Part shown: positions 1 through 24,000 of the stretch, piece by piece
Layout of the letters: each line of letters begins with the position of its first letter
How positions within the stretch are numbered: position 1 is the stretch's first letter
Assembly (NCBI RefSeq): GCF_000968375.1
Contig: NZ_CP009933.1
Location: forward strand, 1,770,577-1,794,576
Length of the DNA: 24,000 nt
Direction: 5' to 3'
Source: Clostridium scatologenes
Lineage (GTDB): Bacteria; Bacillota; Clostridia; Clostridiales; Clostridiaceae
Program-made: the position numbers and the translations under genes
The notes under the pieces: model-generated
What the model saw: the letters and a program-made list of their open reading frames with translations, nothing else
Told to the model about the DNA's origin: nothing
Databases searched by the model: none

Positions 1-840
1 ATATATACCAAATTTCAATATAGCCATATGTTTTTCATTTACAAGATAAGATGGAAACCATGTCATAAAAAAGAATAGTATTGAGGCAATTGAAAATCCA
101 CCTATATACATGCCCCACAATTGTCTATTACTAAAAAGATACTTTAATTCTCTTAGGCTAATCTTTCTCTTCTCTTTTATAGTGTCGGAAAGTCCTCCCC
201 CATTTTTAATGAGATCAAGCTCTGCCTTATTAACACCTTTTGCAGAAGCAGGATCATGATAAAAAGCAATCCAACCTATAAAACATAGAACTCCAAGTAC
301 ACCAGTAGTAATAAAAATTGATCTCCATCCAAATGTTACTAAAAGCCAAGTAAGAATTGGAGTGCAAAGTGCAAGTCCTACATATTCCGAGCCAGTATAA
401 GCCCCAATTGCCAAACCACGTTCATGAGATGGAAACCAAGTAGTAACAATACGGTTATTTGCCGGAAAAGCTGGTGCTTCAAAAAAGCCAAGACCAATAC
501 GACAAGCTATCAAACTACTTACGCCAGAAGCAAATGCCATAACTCCTGTAACTAAGGACCAACCTAAAAGAGCAATTCCATATACTAATCTAGGTCCAAA
601 TGTGTCAAGAAACCACCCACATGGAATTTGCATACAAGTATATGCCCAACTCATAGCTGAGAATATCAATCCCATTACAGCAGGATTTAGTGCAAATTCC
701 TTTGATATTGCTGTTGACGCTACCGATAAATTCGCCCTATCAAGATAATTTACAAATGTTATTATGCACACTAATAACAATATAAACCATCTCTTGCCAG
801 TTGCTTTTCTTTCTTCTTTCTCCATAATTACTTCTCTCAT
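1..840 (-). CDS. MFS transporter, anion:cation symporter (ACS; DgoT/GudP/ExuT-like) family; N-terminal 280 aa, with the 3' end lying beyond the window start
   Basis: Not in the ORF track because it is truncated. My reverse-complement translation gives MREVIMEKEERKATGKRWFILLLVCIITFVNYLDRANLSVASTAISKEF...GLGFFEAPAFPANNRIVTTWFPSHERGLA...; the first ~40 and last ~40 codons were checked base by base with no stop, and the middle was translated once without rechecking. The NYLDRxNLSxA and GxxEAxxFP motifs are typical of the ACS family. SD sequence GGAGGGG lies 4-5 nt upstream of the ATG at 840. Confidence 0.85.
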   Translation of the reverse strand, partial: MREVIMEKEERKATGKRWFILLLVCIITFVNYLDRANLSVASTAISKEFALNPAVMGLIFSAMSWAYTCMQIPCGWFLDTFGPRLVYGIALLGWSLVTGVMAFASGVSSLIACRIGLGFFEAPAFPANNRIVTTWFPSHERGLAIGAYTGSEYVGLALCTPILTWLLVTFGWRSIFITTGVLGVLCFIGWIAFYHDPASAKGVNKAELDLIKNGGGLSDTIKEKRKISLRELKYLFSNRQLWGMYIGGFSIASILFFFMTWFPSYLVNEKHMAILKFGIY

Positions 841-1058
841 TTTTCCCCTCCTGTATAAATTTTCATAATTTGTGTTTTCAATAATTTAAAAGTTAACATG
901 AAATATGTAATAATATATTATTTTATGTACGTTTTTTGCTAATTTTTTTCAACATCTAAGCAAAATCTTTGTCATATGTATAATTGATTGGGTTAATTTT
1001 AACTTTCACAATTCAAAATTTAAAATTTTCAAAAAATTATTTTTCAAGAAATAGATGT

Positions 1059-1096
1059 AACTTAATTGCAAATATCATAATATCTGCAATTAAGTT
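1059..1096 (-). terminator. Stem-loop downstream of the 400-aa MFS gene (putative terminator)
   Basis: Perfect 12-bp inverted repeat AACTTAATTGCA (1059-1070) / TGCAATTAAGTT (1085-1096) with a 14-nt loop, about 40 nt past the stop at 1135. The U-tract on the minus strand is only moderate. Confidence 0.45.
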
Positions 1097-1134
1097 TTAT
1101 TTAATATGTTCTATTCTATTTTTCTAATATATTT

Positions 1135-2337
1135 TTATTGTTCTACTGCATGTTTTGCATATTGTCTATTTACATATAAAGCTAGTATTACACCAATAAT
1201 AGTAATTACTGCATTAAATAAAACTACATATTTTGGTCCATCTGTACCACCAGATCTTGTTATAGCACCAGCAGCATTTAAAATAACATAGTTTGCCACA
1301 CTAGATGAAATCATAACTATGGAAGTAATCTTACCTTTATTTGCTGGGAACATTGAGTTTGCTGTAGATACAGCTAACTGAAGCACTCCACCTGCTGCTG
1401 TAAATCCAATTACAAATCCACCTATTAAACAAATCGTTGGTGTCTGTACAAAGTATATGATCAAAAGCATTATTGTTGAAAGCAAAGGATAAAGAACTAG
1501 TACTTTAACTGGTTTAAGGAATTTCTTTACTAAAGCTGCTGTTAAAAGTACTGCTACCATTGATCCCATTGCATAATATGATTGAATTTGAGCTGGTTTA
1601 GCAAGCCCATATAATTTTCCTAATTCTTGATTACAGTTTAACCATAATTGGAATGTAGATGTACATGTAAAACCAATAAGAATAACTGCAATACTAGTTG
1701 GTGTAAATTTCATCTTTTCTTCCTTAGGTTTATCACTCTTAGCACTAGTATTCATTGGAGGGAAAGGCATAAATGCAATTAAGATACCATCTATAGCAAG
1801 TAAAATACCTGTCACAATGAAAATAGTTTTATAAGTCATGTGATTTGCTGAAACAATACCTATCATAAATGGAAGTAAAAATTGAGATATAGATATAGAG
1901 AATTTAGTAAACATGTTAGCAACATCACCAGAATTTACAAAGATCTCTAAACATGATGGAGTAACACATGTATCTAAAAATGAGTTAGCAGCACCACCAA
2001 TTAGTGCAAATATATAAGCAACATACATATTTGGTGCTAATATAAGTCCAAAGAAATAACATACATAAAGTACTATACCAATTAATCCTGAAACTCTTCT
2101 TCCAAACTTATCTGAAATAGGTCCTGAAAATGGATATCCAATAAGACGACCTAGTCCAAGTGCAGCGATAACAGCAAGTACTATACTTACATCAACACTA
2201 CCATTAGATAAGACATGTCCTCCCCAAGCAGTAGCAAAATCCTTTTTATATTGTCCTAAAATTGATACTCCAATACCATGTACAAAATAGGTGAAATATA
2301 ATGCTAAGGCCGTTGGATAATATTTTTTATTATTCAT
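1135..2337 (-). CDS. MFS transporter (12-TM type, 400 aa); candidate hydroaromatic acid permease by context
   Basis: Complete ORF, hydrophobic throughout. It carries the MFS loop motif GRLIGYPFSGPISDKFGRR. SD GAGAGGAG lies upstream of the ATG. It is the last gene of the module with the dehydrogenase and reductase. In E. coli the ydiB-aroD pair is likewise flanked by MFS genes (ydiM/ydiN). Confidence 0.9.
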   Translation of the reverse strand: MNNKKYYPTALALYFTYFVHGIGVSILGQYKKDFATAWGGHVLSNGSVDVSIVLAVIAALGLGRLIGYPFSGPISDKFGRRVSGLIGIVLYVCYFFGLILAPNMYVAYIFALIGGAANSFLDTCVTPSCLEIFVNSGDVANMFTKFSISISQFLLPFMIGIVSANHMTYKTIFIVTGILLAIDGILIAFMPFPPMNTSAKSDKPKEEKMKFTPTSIAVILIGFTCTSTFQLWLNCNQELGKLYGLAKPAQIQSYYAMGSMVAVLLTAALVKKFLKPVKVLVLYPLLSTIMLLIIYFVQTPTICLIGGFVIGFTAAGGVLQLAVSTANSMFPANKGKITSIVMISSSVANYVILNAAGAITRSGGTDGPKYVVLFNAVITIIGVILALYVNRQYAKHAVEQ

Positions 2338-2480
2338 TTTTTTCTCCTCTCATTCTTCATCTAAAAGTTTTATTAATTAAAATTATATTTTTATACATTA
2401 ATATTCCGTCTGCAATTTGTTATTAATTTATTAATTTTTATATACTTTTTTTGTTAATTTATTAACTTTTCTGTTTTAAT

Positions 2481-2512
2481 AATTAGGTTGGATTTAAAAA
2501 TCCAACCTAATT
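2481..2512 (-). terminator. Strong palindromic stem-loop between the dehydrogenase and MFS genes (intra-operon terminator, attenuator or RNA-processing site)
   Basis: AATTAGGTTGGATTT AA AAATCCAACCTAATT forms 15-bp perfect arms, 20 nt past the stop of the 2532-3401 gene. No clean U-tract follows on the minus strand. Confidence 0.5.
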
Positions 2513-2531
2513 GGATACTAAATGTTAGCCA

Positions 2532-3401
2532 TTACTTAAAGTATAATTCCTTAACTTCTTTTGCTGGCATTTCTAATCCAGTATATAACTTAAAGGCTTC
2601 TGCTCCTTGCCATAATAACATTCCTGTACCATCTACTGTCTTACATCCAGCAGCTTCAGCATCTTTTAAAAACTTTGTTTGTTTTGGATTATATACTGTA
2701 TCTGACACAACTAAATCTTTTCTAAAAACTGAATTATCTTTTATTGGAGATTCATCTTCATGAGGGTGCATTCCTACTTTTGTTGCATTTACTAAAATAT
2801 TAGAAGATGCAATTTTTTCTCTAAGTTTTTGTCTATCTTCTAAGTCATACAACTCTACAACACACTGTGGCACTTCTTGCTTTAATTTTTCAATAGTTTC
2901 TTCAGCTCTTTTATAGAAATCATCCTTTATATTAAATATGGAAATTTCCTTAGCTCCATCTAAAGCACATTGTACTTGAATAGCTGTTGCAGCACCACCT
3001 GCACCAATAATAGTTATATTTTTACCTTTTACCTCTACTCCATTTTCATTTAAGCTGCGCACAAATCCAACACCATCTGTAATATTTCCAGTTAATTTAC
3101 CATTGTTATTGACAATAGTATTTACTGCTCCTACTATACGAGCAGCTGGAGATAGCTCATCCATATATTTAACTACTTCACTCTTACATGGCATTGTGAC
3201 ATTTGACCCTTTAATATTCAAAGTCTTAATAGCTGCAATAGCATCAGGAACTTTTTCTAAAGAAATGTCAAAGGCTAAATATGCAGAATCTATTCCTGTT
3301 TTTTGAAAGCTGTAATTGTACATAGCAGGAGATCCTGAATGTCCTACTGGTGTACCTATTAAACTATATAAAGCTGTTGTTCCTGAAATTCTTTTTTCCA
3401 T
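2532..3401 (-). CDS. Quinate/shikimate 5-dehydrogenase, YdiB-class paralog (289 aa)
   Basis: SDH-family motifs are present: GHSGSPAMYN, GSNVTMPCK, GAVNT and the GAGGAATA glycine loop. The loop is followed by FNIKDDF; an acidic residue after the beta-strand suggests NAD preference, as in YdiB. It aligns without gaps to the 7597-8469 paralog. Confidence 0.9.
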   Translation of the reverse strand: MEKRISGTTALYSLIGTPVGHSGSPAMYNYSFQKTGIDSAYLAFDISLEKVPDAIAAIKTLNIKGSNVTMPCKSEVVKYMDELSPAARIVGAVNTIVNNNGKLTGNITDGVGFVRSLNENGVEVKGKNITIIGAGGAATAIQVQCALDGAKEISIFNIKDDFYKRAEETIEKLKQEVPQCVVELYDLEDRQKLREKIASSNILVNATKVGMHPHEDESPIKDNSVFRKDLVVSDTVYNPKQTKFLKDAEAAGCKTVDGTGMLLWQGAEAFKLYTGLEMPAKEVKELYFK

Positions 3402-3438
3402 AATGTAAGCCCCCTAAAATTGTTATATTGCTATATCA

Positions 3439-5373
3439 TTATATTTGTAATGCTGCATCTAGCGCTTCTTTTGTTGCATCTAATGCTCTACGTGCTCTTG
3501 TTGCATCTCCAATAACATAAGTTTCTTTTACAACTTTTTTAACTTCTTCACTTAATGGATCATAGTTACGTGATCCCATAGCAAGAACTACTGAATCAAA
3601 ACCATGAGCACTTTGTCCTACTCCATCTGCAAGTGTATAATCTACGCCGTCTTCAAAGAATTTTGCAACTTTTGCTCCTGTAATAGTTTTAATTTTATAT
3701 TCATCAAAATCTTTCATTAAATATTTGCGGTGTTCTGATATTACATCAGCTCCTACTTCATCACGAAGTTCTACAACAGTAACATCATGTCCAAGTTCTC
3801 CTAAGAAAGCAGCTGTTTCACATCCAACCATACCGCCTCCTACAACAAGAACTTTTTTTCCACAAACTTCTTTTCCATCAAGAAGATCAACTGCATGGAT
3901 CAATCCAGACTCATTGATTCCTGGTATAGGAAGTACAAGTGGTGTTGCTCCTGTAGCTAAAATTACTGCATCAGGTTTTTCTTGTGATATTATTTCAGGA
4001 GTTACCTTTGTATTCATATGGATTTCCACGCCATATTTGTTACATTTATTGATATAACTGCGTACCATATTTGTAATGTCGCCTTTTCCTGGAGGATAAG
4101 CTGCTAAACGCATTTGTCCACCAAGTGTATCAGTTGCTTCAAACAATATTACATCATGGCCTCTCTTAGCACATACCCATGCTGCAAGCATGCCACCAAC
4201 TCCGCCTCCAACAACTACTACTTTTTTACTAGTATCTGCTTGTTTTAACTCATCTTCTCTTCCAAGTAGTGGATTAACAAGACAAGTAATTGGATTTCCT
4301 TGATACATGTTGCAAACACATCCTTGTAAACAAGCAATACATGGAGTTAATTCATCCAAGCATCCAGCTGCAGCCTTATTAGGTGTTTCTGGATCAGCTA
4401 AGCTTTGACGTCCAAAGGCTACTAAATCACATCTTCCTTCACGAACTAATATTTCTGCATAATGTGGTTCTGTAAAACGTCCTACAACAATAACAGGAAT
4501 ATTTACTGCTCTTTTTATTTCTGTAACTAATTCAGCATTAAAGCCGCCATGTATAACTGTAGGTGCCCACATATATTCATCTTTAAGATGTACAGCACGT
4601 GAAACATGAAGTCCATCAATACCACACTCTTCTAAATAAGCAGCAATTACTGCACTATCGTGAACATCTAATCCACCTGCAACTTCATCACTAGAATTTA
4701 TACGGCATATAATAGCTATAGAATGTCCAACTTTTTTTCGAATATTTTCAATAACTAAACGAGGAAGTCTCATTCTATTTTCAAAGCATCCTCCAAATTC
4801 ATCTACACGTTTGTTTGTTCTTGGAGATAGGAAACTACTAATTAGATATCCATGTGCACAGTGTACTTCTACTGCATCAGCTCCAGCTTTCTTCGCACGT
4901 ACTGCTGCATCACCATATGCTTCAATTAATTCATAAATTTCTTCAGTAGTCATTGCTTCAGGTATATTACGACCTAATGCTGATGGTATTGCTGACGCAG
5001 ATTTTAATGGATATCCAGCAACTTTTGCATTACCTTCAGGTCCTGCATGTTGAAGCTGAATAGATATTTTAGCACCATTTTCATGACAAGCGTCAATGAC
5101 ACGTTTAAAGCTTTCTACTGTACTATCATCAAATAAGCAAGGTTTTCTAGGACCTCCCTTAGCTTCTTTATGCACAACTGTAGCTTCAAAAGTTATTAAT
5201 CCAAAACCACCTTGAGCACGTTTACTATAATAGGCCAATGATTTATCACTCATAGTTCCATCTGTATTTGCAAAATTGTTTCCCATAGGTGAAACAACAA
5301 AACGATTTGGAACTGTCATTGGACCAATTTTTATCGGAGCAAACATGGATTTAAACATCATAAAAAATCTCAT
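3439..5373 (-). CDS. 2-enoate reductase / 2,4-dienoyl-CoA reductase-like flavoprotein (OYE FMN domain + [4Fe-4S] + FAD/NAD(P)H domain, 644 aa)
   Basis: The N-terminal OYE TIM barrel shows PMGNN, HCAHGYLISSFLSP and RxNxRxDEFGG motifs. The Cys cluster is CIACLQGCVCN...C. Two Rossmann GxGxxG motifs are present (VVGGGVGGM and VVGGGMVGCE). The true start may be one of the internal Met codons at 5361/5358 (MMFKSMF...). Confidence 0.9.
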   Translation of the reverse strand: MRFFMMFKSMFAPIKIGPMTVPNRFVVSPMGNNFANTDGTMSDKSLAYYSKRAQGGFGLITFEATVVHKEAKGGPRKPCLFDDSTVESFKRVIDACHENGAKISIQLQHAGPEGNAKVAGYPLKSASAIPSALGRNIPEAMTTEEIYELIEAYGDAAVRAKKAGADAVEVHCAHGYLISSFLSPRTNKRVDEFGGCFENRMRLPRLVIENIRKKVGHSIAIICRINSSDEVAGGLDVHDSAVIAAYLEECGIDGLHVSRAVHLKDEYMWAPTVIHGGFNAELVTEIKRAVNIPVIVVGRFTEPHYAEILVREGRCDLVAFGRQSLADPETPNKAAAGCLDELTPCIACLQGCVCNMYQGNPITCLVNPLLGREDELKQADTSKKVVVVGGGVGGMLAAWVCAKRGHDVILFEATDTLGGQMRLAAYPPGKGDITNMVRSYINKCNKYGVEIHMNTKVTPEIISQEKPDAVILATGATPLVLPIPGINESGLIHAVDLLDGKEVCGKKVLVVGGGMVGCETAAFLGELGHDVTVVELRDEVGADVISEHRKYLMKDFDEYKIKTITGAKVAKFFEDGVDYTLADGVGQSAHGFDSVVLAMGSRNYDPLSEEVKKVVKETYVIGDATRARRALDATKEALDAALQI

Positions 5374-5414
5374 CCTTTCATTTTTTGAAATCCATTAAAA
5401 TTTATAATATATTA

Positions 5415-6269
5415 CTATTTTGCATTTGGAGAAACTTCTGGCCAAGCTTTATCTAATACTTTTATAGTATTGTCATATGTGTGCTTAGCTGCTTCAGCAA
5501 CACCTTTTTCTAAAATAGCATCACTTATTACTTCAACACCAATACATGCAGGTTTTATACCTTTTTCTTTAATCATTTGAACAAAACCTTCTGTCACATT
5601 AATTCCAGTGCCTGGTGCAAGTCTGTCATGCATTGATTCATCTCTTAATATAGATTTTGCATAAGGTCTTTCATAAACATCATTGATCTGGATGGATACA
5701 ATTTTATCAGCTGGTATACCTTCTAATAATTTAATATCATTTTCCTGATTTGCTCTTGCCCAATGCCATGTATCTAATATAAGTTTAGCATTGTCGCAGC
5801 CAGAAGCTTTAACTACTGCCCAACCTTTTTTAATATCTTGAACACCACTGTATGGCATAGGTTCTAAACCAATAACATACTTACCAGCTCTTTGACATAA
5901 TTCTTTTAACTTTTGTGCAGTATGTTCAACACTATAATCTTCCATTAATCCAATATTTATGTGGTTAACACCAAATAATTCACACATATGGAAACACATT
6001 TGTTCTTTATATTTTTCTTCATAAGAACGATTATCTTCAGCCCAAAGTGTAATATATTCAACTTCAGTAACCTTCATATCATATTTTTTAAGAATATCAA
6101 GTATATCAGCATCAAATAAACCTTCATTTAATGCATCTACATATGTTTCAGCACGAAGACCTATTCCTTCATAACCTGCTTCTTTTGCTGCTTTAACTCT
6201 TTCTTCAAATTTACATTGATCTCCTAATGTCCATGAACTAACTGTAATTGGTGGGCATTGATTTTTCAT
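5415..6269 (-). CDS. Xylose isomerase-like TIM-barrel (sugar phosphate isomerase/epimerase superfamily) protein; candidate 3-dehydroshikimate dehydratase or IolE-like ring dehydratase
   Basis: The ORF-track start at 6287 is a TTG without an SD. The ATG at 6269 (MKNQCPPITV...) has SD GAAAGGGG 7 nt upstream. The ILDTWHW and DRLAPGTG motifs are typical of this fold. The specific function is inferred only from the adjacent dehydroquinase and quinate dehydrogenase paralogs. Confidence 0.75.
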   Translation of the reverse strand: MKNQCPPITVSSWTLGDQCKFEERVKAAKEAGYEGIGLRAETYVDALNEGLFDADILDILKKYDMKVTEVEYITLWAEDNRSYEEKYKEQMCFHMCELFGVNHINIGLMEDYSVEHTAQKLKELCQRAGKYVIGLEPMPYSGVQDIKKGWAVVKASGCDNAKLILDTWHWARANQENDIKLLEGIPADKIVSIQINDVYERPYAKSILRDESMHDRLAPGTGINVTEGFVQMIKEKGIKPACIGVEVISDAILEKGVAEAAKHTYDNTIKVLDKAWPEVSPNAK

Positions 6270-6393
6270 GATATTATCCCCTTTCAAATGAAAAATTGTT
6301 ATTAATTTAGCTTAGTTTTTAATTTATGTATTGAAGTATTTAATAAATTAATCAAGTTAGTTTCTACCGGTAGTTTCCTATTAAAATAGGCCT

Positions 6394-6426
6394 AATTTCA
6401 ATTAAGTAATCGATTTAATTGAAATT
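6394..6426. promoter_or_regulatory. Perfect 12-bp inverted repeat in the divergent control region (candidate operator)
   Basis: AATTTCAATTAA-gtaatcgat-TTAATTGAAATT. The 12-mer ATTAAGTAATCG (6401-6412), which runs from the end of the left arm into the spacer, recurs at 9335-9346 in the second divergent region. Confidence 0.35.
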
Positions 6427-6464
6427 TATAAACTCATTATATTATATAAATTTTCATAAAACAA

Positions 6465-6516
6465 ATTGATAATTTCCTATCAATTCATAGATTTTATGTA
6501 TAGTTTATGTTATAAT
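6465..6516 (+). promoter_or_regulatory. Putative lysR-1 promoter with an overlapping LTTR-box-like palindrome
   Basis: Palindrome ATTGATA-N6-TATCAAT at 6465-6484. The -35-like TAGATT lies at 6488-6493, followed by a 17-nt spacer. The extended -10 TGTTATAAT has its TATAAT at 6511-6516. Confidence 0.4.
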
Positions 6517-6544
6517 TGTGCCAATAATATTTTGAAAGCGAGGC

Positions 6545-7435
6545 ATGAAATTGAATTTATATCATTTACGCTATTTCGTAACTCTAGCACACTTAGAACA
6601 TTACACAAGAGCTGCTGAGAAATTAATGATTACTCAGCCAAGCTTGAGCCATGCAATATCCTTATTAGAAAATGAACTAGGCATCTCTTTATTTGAAAAA
6701 GACGGTAGAAACATTGTACTTACCAAATATGGAAAAGTATTTTTAAATAATGTAGAAAAATCCTTAGAAATTCTTGATTCTAGTGTTAAAACTTTAAAAC
6801 TTATTGGCAGTGGTGAAGGTAAAATTCAGCTAGCCTTTCTTCGCACATTAGGAACGGATTTCGTACCAGATATTACTCGAAAATTTCTAGAAACTCATAG
6901 TGAAAAATCAATAGAATTTAATTTCAACACTATAGCAACTTCTGTTGATATTATCCAAGGTCTCAAGGAGAGAAAATACGACATTGCTTTCTGCTCGAAA
7001 ATCGGTAAAGAACAAGGTATAGAATTTATACCAGTTGCTAACCAAGAGCTAGTACTAATTGTTCCTACTGACCATCCACTTGCAGATAAAAATTCAATTG
7101 ATTTAATTGATACAATCCCGTACCCTCAAATTTTTTTTACAAGCAAAAGTGGACTTAGACCTATAGTTGATGATTTGTTTACACAAATCGGTAAAGAACC
7201 CAAAATTGTTTATGAAGTTGAAGAAGATCAAGTAATTGCTGGACTTGTTGCTAAAAATTTTGGCATTGCAGTTTGTCCTAACATGCCTATTTTGAATTCC
7301 ATGGATTTGAAAGTAATTAAAATTTCAAGTCCAAATTTTGAAAGACTATTTTATTTAGCAATGTTGAAAGATGCTTACCTTGCACCAGTTGTTCATGAAT
7401 TTAAAAATTTTGTTATAGAAAATACTGAAATATAA
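6545..7435 (+). CDS. LysR-family transcriptional regulator (paralog 1)
   Basis: N-terminal wHTH LRYFVTLAHLEHYTRAAEKLMITQPSLSHAISLLENELG plus a C-terminal substrate-binding domain. It is divergent from the 6269-1135 gene set. Confidence 0.95.
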   Translation: MKLNLYHLRYFVTLAHLEHYTRAAEKLMITQPSLSHAISLLENELGISLFEKDGRNIVLTKYGKVFLNNVEKSLEILDSSVKTLKLIGSGEGKIQLAFLRTLGTDFVPDITRKFLETHSEKSIEFNFNTIATSVDIIQGLKERKYDIAFCSKIGKEQGIEFIPVANQELVLIVPTDHPLADKNSIDLIDTIPYPQIFFTSKSGLRPIVDDLFTQIGKEPKIVYEVEEDQVIAGLVAKNFGIAVCPNMPILNSMDLKVIKISSPNFERLFYLAMLKDAYLAPVVHEFKNFVIENTEI

Positions 7436-7471
7436 AGTTTAGTTGTATTATATGTATACAAAATCTTATTT

Positions 7472-7525
7472 CAGAGGACAATTGACAAAGATCATCCTTC
7501 ATTGTCATCTGTCAATTGTCCTCTG
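7472..7525. terminator. Large GC-richer hairpin between convergent genes (putative bidirectional terminator or palindromic element)
   Basis: Perfect 16-bp arms CAGAGGACAATTGACA (7472-7487) / TGTCAATTGTCCTCTG (7510-7525) with a 22-nt loop. There is no clean U-tract on either side. CCTCTG is duplicated directly after the 3' arm. Confidence 0.5.
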
Positions 7526-7596
7526 TCCTCTGAAAAAGTTGTGTCGCATTATCCTCATATTAAATCTAAGTTTTGTATATATCAAAATTGAATTAA

Positions 7597-8469
7597 TTAA
7601 TATTTAATGTTTAATACTTTTTTCATGTGTTCTATAGGCATTTCTTTTCCAGTCCATAGTTTGAAAGCTGCTGCTCCTTGGAATAACATCATTCCAAAAC
7701 CATTCATTGTTTTACAGCCTACTTCTTTTGCCATTTTTAACAATGCTGTTTCTGCAGGTGCATAAACTGTGTCTGTTACAATTAAATCTGGTCTTAAGAA
7801 GCTTGGATCTGGAATATAAGTTTGACCTTCTAAAGGTTTCATTCCAACACCAGTTGCATTAGCAAATAAATAGCTATCTGCAATTTCCTCTTTTAATTTT
7901 GCAAGATCATCTAAATCATATAAAGTTGCTTTACAGTTAGTTTTTTCATTAATATCTTTTACTGTTTTCTTTCCTCTTTCGAAGAATTCATCCTTACGGT
8001 TAAATATTGATATTTCTTTCACTCCATCTAAAGCTGCTTGTATTTCTATTGCTGTAGCTGCTCCACCTGCTCCTGCTATTGTTATTTTCTTACCAATAAC
8101 ATCAATTCCAGCATCTTTTAATGATTGCATATAACCAATACCATCTGTGATGTGTCCAGTTAAAACACCATTATCATTTACAATTGTATTAACTGCACCG
8201 CAAAGTTCTGCTGCTTCTGATAACTTGTCAAGATACTTATGTACCACTGTTTTATTTGGCATTGATACATTTGATCCACGAACTTTCATTGCTCTGAAGC
8301 CTTTTATGGTATCCTCTAATTGTTCATTACCTACTTCAAATGCAAGATAAGCATAATCCAAACCTAATTTTGCAAATGCTTCGTTGTGCATTGCTGGTGA
8401 ACTTGAATGTCTAATTGGGTATGCTATTAATCCTATAAGTTCTGTGTGCCCTGTAATTCTTTCTGCCAT
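7597..8469 (-). CDS. ydiB: Quinate/shikimate dehydrogenase, YdiB-like (290 aa)
   Basis: From memory it is closely similar to E. coli YdiB over its full length (YPIRHSxSPxMxN, GSNVSMPNK, GAVNTIVND, GAGGAATA, FNRKDEFF, GMKPLE, GCKTxxGxGM). It lies immediately downstream of aroD. SD AGGAG is present. Confidence 0.92.
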   Translation of the reverse strand: MAERITGHTELIGLIAYPIRHSSSPAMHNEAFAKLGLDYAYLAFEVGNEQLEDTIKGFRAMKVRGSNVSMPNKTVVHKYLDKLSEAAELCGAVNTIVNDNGVLTGHITDGIGYMQSLKDAGIDVIGKKITIAGAGGAATAIEIQAALDGVKEISIFNRKDEFFERGKKTVKDINEKTNCKATLYDLDDLAKLKEEIADSYLFANATGVGMKPLEGQTYIPDPSFLRPDLIVTDTVYAPAETALLKMAKEVGCKTMNGFGMMLFQGAAAFKLWTGKEMPIEHMKKVLNIKY

Positions 8470-8526
8470 AATAATCGTCTCCTTTATATTTAATTTATAT
8501 TTTTATATAGTTTTTTATTATAATAA

Positions 8527-9294
8527 CTATTTATTAGCACTAATAAGTGAAAGTATTTTGTATAATTCATTTGCTTCTAATTGTCCTGGAGCTGATGCAA
8601 CCTTTGCTGATCCAAAAGTAAGCGCTGATCCAAAAGTTTCACCTGCTAAACGACTTATAACTCCTAGTGGTCCCATAGACATAGTTATAATCGGTGTTTT
8701 ATCATGATCACGTGTCATTTCATTTGTAGCTGTCAATAATTCAATTACATCTGTGCTACTTAAAGGCATTACTGCTATCTTAGGTACATCTGCTCCTAAT
8801 TCTTGCATTTTGCACAATCTTGCTATTATTTCATTTTTGCTAGGTGTTTTATCAAAATCATGATTAGACATAACTACTTTTACATCATGTTCATGTGCCA
8901 CTTTTACAATTTTCTTTACGGCTTCTTCATCACCAATAAATAACTCCACATCAATCATATCTGCATTGCCTGTTGCTGATATTGCCTTTTGTAATTCTAT
9001 ATAATATTCTAATGTAATTTCCTTTGCTCCACCTTCTTTAGCACTCCTAAAAGTAACTAACAAAGGTGTATCTCCTAATGCTTTTCTAACTTCAGCTAAA
9101 ATTTCTTTTACTTTTTCAATTTTATATACGTCTTCGTAAAAATCTATTCTCCATTCTGCAACATCCAATTTAATTTCTTTTAAATAAGAAACATCCTTCA
9201 TAATTTCTTCATTGCTGCATCCCATGAATGGCACTGCTATTTTGGGAATTCCCTGACCTAATTTCATATTTCTTACTTGAACTATACTTTTCAT
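8527..9294 (-). CDS. aroD: 3-dehydroquinate dehydratase, type I
   Basis: 255 aa, the typical type I length and layout. Family motifs AEWRIDFY, LVTFRSAKEGG, SNHDF and KIAVMP (Schiff-base Lys region) are present. Confidence 0.95.
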   Translation of the reverse strand: MKSIVQVRNMKLGQGIPKIAVPFMGCSNEEIMKDVSYLKEIKLDVAEWRIDFYEDVYKIEKVKEILAEVRKALGDTPLLVTFRSAKEGGAKEITLEYYIELQKAISATGNADMIDVELFIGDEEAVKKIVKVAHEHDVKVVMSNHDFDKTPSKNEIIARLCKMQELGADVPKIAVMPLSSTDVIELLTATNEMTRDHDKTPIITMSMGPLGVISRLAGETFGSALTFGSAKVASAPGQLEANELYKILSLISANK

Positions 9295-9329
9295 TTTTTA
9301 CTTCCTTTCTTAACTTTTTAAATTATTGA

Positions 9330-9355
9330 TTAAGATTAAGTAATCGTTATCTTAA
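9330..9355. promoter_or_regulatory. Inverted repeat centred on TAAGTAATCG upstream of aroD (candidate operator)
   Basis: TTAAGAT-taagtaatcgtt-ATCTTAA. It shares the 12-mer ATTAAGTAATCG with 6401-6412, in the same orientation. Confidence 0.3.
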
Positions 9356-9538
9356 AGAATTAAAAAAATTATTACTTATAAATTTTAACAGATAATACTG
9401 TACAAAACACTACATAATAAAAGCTTTTCTACTATAATTGTATATTATATAACAGTTTAGTTATTTTTTTAACATATCTTGACTTTATTATACTGCAATA
9501 CATTTGATAATTCTAATACATATTTTTATGATTATTAA

Positions 9539-9567
9539 TAGTTTTTATCTATCAATTATGATATACT
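9539..9567 (+). promoter_or_regulatory. Putative lysR-2 promoter
   Basis: TAGTTT (9539-9544), a 17-nt spacer, then extended -10 TGATATACT (TATACT at 9562-9567). The spacer contains the palindrome TATCA-ATTA-TGATA. The layout aligns with the other two lysR promoters. Confidence 0.4.
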
Positions 9568-9597
9568 ATGTATTATTCTATTTAGGAGGACTACTCT

Positions 9598-10494
9598 ATG
9601 AACTTAAGCCAATTATACTATTTCAGAAAAATTGCTCAATTAGAGCACTTCAGACAAGCAGCTTTAGAATTAAATGTATCTCAACCTAGTTTAAGTAAAT
9701 CAATGCTAAATTTAGAATCAGAACTGGGTATTTGCTTATTTGATAAAGAAGGAAGAAATGTTCATCTAACTAAGTATGGCAAAATTTTTTTACAATATGT
9801 AGAAAATATTTTAAACGAATTAGAAAATGCCAAAAATAAGATGAATCAATTAGCAAGCAGTGAACATGGTCATGTTGATATAGCATATATTTCGCCATTA
9901 GCACAATATTATATACCTGATACAGTGCGTAGTTTTTTAAATATAGAACAAAATAAAAATGTTACTTTCACATTTAAACAAGGTTTTTCTTACGAAATGA
10001 TAGAGGAACTTAAAAATGATAAATATGATTTAATTTTTTGTTCTCACATAGAAAATGAACCTGATATTATGTTTGTTCCAATTATTAAAAAGGATTTATT
10101 TGTTATTGTTCCTTTTGATCATCCGCTTTCAAAATTTGAAAGCATTGATTTGAAAGATATTGAACCATATCCTTTAGTAGCATATGATAAAACTTCTGCT
10201 ATGGGAAAAACTACTTTAAAATTATTGAAAAGTATTAATTTGAATCCAAAAATTATTTGTGAAGCTGCTGATGAATATGCTATTTCTTCACTAGTTGCTG
10301 CAAACTTTGGAGTAGCTATTATAGCTGAAGCGCCTGCTCTTGCACATGCTAAAGTAAAAAAAATAAACATCAACAGCCCAAAATATTCTCAAATAATATA
10401 TCTTGCATATAAAAAAAATAAGTATTTTCCTTCTGCTGTTATTAATTTTATTTCATATATAAAAGAAAAAAGTTCTGTAAGTGAATCACTATAA
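9598..10494 (+). CDS. LysR-family transcriptional regulator (paralog 2)
   Basis: wHTH LYYFRKIAQLEHFRQAALELNVSQPSLSKSMLNLESELG. SD AGGAGG lies 9 nt upstream. It is divergent from aroD-ydiB. Confidence 0.95.
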   Translation: MNLSQLYYFRKIAQLEHFRQAALELNVSQPSLSKSMLNLESELGICLFDKEGRNVHLTKYGKIFLQYVENILNELENAKNKMNQLASSEHGHVDIAYISPLAQYYIPDTVRSFLNIEQNKNVTFTFKQGFSYEMIEELKNDKYDLIFCSHIENEPDIMFVPIIKKDLFVIVPFDHPLSKFESIDLKDIEPYPLVAYDKTSAMGKTTLKLLKSINLNPKIICEAADEYAISSLVAANFGVAIIAEAPALAHAKVKKININSPKYSQIIYLAYKKNKYFPSAVINFISYIKEKSSVSESL

Positions 10495-10499
10495 AAATA

Positions 10500-10534
10500 G
10501 CCGATTAAGGTAAAATCAAATCACCTTAATCGGC
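10500..10534. terminator. Bidirectional intrinsic terminator between lysR-2 and the second enoate reductase
   Basis: 12-bp perfect stem GCCGATTAAGGT / ACCTTAATCGGC with an 11-nt loop. T-runs follow on both strands (ACTATTTTT on plus, CTATTTTTA on minus). Confidence 0.75.
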
Positions 10535-10558
10535 ACTATTTTTACTTAATTTAAATTA

Positions 10559-12565
10559 TTACTTAAATGCACCCATAACCTCTAAAGTTTTAACTACATT
10601 TCTCCCCTCTTCAACACCAGATATTATTCTTCTTGCTCTTACACTATCACCAATGTTAAGAAGTTTTACATTATTTTCTGAAGCATACTCTTCAACCATA
10701 GGGAATTCAGCATTTTCTGATCTCATTCCTAGGCATACAAAACCATAGTCGAAGTTTATATCTACAGCAGCTCCTTCAGGATTTTTCACTGTAAACGAAC
10801 TATCATTAACAGTCTGAAGTGCAGTATTTGCAAGCTGTTTAACATTATTTACTTTCATCATATGATATACATCAAGCTTTGTATTAGTATCTAAATCTTT
10901 TCCTATTACTGGCATCATTTCAATGACATCAACATCTGCTCCTCTTTCAGCAAAGAATTCTACAACATCAAGTCCTACTGCTCCTCCGCCTACTACTACA
11001 ACCTTTTTATCTTTACAGTCTTTATCAAACTCTTTGATATTATTAATAAATCCAAATGTTGATTTGACATTTGATCCAGCTTTATCTACACGATCCAACA
11101 ATCCTGCTATTGGAGGAAGTAATGGTTTTGATCCTGTTGCATTTATTATAAGGTCTGGATTTAATTCATCTAGTACTTCCTTTGAAGCTTTTGTATTAAG
11201 TTTTATTTTAAGGTTAGGAAGTTCCTTTACTCTATTTTGTAAATATTCTACAAAATAATGAATTCTTGCTTTTGCTGGAATTGTTCCGATCATCCAAGCT
11301 AAACCGCCTAATCTATCCTTTTGTTCTAATAGTGTCACATTACAACCTACTTCTGCAGCAGTACAGGCAGCTTCCAGTCCTGCTGTACCTCCACCAATAA
11401 CTACAACGTTAACAGATTTCTTTACTTGTTTTTCTTTATAAGCATCTTCAAATAAAAGATCTGGATTTATACTACAACGAATTGGTTGTGATTTTGCTAA
11501 ACGATGATCAGCACATCCTATATTACAAGATATACATCTTCTAAGAAGGTGCTCCTGTCCATCCGCAACCTTATTAGCCCAATATGGTTCTGCAATTAAA
11601 CCACGACCCATAGCTAGAAGATCTGCATCTCCTTTAGCAATAATTTCTTCAGCAACTTTTGGGGAACGAATGTTTCCTGAAGTTATTACTGGTTTATTGA
11701 ATTTTTCTTTAAAAGCTTTAGCCATATAGCTTCTCCAGCCTTCTGCTAAACTCATTTTATCATGTTGAAGATATAAAGTATCATTTTGTGCTATAGAAAT
11801 ATTTAGGAAATCTACTTTTTCCTGCATATATCCCATCAATTCTAAAGAATCTTCAAGAGTATTACCTCCCTCAATCATATCATCCGCACTAATTCTTATA
11901 GAAATTGGAAACCTAGGACCAACTGCAGCTCTCACACTATCTATAACCATTACAGCAAATCTTGCTCTATTTTCAGCACTTCCACCAAATTCATCAGTTC
12001 TATCATTAAATAAAGGTGATAAGAATTGATTAAGTAAATATGAATGACCTGCATGAATTTCAACTGAATCAAATCCTGCTAATTGAGCTCTTGCAGCAGC
12101 TTCTCCATATTTTTTTGCAATATCTTTCATTTCCTCTACAGTTAAAGGTCTTGGAATTGCTCCACCTGTCTTTGAAGGAATATTAGAAGCAGAAACTGCT
12201 TGTACTCCATCTAATCTTGCAGCATAAGCAGATGCTCCAGCATGGTTAAGCTGAATTGAAACTTTAGCTCCATAAGCATGAAGTCTTTCCACTAATGTAT
12301 AAAGTCCAGGTACATATTGGTTATCATCAATTCTGCACTGCTTTGTTCCGTTAGTTCCCATTGGAAAATCAATACAAGCATTTTCAACTATGATAAGTCC
12401 TGTACCACCTTTTGCTCTTAATTCATAATATTTAATCATCTCTTCAGATACTTCTGCACTAACAGTAGCAAAATTACTACCTATTGGTGGCATAACAGTC
12501 CTATTTCTAAGAGTCATTCCATTTATAGTAATTGGTGACAAAAGATTTGGATATTTGCTTTTCAT
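10559..12565 (-). CDS. 2-enoate reductase / 2,4-dienoyl-CoA reductase-like flavoprotein, second paralog (668 aa)
   Basis: OYE-domain motifs PPIGSN, HAGHSYLLNQFLSP and NDRTDEFGG are present. The [4Fe-4S] motif is CISCNIGC-x11-C. Two GxGxxG motifs are present (VIGGGTAGLE and VVGGGAVGLD). SD GGAGG is present. Confidence 0.9.
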   Translation of the reverse strand: MKSKYPNLLSPITINGMTLRNRTVMPPIGSNFATVSAEVSEEMIKYYELRAKGGTGLIIVENACIDFPMGTNGTKQCRIDDNQYVPGLYTLVERLHAYGAKVSIQLNHAGASAYAARLDGVQAVSASNIPSKTGGAIPRPLTVEEMKDIAKKYGEAAARAQLAGFDSVEIHAGHSYLLNQFLSPLFNDRTDEFGGSAENRARFAVMVIDSVRAAVGPRFPISIRISADDMIEGGNTLEDSLELMGYMQEKVDFLNISIAQNDTLYLQHDKMSLAEGWRSYMAKAFKEKFNKPVITSGNIRSPKVAEEIIAKGDADLLAMGRGLIAEPYWANKVADGQEHLLRRCISCNIGCADHRLAKSQPIRCSINPDLLFEDAYKEKQVKKSVNVVVIGGGTAGLEAACTAAEVGCNVTLLEQKDRLGGLAWMIGTIPAKARIHYFVEYLQNRVKELPNLKIKLNTKASKEVLDELNPDLIINATGSKPLLPPIAGLLDRVDKAGSNVKSTFGFINNIKEFDKDCKDKKVVVVGGGAVGLDVVEFFAERGADVDVIEMMPVIGKDLDTNTKLDVYHMMKVNNVKQLANTALQTVNDSSFTVKNPEGAAVDINFDYGFVCLGMRSENAEFPMVEEYASENNVKLLNIGDSVRARRIISGVEEGRNVVKTLEVMGAFK

Positions 12566-12814
12566 TTTTCTTCCTCCATTTTATACCTATTTTATCTTTA
12601 TATAGTAGAATTTAGAAACAACATGGAAAGTGTTTTCTTAACATATTGCATTTATATCGTGTTTGTATCAAGAATTGGATTTTCACTACATTAAATACTT
12701 TTTTATCAATACAACTAAACTTAAATGAATGTGTTTGTTAATTAACATTTATCTCGTGATTCATTATAGCAAAACCGTTATCATAAATCTAATTCATATT
12801 TTCCTTTAAAGCTA

Positions 12815-12844
12815 TAGAATTTATTTATATATTCTATTATAATG
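12815..12844 (+). promoter_or_regulatory. Putative lysR-3 promoter with an embedded inverted repeat
   Basis: TAGAAT (12816-12821), a 17-nt spacer, then TATAAT (12839-12844). The inverted repeat ATAGAAT-N10-ATTCTAT (12815-12838) spans the -35 element and the spacer. Confidence 0.4.
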
Positions 12845-12912
12845 AGTACTATAAACGATTAAAATTTCTAAAAAAAGTAGTAAAATAACAATATAGAAAG
12901 AGGTGAATTTAA

Positions 12913-13824
12913 ATGAATTTGAAACAGCTTCAATACTTTCGTATTTTAGCACAAACTGAGCATTACACAAAAGCAGCTGAAAAATTATACATAACACAAC
13001 CTAGTTTAAGTTACAGTATTTCAGAATTAGAGAGGGAATTTGGTACTCAATTATTTGAAAAGGAAGGTAGAAATGTAAAACTGACAAAATACGGACGCTT
13101 TTTTCTTTCTTATGTAGAAAAAGCCCTTGATGAATTGGATTTGGGTAAAAATCTATTGTTAAAAATGGTAAGCCCTACGGAAGGAAAGGTTGACCTAGCT
13201 TTTATTTACACTTTAGGTTCCAAATTTGTACCTAACATAGTTCAAAGCTTTTTAAATGAAACTAGTTATAAAAATGTAGAATTTTCTTTTGCTCAAGGAA
13301 ACACTCAATATTTAATTAATAACCTTAAAGAAGGAAAATTTGACCTGGTTTTTTGCTCTTTTGTTGAAAATGAACCAAATATTGATTTTATTCCTATAGC
13401 ACAAGAAGAATTAGTTATAATTGTACCTAAAGATCATCCTCTTTCTAATTACAAAAGTATAAGTTTAAATGAAACTTCACCTTACCCTTTTGTTTTCTTT
13501 AGCAACGAAAGTGGTTTGCGCCCACTTATAGACAAAATGTTTAAAGATTCAAATATAGTACCTAAAATTGCATGTGAGGCTGAAGAGGATACTGCTATAG
13601 CTGGCTTTGTGGCTATCAATTATGGAATAGCAATTATTCCTAATATACCATCTTTAAAAAATTTTGATGTAAAAATACTTAAAATCAAACAACCAAATTA
13701 TAAAAGATTTATTTATGCAGCTACCGTTAAAAATCGTTATAACACTCTTGCTACAGATTCTTTTCGTTCATTTGCAATTAAATATGGTAAAAAAAATTAT
13801 TTAGACACAAATAAGTACATATAA
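12913..13824 (+). CDS. LysR-family transcriptional regulator (paralog 3)
   Basis: wHTH LQYFRILAQTEHYTKAAEKLYITQPSLSYSISELEREFG. SD AAGAGGTG is present. It is divergent from the 10559-12565 reductase. Confidence 0.95.
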   Translation: MNLKQLQYFRILAQTEHYTKAAEKLYITQPSLSYSISELEREFGTQLFEKEGRNVKLTKYGRFFLSYVEKALDELDLGKNLLLKMVSPTEGKVDLAFIYTLGSKFVPNIVQSFLNETSYKNVEFSFAQGNTQYLINNLKEGKFDLVFCSFVENEPNIDFIPIAQEELVIIVPKDHPLSNYKSISLNETSPYPFVFFSNESGLRPLIDKMFKDSNIVPKIACEAEEDTAIAGFVAINYGIAIIPNIPSLKNFDVKILKIKQPNYKRFIYAATVKNRYNTLATDSFRSFAIKYGKKNYLDTNKYI

Positions 13825-14121
13825 AATTTCTTTAATTTTTACATACACTTTACAATCTATAGAATTGTTCTATTGATTATACACAAAAAAACTATTAGAT
13901 ATTTTGAAACATGAAATATATAATTAAGTTATTGAATAAATTAATAGTAATTATTAATATTTTTAGAAAATAAACATATGAACAAAATAACAAGTTAAAA
14001 ACGTATTTACTGGTTATTTTCTTCATATGTCTAAATCTTATGGAATTATAAAATACTATATCTAATTATTTATATAGAAAGTTTAAGAATTAGTATAAGT
14101 CACTTACTACTGTTTGAATTT

Positions 14122-14616
14122 TTATTTTGCTAATTCTAGTATTTTTTCAATTACATCTTCAATTTTACCATTATTCTCAATTCGAAAATCTGAATATTTT
14201 TTATAAAGTTCATATCTTTCATCTAAAAGTTCATATAATTTTCCTACTCCATCTTTCAAAAGAGGTCTACTTAATACATTTATGTCTTTTGCAATATTTT
14301 CTACAGGTCTATCTATAAAAATTACAATTCCATTTTTCTTAAGGTTTTCTATATTTGAAAAATTTTTGATCACTCCACCACCAGTGGATATTATAGCTGA
14401 TTTTTTTGCACTTACTTCACAAACAGCTTCTTTTTCTAGTTTTCTAAAATAATCTTCTCCATTTTTGAATATATCTGGTATAGTTTTTCCTTCTCTATCT
14501 TCTATATAATTATCCATATCAATGAAATCTGTTCTCAATTTTTCATATAAAATTTTTCCTATTGTTGTTTTTCCGCTGCCTGGCATTCCTATTAATACTA
14601 TATTTTTACTCATCAT
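14122..14616 (-). CDS. aroK: Shikimate kinase
   Basis: Walker A motif GMPGSGKTT and family motifs DxD and STGGG are present. I prefer the ATG at 14616 (MMSKNIVLIG; SD AAGGTG 8 nt upstream) over the ORF-track ATG at 14634, which has no SD. Confidence 0.93.
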   Translation of the reverse strand: MMSKNIVLIGMPGSGKTTIGKILYEKLRTDFIDMDNYIEDREGKTIPDIFKNGEDYFRKLEKEAVCEVSAKKSAIISTGGGVIKNFSNIENLKKNGIVIFIDRPVENIAKDINVLSRPLLKDGVGKLYELLDERYELYKKYSDFRIENNGKIEDVIEKILELAK

Positions 14617-14643
14617 ATTTATAACACCTTTCATTTCAAAAAT

Positions 14644-15459
14644 TTAACAATTGTATTTTTCAATAACTTCATATATATGCTTTTTAATTTCTTGACTAAT
14701 TTTCATTTCCTGCCAAATTTCTTGTGATGCTATAGCTTGAGCTACTAACATATAAAGTCCATTTACAGTTTTCACTCCAATTTCTCTAGCCTCTCTTAAA
14801 AAAATAGTTTCTATAGGATTATATATTAAATCTACTGCCGAACTAAATTTACTTAATATATTTTTATCCACTGAACAACTTTCTATCTTAGGATACATTC
14901 CACAAGGAGTACAATTTATAATTATATCCTTGCATTTAAGCTTATTCATATCTTCATAAGATATAACTTTAAAATCTTTGAGCGTATCTTTGGTATTTTC
15001 AGGAATCCTACTCACAAAAACTATATCCTTTATTCCGTTATCTAGTAAATAGTGAAACACTGCCTTTGAAGCTCCACCAGTACCTAGTATAACAGCTTCT
15101 TTATTATAGGTATCTATTTCTTCTCTTTTTAATGACTCACCAAAACCATAATAATCCGTATTATATCCTACAAGTTTATTTTCTTTAAAATCTATAGTGT
15201 TAATGGCTCCTATTTTTGATGCTTCCATAGATACATCATCTAAGTATTTCATAATGTTCACTTTGTGAGGTATAGTTACATTTATTCCCTTAGCTCCAAG
15301 TGCTTTTAATCCAATTACAGCTTTTTTTAAATCTTCATTGTTTACTTCGAACAAATTATAAAAACCATTTAAATTTAAATCTTCTAATATTAAACTGTGT
15401 ATTTTAGGAGAAATGCTGTGTCCCAAAGTTTTTCCAATTAGTCCATATAAATTTCCCAT
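14644..15459 (-). CDS. aroE: Shikimate 5-dehydrogenase (AroE class, biosynthetic)
   Basis: Motifs GHSISPKIH, GINVTIPHK, GAINT and the GTGGASKA loop followed by VSR (basic residue, NADP type). At 271 aa it is shorter and more divergent than the two YdiB-class paralogs. Confidence 0.9.
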   Translation of the reverse strand: MGNLYGLIGKTLGHSISPKIHSLILEDLNLNGFYNLFEVNNEDLKKAVIGLKALGAKGINVTIPHKVNIMKYLDDVSMEASKIGAINTIDFKENKLVGYNTDYYGFGESLKREEIDTYNKEAVILGTGGASKAVFHYLLDNGIKDIVFVSRIPENTKDTLKDFKVISYEDMNKLKCKDIIINCTPCGMYPKIESCSVDKNILSKFSSAVDLIYNPIETIFLREAREIGVKTVNGLYMLVAQAIASQEIWQEMKISQEIKKHIYEVIEKYNC

Positions 15460-15465
15460 TTATAT

Positions 15466-16590
15466 TTAACTCACCTCACCTTTGTAGTTTCCCAAAAACT
15501 TATAATATAAACTTTCTTCTTCTATAGTCTTTAAAGCACTTCTTGTATTTTCATTTAATATATTTCCTTGAAAATCGATATAGAAAAAGTATTGCCATGA
15601 TTTGCCTACAATTGGTCTTGACTCTATTTTCATCATATTTAAATTATTATCTGAAAAATGCTTTAAAATTTTATACAAGGCTCCTACCTTATGAGATATT
15701 GATAAAATAACACTTATCTTATCACAGTTAACATCAGATTTTTCTTTTTTTCCTATAATTATAAACCTAGTATAATTGTTGCTATTATAATTTATATTTT
15801 CTTTCAAAATTTTTAATCCATAAAATTCTGCTGCCTTTTTGCTTGCCACACAAGCTTTATTTTTCAAATTTTCCTTGCTTACATACTCTGCACTTTTAGC
15901 AGTATTAAAGTATGGAATTAACCTCCAATCGTCGTGAATATCAAAAAATTCTTTACACTGCAGAAAACCTTGTGTATGTGAATAAACTTCATTTATATCG
16001 CAAATTTCAGCATTCTCAATTCCCATTAAGTTATGATCTACCTTTACACATTTTTCACCAACTATATAAAATCCATATTCCCTCATAAGATCATAAACTT
16101 CAGAAATACCTCCTGTTGATGAATTCTCAATAGGTAGAACACCATATTTTATGTCACCTTTTTGTACAGCTTCAAAAATATCCTTAAAACTCTTAAAATG
16201 TTCTGACTTTACATTGTCACCAAAATACTCATTTACCGCTTGGTGACTAAATGAGGCAGGAACGCCTTGAAACCCTACTTTAAATTCACTATCTTCATCT
16301 ACTTTACAATTACAGGATACCTTAGAGAGTATTTCCTTTTGAGATTCTCTACTTATACTCATTAAATCTTGAAGAAACTCTTTTAAATAGTTTTGCAAAG
16401 CTTTATCTTCAACGTTCTTCAAATGCTTGTTTATAATTTGATTTTCTCTACTATTATCCAATACTTCCATGTGATTTTCTATTTTATAATGAGCTACATT
16501 AAAAACTACTGACATTCTCTTTTTAAAAAGTTCTACTAATTCTTCATCTATTTCATTAATTTGTTCTCTTAAATAGTTTAAATCTTCCAT
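15466..16590 (-). CDS. pheA: Bifunctional chorismate mutase / prephenate dehydratase (P-protein) with a C-terminal ACT domain
   Basis: The N-terminal CM helix is LREQINEIDEELVELFKKR. A PDT domain follows, and the ACT region carries the ESRP motif. The ORF-track start (16599) is a GTG. The ATG at 16590 has SD AAGGAAAG 8 nt upstream. Confidence 0.93.
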   Translation of the reverse strand: MEDLNYLREQINEIDEELVELFKKRMSVVFNVAHYKIENHMEVLDNSRENQIINKHLKNVEDKALQNYLKEFLQDLMSISRESQKEILSKVSCNCKVDEDSEFKVGFQGVPASFSHQAVNEYFGDNVKSEHFKSFKDIFEAVQKGDIKYGVLPIENSSTGGISEVYDLMREYGFYIVGEKCVKVDHNLMGIENAEICDINEVYSHTQGFLQCKEFFDIHDDWRLIPYFNTAKSAEYVSKENLKNKACVASKKAAEFYGLKILKENINYNSNNYTRFIIIGKKEKSDVNCDKISVILSISHKVGALYKILKHFSDNNLNMMKIESRPIVGKSWQYFFYIDFQGNILNENTRSALKTIEEESLYYKFLGNYKGEVS

Positions 16591-16604
16591 GTTTATCACT
16601 TTCC

Positions 16605-17678
16605 TTAATCTATAAATTGAATTATCGCTATTGCAGCTGCAGCTTCCACCACTGGGAGTGCCCTAGGTATGATGCAAGGATCATGTCTTCCTTTTATCTC
16701 TATTTTAGCATTTTCTCTCTTTTGTATATCCACTGTATTTTGAATTTTTGCAATAGATGGTGTTGGTTTTACAGCTGTTCTAAATATTAAAGGCATTCCA
16801 TTTGTAATTCCACCTAAAATTCCTCCATTATTATTACTGTAAGTTTTTATTTTTTCATTTTCAATATAAAATCCATCATTGGCTTCTGAACCCTTCAGTT
16901 TTGATATATTAAAGCCTTCACCAAATTCTACTCCTTTTACTCCTGGAATAGAAAATAATAAATGTGATAAAATACTTTCTACAGAGTCAAAGAAAGGTTC
17001 TCCAAGACCTACTGGTAAATTATTTACTGCTGTCTCTATAACTCCACCTAAAGAATCCATTTCTTCCTTAGCTTTTATTATGCTGTTTTTCATATTAATA
17101 CCTATTTCTTCAGTCAAAACAGGAAATTTACTTTCATTTAAACCTTTTAAGATTTCACTTTCTATTTCAGTCATATTAAAGCTTACATCCTCTATTTTAG
17201 ATATACTTTTTATATGACTTCCAATAAATATACCTTTTTTCTCTAATATTTGTTTGCAGATAGCACCTGCAAATACTAAGGGAGCTGTTATCCTTCCTGA
17301 AAAATGCCCTCCTCCTCTATAATCATTAAAACCTTGATATTTAACATGTCCTGTTAAATCTCCATGGGAAGGTCTCATTAAATTCTTAGTTTTTTCATAA
17401 TCCTTGGAATGTTGATTTTTATTATAAATAATAGCACACAAAGGTGTTCCTGTAGTTCTTCCATTAAAATATCCACTTAATATTTCAAAATTGTCTTCCT
17501 CTTTTCTAGGAGTAGAAAGCTCGCTTCCTCCTGGAGCCCTCCTTCTCATCTCTTTATTTATATAATTCAAATCTAATTCTATACCTGGCTTAAGTCCATC
17601 AATATTTATTCCTATAGCCTTTCCATGAGACTCTCCAAAAATCGAAAGTCTTACTTTACTGCCCCAAACTCCACTCAT
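16605..17678 (-). CDS. aroC: Chorismate synthase
   Basis: Motifs FGESHG, SxRxTA-like GRITAPLV and GRHDPC are present. SD AGGAGG is present. The start overlaps the aroA 3' end. Confidence 0.97.
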
Positions 17679-18936
17679 CTATATTACCTCCTAAAGCTCT
17701 GAAGTGTTTCCAAAAATCTGGATATGACTTTTTAACACAAGATGCATCTTTTATTATAACAGGCTCACTGCATTTTATGGAAGCTACTGCTAATGCCATA
17801 GCTATACGATGATCATTCCAGCTTTGAACCTCTCCACCTTTAAGACTTTCTTTTCCTCTTATTATAAGTCCATCCTCTTTTTCCTCTATGTCTGCTCCAA
17901 GCCTGTTAAGTTCTGTACTTATTGCACTTAATCTATCAGATTCTTTAATTCTAAGTCTAGCTGCATTCACTATTTCTGTAGTACCTTCACTTAATGCTGC
18001 CAATGATGTCAATATAGGTACAAGATCTGGGCACTGAGAAGCATCTATAATTGTTCCCTTTGTTTTAGAAGGTTCAGCCTTTATTTTATTTCCTTCTATA
18101 GAAATTTTACCATTCATACTTTTTATTATATTAAGTATAGCTTTATCGCCTTGTAAAGAATTTATATCTAACCCTTCACATACTATATCACTTCCAAGTA
18201 ATCCTGCTGCAAGCCAAAAGGCTGCTTGAGAAAAATCCCCTTCTACTTCACAATCTGACGATTTATAGCTTTGATTTCCTCTTATAATAAATTCCTTATA
18301 TTCTCTATTTTCTATTTGTATGCCATACTTTTTAAGCATATCCATAGTTAAGTCTACATAAGGTTTTGATTCCAATTCTGTAGTAATTTTTATTTTTGAA
18401 TCTCCATCCAAAAGTGGAAGCGCAAACATCAATCCACTGATAAATTGAGAACTTATATCTCCTCTAACTTTATATTCATCTGGTTTTAATTTACCTTCTA
18501 TAGTTAATGGAAGTTTTCCATTTGCATTATCATATTTAAGTTTTTGTTCATCAAATATATTGTAGTAGCATTTTAAAGGTCTTTCTATAAGCTTTCCATT
18601 TCCTTTAAAAGTAAGTTTCTCCCCAGTTGTTGCTCCTACTGGTATTAAAAATCTAAGTGTTGACCCAGATTCTGAACAATCCATACTTGAATTTATAGGT
18701 TCTAACTTTTCCAATCCTCTTATTTGAAGTGAATTTTTTTCCTTTTTAATTCTTACTCCTAAATTCTTCATTACATCACAAGTAGCTTCTACATCTTCTG
18801 AAAAAACTACATTAGATATATTACTAATTCCCTTTGAGAGTCCAGCACAAATTACTGCTCTATGACAAGCACTTTTTGAAGTTGGAACTTCTACTTTTCC
18901 ACCGAGATTACTTGGATTAATCATTACATATTTCAT
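17656..18936 (-). CDS. aroA: 3-phosphoshikimate 1-carboxyvinyltransferase (EPSP synthase)
   Basis: 426 aa, with SKSxxHR, GSTLRFL and DHRIAMA motifs, and the expected position in the operon. Confidence 0.95.
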
Positions 18937-18955
18937 AAAATTTAGCCCCCTATTT

Positions 18956-20017
18956 TTAAATATAATTTTCTATTTCCTTAATGGACACTTTTTTAATAAA
19001 ACCTTCACCTATTTTATTTAGAAGAATTAAATTAATATTTTCCCCACTACTCTTCTTATCCAATTTTATTGTGTGAAGTATTTTTTCTTTGTCCATTTCT
19101 ATTCTTTTGTATGGTAATCCATACTTCATAAGTATTTTTTTTATAAAATTATGAGTGCCAATTTTAGTAATATTAAGTTCTTCACTTCTTCTAGTTATTT
19201 CAGCCATGCCTATAGCAACAGCTTCACCATGAGTATATTTGCTGTAATTAAAATATTCTTCTACAGCATGCCCCAAAGTATGACCAAAATTCAAAATCAT
19301 TCTTTCACCTAAATCCTTCTCATCACTCTCCACTACTTTCTTTTTTATATTACAGCATGTGTATATTATCTTTTCTATGTTTTCTAAAAGTTCTTCATCA
19401 TCCTTATAATTCATAAGTGTTCTAAATATACTTTCATCTCTTATACATCCGTACTTTATTACTTCTGCTAATCCATCATGCAAAAATCTTTTATCCAAAG
19501 TTTTGAGTAATTCTGGATCTATAAAAACAGCTTTAGGTTGATAAAAGCTTCCTACTAAATTTTTTCCCCAAGGTAAATCCACAGCAACTTTACCACCCAC
19601 ACTGCTATCTACTTGAGCTAAAAGTGATGTAGGTATTTGTATATATGGTATTCCTCTTAAATAGGTAGCAGCTGCAAAGCCACCTAAATCACCAACAACA
19701 CCACCACCAAAGGTTAATATTAAATCCCCTCTTGTGAGATTAAAATTAGTAAAATCCTCATACAACTTTTTTAGTGTATCTATAGATTTACTTTTTTCTC
19801 CTGGTTCTATGGAAATAATCTTTGTTTTAAAATTTTTATCCTGTATAGTTTTGTTTAAAGCTTTTACATATAATTTTTCCAAATTCTTGTCTGTTACTAT
19901 AAGAATTTTTTTATTTTCATGGTTTTCTTTCAAATAAGCTGCTATTTTTTCAAAAATGTTTTTTTCAATATAAATTTTATAACTATTATCTTTAAGTTTT
20001 ACTTCAATTATTTTCAT
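18956..20017 (-). CDS. aroB: 3-dehydroquinate synthase
   Basis: Motifs [40 protein letters not shown] and NFGHTLGHA are present. Confidence 0.97.
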
Positions 20018-20020
20018 AAT

Positions 20021-20893
20021 CTATACCATCTTCTTTCTCCTTGCAGTGGCATTTCTAAATATATGTTTTAAAGTATTTTCATCCTCTGACATTATAGCAT
20101 TTTTTATTTTTTCCATGGATTTTTGAAATCTTTCTATCTCATTAATCAAATTATCTGAATTAAGAAAGAATAACTCTGACCACAAGGTAGAATTTATAAC
20201 CGCAACACGAGTAGCATCTTTAAAGCTTCCCCCAGTAAAAGTTTCTATATTATTTTCTGCAAAATCTGAATCCATAAGTGATACCGCTATAACATGTGGA
20301 AGCTGACTTGTAAATGATATTATCTTATCATGTTCTTCAGGTGATATACTTATTACTTTCTTACAACCTATAGCTCTTGCCATCTTTTCTATTAGCATTA
20401 TATTTTCCTTAAGATTTCTTTCTGTAGGTGTAATTATATAATTAGCATTATTAAAAATATCATCAGAAGCAACCTTGATTCCCTTTGATTCTTTTCCTGC
20501 CATTGGATGTCCTCCAACAAAATCCAGTTCATCAGGCAAAAAAGAGTTTATAATATCTATTAATCCTTCCTTTATCCCACAAGTATCTGTTATTACAGCT
20601 CCTTTTTTAAAATCACCTATATTGCTTTTCATAAATTTCACAATTTCTTCAGGATAAGTGGCCATAATAACTAAATCTGCTTTTCTCAAAGCTTCTTTTC
20701 CATCTGTAAATCCTTGGTCTATTATTCCTCTATTTACAGCTTCTTTTAATGAATTTTCATCTACATCTATACCACTTATACTTAAAGGATTTAATTTTCT
20801 TAATGCCATAGCATATGATCCACCTATAAGCCCTAAACCAACAATAACTATATTAAAGTTAAAATCACATTCCTCCAATGTAACCACCCCCAA
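20021..20893 (-). CDS. tyrA: Prephenate dehydrogenase
   Basis: The NAD-binding motif is IVGLGLIGGS and the catalytic region is GGHPMAG. No in-frame ATG lies near the 5' end. Candidate starts are TTG 20893, GTG 20887 and TTG 20878; the last has GGGGGTGG 5 nt upstream. Confidence 0.9.
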   Translation of the reverse strand: MGVVTLEECDFNFNIVIVGLGLIGGSYAMALRKLNPLSISGIDVDENSLKEAVNRGIIDQGFTDGKEALRKADLVIMATYPEEIVKFMKSNIGDFKKGAVITDTCGIKEGLIDIINSFLPDELDFVGGHPMAGKESKGIKVASDDIFNNANYIITPTERNLKENIMLIEKMARAIGCKKVISISPEEHDKIISFTSQLPHVIAVSLMDSDFAENNIETFTGGSFKDATRVAVINSTLWSELFFLNSDNLINEIERFQKSMEKIKNAIMSEDENTLKHIFRNATARRKKMV

Positions 20894-20896
20894 ATT

Positions 20897-21910
20897 TTAG
20901 ATTGCCTTTTTCTCTATTTTAGCTATTTGTGATAATTCCTTCATAAGTTCTTTAAATCTCTCTGGTTTTATAGATTGTTGTCCATCACACTTTGCATTAG
21001 CTGGATCATTGTGTACTTCAATGATAAGTCCATCTGCTCCTACTGCTAGAGCCGCTTTTGCTAAGGGTTCTACCATCCACCACATTCCTGCTGAATGGCT
21101 TGGATCAACTATGATAGGTAAGTGACTTAATCTTTTTATTGCAGGTATAGCACTTAAATCTAAGGTATTTCTCGTATATGTTTCGAAGGTTCTTATACCT
21201 CTTTCACACAATATTACATTTTCATTTCCACCTGCCATTATATATTCAGCAGACATGATTAATTCCTCAATGGTTGCGGATAAGCCTCTTTTTAAAAGAA
21301 TTGGTTTTCTTGTTTTTCCGAGTTGTTTTAATAAATCAAAGTTTTGCATGTTTCTTGCACCCACTTGAATAACATCTACATCTTCAACAAATGTATCTAT
21401 CATATCAGCAGACATTATCTCTGTTACTATAGGAAGTCCTGTTTCTTTTCTTGCAAGCTTAAGAAGTTCTAATCCTTCTTGCTTAAGTCCTTGAAAACTG
21501 TATGGTGAGGTTCTAGGTTTGAAAGCTCCTCCTCTTAAAAATCCAGCTCCACTTTCCTTTACCGTTTTTGCAATTTCTAAGATTTGCTCTTCACTTTCTA
21601 CCGAACAAGGTCCTGCCATAATAGCTATCTTATCTCCACCTATTACTTGATCATTAACTTTTATTTCTGAATTACTTGGATGAAATAATCTATTTGCTAA
21701 TTTAAAAGGCTGTTGTACTTTAGTAACTCTTTCTACACATTCATTAGCCTGAATTTTATCAGGATCAAGCTTTGTAGTATCTCCAACAATTCCTAATATA
21801 CATTGATTTTCTCCTTGTATTAAATTCACTCTACAGCCCTCCATCTCTATTCTCTCTTTTATTCTTTCTATTTCCTCTCTTGTTGCACCACATCTCATAA
21901 TTACTACCAT
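20897..21910 (-). CDS. aroF: 3-deoxy-7-phosphoheptulonate (DAHP) synthase, type I-beta, with an N-terminal ferredoxin-like regulatory domain
   Basis: The catalytic barrel carries GPCSVES, KPRTSPYSFQGL and DPSH motifs. About 70 extra N-terminal residues (MVVIMRCGATREEIERIKERIEMEG...) resemble the Thermotoga-type regulated DAH7PS domain. SD AGGAGG lies 8 nt upstream. Confidence 0.95.
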   Translation of the reverse strand: MVVIMRCGATREEIERIKERIEMEGCRVNLIQGENQCILGIVGDTTKLDPDKIQANECVERVTKVQQPFKLANRLFHPSNSEIKVNDQVIGGDKIAIMAGPCSVESEEQILEIAKTVKESGAGFLRGGAFKPRTSPYSFQGLKQEGLELLKLARKETGLPIVTEIMSADMIDTFVEDVDVIQVGARNMQNFDLLKQLGKTRKPILLKRGLSATIEELIMSAEYIMAGGNENVILCERGIRTFETYTRNTLDLSAIPAIKRLSHLPIIVDPSHSAGMWWMVEPLAKAALAVGADGLIIEVHNDPANAKCDGQQSIKPERFKELMKELSQIAKIEKKAI

Positions 21911-22072
21911 AAAATAAACCTCCTTAAAATTTTAAAAATGTTATTTTGTATATTGCTTTTATATTAAATAATTTATTTGCCGGCTTAAAATTATTTTTAT
22001 AAATTTTAGATTAAATTGTTATTTTTTTCATAAAATACATGATATAATTGAGTACTTTACCTCATTATGGAT

Positions 22073-22102
22073 AAAAAAAAGTAAGGCTCTAATGAGCCTT
22101 AC
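22073..22102 (-). terminator. Intrinsic terminator between the aromatic-rich small ORF and aroF
   Basis: On the minus strand: GTAAGGCTC-ATTA-GAGCCTTAC followed by T8 (22080-22073). It lies 22 nt after the small-ORF stop and about 160 nt upstream of the aroF ATG. Confidence 0.8.
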
Positions 22103-22124
22103 TAAACAAATTAAATGTATAGTG

Positions 22125-22295
22125 CTATACGCATAGCATTTCTTTACACCAATTAAATTTCGATCTATTAAACTCATTGAAAAAAAGAATATATATTTTT
22201 TTGCAGAAAAAGTAACCAGCGCTAAAATAAAAGTAGCCCCAGCTAAAATAAAAATAATATTTTCCGCTTATTCCCTTTCCAATGATATTTTTCAT
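22125..22295 (-). CDS. 56-aa Tyr/Phe/Trp-rich small ORF; candidate leader peptide of the aro operon (or an orphan small protein)
   Basis: SD GGAGGG lies 7 nt upstream of the ATG at 22295. The sequence is MKNIIGKGISGKYYFYFSWGYFYFSAGYFFCKKIYILFFNEFNRSKFNWCKEMLCV. A consensus promoter lies upstream and a terminator downstream. Confidence 0.5.
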   Translation of the reverse strand: MKNIIGKGISGKYYFYFSWGYFYFSAGYFFCKKIYILFFNEFNRSKFNWCKEMLCV

Positions 22296-22357
22296 GATTT
22301 TTCCCTCCAAAACAATTTTTATTGGTTTATGTTAAAATTAACTTGATATTAGTTGTA

Positions 22358-22385
22358 ATTATAACATATATTTTTATGATGTCAA
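22358..22385 (-). promoter_or_regulatory. Near-consensus sigmaA-type promoter driving the small ORF (and possibly the aro operon)
   Basis: On the minus strand: TTGACA (22385-22380), a 16-nt spacer, then extended -10 TGTTATAAT (TATAAT at 22363-22358). Confidence 0.55.
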
Positions 22386-22574
22386 TAAATAATTTTATCT
22401 TTTTTAATATTATGATTTTTCATATATACTTAGTTCAATATTTTATATTCTATTTACTAAAGCATAACAACTACTATATTAAAGCAAGAACCAGCTTTTA
22501 TACGCGATGCTAACTATTTTTTTGTACATGTTGTAATTTGCTTTAAATTGAAAAATTTTAATAACAATTGAGCT

Positions 22575-22602
22575 TTGTACTTTTTTCATTATATGGTATA
22601 AT
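22575..22602 (+). promoter_or_regulatory. Putative promoter of the small hydrophobic protein gene
   Basis: TTGTAC (22575-22580), a 16-nt spacer, then TGGTATAAT (TATAAT at 22597-22602). Confidence 0.35.
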
Positions 22603-22684
22603 ATACTCCATAACACATGGTGAATTACTCTTTTATGTGTATAATTTAAAAAATATAAATATATCAATTAGGAGGTTTATTTTT

Positions 22685-22891
22685 ATGATAATCTTAACAA
22701 TACTTTTATCTGCTGTAGTATTCATTCTTTTGGGTTCAGTAATTGCTGCAGTAGCACTACCTATATTTGCTTTTATTTTTGCTATAGGTATAGTAATTTC
22801 AATTTTAGCACTAATATTTAAAATAATTTTTGCTGGACCTTTATTTATTTTAATGATAATTATAGCATTATATTATTTTTTCAAAAGATAA
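22685..22891 (+). CDS. Small hydrophobic membrane protein (68 aa, about two TM helices)
   Basis: SD AGGAGG lies 8 nt upstream of the ATG at 22685. The sequence is MIILTILLSAVVFILLGSVIAAVALPIFAFIFAIGIVISILALIFKIIFAGPLFILMIIIALYYFFKR. A strong terminator follows. The upstream part of ORF-track entry 22568-22891 has no SD. Confidence 0.6.
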   Translation: MIILTILLSAVVFILLGSVIAAVALPIFAFIFAIGIVISILALIFKIIFAGPLFILMIIIALYYFFKR

Positions 22892-22909
22892 TATAATATT
22901 ATAATAAAT

Positions 22910-22949
22910 AAGACTTTGCAAATTAAATGCAAAGTCTTATTTTTTTTTT
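22910..22949 (+). terminator. Intrinsic terminator
   Basis: AAGACTTTGCA-aattaaa-TGCAAAGTCTT followed by a T10 run (22940-22949). Confidence 0.85.
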
Positions 22950-23019
22950 AAAAGTTGTAACTATTTTTTACTTTCTTAATACTATATATAGTGAAGATAG
23001 ATTTTACGGAGGTATGTAC

Positions 23020-23706
23020 ATGTACTATCAAAATGATAGCGAAAATACTAATACTGATATTGACATTGATATGGATCAAAGTCGTCATCATCATCACAGA
23101 CGTGATTGTTGCTGTATGCCATTTTTCCCTTGGATGGGCGGTTGCTCTCCTTGGTTTGGCGGCTGGGGTGGTTGTTCTCCTTGGTTTGGTGGTGGCTGTG
23201 GCTCTCCTTGGTTTGGTGGTGGCTCTCCTTGGTTCGGTGGTGGATTCCAAGGTGCCGGTGCTCAAGCAAGTTGTTCTTGTGGCGCTGGAATGCGTGGTGA
23301 AGATCTAGATATTGACATGGATCAAAGCCGTCACCATCACCACAGACGTGATTGCTGCTGTATGCCATTTTTCCCTTGGATGTGCTCACCTTGGATGTTA
23401 TCACCTTGGATGAACTCACCTTGGTTCGGTGGTGGATTTGGATTCCCTACAGCAGGAGCTCAAGCAAACTGTTCTTGTGGAGCTGGAGCAGGATTCCCAT
23501 TCCAAGGTGCCGGTGCTAAAGCAAATTGTTCTTGTGGAGCTGGAATGCGCAGCGAAGATGATGATATTGATATGGATATGGATGAGGATAGATTTTATCC
23601 TTACTACAAATATCCTAAATATCATAAATACCCATATTATCCATATTACCCTTATTACCCTTATTATCCTAAATACCCTTATCATAGAGACTATTTACCT
23701 TTGTAA
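23020..23706 (+). CDS. Low-complexity Cys/His/Trp/Gly/Tyr/Pro-rich tandem-repeat protein of unknown function (possible spore-coat-like structural or metal-binding protein)
   Basis: SD GGAGG precedes ATG 23014 and ATG 23020, and the spacing is better for 23020. The ORF-track start at 22927 lies inside the upstream terminator. The two repeat copies differ only by synonymous changes in their most conserved 66-nt block. No signal peptide is apparent. Confidence 0.75.
   Translation: MYYQNDSENTNTDIDIDMDQSRHHHHRRDCCCMPFFPWMGGCSPWFGGWGGCSPWFGGGCGSPWFGGGSPWFGGGFQGAGAQASCSCGAGMRGEDLDIDMDQSRHHHHRRDCCCMPFFPWMCSPWMLSPWMNSPWFGGGFGFPTAGAQANCSCGAGAGFPFQGAGAKANCSCGAGMRSEDDDIDMDMDEDRFYPYYKYPKYHKYPYYPYYPYYPYYPKYPYHRDYLPL
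23056..23559 (+). repeat. Intragenic tandem duplication (offset about 246-255 nt), plus short SPW(F/M)GG and C-terminal YPYY micro-repeats downstream
   Basis: 23071-23136 versus 23317-23382 shows 4 mismatches in 66 nt. 23251-23304 versus 23506-23559 is also clearly homologous. Confidence 0.8.
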
Positions 23707-23729
23707 ATTAAAGATTCATTCAAATTCTA

Positions 23730-23768
23730 TTAATGGAACGTTTGAAATTTATTCAAATGTTCCATTAA
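23730..23768. terminator. Hairpin between convergent genes (putative bidirectional terminator)
   Basis: 17-bp stem TTAATGGAACGTTTGAA / TTCAAATGTTCCATTAA with one G-U pair and a 5-nt loop. Moderately T-rich flanks lie on both strands. Confidence 0.6.
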
Positions 23769-23816
23769 TATCCTTTTCTAAACAAAATCTATATGATTTC
23801 AGATTATTGATTTAAT

Positions 23817-24000
23817 TCATGCCATATTTAAAATAAAACTCAATATTTTACTGCATATATCTTTAAATTTTACCTCTAAGTCATTACTCAATCCTATACT
23901 CATATCTATGCTTCCAATCTCTATGCCTATAAAATATCCTTTTATTTCTATTTTATATATATTAATCAAATCCATTAATCCTAACGAATGTACAGCACAA
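23817..24000 (-). CDS. C-terminal fragment (60 aa) of an unidentified protein; the gene continues beyond the window end
   Basis: My reverse-complement translation is ...CAVHSLGLMDLINIYKIEIKGYFIGIEIGSIDMSIGLSNDLEVKFKDICSKILSFILNMA*. The stop TGA is at 23819-23817, followed by the 23730-23768 hairpin. I recognise no family. Confidence 0.35.
   Translation of the reverse strand, partial: CAVHSLGLMDLINIYKIEIKGYFIGIEIGSIDMSIGLSNDLEVKFKDICSKILSFILNMA

Follow-up and report, generated by a model that had tools for sequence, protein, structure and literature searches.

In Listeria monocytogenes, the qui operons are induced by shikimate via QuiR, and quinate and shikimate are converted through dehydroshikimate (DHS) by a system described as protocatechuate-making (bioRxiv 10.1101/2025.04.08.647683). 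For quinate breakdown by gut microbes, both oxidative and reductive routes have been reported, with enzymes described as mostly unknown (PMC11602726). A shikimate-induced flavin reductase of Eggerthella lenta and Sutterella wadsworthensis has been linked to the conversion of shikimate to hydroshikimate (Little et al., bioRxiv 10.1101/2022.12.26.521950) and is cited elsewhere in the literature as 'shikimate reductase'.

We compared these systems with an island at positions 1-13824 of a 24,000-nt stretch of Clostridium scatologenes DNA (the window; Table 1). On balance we favour, with modest confidence in the explanation as a whole, the view that the island is the Clostridium (C. drakei/scatologenes group) copy of a Listeria-type qui (quinate/shikimate) regulon, built from two separable modules with one common family of LysR regulators and operators, and that its Fe-S flavoenzymes have a reductive role. 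Every gene of the original prediction, which had proposed a quinate/shikimate island from the letters alone, was recovered in place with Pfam and NCBIfam profiles, including the expected Shikimate_dh_N, AP_endonuc_2, Oxidored_FMN plus Pyr_redox_2 and MFS_1 domains. The gene-for-gene match of the predicted products to Listeria qui1 and qui2 supports the reading as a hydroaromatic (quinate/shikimate) regulon. The suggested co-occurrence in other genomes was also borne out, as the same gene sets were found again in >80 species, excluding chance assembly. What the original prediction did not recognise is that the non-reductase genes of the set (QuiR, QuiR2, QuiC2, YdiB and AroD) make up a system described before.

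Table 1. Features of the island and the neighbouring aro operon (window coordinates)
Feature	Position	Strand	Remarks
ACS-family MFS permease, 5' part (280 aa, N-terminal)	1..840	-	MFS_1; TIGR00893 D-galactonate-transporter subfamily, 251 bits for the fragment
Terminator-like hairpin, 17-bp stem	1059..1096	-	Behind MFS gene, end of qui2-like operon
MFS permease	1135..2337	-	Lmo2237 orthologue (68.5% identity)
SDH1, NAD-type YdiB-like quinate/shikimate-family dehydrogenase	2532..3401	-	Lmo2236 orthologue (69%); segment IFNIKDDF
OYE1, FMN/[4Fe-4S]/FAD ene-reductase-type flavoenzyme, 644 aa	3439..5373	-	Lmo2235 orthologue (77.5%)
QuiC2-type xylose-isomerase-fold (TIM-barrel) dehydratase	5415..6287	-	AP_endonuc_2; Lmo2234 orthologue (56%; PDB 2g0w)
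Candidate LysR operator AAAACAAATTGATAAT-N8-AATTCATAGATTTT	6458..6498	+	Divergent TIM/LysR1 promoter region; PWM score 51.6
LysR1	6545..7435	+	Lmo2233/QuiR2 orthologue (62.5%)
SDH2, NAD-type YdiB-like dehydrogenase	7597..8469	-	70% identity to PDB 3tnl
AroD, type I 3-dehydroquinate dehydratase	8527..9294	-	TIGR01093, 235 bits vs cut-off 139
Operator-like site	9509..9549	+	AroD/LysR2 intergenic; third-best PWM match in whole window, 10.9 vs shuffle maximum 5.2
LysR2, QuiR-family paralogue	9598..10494	+	Type adjoining AroD-first operons; 56% to C. botulinum-group regulator
Strong terminator-like hairpin, 14-bp stem, 6 GC pairs	10500..10534	-	Behind OYE2
OYE2, second FMN/[4Fe-4S]/FAD ene-reductase-type flavoenzyme, 668 aa	10559..12565	-	Type of OYE-SDH-transporter-AroD operons
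Operator-like site	12785..12825	+	OYE2/LysR3 intergenic; second-best PWM match in window, 19.9
LysR3	12913..13824	+	Nearest of the three regulators to QuiR (Lmo0488 effector domain, PDB 5ted, 251 bits)
Biosynthetic aro operon	14122..21910	-	aroK, aroE, pheA, aroC, aroA, aroB, tyrA, DAHP synthase

Gene content of the two modules

Module A (window 1-7435) is collinear with Listeria monocytogenes qui2, in which lmo2233 (quiR2) is divergent from lmo2234 (quiC2)-lmo2235-lmo2236-lmo2237-lmo2238. The LysR regulator, TIM-barrel dehydratase, OYE reductase, dehydrogenase and first MFS permease share order and orientation, with 56-78% identity over the five genes, and the same 41-nt putative operator lies in the divergent promoter. 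In contrast to qui2, the second permease belongs to the ACS family and is unrelated to Lmo2238 (its gene extends beyond the window edge; the protein has 434 aa in C. drakei, with the full gene at 15448-16752 of locus L007), its host, an acetogen-group Clostridium, is a strict anaerobe, and the operon is fused with a qui1-type module beside the aro operon.

The TIM-barrel enzyme matched Lmo2234 with an E-value of 3.7e-95 and a TM-score of 0.90. Its closest folds were IolI, QuiC1, AsbF and IolE, all of which act beside the ring ketone of hydroxylated carbocycles. It has its fold in common with the dehydratases of classical quinate catabolism (Foldseek TM 0.70-0.78 to 5hmq and 3dx5), but by sequence it lies outside those families (QuiC model, 23.5 bits vs cut-off 1200); AsbF was not found by profile. 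The nearest solved relative outside the family was IolI of myo-inositol catabolism (E 1.8e-9 by profile, TM 0.78), although identity to IolE/IolI is only 12-18%, no iol genes lie near the island and the substrate proposed here carries a carboxylate. On a saturated hydroxy-cyclohexanone, IolE eliminates a beta-hydroxyl to give a 1,2-dione, which by analogy is the reaction we propose for the TIM-barrel enzyme on a dihydro substrate. Both DHS and its dihydro form appear compatible with the sequence.

Module B (window 7597-13824) comprises a QuiR-like LysR gene divergent from a reductase gene, followed by genes for AroD and a YdiB-like dehydrogenase. The same three enzymes and a QuiR-type regulator, which LysR3 resembles most, occur in Listeria qui1 (quiR lmo0488, divergent from lmo0489-lmo0490-lmo0491) and in the LysR/OYE-SDH-transporter-AroD operons of Paenibacillus, Carnobacterium, Amedibacterium and Erwinia. 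With the reductases of the latter operons, OYE2 shares 56-59% identity; compared by size and family, it resembles the 664-aa OYE homologue Lmo0489, which is annotated as 'NADH oxidase' and was described as uncharacterised in the 2023 literature. Unlike in these systems, the unit is split: the hairpin behind OYE2 makes this gene a separate, monocistronic transcription unit, AroD-SDH2 has gained LysR2 as a third regulator, and the module has no internal transporter.

Duplicated dehydrogenases of the YdiB class had been predicted. Both SDH1 and SDH2 indeed have Shikimate_dh_N and SDH_C domains (Pfam) and the acidic segment (ISIFNIKDDF and ISIFNRKDEF, aligned with FNRKDDFF in Salmonella/E. coli YdiB), and they were placed in NF009200 (529 bits, cut-off 432) and NF001313 (545 bits, cut-off 431). 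As they narrowly missed the strict YdiB equivalog NF009390 (343 and 304 bits, cut-off 349), 'YdiB-like, NAD-type' is the accurate label. The aroE of the aro operon (14644-15459) encodes a different, TIGR00507-type enzyme with 32-35% identity to SDH1 and SDH2.

Regulation and the neighbouring aro operon

The three LysR proteins are paralogues with 39-51% mutual identity, each divergent from one transcription unit, as predicted, and the best solved relative of all three is QuiR (5ted). The candidate operator upstream of LysR1 overlaps a promoter-like site (6466-6493), and 33 of the 43 orthologous intergenic regions, those of Listeria and C. difficile among them, contain the same operator type. 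Together with the weaker matches (Table 1), this points to one conserved, predicted operator type at all three divergent promoters of the window.

NCBIfam profiles detected no dehydroquinase gene in the aro operon (14122..21910), and AroD is the only dehydroquinase of the window, so that AroD may double as the biosynthetic enzyme and also serve aromatic amino-acid synthesis. This would fit a salvage or biosynthetic redundancy, in which AroD is a housekeeping enzyme, the YdiB-like enzymes and the permeases just supply chorismate synthesis with quinate or shikimate from outside, as proposed for E. coli ydiB-aroD, and the TIM-barrel enzyme and reductases are unrelated passengers. As in C. beijerinckii, the island adjoins aro genes, and shikimate kinase genes lie inside or beside the cassette at ∼41 of 80 loci. 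However, the dehydratase and the two 650-aa Fe-S flavoenzymes are superfluous for salvage yet are the most consistently linked genes, and three dedicated LysR regulators with a common predicted operator favour an inducible catabolic unit. We therefore find salvage highly unlikely as the main function; it is probably a side benefit.

The two Fe-S flavoenzymes

OYE1 and OYE2 each contain Oxidored_FMN and Pyr_redox_2 (Pfam), are 33% identical and fall into distinct orthogroups. The Listeria system likewise has two OYE/[4Fe-4S]/FAD reductases, of roughly 640-670 aa. In an alignment of 96 homologues, H171/H174/Y176, Cys 345, 348, 352 and 364 and two GxGxxG motifs were invariant; the ene-reductase machinery (His-x-x-His-x-Tyr, four Cys, two dinucleotide folds) is complete. 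The three-domain architecture and cofactor motifs are shared with the bile-acid 3-oxo-delta4 reductases BaiCD/BaiH, BilR, FadH and 2-naphthoyl-CoA reductase, but the genomic context differs, and neither protein reached any equivalog cut-off (BaiCD, 554 and 471 vs 825; BilR, 486 and 370 vs 750). BaiCD reduces a cyclohexenone C=C bond beside a 3-oxo group, which makes it the closest chemical analogy to DHS reduction. Action of an OYE enzyme on a 2-hydroxy-enone is plausible, though we know of no precedent.

Among 70 assessable species loci carrying a QuiC2-type dehydratase, a reductase was present within 10 kb in all 70, in the same gene string in 67 and elsewhere within 10 kb in the other three. 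This linkage outlasts changes in gene order (TIM-OYE-SDH and TIM-SDH-OYE). A self-contained LysR/reductase/dehydrogenase/transporter/AroD module was found in five of six independently sampled loci, and module B stands on its own in Paenibacillus, Erwinia, Carnobacterium, Amedibacterium and the C. botulinum group, in each case together with an OYE2-type enzyme. From the linkage we infer, more firmly than the original prediction of a reductive route could, that both reductases belong to the quinate/shikimate pathway.

If the pathway ran as modelled for Listeria, from quinate/shikimate via DHS to exported protocatechuate, the reductases would be accessory, for example in redox balancing, as the 'NADH oxidase' annotation of lmo0489 might suggest, or in detoxifying protocatechuate-derived quinones or reactive enones. 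Besides the gene-for-gene qui1/qui2 orthology, dehydroshikimate dehydratase activity has been demonstrated for QuiC2, and experiments on the orthologous system have yielded a single read-out, the build-up of protocatechuate in shikimate-fed Listeria. An accessory role, however, leaves unexplained the 70/70 linkage, the two separately conserved orthogroups and the fact that no other protein of the operon is as well conserved between Clostridium and Listeria as OYE1. Furthermore, five genera have module B and OYE2 without any dehydroshikimate dehydratase, and the carriers are mostly strict anaerobes with no conserved nearby use for protocatechuate. We consider this model unlikely, if less so than salvage.

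The OYE/Fe-S/FAD family also includes clostridial enoate/cinnamate reductases. OYE1 and OYE2 could thus be ordinary aromatic 2-enoate (cinnamate/caffeate) reductases for the hydroxycinnamate half of a caffeoyl-quinate such as chlorogenate, with the dehydrogenase, dehydratase and TIM genes serving the quinate half. Gut anaerobes are well known to use cinnamates as electron acceptors (bioRxiv 10.1101/2022.12.26.521950), and C. drakei has a BD-FAE feruloyl-type esterase directly beyond the left edge of the window. Such an esterase is present at just 5 of 80 loci, though, and never with stand-alone module B; the Listeria operons are triggered by shikimate and protocatechuate rather than cinnamates, and the common neighbour is shikimate kinase, not phenolic-acid genes. 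Chlorogenate splitting therefore seems as improbable to us as salvage.

A possible reductive route

Orthology and context show that the permeases of the qui-type regulon that we favour import quinate or shikimate, that SDH1/SDH2 interconvert these with 3-dehydroquinate/3-dehydroshikimate, that AroD converts dehydroquinate to DHS by dehydration (and probably supplies aromatic amino-acid synthesis too), and that the QuiC2-type enzyme causes loss of the 5-hydroxyl by abstracting a proton beside the ring ketone. QuiR-type regulators switch on the units when shikimate-pathway metabolites are present. These first three chemical steps are common to classical quinate catabolism (QuiA/YdiB, AroD/QuiB, QuiC1/QsuB/AsbF, then the beta-ketoadipate pathway), whereas ring-cleavage genes are absent here and two Fe-S ene-reductases are added.

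The two flavoenzymes would form the reductive half. Module B (SDH2, AroD, OYE2) would take quinate to DHS by oxidation and dehydration; 3-dehydroshikimate is the only enone that module B alone can yield. OYE2 would hydrogenate its C1=C2 bond, and SDH2 could then reduce the ketone, giving dihydroshikimate. Module A (SDH1, TIM, OYE1) might re-oxidise dihydroshikimate and eliminate the 5-OH on the saturated ring, with chemistry as in IolE, to a non-aromatic enone/dione, which OYE1 and SDH1 would convert to 3,4-dihydroxycyclohexanecarboxylate. A strict two-round order is not demanded by the data, since many loci have module A without module B inside 10 kb. Protocatechuate would form wherever DHS reaches the dehydratase before being reduced, as in air or in vitro. 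Reduction of quinate to dihydroshikimate by lactobacilli was reportedly described by Carr in 1957, and a classical 1971 paper by Whiting and Coggins is likewise said to count as physiological support for a reductive route.

Cyclohexanecarboxylate, the end product originally envisaged, is unlikely, as the gene set has no chemistry to strip the last two vicinal hydroxyls; its predicted end point would be dihydroshikimate or 3,4-dihydroxycyclohexanecarboxylate. Around the cassette in 80 species, we found no conserved decarboxylase, CoA-activating, ring-cleavage or protocatechuate-using genes, in agreement with the predicted lack of oxygen-dependent ring cleavage; only transporters and shikimate kinase were conserved as extra genes. 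With no decarboxylase, CoA-activating or ring-cleavage genes conserved nearby, the reductive route is plausible and testable but unproven.

The statement that no genes were assigned to such a conversion no longer fully holds, given the Eggerthella/Sutterella flavin reductase, although that enzyme, which we take to be FAD_binding_2/fumarate-reductase-like, is of another family. OYE1 and OYE2 would do the same kind of job, ring C=C reduction that makes a shikimate-type acid an anaerobic electron acceptor. In contrast to these predicted cytoplasmic OYE/[4Fe-4S]/FAD proteins, however, the 'shikimate reductase' is respiratory-like (bioRxiv 10.1101/2022.12.26.521950), reportedly takes shikimate itself as its substrate, and has no linked dehydrogenase/dehydratase genes described.

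In net terms, the proposed route would absorb two NADH equivalents per quinate or shikimate, so that a fermenter or acetogen would have the hydroaromatic acid as an electron sink. The island represents a known qui-type system, and its OYE1/OYE2-type enzymes, given their tight linkage to the pathway genes in >80 species, are prime candidates for the long-missing anaerobic enzymes that reduce, rather than aromatise, these plant acids.

Gene content and family assignments

ORF listing with Pfam and NCBIfam scans located all genes named in the original prediction at their predicted places, in DNA of ∼30% G+C that is 97.5% identical to Clostridium drakei SL1 across 16.3 kb and 92–95% identical to C. 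carboxidivorans P7, which places it in the C. drakei/scatologenes group. Each of the three LysR genes is divergent from one unit.

Features of the island in window coordinates (genes from ORF listing and Pfam/NCBIfam scans)
Feature	Position	Strand	Remark
ACS-family MFS permease	840-1	-	cut by window edge
MFS permease	1135-2337	-	
SDH1, YdiB-like dehydrogenase	2532-3401	-	
OYE1, ene-reductase-type flavoenzyme	3439-5373	-	
TIM, xylose-isomerase-fold protein	5415-6287	-	
41-nt box	6458-6498		overlaps promoter-like site
LysR1	6545-7435	+	
SDH2, YdiB-like dehydrogenase	7597-8469	-	
AroD	8527-9294	-	
LysR2	9598-10494	+	
OYE2, ene-reductase-type flavoenzyme	10559-12565	-	
LysR3	12913-13824	+	

AroD is a full-length type I 3-dehydroquinate dehydratase (Pfam DHquinase_I 260 bits, positions 1–230 of 230; TIGR01093 234.8 bits versus a cut-off of 139.3), and the NCBIfam scan of the window found no dehydroquinase among the eight genes of the aro operon beside the island (14122–21910, minus strand). 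AroD, which is under LysR control, may be the sole dehydroquinase of the cell and is probably a biosynthetic enzyme as well, an arrangement that would be similar to ydiB-aroD of E. coli. Searches of the window for Rfam families and tRNAs returned no matches. At 22927–23706 (plus strand) lies an ORF of 259 aa with a high content of Cys, Trp, Gly, His and Tyr; it has internal repeats (SPWFGGG units and a DIDMDQSRHHHHRRDCCCMPFFPW block present twice), a YPYYPKYPY tail and tandem DNA arrays in its region (23135–23243, 23374–23424 and 23611–23682). It had no Pfam or NCBIfam match and may be a spore-coat-like structural protein.

The original prediction had placed both dehydrogenases in the YdiB class. 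SDH1 and SDH2 exceeded the cut-offs of other SDH models (NF001313, NF009200) and narrowly missed that of the strict YdiB equivalog NF009390 (343.3 bits for SDH2 and 303.7 for SDH1; cut-off 349), so that 'YdiB-like' is the right label. The acidic segment after the dinucleotide loop (FNIKDD in SDH1, FNRKDE in SDH2) does align with FNRKDD of YdiB, and its acidic residue predicts a preference for NAD. Their best solved relatives are YdiB and 3tnl, a dehydrogenase 70% identical to SDH2 that is probably Lmo0490.

Judged by its matches, the xylose-isomerase-fold protein is an orthologue of the QuiC2-type dehydratase Lmo2234 (2g0w; 56% identity, E 3.7e-95; Foldseek TM-score of the predicted structure 0.90). 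With the classical dehydroshikimate dehydratases (QuiC1/QsuB, AsbF) it has the fold alone in common: assignment to QuiC1/QsuB by sequence was rejected (23.5 bits on NF042435 QuiC, cut-off 1200), 5hmq matched by profile with E 9.6e-5 at best, and AsbF was not detected by profile search. After its own orthologue, the nearest solved relatives in profile and structure searches were IolI, QuiC1, AsbF and IolE, all of them enzymes that abstract a proton beside a ring ketone in hydroxylated carbocycles; in the IolE reaction, a saturated inosose loses a beta-hydroxyl and becomes a 1,2-dione. Residues ∼206–269 also matched designer pentatricopeptide-repeat proteins (6een; E 1.6e-10 by phmmer, 3.6e-13 by profile), a match that is probably compositional.

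OYE1 and OYE2 combine Oxidored_FMN and Pyr_redox_2 (Pfam), match 6qkg and 1ps9 over their full length, and carry the His-x-x-His-x-Tyr motif and four cysteines of the OYE/[4Fe-4S]/FAD enoate-reductase (FadH) family. Invariant in 96 homologues were H171, H174, Y176, C345, C348, C352, C364 and two dinucleotide folds (GxGxxG). The two proteins stayed below the equivalog cut-offs for BaiCD (553.7 and 471.2 bits; cut-off 825), BilR (485.7 and 369.8; 750) and mycofactocin OYE_2 (492 and 426; 793). The shikimate reductase of Little et al., which we take to be a respiratory, fumarate-reductase-like flavin enzyme of the FAD_binding_2 type, was likewise rejected as a model, as FAD_binding_2 covers just the ∼40-residue Rossmann start of OYE1 and OYE2 (34–35 bits). 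The top PDB match, 2-naphthoyl-CoA reductase, had prompted the idea of direct protocatechuate reduction, which we discarded because CoA-activating genes are absent and protocatechuate accumulates in Listeria.

Listeria counterparts and a shared operator

The gene order from 7435 down to 1 is that of the Listeria monocytogenes qui2 operon, where lmo2233 (LysR) is divergent from a string made up of lmo2234 (TIM), an OYE reductase of 636 aa, an SDH and a pair of MFS genes (contig L087). Identities to qui2 are 62.5% for LysR1, 56% for TIM, 69% for SDH1, 68.5% for the first permease and 77.5% for OYE1, the most conserved protein of the operon. By sequence comparison, the rest of the island appears to correspond to qui1: all four qui1 genes (QuiR-type LysR, OYE, SDH and AroD) are present in the window, OYE2 and Lmo0489 are alike in size and family, and LysR3 is the regulator closest to QuiR/Lmo0488 (251 bits versus 172 and 167 for the other two). 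The qui1 order was taken from published annotations and the probable identity of 3tnl with Lmo0490. Unlike the single operon of qui1, OYE2 is parted from AroD-SDH2 by a terminator (10534–10500) and the additional regulator LysR2.

The qui2 operon has been described by the Christendat laboratory, whose work labels part of each qui operon 'uncharacterized'; its regulators QuiR and QuiR2 are responsive to both shikimate and protocatechuate, and shikimate induction and dehydroshikimate dehydratase activity are established in Listeria alone (bioRxiv 10.1101/2025.04.08.647683). The locus is thus very probably a qui-type hydroaromatic regulon; the original prediction was sound as an observation and holds in part as an interpretation. 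This kind of regulon had already been described. Full-text searching of the literature found neither a function assigned to lmo2235, lmo0489 or their homologues nor a 'dehydroshikimate reductase' of the OYE/[4Fe-4S]/FAD type, and the main text of the Rex-regulon paper does not mention lmo2234. The lmo0489 product has been reported as a 664-aa 'NADH oxidase', an OYE homologue with a reaction still to be elucidated.

The intergenic regions between LysR and TIM share a long box, AAAACAAATTgaTaaT-N8-AATtCATAGATTTT, recognisable in 33 of 43 loci, including those of Listeria and C. difficile (L088), so that a conserved operator in the divergent promoter is common to qui2 (L087) and the island (6458–6498). 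When a weight matrix built from the 33 orthologous promoters was scanned over both strands of the 24 kb, the three best scores fell in the three LysR-divergent regions, namely on the box itself (51.6), at 12785–12825 (19.9) and at 9509–9549 (10.9); 20 shuffles gave scores of 5.2 at most. The matrix replaced a hand-built motif, TCWAATWCATAKWTTT, which gave two matches versus 0.19 expected and was equalled in 3 of 100 shuffles. With a predicted operator in each region, the three units seem to form a single regulon whose regulators cross-talk, and cross-talk between QuiR and QuiR2 has been shown in Listeria (bioRxiv 10.1101/2025.04.08.647683).

Separable modules and gene linkage in other genomes

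The island consists of two separable modules: module A, in which LysR1 is divergent from TIM-OYE1-SDH1-MFS, and module B, in which a LysR gene is divergent from OYE2-SDH2-(transporter)-AroD and which is split in the window. In a second, independent sample of six loci anchored on the SDH2-type dehydrogenase, five (Paenibacillus durus, Erwinia sorbitola, Carnobacterium gallinarum, Amedibacterium intestinale and the C. botulinum group) carried a LysR gene divergent from an OYE-SDH-transporter-AroD operon or a permutation of it. None of these five had a TIM gene within 6–7 kb, and their reductases are of the OYE2 type (56–59% identity to OYE2, 32–34% to OYE1). The intact LysR/OYE-SDH-AroD form was also present in 13 TIM-anchored loci. 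The Erwinia unit (L092, 3282–8888) has a ydiL-like gene ahead of OYE-SDH-MFS-AroD; the E. coli ydiL-ydiM-ydiN-ydiB-aroD cluster presumably resembles it minus the reductase.

A one-genome-per-species scan anchored on the QuiC2-type protein yielded 80 loci (73–100% identity). Carriers include C. carboxidivorans, C. ljungdahlii, C. ragsdalei, C. magnum and C. puniceum, as well as Anaerobutyricum hallii, Blautia, Dorea, Extibacter, Ruminococcus, Megasphaera elsdenii, Anaerotignum, Holdemanella and one Fusobacterium; the cassette also occurs in C. beijerinckii, C. difficile and abundant human-gut metagenome contigs. We located counterparts of the window proteins in these loci and assessed the 70 with at least 4.5 kb downstream. 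A reductase lay in the same gene string as TIM in 67 of the 70, an SDH in 68 and both together in 65, and in the three remaining loci (Anaerotignum-type L018, L022 and L035) both reductase types were found within 10 kb upstream. Since the orders TIM-OYE-SDH and TIM-SDH-OYE are both found, the linkage has outlived rearrangement. The dehydratase is 73–95% identical across several Bacillota classes and a Fusobacterium (L038, L046, L051, L055, L067) and was also seen on short contigs that binning had assigned to Prevotella, Succinivibrio and Eggerthellaceae, a spread that reflects either horizontal transfer or mis-binning. An Enterococcus variant (L089, 8001–16852) has LysR divergent from TIM-SDH-MFS without the usual reductase, followed by two ORFs without a Pfam match, a hydantoinase-A-like protein, an SDR and a reductase of 971 aa that combines Oxidored_FMN, FMN_bind and FAD_binding_2.

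When every ORF of the loci was clustered de novo, this revealed no further conserved enzyme except shikimate kinase, and no CoA ligase/transferase, decarboxylase or ring-cleavage enzyme conserved near the cassette; additional neighbours were MFS, TRAP and SulP-like transporters. Shikimate kinase, either plain SKI or a chorismate-mutase-SKI fusion, lies inside or beside the cassette in ∼41 of the 80 loci (for example L024, ∼9454; L033, 8122–8907; L048, 7498–8028). Given these neighbours, imported shikimate may also be salvaged into chorismate, and a model in which external quinate and shikimate feed aromatic biosynthesis is partly true, as the probable biosynthetic role of AroD also suggests; such salvage has no need for a dehydratase or reductases.

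Just left of the window start, the C. drakei locus (L007, 16998–20664) carries, after the edge-cut permease, another ACS-like MFS permease, a BD-FAE feruloyl-type esterase of 318 aa (PF20434, 209 bits) and a third dehydrogenase that is YdiB-like (90% identity to SDH2). Through these genes the island may be connected with esters of the chlorogenate type. A chlorogenate model in which the reductases act on caffeate is nevertheless very unlikely, as the esterase is rare (five loci) and what the regulators sense are metabolites of the shikimate pathway.

A candidate reductive route and its significance

Orthology supports uptake and NAD-linked oxidation of quinate and shikimate by the island, as well as dehydration by AroD and a dehydratase capable of converting 3-dehydroshikimate (DHS) to protocatechuate. 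Module B on its own provides, in five genera, just OYE2, a dehydroquinase, a transporter and a dehydrogenase for quinate and shikimate. No activated alkenes other than DHS (enone and enoate) and shikimate (enoate) can be made or imported by this set, and these two are therefore the candidate substrates of OYE2. In OYE enzymes the His/His/Tyr triad, kept in OYE2, binds the carbonyl and protonates the alpha carbon. OYE2 would thus be a 3-dehydroshikimate ene-reductase, and SDH2 would then reduce the ketone to give dihydroshikimate, reportedly the product when lactic acid bacteria reduce quinate (Carr et al., 1957). An aromatic-only dehydratase product would leave OYE1 without a substrate, so the linked OYE1 argues for a reductive role here too. 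QuiC2 might physiologically dehydrate the saturated 3-dehydro-dihydroshikimate in an IolE-like manner to a non-aromatic 2-hydroxy-enone/dione, which OYE1 together with SDH1 would convert to 3,4-dihydroxycyclohexanecarboxylate, said by Whiting and Coggins to be the end product in Lactobacillus plantarum. The identical elimination on unreduced DHS would aromatise it to protocatechuate, which would account for the protocatechuate seen in vitro and in culture in Listeria as aerobic overflow of the reductive pathway. Per quinate or shikimate, a net 2 NADH equivalents would be consumed, which would be of use to fermenters and acetogens.

The odds that enones derived from DHS are hydrogenated by the reductases are roughly even, and the exact two-round order is rather doubtful. 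Falling a little short of even odds is the full reading, in which the qui1/qui2-type cassette is the long-sought cytoplasmic reductive quinate/shikimate pathway, with these roles for OYE2, QuiC2 and OYE1 and a dietary electron sink. Of the reductive route to cyclohexane-carboxylate-type products in the original prediction, the reduction remains plausible from linkage and stand-alone module B; the gene set has no means to remove the remaining vicinal diol, so cyclohexanecarboxylate itself is not expected from the cassette. The published protocatechuate-only pathway, with the reductases as accessories, is unlikely and is contradicted chiefly by the occurrence of module B on its own and by the tight linkage; were the reductases accessory after all, the island would be one further copy of a described regulon.

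The statement that no genes had been assigned to the conversion holds only in part, as gut bacteria convert shikimate to hydroshikimate by a flavin reductase from outside the OYE/[4Fe-4S]/FAD family (Little et al., bioRxiv 10.1101/2022.12.26.521950). Gut microbes have also been described to convert quinate reductively. According to a 2024 Nature Microbiology study, an oxidative quinate route to protocatechuate and a reductive one to hexahydrobenzoate have been proposed, with the enzymes mostly lacking (PMC11602726). The context evidence makes the reductive hypothesis specific: a precise, widespread gene set is now tied to the reductive quinate question, and two conserved, unstudied reductases, common to the island and the Listeria prototype, are the candidates. 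The reductive reading also suggests why Listeria 'paradoxically' makes protocatechuate that is useless to itself. Quinate and shikimate are plentiful in coffee, fruit and forage. If the reading is true, dietary hydroaromatic acids would be a widespread fermentative electron sink, yielding dihydroshikimate and 3,4-dihydroxycyclohexanecarboxylate, and an entry to the cyclohexanecarboxylate/hippurate pool, through a pathway that would span Clostridium, C. difficile, Listeria and many gut Lachnospiraceae, Oscillospiraceae, Megasphaera and Erysipelotrichaceae.

Follow-up and report, generated by a model that had tools for sequence, protein, structure and literature searches.

The 24,000-nucleotide stretch of Clostridium scatologenes DNA analysed here (the window) encodes two enzymes, ER_A and ER_B, that are shown, or very nearly shown, to be Fe-S flavin ene-reductases of clostridial enoate-reductase type, located in the cytoplasm and dedicated to the regulon described below. 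We assign a probability of about 0.5 to the reading in which both would be NADH-dependent ene-reductases acting on enones derived from 3-dehydroshikimate, with quinate and shikimate as an electron sink. Hydroaromatic ring reduction had been put forward in a sequence-only reading of this DNA, and it is the reading that fits the evidence best.

Domain architecture and active site

ER_A (3439-5373, minus strand, an ORF of 644 aa) and its paralogue ER_B (10559-12565, minus strand, 668 aa) were assigned from their domains, motifs and Listeria matches as ene-reductases with OYE/FMN, [4Fe-4S] and FAD/NADH parts. Two full-length divergent reductases had been predicted within 3439-12565, and both ORFs are indeed present, each opposite its own LysR gene. 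The true start of ER_A is probably ATG 5361, giving 640 aa, because it follows an AAAGGA ribosome-binding site at a distance of 8 nt and the homologues are 640 aa long.

The profile search and motif scan recovered in both proteins the OYE barrel, Cys motif and pair of GxGxxG motifs that had been anticipated. The N-terminal OYE-like FMN TIM barrel matches Oxidored_FMN (PF00724) with nearly full profile coverage (E 5.6e-79 for ER_A and 1.1e-74 for ER_B) and is followed by a four-Cys [4Fe-4S] motif, C-x2-C-x3-C-x11/12-C (residues 345-364 and 344-364), which aligns with the cysteines of FadH and 2-naphthoyl-CoA reductase (NCR). Pyr_redox_2 also matches (E 1.2e-36 in ER_A and 9.9e-28 in ER_B), and the GxGxxG motifs of the FAD and NAD(P)H Rossmann domains lie at 389-394 and 512-517 in ER_A and at 391-396 and 526-531 in ER_B. 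An acidic residue closes the second beta-strand (VTVVE and VDVIE in the two enzymes), which suggests that they use NADH; both are probably NADH-dependent and oxygen-sensitive.

A His-x-x-His-x-Tyr site occupies residues 171-176 in ER_A (HCAHGY) and ER_B (HAGHSY) alike, aligned with GSEGY (S-E-G-Y) in FadH and I-V-G-Y in NCR. His stands at the position of the FadH catalytic Glu164 in both enzymes and the Glu164/Tyr166 arrangement is absent. The classical OYE His pair is common to all seven paralogues in this genome, five of them besides ER_A and ER_B; it speaks against FadH-type chemistry, not for a hydroaromatic substrate specifically. The original label of 'enoate reductase / FadH' is upheld by the architecture, while its FadH half gives way at the active site, where His replaces Glu164. 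Among solved structures the best match to both enzymes is NCR (PDB 6QKG) and the second is FadH (PDB 1PS9). The highest-scoring NCBIfam models over the full length are BaiCD/BaiH, BilR (long form) and mycofactocin-system OYE, with scores far under the curated cut-offs (BaiCD 554/471 against 825, BilR long form 486/370 against 750, mycofactocin OYE_2 492/426 against 793). Equivalog identity with BaiCD, BilR or OYE_2 was rejected on these scores.

Gene organisation and regulators

ER_A lies in an operon with a dehydrogenase, a TIM barrel and a permease, as had been proposed. LysR1 (6545-7435, plus strand) stands opposite this unit, which comprises a xylose-isomerase-like TIM barrel (5415-6287, minus strand, AP_endonuc_2), ER_A, SDH_A of the shikimate-dehydrogenase family (2532-3401, minus strand) and an MFS transporter (1135-2337, minus strand) that is the last conserved gene of the module by profiles and synteny. 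The TIM barrel is a homologue of QuiC2-class dehydroshikimate dehydratases and matches Lmo2234 (PDB 2G0W) over residues 10-287 with E 3.7e-95. A terminator-like hairpin follows the MFS gene at 1096-1059, and profiles and synteny also place a second MFS transporter of D-galactonate/ACS type at 1-840 (minus strand), clipped by the window edge.

Between the ER_A and ER_B units sit LysR2 (9598-10494, plus strand) and, divergent from it, aroD (8527-9294, minus strand) and the YdiB-like quinate/shikimate dehydrogenase SDH_B (7597-8469, minus strand, from profiles). By profile matches, aroD is a type I 3-dehydroquinate dehydratase, the sole type I copy in the genome. Profile and structure matches of aroD, both SDH genes and the QuiC2-type TIM barrel bear out the quinate/shikimate gene surroundings described from the sequence. 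ER_B, divergent from LysR3 (12913-13824, plus strand), is monocistronic, as had also been claimed, since a strong terminator-like hairpin and T-tract (14 pairs in a hairpin search; 10500-10534, minus strand) lie just past its stop.

All three LysR proteins belong to the QuiR family by match to QuiR (Lmo0488, PDB 5TED), with E 1.5e-49 for LysR1, 7.2e-48 for LysR2 and 1.6e-73 for LysR3, the closest homologue; each reductase does have a LysR of its own. A shared-box comparison found an operator-like box of one type in the LysR1/TIM (ATAGATTTTATGTAT, 6487-6501, plus strand), LysR2/aroD (ATAGTTTTTATCTAT, 9538-9552, plus strand) and LysR3/ER_B (ATAGAATTTATTTAT, 12814-12828, plus strand) intergenic regions, and therefore upstream of both the ER_A and the ER_B unit. 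The box recurs in the equivalent intergenic regions of Dorea, C. thailandense, Ca. C. helianthi and Lachnotalea. The regulon may be induced by shikimate via the QuiR-type LysRs. No convincing Rex (redox-sensor) box was found upstream of ER_A or ER_B.

Correspondence with Listeria and conservation

ER_A is 77% identical to a Listeria protein of 641 aa (P0063) and ER_B 61% identical to one of 664 aa (P0191), a reciprocal pattern in which identity to the other Listeria reductase is 32-35%. SDH_A and SDH_B are 70% and 69% identical to two Listeria SDHs (289 and 291 aa) that share clusters with those reductases. On sequence comparison, ER_A is the orthologue of the qui2-type and ER_B of the qui1-type (lmo0489-type) reductase. 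Given the ER, TIM-barrel and LysR matches to Listeria, Lmo2234 and QuiR, the window holds, at the level of predicted gene content, a Clostridium equivalent of the entire Listeria qui regulon, with counterparts of qui1 and qui2 side by side. Module A (LysR1 opposite the TIM barrel, ER_A, SDH_A and MFS) corresponds to qui2, and module B (LysR3 opposite ER_B, with LysR2 opposite aroD and SDH_B) to qui1. The divergence noted between the paralogues is confirmed by separate well-supported clades, each with its own Listeria orthologue, and by 33% identity over the full length (E 2e-100); they are evidently ancient paralogues and not a recent duplication, and different substrates are plausible.

Synteny was sampled in 61 related loci, with neighbours scored in 8-kb flanks. 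The TIM-ER_A-SDH_A arrangement occurs in about 45 of the 61, in Clostridium, Terrisporobacter, Dorea, Anaerostipes, Anaerobutyricum, Lachnotalea and Alkalibaculum, and members of the ER_A clade are almost without exception flanked by the dehydratase and SDH genes, SDH_A always lying downstream. Every locus-derived member of the ER_A clade (52 rows in the tree) adjoins the TIM barrel or SDH_A, and the sister clade (n=9) is without qui context. Neighbours in the ER_B clade (n=17, support 100) are a QuiR-like LysR, SDH_B or aroD. Sixteen loci of this set have an ER_B orthologue no more than 8 kb from the cassette; in C. ragsdalei and C. ljungdahlii it runs in the same direction as SDH_B and the TIM barrel and lies between them. 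Of 398 genomes sampled from the class, three carry the TIM barrel, with ER_A adjacent in all three and an ER_B orthologue in one. This lack of universality of ER_B counts against an electron-sink role, and a scheme requiring two ERs cannot be general.

Discussion

The reductive hydroaromatic pathway of lactic acid bacteria was described biochemically in 1957-74, and the scheme proposed here uses details that reportedly belong to the Whiting and Coggins pathway. MFS carriers would import quinate and shikimate, whose oxidation and dehydration would give 3-dehydroshikimate, both an enone and an enoate. The FMN of an ER would then donate a hydride to the conjugated C=C, yielding 3-dehydro-dihydroshikimate, which an SDH paralogue would convert to dihydroshikimate. 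The TIM-barrel enzyme may remove the C5 hydroxyl by beta-elimination, as on dehydroshikimate, and more reduction by ER and SDH would lead to 3,4-dihydroxycyclohexanecarboxylate. As NADH would be consumed overall, plant hydroaromatic acids are proposed to act as a fermentative electron sink. Were the ERs to lose activity, as might happen in air, protocatechuate would be formed by the same set of genes, as is reported for Listeria. More tentatively, and at clearly less than even odds, ER_A and ER_B may be the missing genes of the lactic-acid-bacterial pathway. Module B (YdiB-type dehydrogenase, AroD and ER_B) would then take quinate to dihydroshikimate, a conversion by lactic acid bacteria named in the title of Carr et al. 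1957 (cited in PMC10558750), and module A (SDH_A, ER_A and the QuiC2-type dehydratase) would take shikimate to 3,4-dihydroxycyclohexanecarboxylate. If so, the puzzling dead-end protocatechuate of Listeria would be an aerobic, reductase-off output, and the genes would serve as markers for the initial steps in the conversion of dietary quinate and shikimate to cyclohexane acids by gut Lachnospiraceae.

Several other roles have to be weighed against this electron-sink reading. OYE-family enzymes commonly reduce quinones and many homologues are annotated 'NADH oxidase', both of which would suit redox housekeeping by an NADH oxidase, diaphorase or quinone reductase that leaves the hydroaromatic ring untouched. 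The ERs might re-oxidise the NADH of the quinate/shikimate dehydrogenases, or detoxify quinones derived from protocatechuate; NADH from the protocatechuate route needs recycling, and protocatechuate builds up in shikimate-fed Listeria, where there are also signs that toxic derivatives arise (10.1101/2025.04.08.647683). However, two ancient paralogues with 60-77% identity from Clostridia to Listeria and a fixed order with the TIM barrel and SDH go beyond what a generic diaphorase would call for, oxygen is unavailable as an acceptor in strict anaerobes like Dorea and the acetogens, and five other paralogues in the genome are free for generic roles, all of which makes housekeeping unlikely.

Among conserved neighbours in the 8-kb flanks of the 61 loci there is no esterase, CoA ligase/transferase or decarboxylase with ER_A and no ring-hydrolysis or beta-oxidation gene, and the window holds no CoA-activation or beta-oxidation genes. 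The lack of CoA ligase/transferase, ring-hydrolysis and beta-oxidation genes weighs against a dearomatising role, in which the TIM barrel would make protocatechuate and ER_A, like its top structural match NCR, would reduce the aromatic ring for anaerobic catabolism. The dehydratase gene always precedes ER_A and oxygen-dependent protocatechuate cleavage is impossible for anaerobes, yet the NCR substrate is a CoA thioester, the His-His pair of the ERs is absent from NCR, and reduction of a free catecholic acid by NADH is thermodynamically unfavourable; we consider this role very unlikely. The lack of an esterase tells similarly against the earlier suggestion that the ERs are FldZ-like caffeate/cinnamate reductases for the other half of chlorogenate, the qui genes taking quinate. 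Quinate and caffeate are indeed chlorogenate products, and the ERs share the family and architecture of FldZ, an NADH-dependent reductase of cinnamate and p-coumarate (PMC5882074). FldZ itself nevertheless has on caffeate only 0.8% of its cinnamate activity (PMC5882074), and genuine fldZ genes have a MerR neighbour (10.1101/2025.11.25.690607), whereas ER_A and ER_B have no adjacent MerR and are accompanied by QuiR-type shikimate sensors, the closest QuiR homologue standing beside ER_B. With ER_A, moreover, placed directly between a dehydratase gene and an SDH gene in almost every locus, the suggestion is given very little weight. A FadH-type role for the ERs, as 2,4-dienoyl-CoA reductases in fatty-acid beta-oxidation that only happen to lie among aro/qui genes, has a practically negligible probability: 1PS9 is their second-best structural relative and some database names read '2,4-dienoyl-CoA reductase-like', but His replaces Glu164 in both, the CoA-related genes are missing and the order with qui genes is kept across families.

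FldZ of C. sporogenes (EC 1.3.1.31) remains a close architectural relative, with an OYE/FMN barrel, four-Cys Fe-S motif, FAD/NADH domain and His-x-x-His-x-Tyr as in the ERs, for which similar NADH dependence and oxygen sensitivity are expected. Compared by architecture and context, FldZ acts on aromatic enoates beside a MerR gene, while the ERs have QuiR-type LysRs and hydroaromatic-pathway partners. E. coli FadH and NCR share the three-domain fold (E 1e-89 to 1e-63) but act on CoA thioesters, and have Ser-Glu164 and Ile-Val, respectively, in place of the His pair; ER_A and ER_B are without accompanying CoA-activating genes. BaiCD/BaiH, BilR and mycofactocin OYE are Fe-S flavoenzymes of gut anaerobes that reduce enones, as proposed for the ERs, although no bai or bil genes lie near ER_A or ER_B. 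In gut bacteria the shikimate enoate serves as an electron acceptor, its reduction being catalysed by an unrelated flavin reductase (10.1101/2022.12.26.521950). This shikimate-induced enzyme of Eggerthella lenta and Sutterella (Little et al., 10.1101/2022.12.26.521950) has the same proposed role, ring C=C reduction as an anaerobic sink, but is of a fumarate-reductase-like family, is described as respiratory and acts on shikimate itself, with no dehydrogenase/dehydratase cassette described alongside.

The closest comparison is with the qui1/qui2 operons of Listeria monocytogenes (Prezioso 2018 and Xue 2020, as cited in 10.1101/2025.04.08.647683), which include uncharacterised genes (10.1101/2025.04.08.647683). 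Work on Listeria covers the protocatechuate branch only, and its reductases are still uncharacterised; the reaction catalysed by the OYE homologue lmo0489 'remains to be elucidated' (PMC10269891). The characterised Listeria output, protocatechuate, requires no reductase, an observation that runs against the reading preferred here. C. scatologenes differs in being a strictly anaerobic acetogen, in gathering the parts into a single island of 14 kb next to the aro biosynthetic operon, in having three QuiR paralogues where Listeria has two (QuiR Lmo0488 and QuiR2 Lmo2233), and in a monocistronic ER_B and an aroD-SDH_B pair with its own regulator. Gene content nevertheless corresponds one-to-one, with QuiR-type LysRs, a QuiC2-type TIM barrel, two SDHs, a type I dehydroquinase, MFS carriers and two Fe-S flavin reductases in each, and the LysR3/ER_B pair mirrors quiR/lmo0489, where lmo0489 is the first gene of an operon activated by QuiR and shikimate (PMC11495319, Table 1).

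Organisation of the island

The host genome is complete, on a single contig of 5.75 Mb, and its nearest public relatives are C. drakei SL1 and C. carboxidivorans P7, whose ER_A orthologues are 99% and 97% identical, which places the host among the acetogens of the C. scatologenes group. The window is AT-rich (G+C ~30%). From its left edge, two MFS carrier genes on the reverse strand (1–840, cut off at the edge, and 1135–2337) precede SDH_A, of the shikimate-dehydrogenase family (2532–3401, reverse), the flavin reductase gene ER_A (3439–5373, reverse) and a gene for a xylose-isomerase-like TIM-barrel protein (5415–6287, reverse), which diverges from the regulator gene LysR1 (6545–7435, forward). 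The YdiB-like SDH_B (7597–8469, reverse) and a type I dehydroquinase gene, aroD (8527–9294, reverse), face LysR2 (9598–10494, forward) in the same way, as does the second reductase gene, ER_B (10559–12565, reverse), with LysR3 (12913–13824, forward). Beyond these lies a reverse-strand biosynthetic operon, aroK-aroE-pheA-aroC-aroA-aroB-tyrA-aroF (14122–21910), without a dehydroquinase gene. As a type II dehydroquinase (aroQ) is encoded elsewhere in the genome (C1:471605–472018), the LysR2-controlled aroD is accessory or catabolic rather than biosynthetic or the sole dehydroquinase. Rfam and tRNA scans of the window gave no match. Near its right end, a forward-strand ORF (22927–23706) encodes a repetitive 259-aa protein with no Pfam match, rich in Cys, Trp, Gly, Tyr and Pro, with CSPWFGGG-like repeats, HHHHRRDCCC blocks, a YPYYPKYP tail and DNA tandem repeats of 15–30 nt; it bears a likeness to spore-coat or structural proteins.

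Architecture and active site of the reductases

ER_A and ER_B both have the full three-part architecture that the sequence-only reading had ascribed to them, with an OYE barrel (Oxidored_FMN, E 5.6e-79 and 1.1e-74 respectively), a four-Cys motif (residues 345–364 in ER_A, 344–364 in ER_B) and Pyr_redox_2 or related Rossmann families, with two GxGxxG motifs in each protein. Their fold is settled by sequence matches to solved structures, and both are additional members of a known superfamily. The divergence claimed for the pair is borne out by an end-to-end identity of 33%. ER_B had also been described as monocistronic, which holds because a hairpin of 14 pairs with a T-tract lies behind it (10534–10500) and LysR3 faces its other side. 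ER_A lies between the TIM-barrel gene, 53 nt upstream, and SDH_A, 37 nt downstream. Its start appears better placed at the ATG at 5361 than at 5373, since AAAGGA stands 8 nt upstream and nearly all homologues are 640 aa long.

The active site differs from those of the CoA-thioester relatives. In HMMER alignments to solved structures, H-C-A-H-G-Y of ER_A takes the position of G-S-E164-G-Y166 in the 2,4-dienoyl-CoA reductase FadH and of A-I-V-G-Y in 2-naphthoyl-CoA reductase (NCR); the ER_B motif is H-A-G-H-S-Y. His-x-x-His with a following Tyr is the classical OYE arrangement, in which the activating oxygen, from a carbonyl or a carboxylate, is bound by the His pair and C-alpha receives its proton from the Tyr. 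This arrangement and the absence of CoA-activating genes nearby point to a substrate that is a free enone or enoate rather than a thioester. The His-x-x-His motif is common to every paralogue in the genome and so, on its own, cannot specify the substrate. Among residues compared for clade specificity, a single position stood out as suggestive, Arg185 of ER_A, which is Gln in the sister clade and Leu in ER_B.

Placement of the reductases relied on NCBIfam cut-offs and on a tree that includes the genome's own paralogues. Both proteins score far under the cut-offs of the NCBIfam models for BaiCD, the long-form bilirubin reductase and the mycofactocin OYE. In the FastTree phylogeny (84 sequences), the ER_A clade comprises 52 rows (support 98), including a 641-aa Listeria protein and proteins of C. 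difficile and Neobacillus, and every member taken from a genomic locus adjoins a TIM-barrel gene and/or SDH_A. Its sister clade of nine rows, 57–60% identical, lacks this qui context. The ER_B clade comprises 17 rows (support 100), includes a 664-aa Listeria protein and has QuiR-like LysR, SDH_B or aroD genes as neighbours. Five other full-length Fe-S flavin reductases of the genome (C1: 724269, 819625, 1214905, 4795573 and 4820061; L062–L066) fall outside both clades, each only 29–36% identical to ER_A or ER_B.

Conservation of the cassette across genomes

One genome per species was scanned, yielding 61 loci that encode ER_A relatives. By tblastn with the window proteins as queries, the arrangement LysR | TIM-ER_A-SDH_A-MFS is found in ~45 of these, from Clostridium, Terrisporobacter, Anaerostipes, Dorea, Anaerobutyricum hallii, Alkalibaculum, Lachnotalea and unnamed Lachnospiraceae. 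An ER_B orthologue (54–59% or 84–98% identical) lies inside the 8-kb flanks at 16 of the 61, and in C. ragsdalei and C. ljungdahlii the genes run aroD-SDH_B-ER_B-TIM-ER_A on a single strand. The cassette is rare: in a class-level sample of 398 other Clostridia genomes the TIM-barrel protein occurs in only three (~1%), a number too small to support co-occurrence statistics. ER_A is adjacent in all three carriers and an ER_B orthologue is present in one. As ER_B is missing from some carriers, no scheme that needs both reductases can be general. This sparse distribution, together with the nesting of the Listeria and Neobacillus ER_A orthologues (76–77% identity) within a Clostridium subclade, suggests that Clostridia and Bacilli exchange the module horizontally.

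No esterase, CoA ligase or transferase, decarboxylase or ring-cleavage gene proved to be conserved when the ORFs of the 61 loci were clustered. The extra genes that do recur encode MFS and TRAP transporters, a fusion of chorismate mutase with shikimate kinase, and a membrane protein whose family is unknown. This last protein (~475 aa, ~9 predicted membrane spans, no Pfam or NCBIfam match) is absent from the window and is encoded directly downstream of the cassette MFS gene at 17 loci in Dorea, Terrisporobacter, Anaerotignum and Lachnotalea (for example L017:12524–13951, L008:6826–8220 and L060:8756–10114). It may represent an undescribed transporter family.

A shared putative operator

A ~60-nt block adjoining the lysR genes can be aligned across all three divergent intergenic regions. 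Each region holds one copy of the pattern ATAG-WW-TTTAT-N-TAT (6487, 9538 and 12814), and these are its only three occurrences in the window, against 0.01 expected, a count that is circular on its own because the pattern was drawn from these same regions. Independent occurrences of the exact pattern lie in the corresponding spacers of other genomes, between the LysR and TIM genes in C. thailandense and four Dorea genomes, and between the LysR and ER_B genes in Ca. C. helianthi and Lachnotalea. This supports a single operator type and therefore one regulon covering both reductase units, with shikimate as the likely inducer by homology to the Listeria regulator QuiR. A search of the window for Rex boxes (up to three mismatches) gave 19 matches against 9.7 expected. 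Neither of the two best intergenic sites is a convincing Rex box: TTGTTAATTTATTAACTT (2451–2468, two mismatches) lies in the 194-nt SDH_A/MFS spacer, and a site at 6466–6483 (three mismatches) forms the palindrome TTGATA-N6-TATCAA beside the LysR1 box, between conserved blocks of the LysR1/TIM intergenic region.

A proposed reductive route and its alternatives

Soil, silage, fruit and gut are rich in the plant acids quinate, shikimate and chlorogenate, whose anaerobic fate is chemically known, leading to dihydroshikimate, dihydroxycyclohexanecarboxylate and eventually hippurate precursors. We propose that ER_A and ER_B act in such ring reduction. The MFS carriers would import quinate and shikimate, and SDH_B with AroD, or SDH_A, would yield 3-dehydroshikimate while generating NADH. 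3-Dehydroshikimate would be an ideal OYE-type substrate because a ketone and a carboxylate are both in conjugation with its ring C=C. Electrons would pass in one of the reductases from NADH through FAD, [4Fe-4S] and FMN to this double bond, giving 3-dehydro-dihydroshikimate, which an SDH paralogue could convert to dihydroshikimate. The QuiC2-type TIM-barrel enzyme may strip the saturated ketone of its C5 hydroxyl through the alpha-deprotonation and beta-elimination that it carries out on dehydroshikimate, and 3,4-dihydroxycyclohexanecarboxylate would be the product of further reduction by ER and SDH. Each of the modules would act as a net sink for NADH. Should the Fe-S reductases be inactive, the dehydratase would act directly on dehydroshikimate to form protocatechuate, the phenotype of Listeria. 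Later steps of the reductive pathway were reportedly described by Whiting and Coggins in 1971 and 1974. Conversion of quinic acid into dihydroshikimic acid in lactic acid bacteria is attributed to Carr et al. 1957 (as cited in PMC10558750), and in Eggerthella and Sutterella the shikimate enoate is reduced as a respiratory acceptor by an unrelated flavin reductase (10.1101/2022.12.26.521950).

Four rival functions were ranked by decreasing likelihood, headed by a redox-recycling or quinone-reductase role. The runner-up, a dearomatising protocatechuate reductase, is favoured by the resemblance of the reductases to NCR, but the CoA chemistry and the downstream genes are absent and the active site is different. 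FldZ-like reduction of hydroxycinnamates is less probable still: an esterase is lacking, the regulators are of QuiR rather than MerR type (10.1101/2025.11.25.690607), and FldZ, a clostridial enoate reductase, hardly reduces caffeate (PMC5882074). The same three points, the esterase being conserved at none of the 61 loci, tell against the earlier suggestion that the island processes both halves of chlorogenate. FadH-type activity, contradicted by active site and gene context alike, ranks last.

If ring reduction is correct, both clades would mark an electron-sink metabolism common to acetogens, gut Lachnospiraceae, C. difficile and Listeria. The operons linked to 'protocatechuate biosynthesis' in Listeria would then be a branch of a reductive pathway, and the biocatalysis toolbox would gain enone and enoate reductases for polar cyclic substrates. 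The gain from the window alone is modest. What it adds is the juxtaposition of the two reductase types, each paired with a separate QuiR paralogue, together with a tree that parts the two orthologous clades from a context-free sister clade, the active-site contrast with FadH and NCR, and a shared operator box conserved across genera.

Relationship to the Listeria qui operons

With E 3.7e-95, the TIM-barrel protein matches Lmo2234, a Listeria protein of solved structure (2G0W), and the best solved relative of all three LysR proteins is the QuiR effector domain (Lmo0488, 5TED). The closest match, LysR3 (E 1.6e-73, against 1.5e-49 for LysR1 and 7.2e-48 for LysR2), adjoins ER_B. The 641-aa protein of Listeria monocytogenes is 77% identical to ER_A (database cluster n=2177) and the 664-aa Listeria protein 61% identical to ER_B (n=1737), with only 32–35% identity between non-cognate pairs. 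Two shikimate dehydrogenases from Listeria (289 and 291 aa) are 70% and 69% identical to SDH_A and SDH_B, and share 90%-identity database clusters with the 641-aa and 664-aa reductases respectively, most likely an artefact of fused or read-through calls, or a reflection of adjacency. Identification of the two reductases as lmo2235 and lmo0489 draws on NCBI names, this cluster co-membership, reciprocal identities, published papers and locus-tag order. In Listeria, QuiR (Lmo0488) and QuiR2 (Lmo2233) lie divergently upstream of qui1 and qui2 respectively, which encode YdiB, AroD, SdhD, the dehydratase QuiC2 and 'uncharacterized' genes (10.1101/2025.04.08.647683). The listed QuiR target is the lmo0489 operon (PMC11495319), and lmo0489 is described as a homologue of OYE with a reaction that 'remains to be elucidated' (PMC10269891). 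Our full-text literature search found no paper giving a function to these reductases.

Taken with these papers, the TIM, LysR, ER and SDH matches make the island a gene-for-gene counterpart of qui1/qui2. Module A (LysR1 | TIM-ER_A-SDH_A-MFS) corresponds to qui2, and module B (LysR3 | ER_B, plus LysR2 | aroD-SDH_B) to qui1. The island is a further instance of the published Listeria qui system, of which ER_A and ER_B are the uncharacterised members.

Follow-up and report, generated by a model that had tools for sequence, protein, structure and literature searches.

The aromatic amino acid operon of Clostridium scatologenes is preceded by a leader that most likely acts as a ribosome-mediated transcription attenuator of aroF through aroK, a reading to which we assign a probability of roughly 0.8. 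Judged from its sequence, the leader is a further member of uORF-13, a class of element that was already predicted in 2019. An earlier note on the same DNA had proposed an attenuator of this kind, and the proposal is now supported by conservation, by signs of translation and by covariation in the predicted RNA helices.

The window, by which we mean the whole 24,000-nt stretch that was analysed, carries an operon with the order aroF-tyrA-aroB-aroA-aroC-pheA(CM-PDT)-aroE-aroK, which Pfam domains trace down to position 14122. Upstream of it, a consensus promoter is predicted to drive a leader RNA with four interacting segments, R1 to R4 (Table 1). The near-consensus promoter, the good SD in front of a 56-codon ORF, the small hairpin over its stop codon and the strong terminator ahead of the aro operon, all listed in the earlier note, were each found in place. 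The terminator stem (22103-22080) has 10 bp, 5 of them G-C, followed by U8, with a folding energy of -15.2 kcal/mol, and the chance expectation for such sites in the region is 0.2. The whole window is 97% identical to Clostridium drakei SL1.

Table 1. Parts of the predicted attenuator and the first gene of the operon.
Feature	Position	Strand	Basis or remarks
Promoter TTGACA-N16-(TG)-TATAAT, sigma-A-type	22358..22385	(-)	12/12 match to consensus plus upstream TG
SD GGAGGG	22303..22308	(-)	7 nt before the AUG at 22295, read directly
Leader ORF MKNIIGKGISGKYYFYFSWGYFYFSAGYFFCKKIYILFFNEFNRSKFNWCKEMLCV	22125..22295	(-)	56 codons plus UAG stop at 22127-22125
R1 AUCAUUGGAAAGGGAAUAA, 5' strand of P1, codons 4-10	22268..22286	(-)	R1:R2 duplex energy, RNAalifold, covariation
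Aromatic codon run YYFYFSWGYFYFSAGYFF	22206..22259	(-)	13/18 aromatic, inside the P1 loop
Inner hairpin, AGCUGGGGC (22244-22236) with GCGCUGGUU (22222-22214)	22214..22244	(-)	MFE folds
R2 AUAUUCUUUUUUUCAAUGAGUUU	22170..22192	(-)	5' and middle part pairs with R1; 3' part pairs with terminator 5' arm
R2 3' part AAUGAGUUU	22178-22170	(-)	Predicted antiterminator strand
P2, spacer structure from R2 to terminator	22104..22169	(-)	MFE folds; base helix AAUAGAU.../...AAUUUGU
P2 apical hairpin UGCUAU-GCGU-AUAGCA	22138-22123	(-)	In MFE folds; holds the leader stop codon
Intrinsic terminator	22072..22103	(-)	R3 = 5' arm AGUAAGGCUC plus loop AUUA; R4 = 3' arm GAGCCUUACU; U8
aroF (DAHP synthase, FXD domain), first operon gene	20897..21910	(-)	Pfam

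The coding content of the leader is extreme. Nineteen of its codons specify aromatic residues (7 Tyr, 10 Phe, 2 Trp), and Tyr, Phe and Trp are first encoded at codons 13, 15 and 19, respectively. The run of 13 aromatic residues in 18, which the earlier note had picked out together with its 21-nt tandem repeat, has no equal among the 17,116 stretches of 18 residues read from the whole window in six frames; the corresponding maxima for 100 shuffled windows had a mean of 9.3 and went no higher than 12. The repeat itself spans 22208-22257 with a period of 21, 2.4 copies and 79% matches.

A check of relatives, suggested in the earlier note, found the aromatic-rich ORF upstream of aroF time and again. 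Among the best 80 related loci, about 74 have the arrangement of promoter, SD, aromatic ORF, hairpin and terminator upstream of aroF, in Clostridium, Peptococcaceae/Dehalobacter, Tepidibacter, Wukongibacter and Negativicutes, and thus across several orders; homologous leaders also precede aroF in Sporomusa and Veillonellaceae. In the loci compared the leader always lies immediately upstream of aroF, and a site of the type TTGAC(A/T)-N16-18-TAnAAT is found upstream of it in most of the 73 leader loci. Several features of these leaders suggest that the ORF is translated. In nearly all of them the in-frame start follows an SD with 4 or more matching nt, and the homologous ORFs span 40-63 codons. 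The distance from R1 to the second of two GC islands falls into 10 length classes and has the same value modulo 3 in 45 of 48 cases. Aromatic columns have U at 90% of first codon positions, A or U at the second and a pyrimidine at 95% of third positions; the columns between the two strands of P1 are 64-100% aromatic, and the Y-F columns are aromatic in 100%. From the conserved SD and start, the in-frame indels and the Phe/Tyr codon pattern we infer that the leader ORF is translated.

Layered on this coding signal is a set of helices that are predicted to exclude one another. The first, P1, was predicted by RNAalifold and pairs R1 with the pyrimidine tract and AAUGA of R2, enclosing the Tyr, Phe and Trp codons together with an inner hairpin. 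It is well supported by covariation: pairing holds at 91.5% of positions, both sides have changed in 7 of the 11 pairs, and the score was reached by none of 500 shuffles. The R1:R2 duplex has an energy of -14.8 kcal/mol at this locus (-6.8 for shuffles) and a mean of -15.0 kcal/mol across loci (-7.5 for shuffles). The Peptococcaceae build the same architecture from R1 and R2 segments of another sequence, GGUAAGAG with CUCUUAUC. In the Sporomusa group P1 was not detected, the duplex energies there being no better than those of shuffles, and the architecture of these leaders may differ; they do have a predicted antiterminator pairing, of AUGAG-N-CCUUA with UAAGGCUCAU. Helix P1 had escaped the earlier note, which regarded the geometry of the leader as a poor fit to the trp model. 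With the aromatic codons placed in the loop of an anti-antiterminator, that objection disappears.

The second helix is the candidate antiterminator. The 3' end of R2 is complementary to R3, that is, to the upper 5' arm and loop of the terminator (AAGGCUCAUU). The pairing of AAUGAGUUU with AGGCUCAUU had been offered in the earlier note as a weak candidate and has gained in standing, since the AAUGAG site is the best partner of the terminator 5' arm in 59 of 71 loci, with a further 5 as GUGAG variants. In 42 sequences AAUGAG:CUCAUU is paired in 100%, compared with 29-45% for slid controls. Of the 73 leader loci, 71 carry the motif CUC[A/G]UU in the terminator's 5' arm and loop (CUCAUU in 69 of the sequences listed, CUCGUU in 2); the motif was itself the anchor of the search, and loci L019 and L050 are the two without it. 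On the R2 side, AUGAG is conserved across orders, with GUGAG and AUGGG variants, and is retained in reading frames 0, 1 and 2 depending on the lineage (encoding NE, DE, LMS or PMS), so that what is conserved is the RNA, not the peptide. UCAUU is common to R1 and R3, so that both compete for the same AAUGA in R2. The antiterminator core shows no covariation within the Clostridium set because it is invariant there. The third helix, the terminator, does covary: 98.9% of positions are paired, compensatory changes occur in 6 of its 9 pairs, and none of 500 shuffles reached the score.

Folding of partial transcripts, along the lines the earlier note had suggested, is consistent with a switch between exclusive structures. 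When a 30-nt ribosome footprint is masked at codons 13 or 17, the MFE structure changes from P1 to the R2:R3 antiterminator. A single ribosome masked at codons 21-29 leaves P1 in place in this thermodynamic model, and we therefore rejected masking by one ribosome anywhere in the run as a sufficient explanation. In lineages with a longer N-terminus, moreover, the first aromatic codon is too distant from R1 to be covered by one ribosome. Together, these two observations mean that steric exclusion or ribosome queuing must be assumed. The R2:R3 duplex in this genome is also modest, at -8.9 kcal/mol, not better than shuffles and weaker than the terminator, so the switch would have to be kinetic and aided by stacking on P2. 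The P2-region spacers fold better than shuffles (z < -1.5) in 33 of 70 loci, and the base helix of P2 has a covariation score of 0.29 versus 0.20, reached by none of 500 shuffles, with 66% of cells paired in the MAFFT alignment. In our model, P2 can stack under the R2:R3 helix.

The model that we favor runs as follows. With aromatic amino acids plentiful, the ribosome would pass R2 on its way to the stop codon, which always lies at or beyond R2. In that state, or in the absence of translation, P1 would form or re-form and leave R3 free, the R3:R4 terminator would fold and transcription would halt before aroF. When Tyr-, Phe- or Trp-tRNA is scarce, the lead ribosome would stall at the first hungry codon (13, 15 or 19), and this ribosome, or one queued behind it, would prevent R1 from pairing. 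The R2 3' part would then pair with R3 as it emerges, in a helix stacked on the P2 stem, and by sequestering the loop-proximal part of the terminator would let RNA polymerase enter the operon. One difficulty may concern timing. Following work on B. subtilis in 2020, transcription and translation are reportedly uncoupled in Firmicutes, and such uncoupling would bear on the timing that the model requires.

The region between the terminator and aroF bears on whether the leader promoter serves the operon at all. In this genome the spacer is 171 nt long and AT-rich, and the earlier note had left room in it for an independent aroF promoter. A strong second promoter was rejected as unsupported, the spacer having nothing better than a weak promoter-like match (9/12). 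Terminator and aroF are just 27-50 nt apart in many relatives, which leaves little room for a second promoter and requires that the leader promoter serve the operon there; for the longer spacer of this genome, some small probability of a second promoter persists. The 171-nt spacer also carries a conserved hairpin of its own, which we counted against the attenuator reading. RNAalifold returned no structure for this hairpin because its stems are AU-rich and out of register in the MAFFT alignment, and it was therefore assessed by a per-sequence count of stems against shuffled flanks.

A spacer promoter is also what would be needed if the ORF were an independent gene for a small protein, such as a hydrophobic or aromatic membrane peptide or a toxin, with the aro operon expressed separately. 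The strong promoter and strong terminator around the ORF, the long AT-rich spacer and the good conservation of the N-terminal and central parts of the peptide would all suit such a gene, and in some genomes the ORF is annotated, always as a "hypothetical protein" where it is annotated at all. We nevertheless consider this very unlikely. The C-terminal third is not conserved as peptide, and stop positions and reading frames vary among leaders while the RNA motif stays; the covariation in P1 accounts for the N-terminal conservation; and the constant position immediately upstream of aroF, the short spacing in many relatives and the weakness of the spacer site all speak for a leader. The peptide matches no Pfam or NCBIfam family, and a comparison with 5.8 billion proteins gave 34 clusters, every one unnamed or called "hypothetical protein"; the one cluster that was looked up lies upstream of aroF-tyrA.

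The aromatic run itself is under more constraint than a simple attenuator needs. The inner hairpin, whose loop holds four aromatic codons, shows 94% pairing across a set of 42 sequences and 80% across one of 69, compared with 16-52% for slid controls; its covariation is not significant in either set, and it stands as conserved complementarity only. At the two Ser columns, which lie at the GC islands, Ser is encoded by AGC in 49 of 50 and 61 of 61 of the Ser-encoding sequences, which points to constraint at the level of RNA. Gly is always GGC at the first GC island and mixed at the second (GGU 34, GGC 26, GGG 3, GGA 3). The near-invariance of Ser AGC, and the constancy of Gly GGC at the first island, indicate an extra constraint on the run, one for which the simple model has no need.

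One way to account for this constraint would be for the leader to act as a structured cis-regulatory RNA that responds not to ribosome position but, for example, to a protein, tRNA or small ligand, the ORF being incidental or secondary. Besides the synonymous sites and the inner hairpin, the conservation of CUC[A/G]UU and AUGAG across orders, independent of frame in the case of AUGAG, would fit such a sensor. The three-way constraint among R1, R2 and R3 already explains the invariance of UCAUU and AAUGA, however, and an incidental ORF would not be expected to keep its SD and in-frame start, to change in length between R1 and the second GC island almost always by multiples of 3, to show a U-[U/A]-[U/C] periodicity specific to Phe and Tyr codons, or to stay open for 40-63 codons of 30% GC sequence at about 73 loci. 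The encoded amino acids are exactly the end products of the operon, and no Rfam family, T-box included, matches the leader. We thus regard a sensor that does without the ribosome as improbable. Still less do we expect that the nascent peptide is the sensor, in the manner of TnaC or SecM, with FSWGYFYFSAGYF causing ribosome arrest when a free amino acid or some other signal is present. For a leader peptide the core shows unusual conservation, which extends to the non-aromatic positions of S-W-G and S-A-G, but those positions are conserved at the nucleotide level, synonymous sites included, and coincide with the arms of the inner hairpin, while Tyr and Phe interchange freely. A biosynthetic operon, furthermore, needs induction on starvation, which codon runs deliver directly.

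A different possibility keeps the ribosome-mediated attenuator and adds a second functional layer to it: a programmed ribosome-pausing or queuing device, in which disomes mask R1, or a site for a trans-acting factor. The near-invariance of the GC-rich inner hairpin, synonymous sites included, and the placement of the codons in the P1 loop are what suggest it. We hold this to be doubtful. If it is true, such a device could let leader-peptide attenuation work where RNA polymerase outruns the ribosome, as in Firmicutes.

In the trpL, pheL (pheA) and hisL leaders of enterobacteria, a run of codons for the end product precedes an intrinsic terminator, the 1:2, 2:3 and 3:4 pairings are mutually exclusive, and starvation leads to stalling and readthrough. 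The present leader shares the end-product codons, the terminator and the three exclusive pairings: 1:2 and 3:4 covary, 2:3 is a conserved complementarity at a fixed position without covariation, and masked folds switch between the alternatives. It has no sequence or Rfam similarity to the enterobacterial attenuators and differs from them in design. Enterobacterial leaders have 14-16 codons, with regulatory codons of one kind, whereas this one has 56, with about 13-19 aromatic codons of three kinds. Region 1 does not contain its regulatory codons, which occupy the loop separating regions 1 and 2; they begin after a gap of 9 nt from R1, and a stalled ribosome would overlap R1 only at the first of them, so that region 1 is not masked in the way it is in trp- and pheA-type leaders. 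The reading frame continues across region 2, the short antiterminator depends on the intervening stem for support, and the host is a Firmicute in which coupling of transcription and translation is doubtful.

The closest described relative is uORF-13 (Stav et al. 2019, BMC Microbiol 19:66, PMC6429828), a predicted class of 336 Firmicutes examples, with its type locus in C. novyi NT (NC_008593.1:2308872-2309418). The earlier note had called leader-peptide attenuation unusual for Firmicutes, a view that the existence of this class revises. As described there, aroF is the downstream gene in about half of the examples, with tyrA and further shikimate genes behind it; the terminator stem is preceded by a short ORF, whose F-Y-F consensus is encoded in the P1 loop (Fig 6b); and the class is predicted to act like the trp attenuator (Additional files 1 and 3). 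Its hosts are Clostridiales, Negativicutes and other Firmicutes, and C. cadaveris is named as a carrier (PMC6429828); C. novyi was not among the best 80 loci that we compared, and C. cadaveris has a clear homologue of the present leader (locus L026). The gene context, the ORF with ribosome-binding site and terminator, and F-Y-F in the P1 loop are all shared, and nothing in the published description, from which the likeness was drawn, is contradictory. The text of that description gives no antiterminator pairing, R1/R2/R3 competition, P2 stacking or experimental data, and our literature searches found no experimental test of any uORF-13 member. The motif is absent from Rfam 15, Pfam and NCBIfam. 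The whole window has no Rfam match at gathering thresholds, and an E-value search of 21850-22700 gave only two chance-level sRNA matches (E 4.5 and 6.1); a T-box, the known leaders Phe_leader and Trp_leader, and riboswitches were rejected for want of an Rfam match.

Other leaders resemble this one in part. uORF-12, from the same study (PMC6429828), is likewise a predicted aromatic amino acid uORF attenuator beside a terminator; as described, its F-Y-rich peptide lies immediately before P1, its structure is more complex and it is found mostly upstream of amino acid transporters. Identity with uORF-12 was rejected, since here the P1 loop itself contains the aromatic codons and the downstream gene is aroF; the present family also extends to Negativicutes, which the description of uORF-12 does not list (PMC6429828). 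The aroR leader of Corynebacterium glutamicum, as cited in that study, encodes an F-Y-F peptide upstream of the DAHP synthase gene aroF and acts by ribosome-mediated attenuation; it belongs to another phylum, Actinobacteria, and the rest of its peptide and its RNA structure are different (PMC6429828). uORFC-13-1, which like uORF-12 is a prediction from Firmicutes or Tenericutes and is confined to Acholeplasma (Brewer et al. 2021, PMC8632094), lies upstream of aroF with a promoter, a ribosome-binding site and Phe codons, its U-run encoding at least one Phe, and by description it is similar in its aroF context and terminator-adjacent aromatic uORF. The S. aureus ilv leader (PMC5794164) and the Bacillus hisS/hisZ His leader (PMC2965389) are leader-peptide attenuators in Firmicutes and set a precedent for replacing a T-box, with amino acids, operons and sequences unlike those of the present element.

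Beyond the 2019 prediction as its published description has it, what is new here is the competition of R1, R2 and R3 for UCAUU/AAUGA, the P2-stacked antiterminator and the stop codon beyond R2. The element is an annotatable, and currently unannotated, regulator of the common aromatic pathway and of its Phe and Tyr branches in industrially relevant acetogens of the C. drakei / C. carboxidivorans group. Deletion of the terminator or recoding of the leader should derepress the shikimate pathway. The family as a whole offers a convenient system for the study of ribosome-mediated attenuation under the supposed uncoupling of transcription and translation in Firmicutes.

The features that the earlier note had read on the minus strand as a possible attenuator were all recovered where it had placed them (table), including the tandem repeat, for which Tandem Repeats Finder returned the same 21-nt unit. 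The leader ORF, with 7 Tyr, 10 Phe and 2 Trp codons, is followed by aroF, tyrA, aroB, aroA, aroC, pheA (chorismate mutase-prephenate dehydratase), aroE and aroK, in that order; this putatively attenuator-controlled operon holds no dehydroquinase gene. The aromatic count of 13 in 18 codons also stood: it is the highest of 17,116 windows taken over six frames, and 100 shuffled controls had a mean maximum of 9.3 and none above 12. Against 0.2 expected, two terminator-like sites were found, the leader terminator being one.

Features of the aroF leader locus in the window
Feature	Position	Strand	Remark
Promoter TTGACA-N16-TATAAT, perfect	22385-22358	minus	upstream TG
SD GGAGGG	22308-22303	minus	7 nt before leader AUG
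Leader ORF, 56 codons	AUG 22295; stop UAG 22127-22125	minus	
Aromatic run, 13/18 codons	22259-22206	minus	
21-nt repeat unit, 2.4 copies	22208-22257		Tandem Repeats Finder
Hairpin over leader stop codon	22138-22123	minus	present in MFE folds
Terminator, 10 bp then U8	22103-22080	minus	

Conservation in relatives, which the note had proposed as a check, is extensive. Among the 80 best loci around AroF homologues (64-100% identity; numbered L001 onwards), 74 carry an aromatic-rich small ORF of 40-63 codons directly upstream of aroF, and the other six comprise two contigs ending just upstream, three loci with aroF behind another gene, and one further locus. Carriers include Clostridium, Tepidibacter, Wukongibacter, Marinisporobacter, Gracilibacter, Dehalobacter and other Peptococcaceae, as well as Sporomusa and Veillonellaceae among the Negativicutes; in Sporomusa and relatives (L049-L072) the ORF is shorter, at 40-44 codons (...QYFFFFAWASFFGAGLF...). 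An SD match of 4 nt or more precedes an in-frame start in nearly all leader loci, a TTGACA-N16-TG-N-TATAAT promoter occurs in most, and an intrinsic terminator is present in 71/71 aligned leader loci. The terminator lies 27-278 nt from aroF and in many genomes only 27-50 nt from it, so that there the leader promoter must serve aroF. In Tepidibacter sp. Z1-5 (L037) the whole unit of SD, 52-codon aromatic ORF, AAUGAG and terminator is tandemly duplicated, which would place two attenuators in series before aroF. In L043, a MAG labelled Caulobacteraceae whose locus is Clostridium-like and whose label looks wrong for the contig sequence, the ORF, having lost its stop, continues through the terminator (76-89 codons).

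Three independent patterns in the alignments, namely frame, codon usage and an open reading frame, argue that the leader is translated. Taking the core of R1 (codons 4-9/10) and the UAGCGCUGG island as RNA-level landmarks, we found that their separation takes ten values between 58 and 82 nt, with the same residue modulo 3 in 45/48 sequences. Across the eleven aromatic columns of the alignment, U makes up 90% at codon position 1, A and U alternate at position 2 (307 vs 421) and pyrimidines make up 95% at position 3, a pattern that reads as a Phe/Tyr codon signature and not as mere U-rich RNA. An open frame of 40-63 codons is kept in each lineage despite 30% GC. The C-terminal third is conserved as RNA: its peptide is not conserved, its AUGAG motif occurs in frame 0, 1 or 2 (NE, DE, LMS or PMS), and the stop codon falls 2 to 66 nt after AUGAG, varying among loci. 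Clostridium drakei SL1 (L001) is 97% identical to the window, differing by 3% over 6.1 kb, and shows a Ser/Leu change at window 22166 (NRSKF vs NRLKF) in this non-conserved part; the source of the window is therefore another strain or a close relative, and not SL1.

For 42 Clostridium-type leaders, RNAalifold predicts a helix, P1, in which codons 4-9 (R1, UCAUUGGAAAG...) pair with a pyrimidine tract plus AAUGA (R2), thus placing the aromatic codons in its loop. On the alignment 91.5% of cells are paired (43-62% in slid controls), 7/11 pairs have changed on both sides, one position being A-U in 17, G-C in 13 and G-U in 11, and 0/500 shuffles reach the covariation score. The R1:R2 duplex averages -15.0 kcal/mol per sequence vs -7.5 with shuffled R2 (-14.8 vs -6.8 in the window). 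In Peptococcaceae this position is taken by another pair, GGUAAGAG with CUCUUAUC; in Sporomusa and relatives the helix is not detectable by duplex energy, and the switch may be built differently there. Within the aromatic run, AGCUGGGGC and GCGCUGGUU can form an inner hairpin; complementarity holds for 80-94% of cells, without covariation support, and its arms coincide with Ser-AGC and Gly-GGC codons that are invariant or nearly so.

The terminator (R3:R4) covaries strongly, with 98.9% paired, 6/9 pairs compensatory and 0/500 shuffles reaching its score. Its upper 5' arm and loop (R3) carry CUCAUU in 42/42 aligned sequences (CUCGUU in two), and a motif of this type, our search anchor, was found in 71/73 leader loci. 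The six core pairs between CUCAUU and the AAUGAG of R2, the candidate antiterminator, form in 42/42 sequences (29-45% paired in slid controls) and lack covariation because they are invariant. The best leader partner of the terminator 5' arm is the AUGAG site in 59/71 loci, with GUGAG variants in five more; the Sporomusa extension differs, AUGAG-N-CCUUA pairing with UAAGGCUCAU around a one-nucleotide bulge. UCAUU is common to R1 and R3, which are predicted to compete for the same AAUGA, and this three-way constraint explains the frozen motifs. P2, a variable stem between R2 and R3, shows some covariation in its base helix (AAUAAAUC with GAUUUAU in relatives) and would stack under the short R2:R3 helix.

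The comparative evidence supports the attenuator reading and establishes the parts of the predicted switch, their conservation and the mutual exclusivity of P1, R2:R3 and R3:R4. When Tyr, Phe and Trp are plentiful, the ribosome would pass R2 and stop at a codon always at or beyond it; in this case, or with no translation at all, P1 would form or re-form, leaving R3 free for the terminator. Upon starvation, the ribosome would stall at whichever hungry codon comes first (Tyr 13, Phe 15 or Trp 19), it or one queued behind would keep R1 unpaired, AAUGAGUUU would pair with nascent R3 on top of P2, and the terminator could not nucleate. Folding supports this in part of the run: when a 30-nt ribosome footprint was masked in transcripts extending to the terminator loop, the MFE switched from P1 to the R2:R3 structure with masks at codons 13 or 17. 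It did not switch with masks at codons 21-29, where the model has to assume steric exclusion or ribosome queuing. By itself the R2:R3 duplex, at -8.9 kcal/mol, is less stable than the terminator, at -15.2, so the switch has to operate kinetically. Transcription and translation are reportedly uncoupled in Firmicutes, from work in B. subtilis, which is a weak point of the model as regards timing.

A second conserved element, a hairpin or palindrome, lies between the terminator and aroF (window ~21997-21966, minus), about 50-80 nt upstream of the aroF AUG (138 nt in L007), in L001-L005, L007, L009, L010, L012, L022 and L029. Its stem differs completely between species (AAAUAAUUU/AAAUUAUUU in the window, UAGCUCU/AGAGUUA in L005, UUUAAUCUCCAUU/AAUGGAGGUUAAA in L009, AUAACUUCUA/UAGAAGUUAU in L022), and its loop, (A)AGCCGGCAA(A), is conserved (GCCGGC at 21984-21979, minus, in the window; GCUAGC in three loci). 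Ungapped stems span 7-13 bp (mean 9.7, against 4.3 when flanks are shuffled), and the element is not followed by a U-run and has no Rfam match. Elsewhere in the window, a low-complexity 259-residue ORF (22927-23706, plus strand) holds the next most aromatic stretch after that of the leader. DIDMDQSRHHHHRRDCCCMPFFPWM occurs in it twice, (C)SPWFGGG is repeated several times, and its C-terminus carries a YPYYPYYPKYPY repeat; it has no Pfam family and could encode a spore coat or exosporium-type protein, and its annotated start lies under a 15-bp terminator-like hairpin (22906-22942). Downstream of the aro operon, 1135-13824 looks like a cluster for quinate or shikimate utilisation, with two extra shikimate dehydrogenase paralogues (2532-3401 and 7597-8469), a type I dehydroquinase (8527-9294), two OYE-plus-pyridine-nucleotide-disulphide oxidoreductase flavoproteins, a xylose-isomerase-like TIM barrel protein, an MFS transporter and three divergently oriented LysR regulators.

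The leader element has no Rfam match, its peptide matches no protein family, and the ORF, where annotated at all, is a 'hypothetical protein'. The logic is that of trpL/pheL of enterobacteria; the regulatory codons lie between regions 1 and 2 instead of in region 1, and a leader four times longer would monitor three amino acids. The C. glutamicum aroR leader (via PMC6429828) is an actinobacterial analogue, and Acholeplasma uORFC-13-1 is another aroF uORF (Brewer et al. 2021, PMC8632094). Stav et al. 2019 (PMC6429828) described uORF-13, whose 336 examples come from Bacillales, Clostridiales, Thermoanaerobacterales and Negativicutes and in about half of the cases lie upstream of aroF and then tyrA, and predicted that it acts like the trp attenuator. 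Judged by that published description, our element fits every descriptive feature of uORF-13 and is assigned to it; the sister motif uORF-12, whose peptide precedes P1 and which is mostly upstream of transporters, does not fit. Literature searches returned no experimental validation. This kind of attenuator is already in the literature, as a prediction; the window's copy is a new member that is unannotated, and the switch model, in its detail, adds to the uORF-13 description.

Follow-up and report, generated by a model that had tools for sequence, protein, structure and literature searches.

The window analysed here is a stretch of 24,000 nucleotides of Clostridium scatologenes DNA, and it contains a gene for a 228-aa low-complexity protein, called the repeat protein below. 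Its features, and those of the adjoining DNA, are listed by position in the window and by strand:

22685-22891, + strand: small membrane protein gene, 68 aa, very hydrophobic, directly upstream of the repeat-protein gene
22906-22942, + strand: intrinsic terminator of the upstream gene, 15-bp stem plus T run
22950-22961, + strand: block AAAAGTTGTAAC, invariant in six loci, containing the sigma-K type -35 TGTAAC (22956-22961; AC at 22960-22961)
22978-22985, + strand: -10 element AATACTAT, pattern xATAxxxT, 16 nt past the AC, a matrix match to sigma-K
22988-23019, + strand: 5' untranslated region, 100% identical in six loci, with the Shine-Dalgarno GGAGG inside
23020-23706, + strand: repeat-protein coding sequence, stop codon included
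23020-23085, + strand: N-terminal segment, aa 1-22 (MYYQNDSENTNT plus DIDIDMDQSR), a conserved N-terminus and then acidic spacer 1
23086-23301, + strand: module 1, aa 23-94, with the basic cluster HHHHRR, CCC-MPFFPWM, four (C/G)SPWFGG repeats and FQGAGAQASCSCGAGMRGE
23302-23331, + strand: acidic spacer 2, aa 95-104, DLDIDMDQSR
23332-23556, + strand: module 2, aa 105-179, a duplicate of module 1 with three SPW(M/F) repeats and two AGAxANCSCGAG
23557-23592, + strand: acidic spacer 3, aa 180-191, DDDIDMDMDEDR
23593-23703, + strand: C-terminal Tyr/Pro module, aa 192-228, FYPYYKYPKYHKYPYYPYYPYYPYYPKYPYHRDYLPL
23728-23770, + strand: terminator hairpin, 19-bp stem, separating the repeat-protein gene from the convergent gene for the hydrogenase maturation protease

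The GGAGG sequence lies at 23008-23012, 7 nt ahead of the ATG at 23020, and with the two hairpins located as above the gene has its own Shine-Dalgarno site and is bracketed by terminators, as a preliminary description of this DNA had proposed. The stem at 22906-22942 is preserved in orthologues via paired changes, and this terminator insulates the repeat-protein gene from the gene upstream. A longer in-frame ORF from 22927, which would have a hydrophobic N-terminus, was rejected; it starts within the terminator, is not preceded by a Shine-Dalgarno site and is closed in the orthologues. The true N-terminus (MYYQNDSENTNTDIDIDMD) is hydrophilic and, with the 22927 ORF closed elsewhere, the earlier statement that there is no signal peptide is upheld. 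A stable RNA fold was looked for in the 5' untranslated region and not found (z = -0.05), and comparison of the region with Rfam gave zero matches; a structured leader was therefore discarded.

Directly 5' of the repeat-protein gene, in 6/6 orthologous loci, is the small membrane protein gene (68-73 aa), whose separate promoter is conserved, of sigma-A type and TG-extended at the -10 (TTGTAC-N17-TGGTATAAT); the 68-aa protein has no match in Pfam or NCBIfam. Shikimate/quinate genes, LysR regulators and the aro operon occupy the ~23 kb upstream, and hydrogenase genes and hydrolases the ~9-10 kb downstream. Genes for the hydrogenase maturation protease, hypB, hypA and the [NiFe]-hydrogenase adjoin the repeat-protein gene in C. 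scatologenes, C. drakei and C. muellerianum and at the loci L008 and L009. At the sixth locus, L007, genes for an aminotransferase and an HTH regulator separate it from the hyp genes, and it remains there with the small membrane gene and aroF.

Translation of 23020-23706 reproduces most of the architecture described previously: two units of ~82-85 aa (D13-E94 and D95-E179), each opening with D(I/L)DIDMDQS and consisting of D(I/L)DIDMDQSR followed by HHHHRRDCCCMPFFPWM, seven SPW motifs in total, and a C-terminal tail that reads YPYYKYPKYHKYPYYPYYPYYPYYPKYPYH. Three GAGAxA(S/N)CSCGAG motifs had also been described; three copies of AGAxA[SN]CSCGAG are indeed present, but the middle one is TAGAQANCSCGAG and does not begin with GAGA. 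Cys, Met, Trp, Tyr and His together make up 30% of the residues; His accounts for 10/228 (4%), Cys for 16/228 (7%) and Phe, Trp and Tyr for 19%, with CxC/CC clusters confined to 2-3 per unit. Metallothioneins typically contain 15-30% Cys and few or no aromatic residues and carry CxC/CC clusters throughout, and membership of the repeat protein in this class was rejected on these grounds. An AlphaFold single-sequence model had a pLDDT of 38.6, with no predicted fold, and was too poor to justify fold searches; the protein is predicted to be intrinsically disordered.

Alignment of the orthologues shows which parts of this architecture are held constant. The first six residues (M1-D6) are invariant, as is S21-R22 at the end of acidic spacer 1, and spacer 3 likewise ends in an invariant pair, D190-R191; the invariant arginines R22 (with Ser before it), R177 and R191 flank the acidic spacers. 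The CC(C) motif is also conserved. In the basic cluster His and Arg interchange (HHHHRR, HHRRRR, HRRRRH and GHHRRCRNR, among orthologues and in the second unit); because they are swapped at these positions, it is a basic cluster that is under selection rather than a His site. Module 2 is missing from the single-unit orthologues, and in orthologues the Tyr/Pro C-terminus is prolonged by His-rich ends.

The protein had been called an orphan, a label which no longer applies, as five orthologues were found. Intact orthologous ORFs are present in C. drakei and C. muellerianum and at L007, L008 and L009 besides C. scatologenes; the encoded proteins are 58-96% identical and the repeat number differs between species. 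Three of the orthologues carry a single unit, which indicates that the two-unit form arose by internal duplication; it is specific to a lineage and derives from a one-unit ancestor. The family is probably confined to a small group of Clostridium species, as far as can be told from a genome scan with exact 8-mers, which miss relatives of the L007 and L008 types.

It could be argued that the ORF is non-coding and open by chance in repetitive DNA, since the repeats give rise to several overlapping long ORFs in other frames and the protein is missing from large protein collections. This is hardly credible given the comparison of the six loci. Frame disruption in close relatives, which the preliminary description had named as a finding that would count against its reading, does not occur: the ORF is open in 6/6 loci, its frame counted from the start codon is always the same, and the first codons, the Shine-Dalgarno site and the start context are invariant. 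The gene has a dN/dS of 0.23-0.27, compared to 0.03-0.09 for aroF, and so evolves fast; substitutions by codon position number 46/38/83, and this excess of third-position changes together with a dN/dS of around 0.25 shows that the gene is translated. Within the C. scatologenes gene the 66-nt blocks at 23071-23136 and 23317-23382 differ at 4 sites, all of them third-codon T/C differences and all synonymous, exactly as reported before. The gene is also called by the gene callers of the assembly collection. The chance-ORF reading is effectively refuted, and the earlier claims of real translation under purifying selection, and against a slippage artefact, are borne out by these comparisons.

The five orthologues apart, the sensitive homology search that had been recommended gave no true match in the databases. 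For the six orthologues Pfam and NCBIfam contained no family at E <= 1 except a spurious Birna_VP5 (E = 0.61), and the coat-family models, CotD, Coat_F, Coat_X, CotH and CotJ among them, showed no homology. No relative of the repeat protein was found in the PDB, nor a match in PHROG or PADLOC. Word-indexed searches of the protein database gave zero matches with the single protein and also with a 3-sequence profile at E <= 10, as did an exhaustive phmmer search of 1.84 billion representatives and a tblastn search of plasmids and phages. The CCMPFFPW pattern had 3 matches in JGI metagenomes, all by chance (a desaturase and out-of-frame matches), and the same type of scan had 0 in JGI viral contigs; full-text literature contained 0 papers with the motifs YPYYPYYP, CCCMPFF or SPWFGG. 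Exact look-ups in a 15-billion-sequence collection showed that the repeat protein, its five orthologues and the neighbouring small protein are all absent from it; since the collection lacks the family's own sequences, negative results from the large collections carry no weight on rarity.

The upstream region was compared to sigma-K promoters, which have a -35 AC (in Clostridioides usually G[TA]AAC), a spacer of 16-18 nt and a -10 xATAnnnT about 6 nt before the start; here the predicted transcription start is near 22991. A matrix was made from 25 mapped sigma-K promoters of C. difficile (PMC3789822 Table S7), a member of a different family. On this matrix TGTAAC-N16-AATACTAT scores 12.95-13.0 bits, relative to a leave-one-out median of 11.0 for the training promoters, and only 5.6 bits on the sigma-E matrix; since 13 bits is attained somewhere in 38/40 shuffled 24-kb windows, and two unrelated sites of the window score as high or higher, the match counts by virtue of its position and conservation only. 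In a random 100-nt intergenic-like region such a score has P = 0.008, and only 1/87 other upstream regions at the examined loci reaches it. A G[TA]AAC -35 is specific to the sigma-K class: 11/25 of the mapped C. difficile sigma-K promoters have it, against 0/47 for sigma-E and 0/44 for sigma-F/G. C. difficile CD1891 has a mapped sigma-K promoter with the same -35 and -10 boxes as the repeat-protein gene, and the -35, TGTAAC, equals that of cotA.

The phylogenetic footprint at the six loci follows this pattern: no base differs in the -35 block, in the ATA or TAT of the -10, in the 5' untranslated region or in the first codons. Variation within the promoter is confined to the spacer and to two -10 bases, the first and the fifth, which are uninformative in sigma-K promoters. 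Where a C would be classical, at the first -10 base, these loci have A or T, and A is likewise found there in 10/25 of the mapped C. difficile promoters. The unusual boxes are not mere species style, as the promoter of the adjacent membrane-protein gene is of the canonical sigma-A form with a TG-extended -10. The idea that TGTAAC is of ECF type (a sigma-X-like -35) was rejected, as no CGxC-type -10 follows. It is clear that the promoter statistically matches sigma-K promoters. A loose resemblance to this class had been noted before; it stands, by an above-median matrix match at the right position, but the AC-N16-xATAnnnTA pattern by itself is uninformative, with 15 matches in the window vs ~25 in shuffles.

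Because the promoter matches the sigma-K class and its bases are invariant, the best reading of the repeat protein is as a constituent of the spore coat or exosporium; its promoter and its composition make a new component of one of these layers the likeliest identity. That it is a lineage-restricted, disordered structural protein, made late in the mother cell from the sigma-K-type promoter and cross-linkable, has in our estimate about an even chance of being right. The absence of a signal peptide, the unpredicted fold, the fast evolution and the narrow distribution all support a spore-surface role; against it, the sequence is unlike any known coat family and the analogy of composition is weak. 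The earlier suggestion of a spore coat protein therefore survives as the best reading, shorn of any similarity to known coat families. What we infer here comprises the expression timing, location, processing and cross-linking of the protein.

Among known spore proteins, CdeC (CD1067), CdeM (CD1581) and CotA (CD1613) of C. difficile have the same class of promoter, with a GTAAC-type -35 and an xATAxxxT -10, and like the repeat protein they are Cys-rich, have no signal peptide and belong to a single lineage. CD1067 and CD1581 are sigma-K-dependent Cys-rich proteins (PMC3789822), and all three are mother-cell products for the outer spore layers (PMC3789822; see also PMC6101409). They have no detectable sequence similarity to the repeat protein, which differs from them in the dominance of Trp/Gly/Pro/Tyr repeats and in the acidic, Arg-bracketed spacers that part its modules; furthermore, sigma-K dependence and spore location have been demonstrated for these three and are predicted for the repeat protein. 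In Bacillus subtilis, CotT is rich in Pro, Gly and Tyr, YeeK in Gly, His and Tyr, and CotC and CotU in Tyr, Lys and Asp. Like the repeat protein these are small, compositionally extreme and probably disordered, and its YPYYPYY tail recalls CotT. They are species-restricted low-complexity coat proteins (PMC7725329), and CotT and YeeK are cleaved by the protease YabG before or during assembly (PMC13553755). However, all four are non-homologous to the repeat protein, are found in Bacillus only and are without its CCC/CSC and SPW motifs and its repeated plan of modules and spacers.

Other functions have to be weighed against a place at the spore surface. The protein could be unrelated to spores, a low-complexity protein of vegetative or stressed cells made from a weak sigma-A or activator-dependent promoter and perhaps serving within the cell as a self-associating scaffold or condensate or as a sacrificial oxidant sink. 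For sigma-A the promoter bases offer a weak match, TTGTAA-N17-AATACT, at 8/12 positions (9/12 in C. muellerianum), the invariant 5' untranslated region and first codons hint at additional regulation, and a disordered chain with aromatic 'stickers' and Gly/Pro spacers would suit a condensate, just as the 30% of readily oxidised Cys, Met, Trp, Tyr and His would suit a sink. However, the conserved C of GTAAC falls outside the sigma-A -35 hexamer yet is a key base in sigma-K promoters, and the sigma-A match is too weak for a consensus scan in a place where the neighbouring gene proves that good sigma-A promoters exist. We know of no cytoplasmic bacterial protein family with such a composition, and regard this explanation as doubtful, although one to be taken seriously. 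Alternatively, the neighbouring genes could suggest a store or chaperone of Ni, Zn or Cu that serves the [NiFe]-hydrogenase and HypA/HypB through the HHHH-RR-D-CCC and CSC motifs: those genes adjoin at five of the six loci, a Cys triplet directly follows the His run, orthologues have His-rich tails and the local HypB is without a His-rich N-terminus. Such a role is quite improbable. The gene and the hyp genes converge, with a terminator in between, and so are not co-transcribed; the adjacency is broken at L007, and related hydrogenase clusters at L010-L012 are without the gene, so that neither orientation nor synteny supports the proposal. The resemblance to H. pylori Hpn and Hpn-like proteins and to the His-rich regions of HypB, SlyD and CooJ is limited to a His run beside a Cys cluster, whereas in the repeat protein His positions are unconserved and replaced by Arg, His and Cys contents are low, and the bulk consists of Trp/Gly/Pro/Tyr repeats that have no role in known metal chaperones.

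The preliminary description had also raised the more speculative idea of a multi-core, RiPP-like precursor with acidic spacers. In a wider form of this idea the products could also be unmodified Trp/Pro-rich peptides; the spacers would be recognition or pro-sequences, and the peptides would be released on lysis. Repeated 'cores' parted by conserved acidic spacers ending in Arg are reminiscent of cyanobactin-type precursors and of repeated-motif radical-SAM substrates, and Cys/Trp-rich motifs resemble substrates of cross-linking enzymes. The preliminary description had rightly stated that no maturase gene is visible in the window, and proposed a look beyond position 24000; across the six neighbourhoods, ~23 kb upstream and ~9-10 kb downstream, there is no radical-SAM, cyclodehydratase (YcaO), lanthipeptide synthetase, MNIO, P450, peptidase or dedicated exporter gene, and the ABC component and MatE/MurJ-type genes of L010 sit in a locus without the repeat-protein gene. 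Moreover, the ancestral protein had a single unit, the 'cores' run to 70+ residues and vary in repeat number, no known type of signal or leader is present, and PADLOC and PHROG, as noted, gave no match. The precursor idea is thus very improbable and can be set aside.

To return to the spore surface, the Arg-bracketed acidic spacers suggest excision by the Arg-specific protease YabG, which cuts on the C-terminal side of Arg within disordered stretches, an S-R site of SleC among its targets (PMC11195116, PMC10681294, PMC13553755), and which processes CotT and YeeK (PMC13553755). The repeat protein may be a modular precursor. Sticky modules rich in aromatics, Cys and His (basic cluster, CCC-MPFFPWM, SPW(F/M) repeats and CSC, and the YPYY tail) would be held apart and soluble by the strongly acidic spacers, each bracketed by invariant arginines (...GMR/[GS]ED..D(Q/E)SR/HHH... 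and ...DEDR/xYPY..., with the putative cuts at the slashes). A YabG-type Arg-specific coat protease would excise the spacers at the spore surface, after which disulfides (CCC, CSC), Tyr-based cross-links and metal coordination by His and Cys might fix the released modules in place. Taken to its full extent, this would make the protein a new kind of spore-surface 'polyprotein', in which the spacers keep the modules inert, YabG releases two or three self-assembling, cross-linking pieces and the oxidisable residues serve as a sacrificial shield for the spores of these strictly anaerobic species; we think this complete version unlikely and put it forward tentatively.

The outer spore layers of Clostridium sensu stricto are almost uncharacterised, those of the industrial CO/CO2-fixing acetogens C. 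drakei, C. scatologenes and C. muellerianum included, and proteins of these layers escape homology to the coat proteins of Bacillus or C. difficile. The repeat protein offers a definite candidate for such a component, in which a sigma-K-type promoter goes together with sites predicted to be cleaved and residues predicted to form cross-links. The family would be overlooked by both proteomic and homology surveys because its sequences are absent from the 15-billion-sequence collection, whereas a promoter matrix, a phylogenetic footprint and synteny anchors in combination find proteins that are invisible to databases and HMM searches. If the excision model is correct it would represent a new principle of spore-surface assembly and a new class of YabG substrate, and if the polyprotein version holds the family would grow by duplication of whole modules. 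Such duplication is seen twice, once in C. scatologenes/C. drakei and once, independently, in C. muellerianum.

The repeat-protein gene encodes two modules set apart by acidic spacers. Its parts, in order from the N-terminus of the product, and its flanks are as follows.

Repeat-protein gene of the window and its flanks
22685-22891 (+): gene for a strongly hydrophobic protein of 68 aa; immediately precedes the repeat-protein gene in each of the six loci
22906-22942: terminator-like hairpin, upstream flank
23020-23706 (+): repeat-protein ORF, 228 codons
N-terminus: MYYQNDSENTNT
Acidic spacer 1, after the N-terminus and before module 1: DIDIDMDQSR
Module 1: HHHHRRDCCCMPFFPWM, four (C/G)SPWFGG repeats, FQGAGAQASCSCGAGMRGE
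Acidic spacer 2, between modules 1 and 2: DLDIDMDQSR
Module 2: core as in module 1, three SPW(M/F) repeats, two AGAxANCSCGAG motifs
Acidic spacer 3, after module 2: DDDIDMDMDEDR
C-terminal part, after spacer 3: Tyr/Pro tail
23728-23770: terminator-like hairpin, downstream flank

The translation agrees at every residue with the preliminary description, whose claim that the two 66-nt core blocks differ only silently was also confirmed; all 4 differing positions are T/C changes, third-codon and synonymous. SPWFGG, SPWM and YPY arrays were detected by Tandem Repeats Finder, and GGAGG lies 7 nt 5' of the ATG at 23020. Residue counts include Gly (33), Pro (22), Tyr (19), Asp (19), Cys (16), Phe (15), Ser (15), Met (13), Trp (10) and His (10), and Val is absent; the GC content of the gene is 44%, versus 30% for the window. 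A longer ORF from 22927, which would add a hydrophobic N-terminus, was rejected: it begins within the upstream terminator, has no ribosome-binding site and is closed in the orthologues. The repeat protein therefore has no signal peptide. A single-sequence AlphaFold2 model (mean pLDDT 38.6) is devoid of secondary structure, a prediction that fits what is expected of an intrinsically disordered, low-complexity protein.

Syntenic orthologues were found in C. drakei SL1 (identity 91% in the scan, 96% by alignment) and C. muellerianum P21 (56% in the scan, 68-71% in alignments) by an exact 8-mer scan of one genome per species, which would miss orthologues of the L007 and L008 types. Three more were reached with hydrogenase maturation protease homologues as positional anchors (loci L008, 174 aa; L009, 168 aa; L007, 162 aa). 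Each of these three consists of a single unit, which shows that the two units arose by duplication within the gene. Within this coverage the family is narrow, yet not a singleton, and its repeat copy number alters rapidly. In the C. muellerianum orthologue (L003 10001-10789) the two units share 91% of their DNA sequence over 270 columns, and one stretch of more than 180 nt is the same in both throughout; in C. scatologenes and C. drakei, the sequence 3' of the core differs between the units. The likeness of the C. muellerianum units indicates a recent duplication or gene conversion within the gene; possibly, separate duplications took place in this lineage and in that of C. scatologenes and C. 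drakei. The ORF is intact in all six loci, pairwise dN/dS is 0.23-0.27 versus 0.03-0.09 for the adjacent aroF, and substitutions between the window and C. muellerianum at codon positions 1/2/3 number 46/38/83; these results show that the protein is translated and that purifying selection, if a relaxed one, acts on it.

The most informative feature of the gene is its promoter. Starting at AAAAGTTGTAAC (22950-22961), and on through the 5'UTR as far as about codon 8, the six loci have the same DNA bar a handful of positions; these lie in the 16-nt spacer or are -10 positions 1 and 5. The region is conserved to this degree although protein identity drops to 58% and compensated substitutions have altered the upstream terminator. 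The loose sigma-K pattern proposed in the preliminary description does not exceed chance (15 in the window against about 25 in shuffles). Two-block weight matrices were trained on 25 sigma-K and 47 sigma-E promoters experimentally mapped in C. difficile (PMC3789822, Table S7). On the sigma-K matrix TGTAAC-N16-AATACTAT scores 12.95-13.0 bits, where the leave-one-out median of the training set is 11.0, and the C. muellerianum promoter scores 10.6 bits; on the sigma-E matrix the repeat-protein promoter reaches 5.6 bits. Both boxes are those of the mapped CD1891 sigma-K promoter, and the -35 box is that of cotA. The first -10 base is A instead of C in 10 of the 25 mapped sigma-K promoters, so lack of the C does not rule out a clostridial sigma-K promoter. 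The -35 motif G[TA]AAC is present in 11/25 sigma-K promoters, 0/47 sigma-E and 0/44 sigma-F/G (Table S6).

The probability of such a score in a random 100-nt region of the window's intergenic composition is 0.008, and it is attained by one of 87 other real upstream regions in the examined loci, that of an MFS transporter gene. In a 24-kb AT-rich window, however, chance alone would be expected to yield such a score somewhere: 38 of 40 shuffled windows contain one at least as high, and the promoter site ranks third by score in the window. The argument therefore depends on three points taken together: the position is right, the match is class-specific, and the bases that do not vary are the informative ones. 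The same bases may alternatively be read, if weakly, as a sigma-A promoter, TTGTAA-N17-AATACT, matching at 8 of 12 positions. The adjacent 68-aa gene, by contrast, has a conserved and canonical TG-extended sigma-A promoter (~22574-22605), TTGTAC-N17-TGGTATAAT. A higher match to the sigma-K matrix, 17.1 bits, is found at 9027 (-) within the dehydroquinase gene; a second site, at ~939 (-), scores 13.8-13.95 bits some 60-100 nt ahead of a truncated MFS transporter gene, the ORF of which starts at 840 (-), and is probably due to chance, though the C. difficile sigma-K regulon includes transporters.

The 5'UTR and first eight codons (22988-23045, +) are 100% identical in the six lineages, whose proteins are 58-96% identical. 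This suggests an additional constraint, which might act through translation initiation, the stability of the mRNA or a targeting signal at the N-terminus; no stable RNA fold (z = -0.05) and no Rfam family match were predicted for this region. The start codon sits within the palindrome GTACATGTAC.

Further upstream of the 68-aa gene is a divergent aro operon, followed by more shikimate/quinate genes and by genes for old-yellow-enzyme-type reductases, LysR regulators and an MFS transporter. On the downstream side, in convergent orientation, lie the hydrogenase maturation protease gene, hypB, hypA, the genes for both [NiFe]-hydrogenase subunits (large and small) and a cytochrome b5-like gene. The protease is 100% identical to its C. 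scatologenes counterpart, which identifies the window as C. scatologenes DNA. In none of the six loci is a peptide-modifying enzyme or an exporter encoded near the repeat-protein gene; the RiPP alternative raised in the preliminary description is, as far as genomic context can do so, disposed of, and is unlikely. The protein could instead be a nickel chaperone for the adjacent hydrogenase, but that adjacency is not conserved: in L007 aminotransferase and HTH regulator genes intervene, the repeat-protein gene still being beside the small membrane gene and aroF, and the related hydrogenase clusters of L010-L012 do not have it. Furthermore, His and Arg interchange across the family in the 'His' cluster (HHHHRR, HHRRRR, HRRRRH, GHHRRCRNR) while CC(C) is retained, so that selection is for a basic patch rather than a His metal site. 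The nickel reading is therefore weak, and unlikely.

The 68-aa protein is nearly all hydrophobic with two predicted membrane spans and matches no family; its gene stays paired with the repeat-protein gene where the hydrogenase linkage is lost (L007). In the hydrogenase clusters (L001, 1546-5821; L007, L009, L010) the cytochrome b5-like gene (PF00173) adjoins the small subunit gene, and the N-terminus of the downstream HypB has neither a His-rich stretch nor CxxCGC.

The six repeat proteins have no match in Pfam, NCBIfam, PHROGs, PADLOC or the PDB, and no genuine one in plasmid, phage and viral collections or JGI metagenomes. Searches of a very large protein collection gave zero matches, which is uninformative because the six sequences are themselves missing from it. 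By exact look-up, the 15-billion-sequence collection holds neither the six orthologues nor the neighbouring 68-aa protein, though other neighbouring proteins of the same NCBI genomes are present and the assembly gene callers do predict the repeat-protein gene. Standard searches of protein databases therefore miss the family, and proteomics probably does too.

The closest functional analogues are C. difficile CdeC, CdeM and CotA, the first two being sigma-K-dependent and Cys-rich, and the low-complexity Bacillus coat proteins CotT, YeeK, CotC and CotU, which are similarly narrow in distribution, being limited to one or two species (PMC7725329). None is homologous to the repeat protein, which therefore cannot be assigned to any of those families. 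Three features appear to be new: the plan of modules and spacers, in which the acidic linkers are bracketed by Arg; the set of motifs (CCC-MPFFPWM, SPW repeats, NCSCGAG, YPYY tail); and growth through whole-module duplication. The proteins form a new family, narrow in range, whose general kind is known.

Sigma-K directs the transcription of coat and exosporium genes in the mother cell (PMC3789822). YabG is a cysteine protease under sigma-K/sigma-E control and is conserved among spore formers; it cleaves on the C-terminal side of Arg in disordered regions, for example after SR of SRQS in SleC, and processes low-complexity coat proteins including CotT and YeeK (PMC10681294, PMC11195116, PMC13553755). 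In the repeat protein, the acidic spacers separating the sticky aromatic/Cys/His-rich modules have invariant Arg at their ends (S21-R22, D190-R191) and in the GMR directly before each spacer (R177). The protein may be synthesised late in the mother cell and laid down on the spore; the spacers would be cut out at the flanking arginines and the modules fixed through disulfide, tyrosine-based and metal-mediated cross-links. The spore-coat interpretation, at first a hunch drawn from composition, has become a hypothesis with reasonable support, one to which we give an even chance of being correct.

Two paralogous sets of shikimate dehydrogenase and flavin oxidoreductase genes (old-yellow-enzyme/pyridine-nucleotide-disulfide type) lie within 2532-13824.

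2532-5373: one paralogous set
7597-8469 with 10559-12565: the other paralogous set

This region also holds three LysR regulators, a type I dehydroquinase and a xylose-isomerase-like TIM-barrel protein, and looks like duplicated quinate/shikimate utilisation modules adjoining the biosynthetic aro operon. The leader of that operon (aromatic amino acid biosynthesis), 22385-22080 (-), has four ordered elements, found also in L002, L003, L007 and L008.

22385-22358 (-): promoter, perfect TTGACA-16-TATAAT
Between promoter and ORF (-): Shine-Dalgarno site
22295-22125 (-): leader ORF, 56 aa, MKNIIGKGISGKYYFYFSWGYFYFSAGYFFCKK..., with 17-19 Phe/Tyr/Trp residues
22103-22080 (-): strong terminator hairpin, ~170 nt ahead of aroF

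No T-box or other Rfam match was found in the leader, even with the cutoff relaxed to E <= 1. In Firmicutes control is typically by T-box or TRAP, and a leader-peptide attenuator is unusual. The leader ORF and its aromatic run are kept in five loci, and the arrangement resembles a ribosome-mediated attenuator in which a leader peptide senses Phe/Tyr/Trp.
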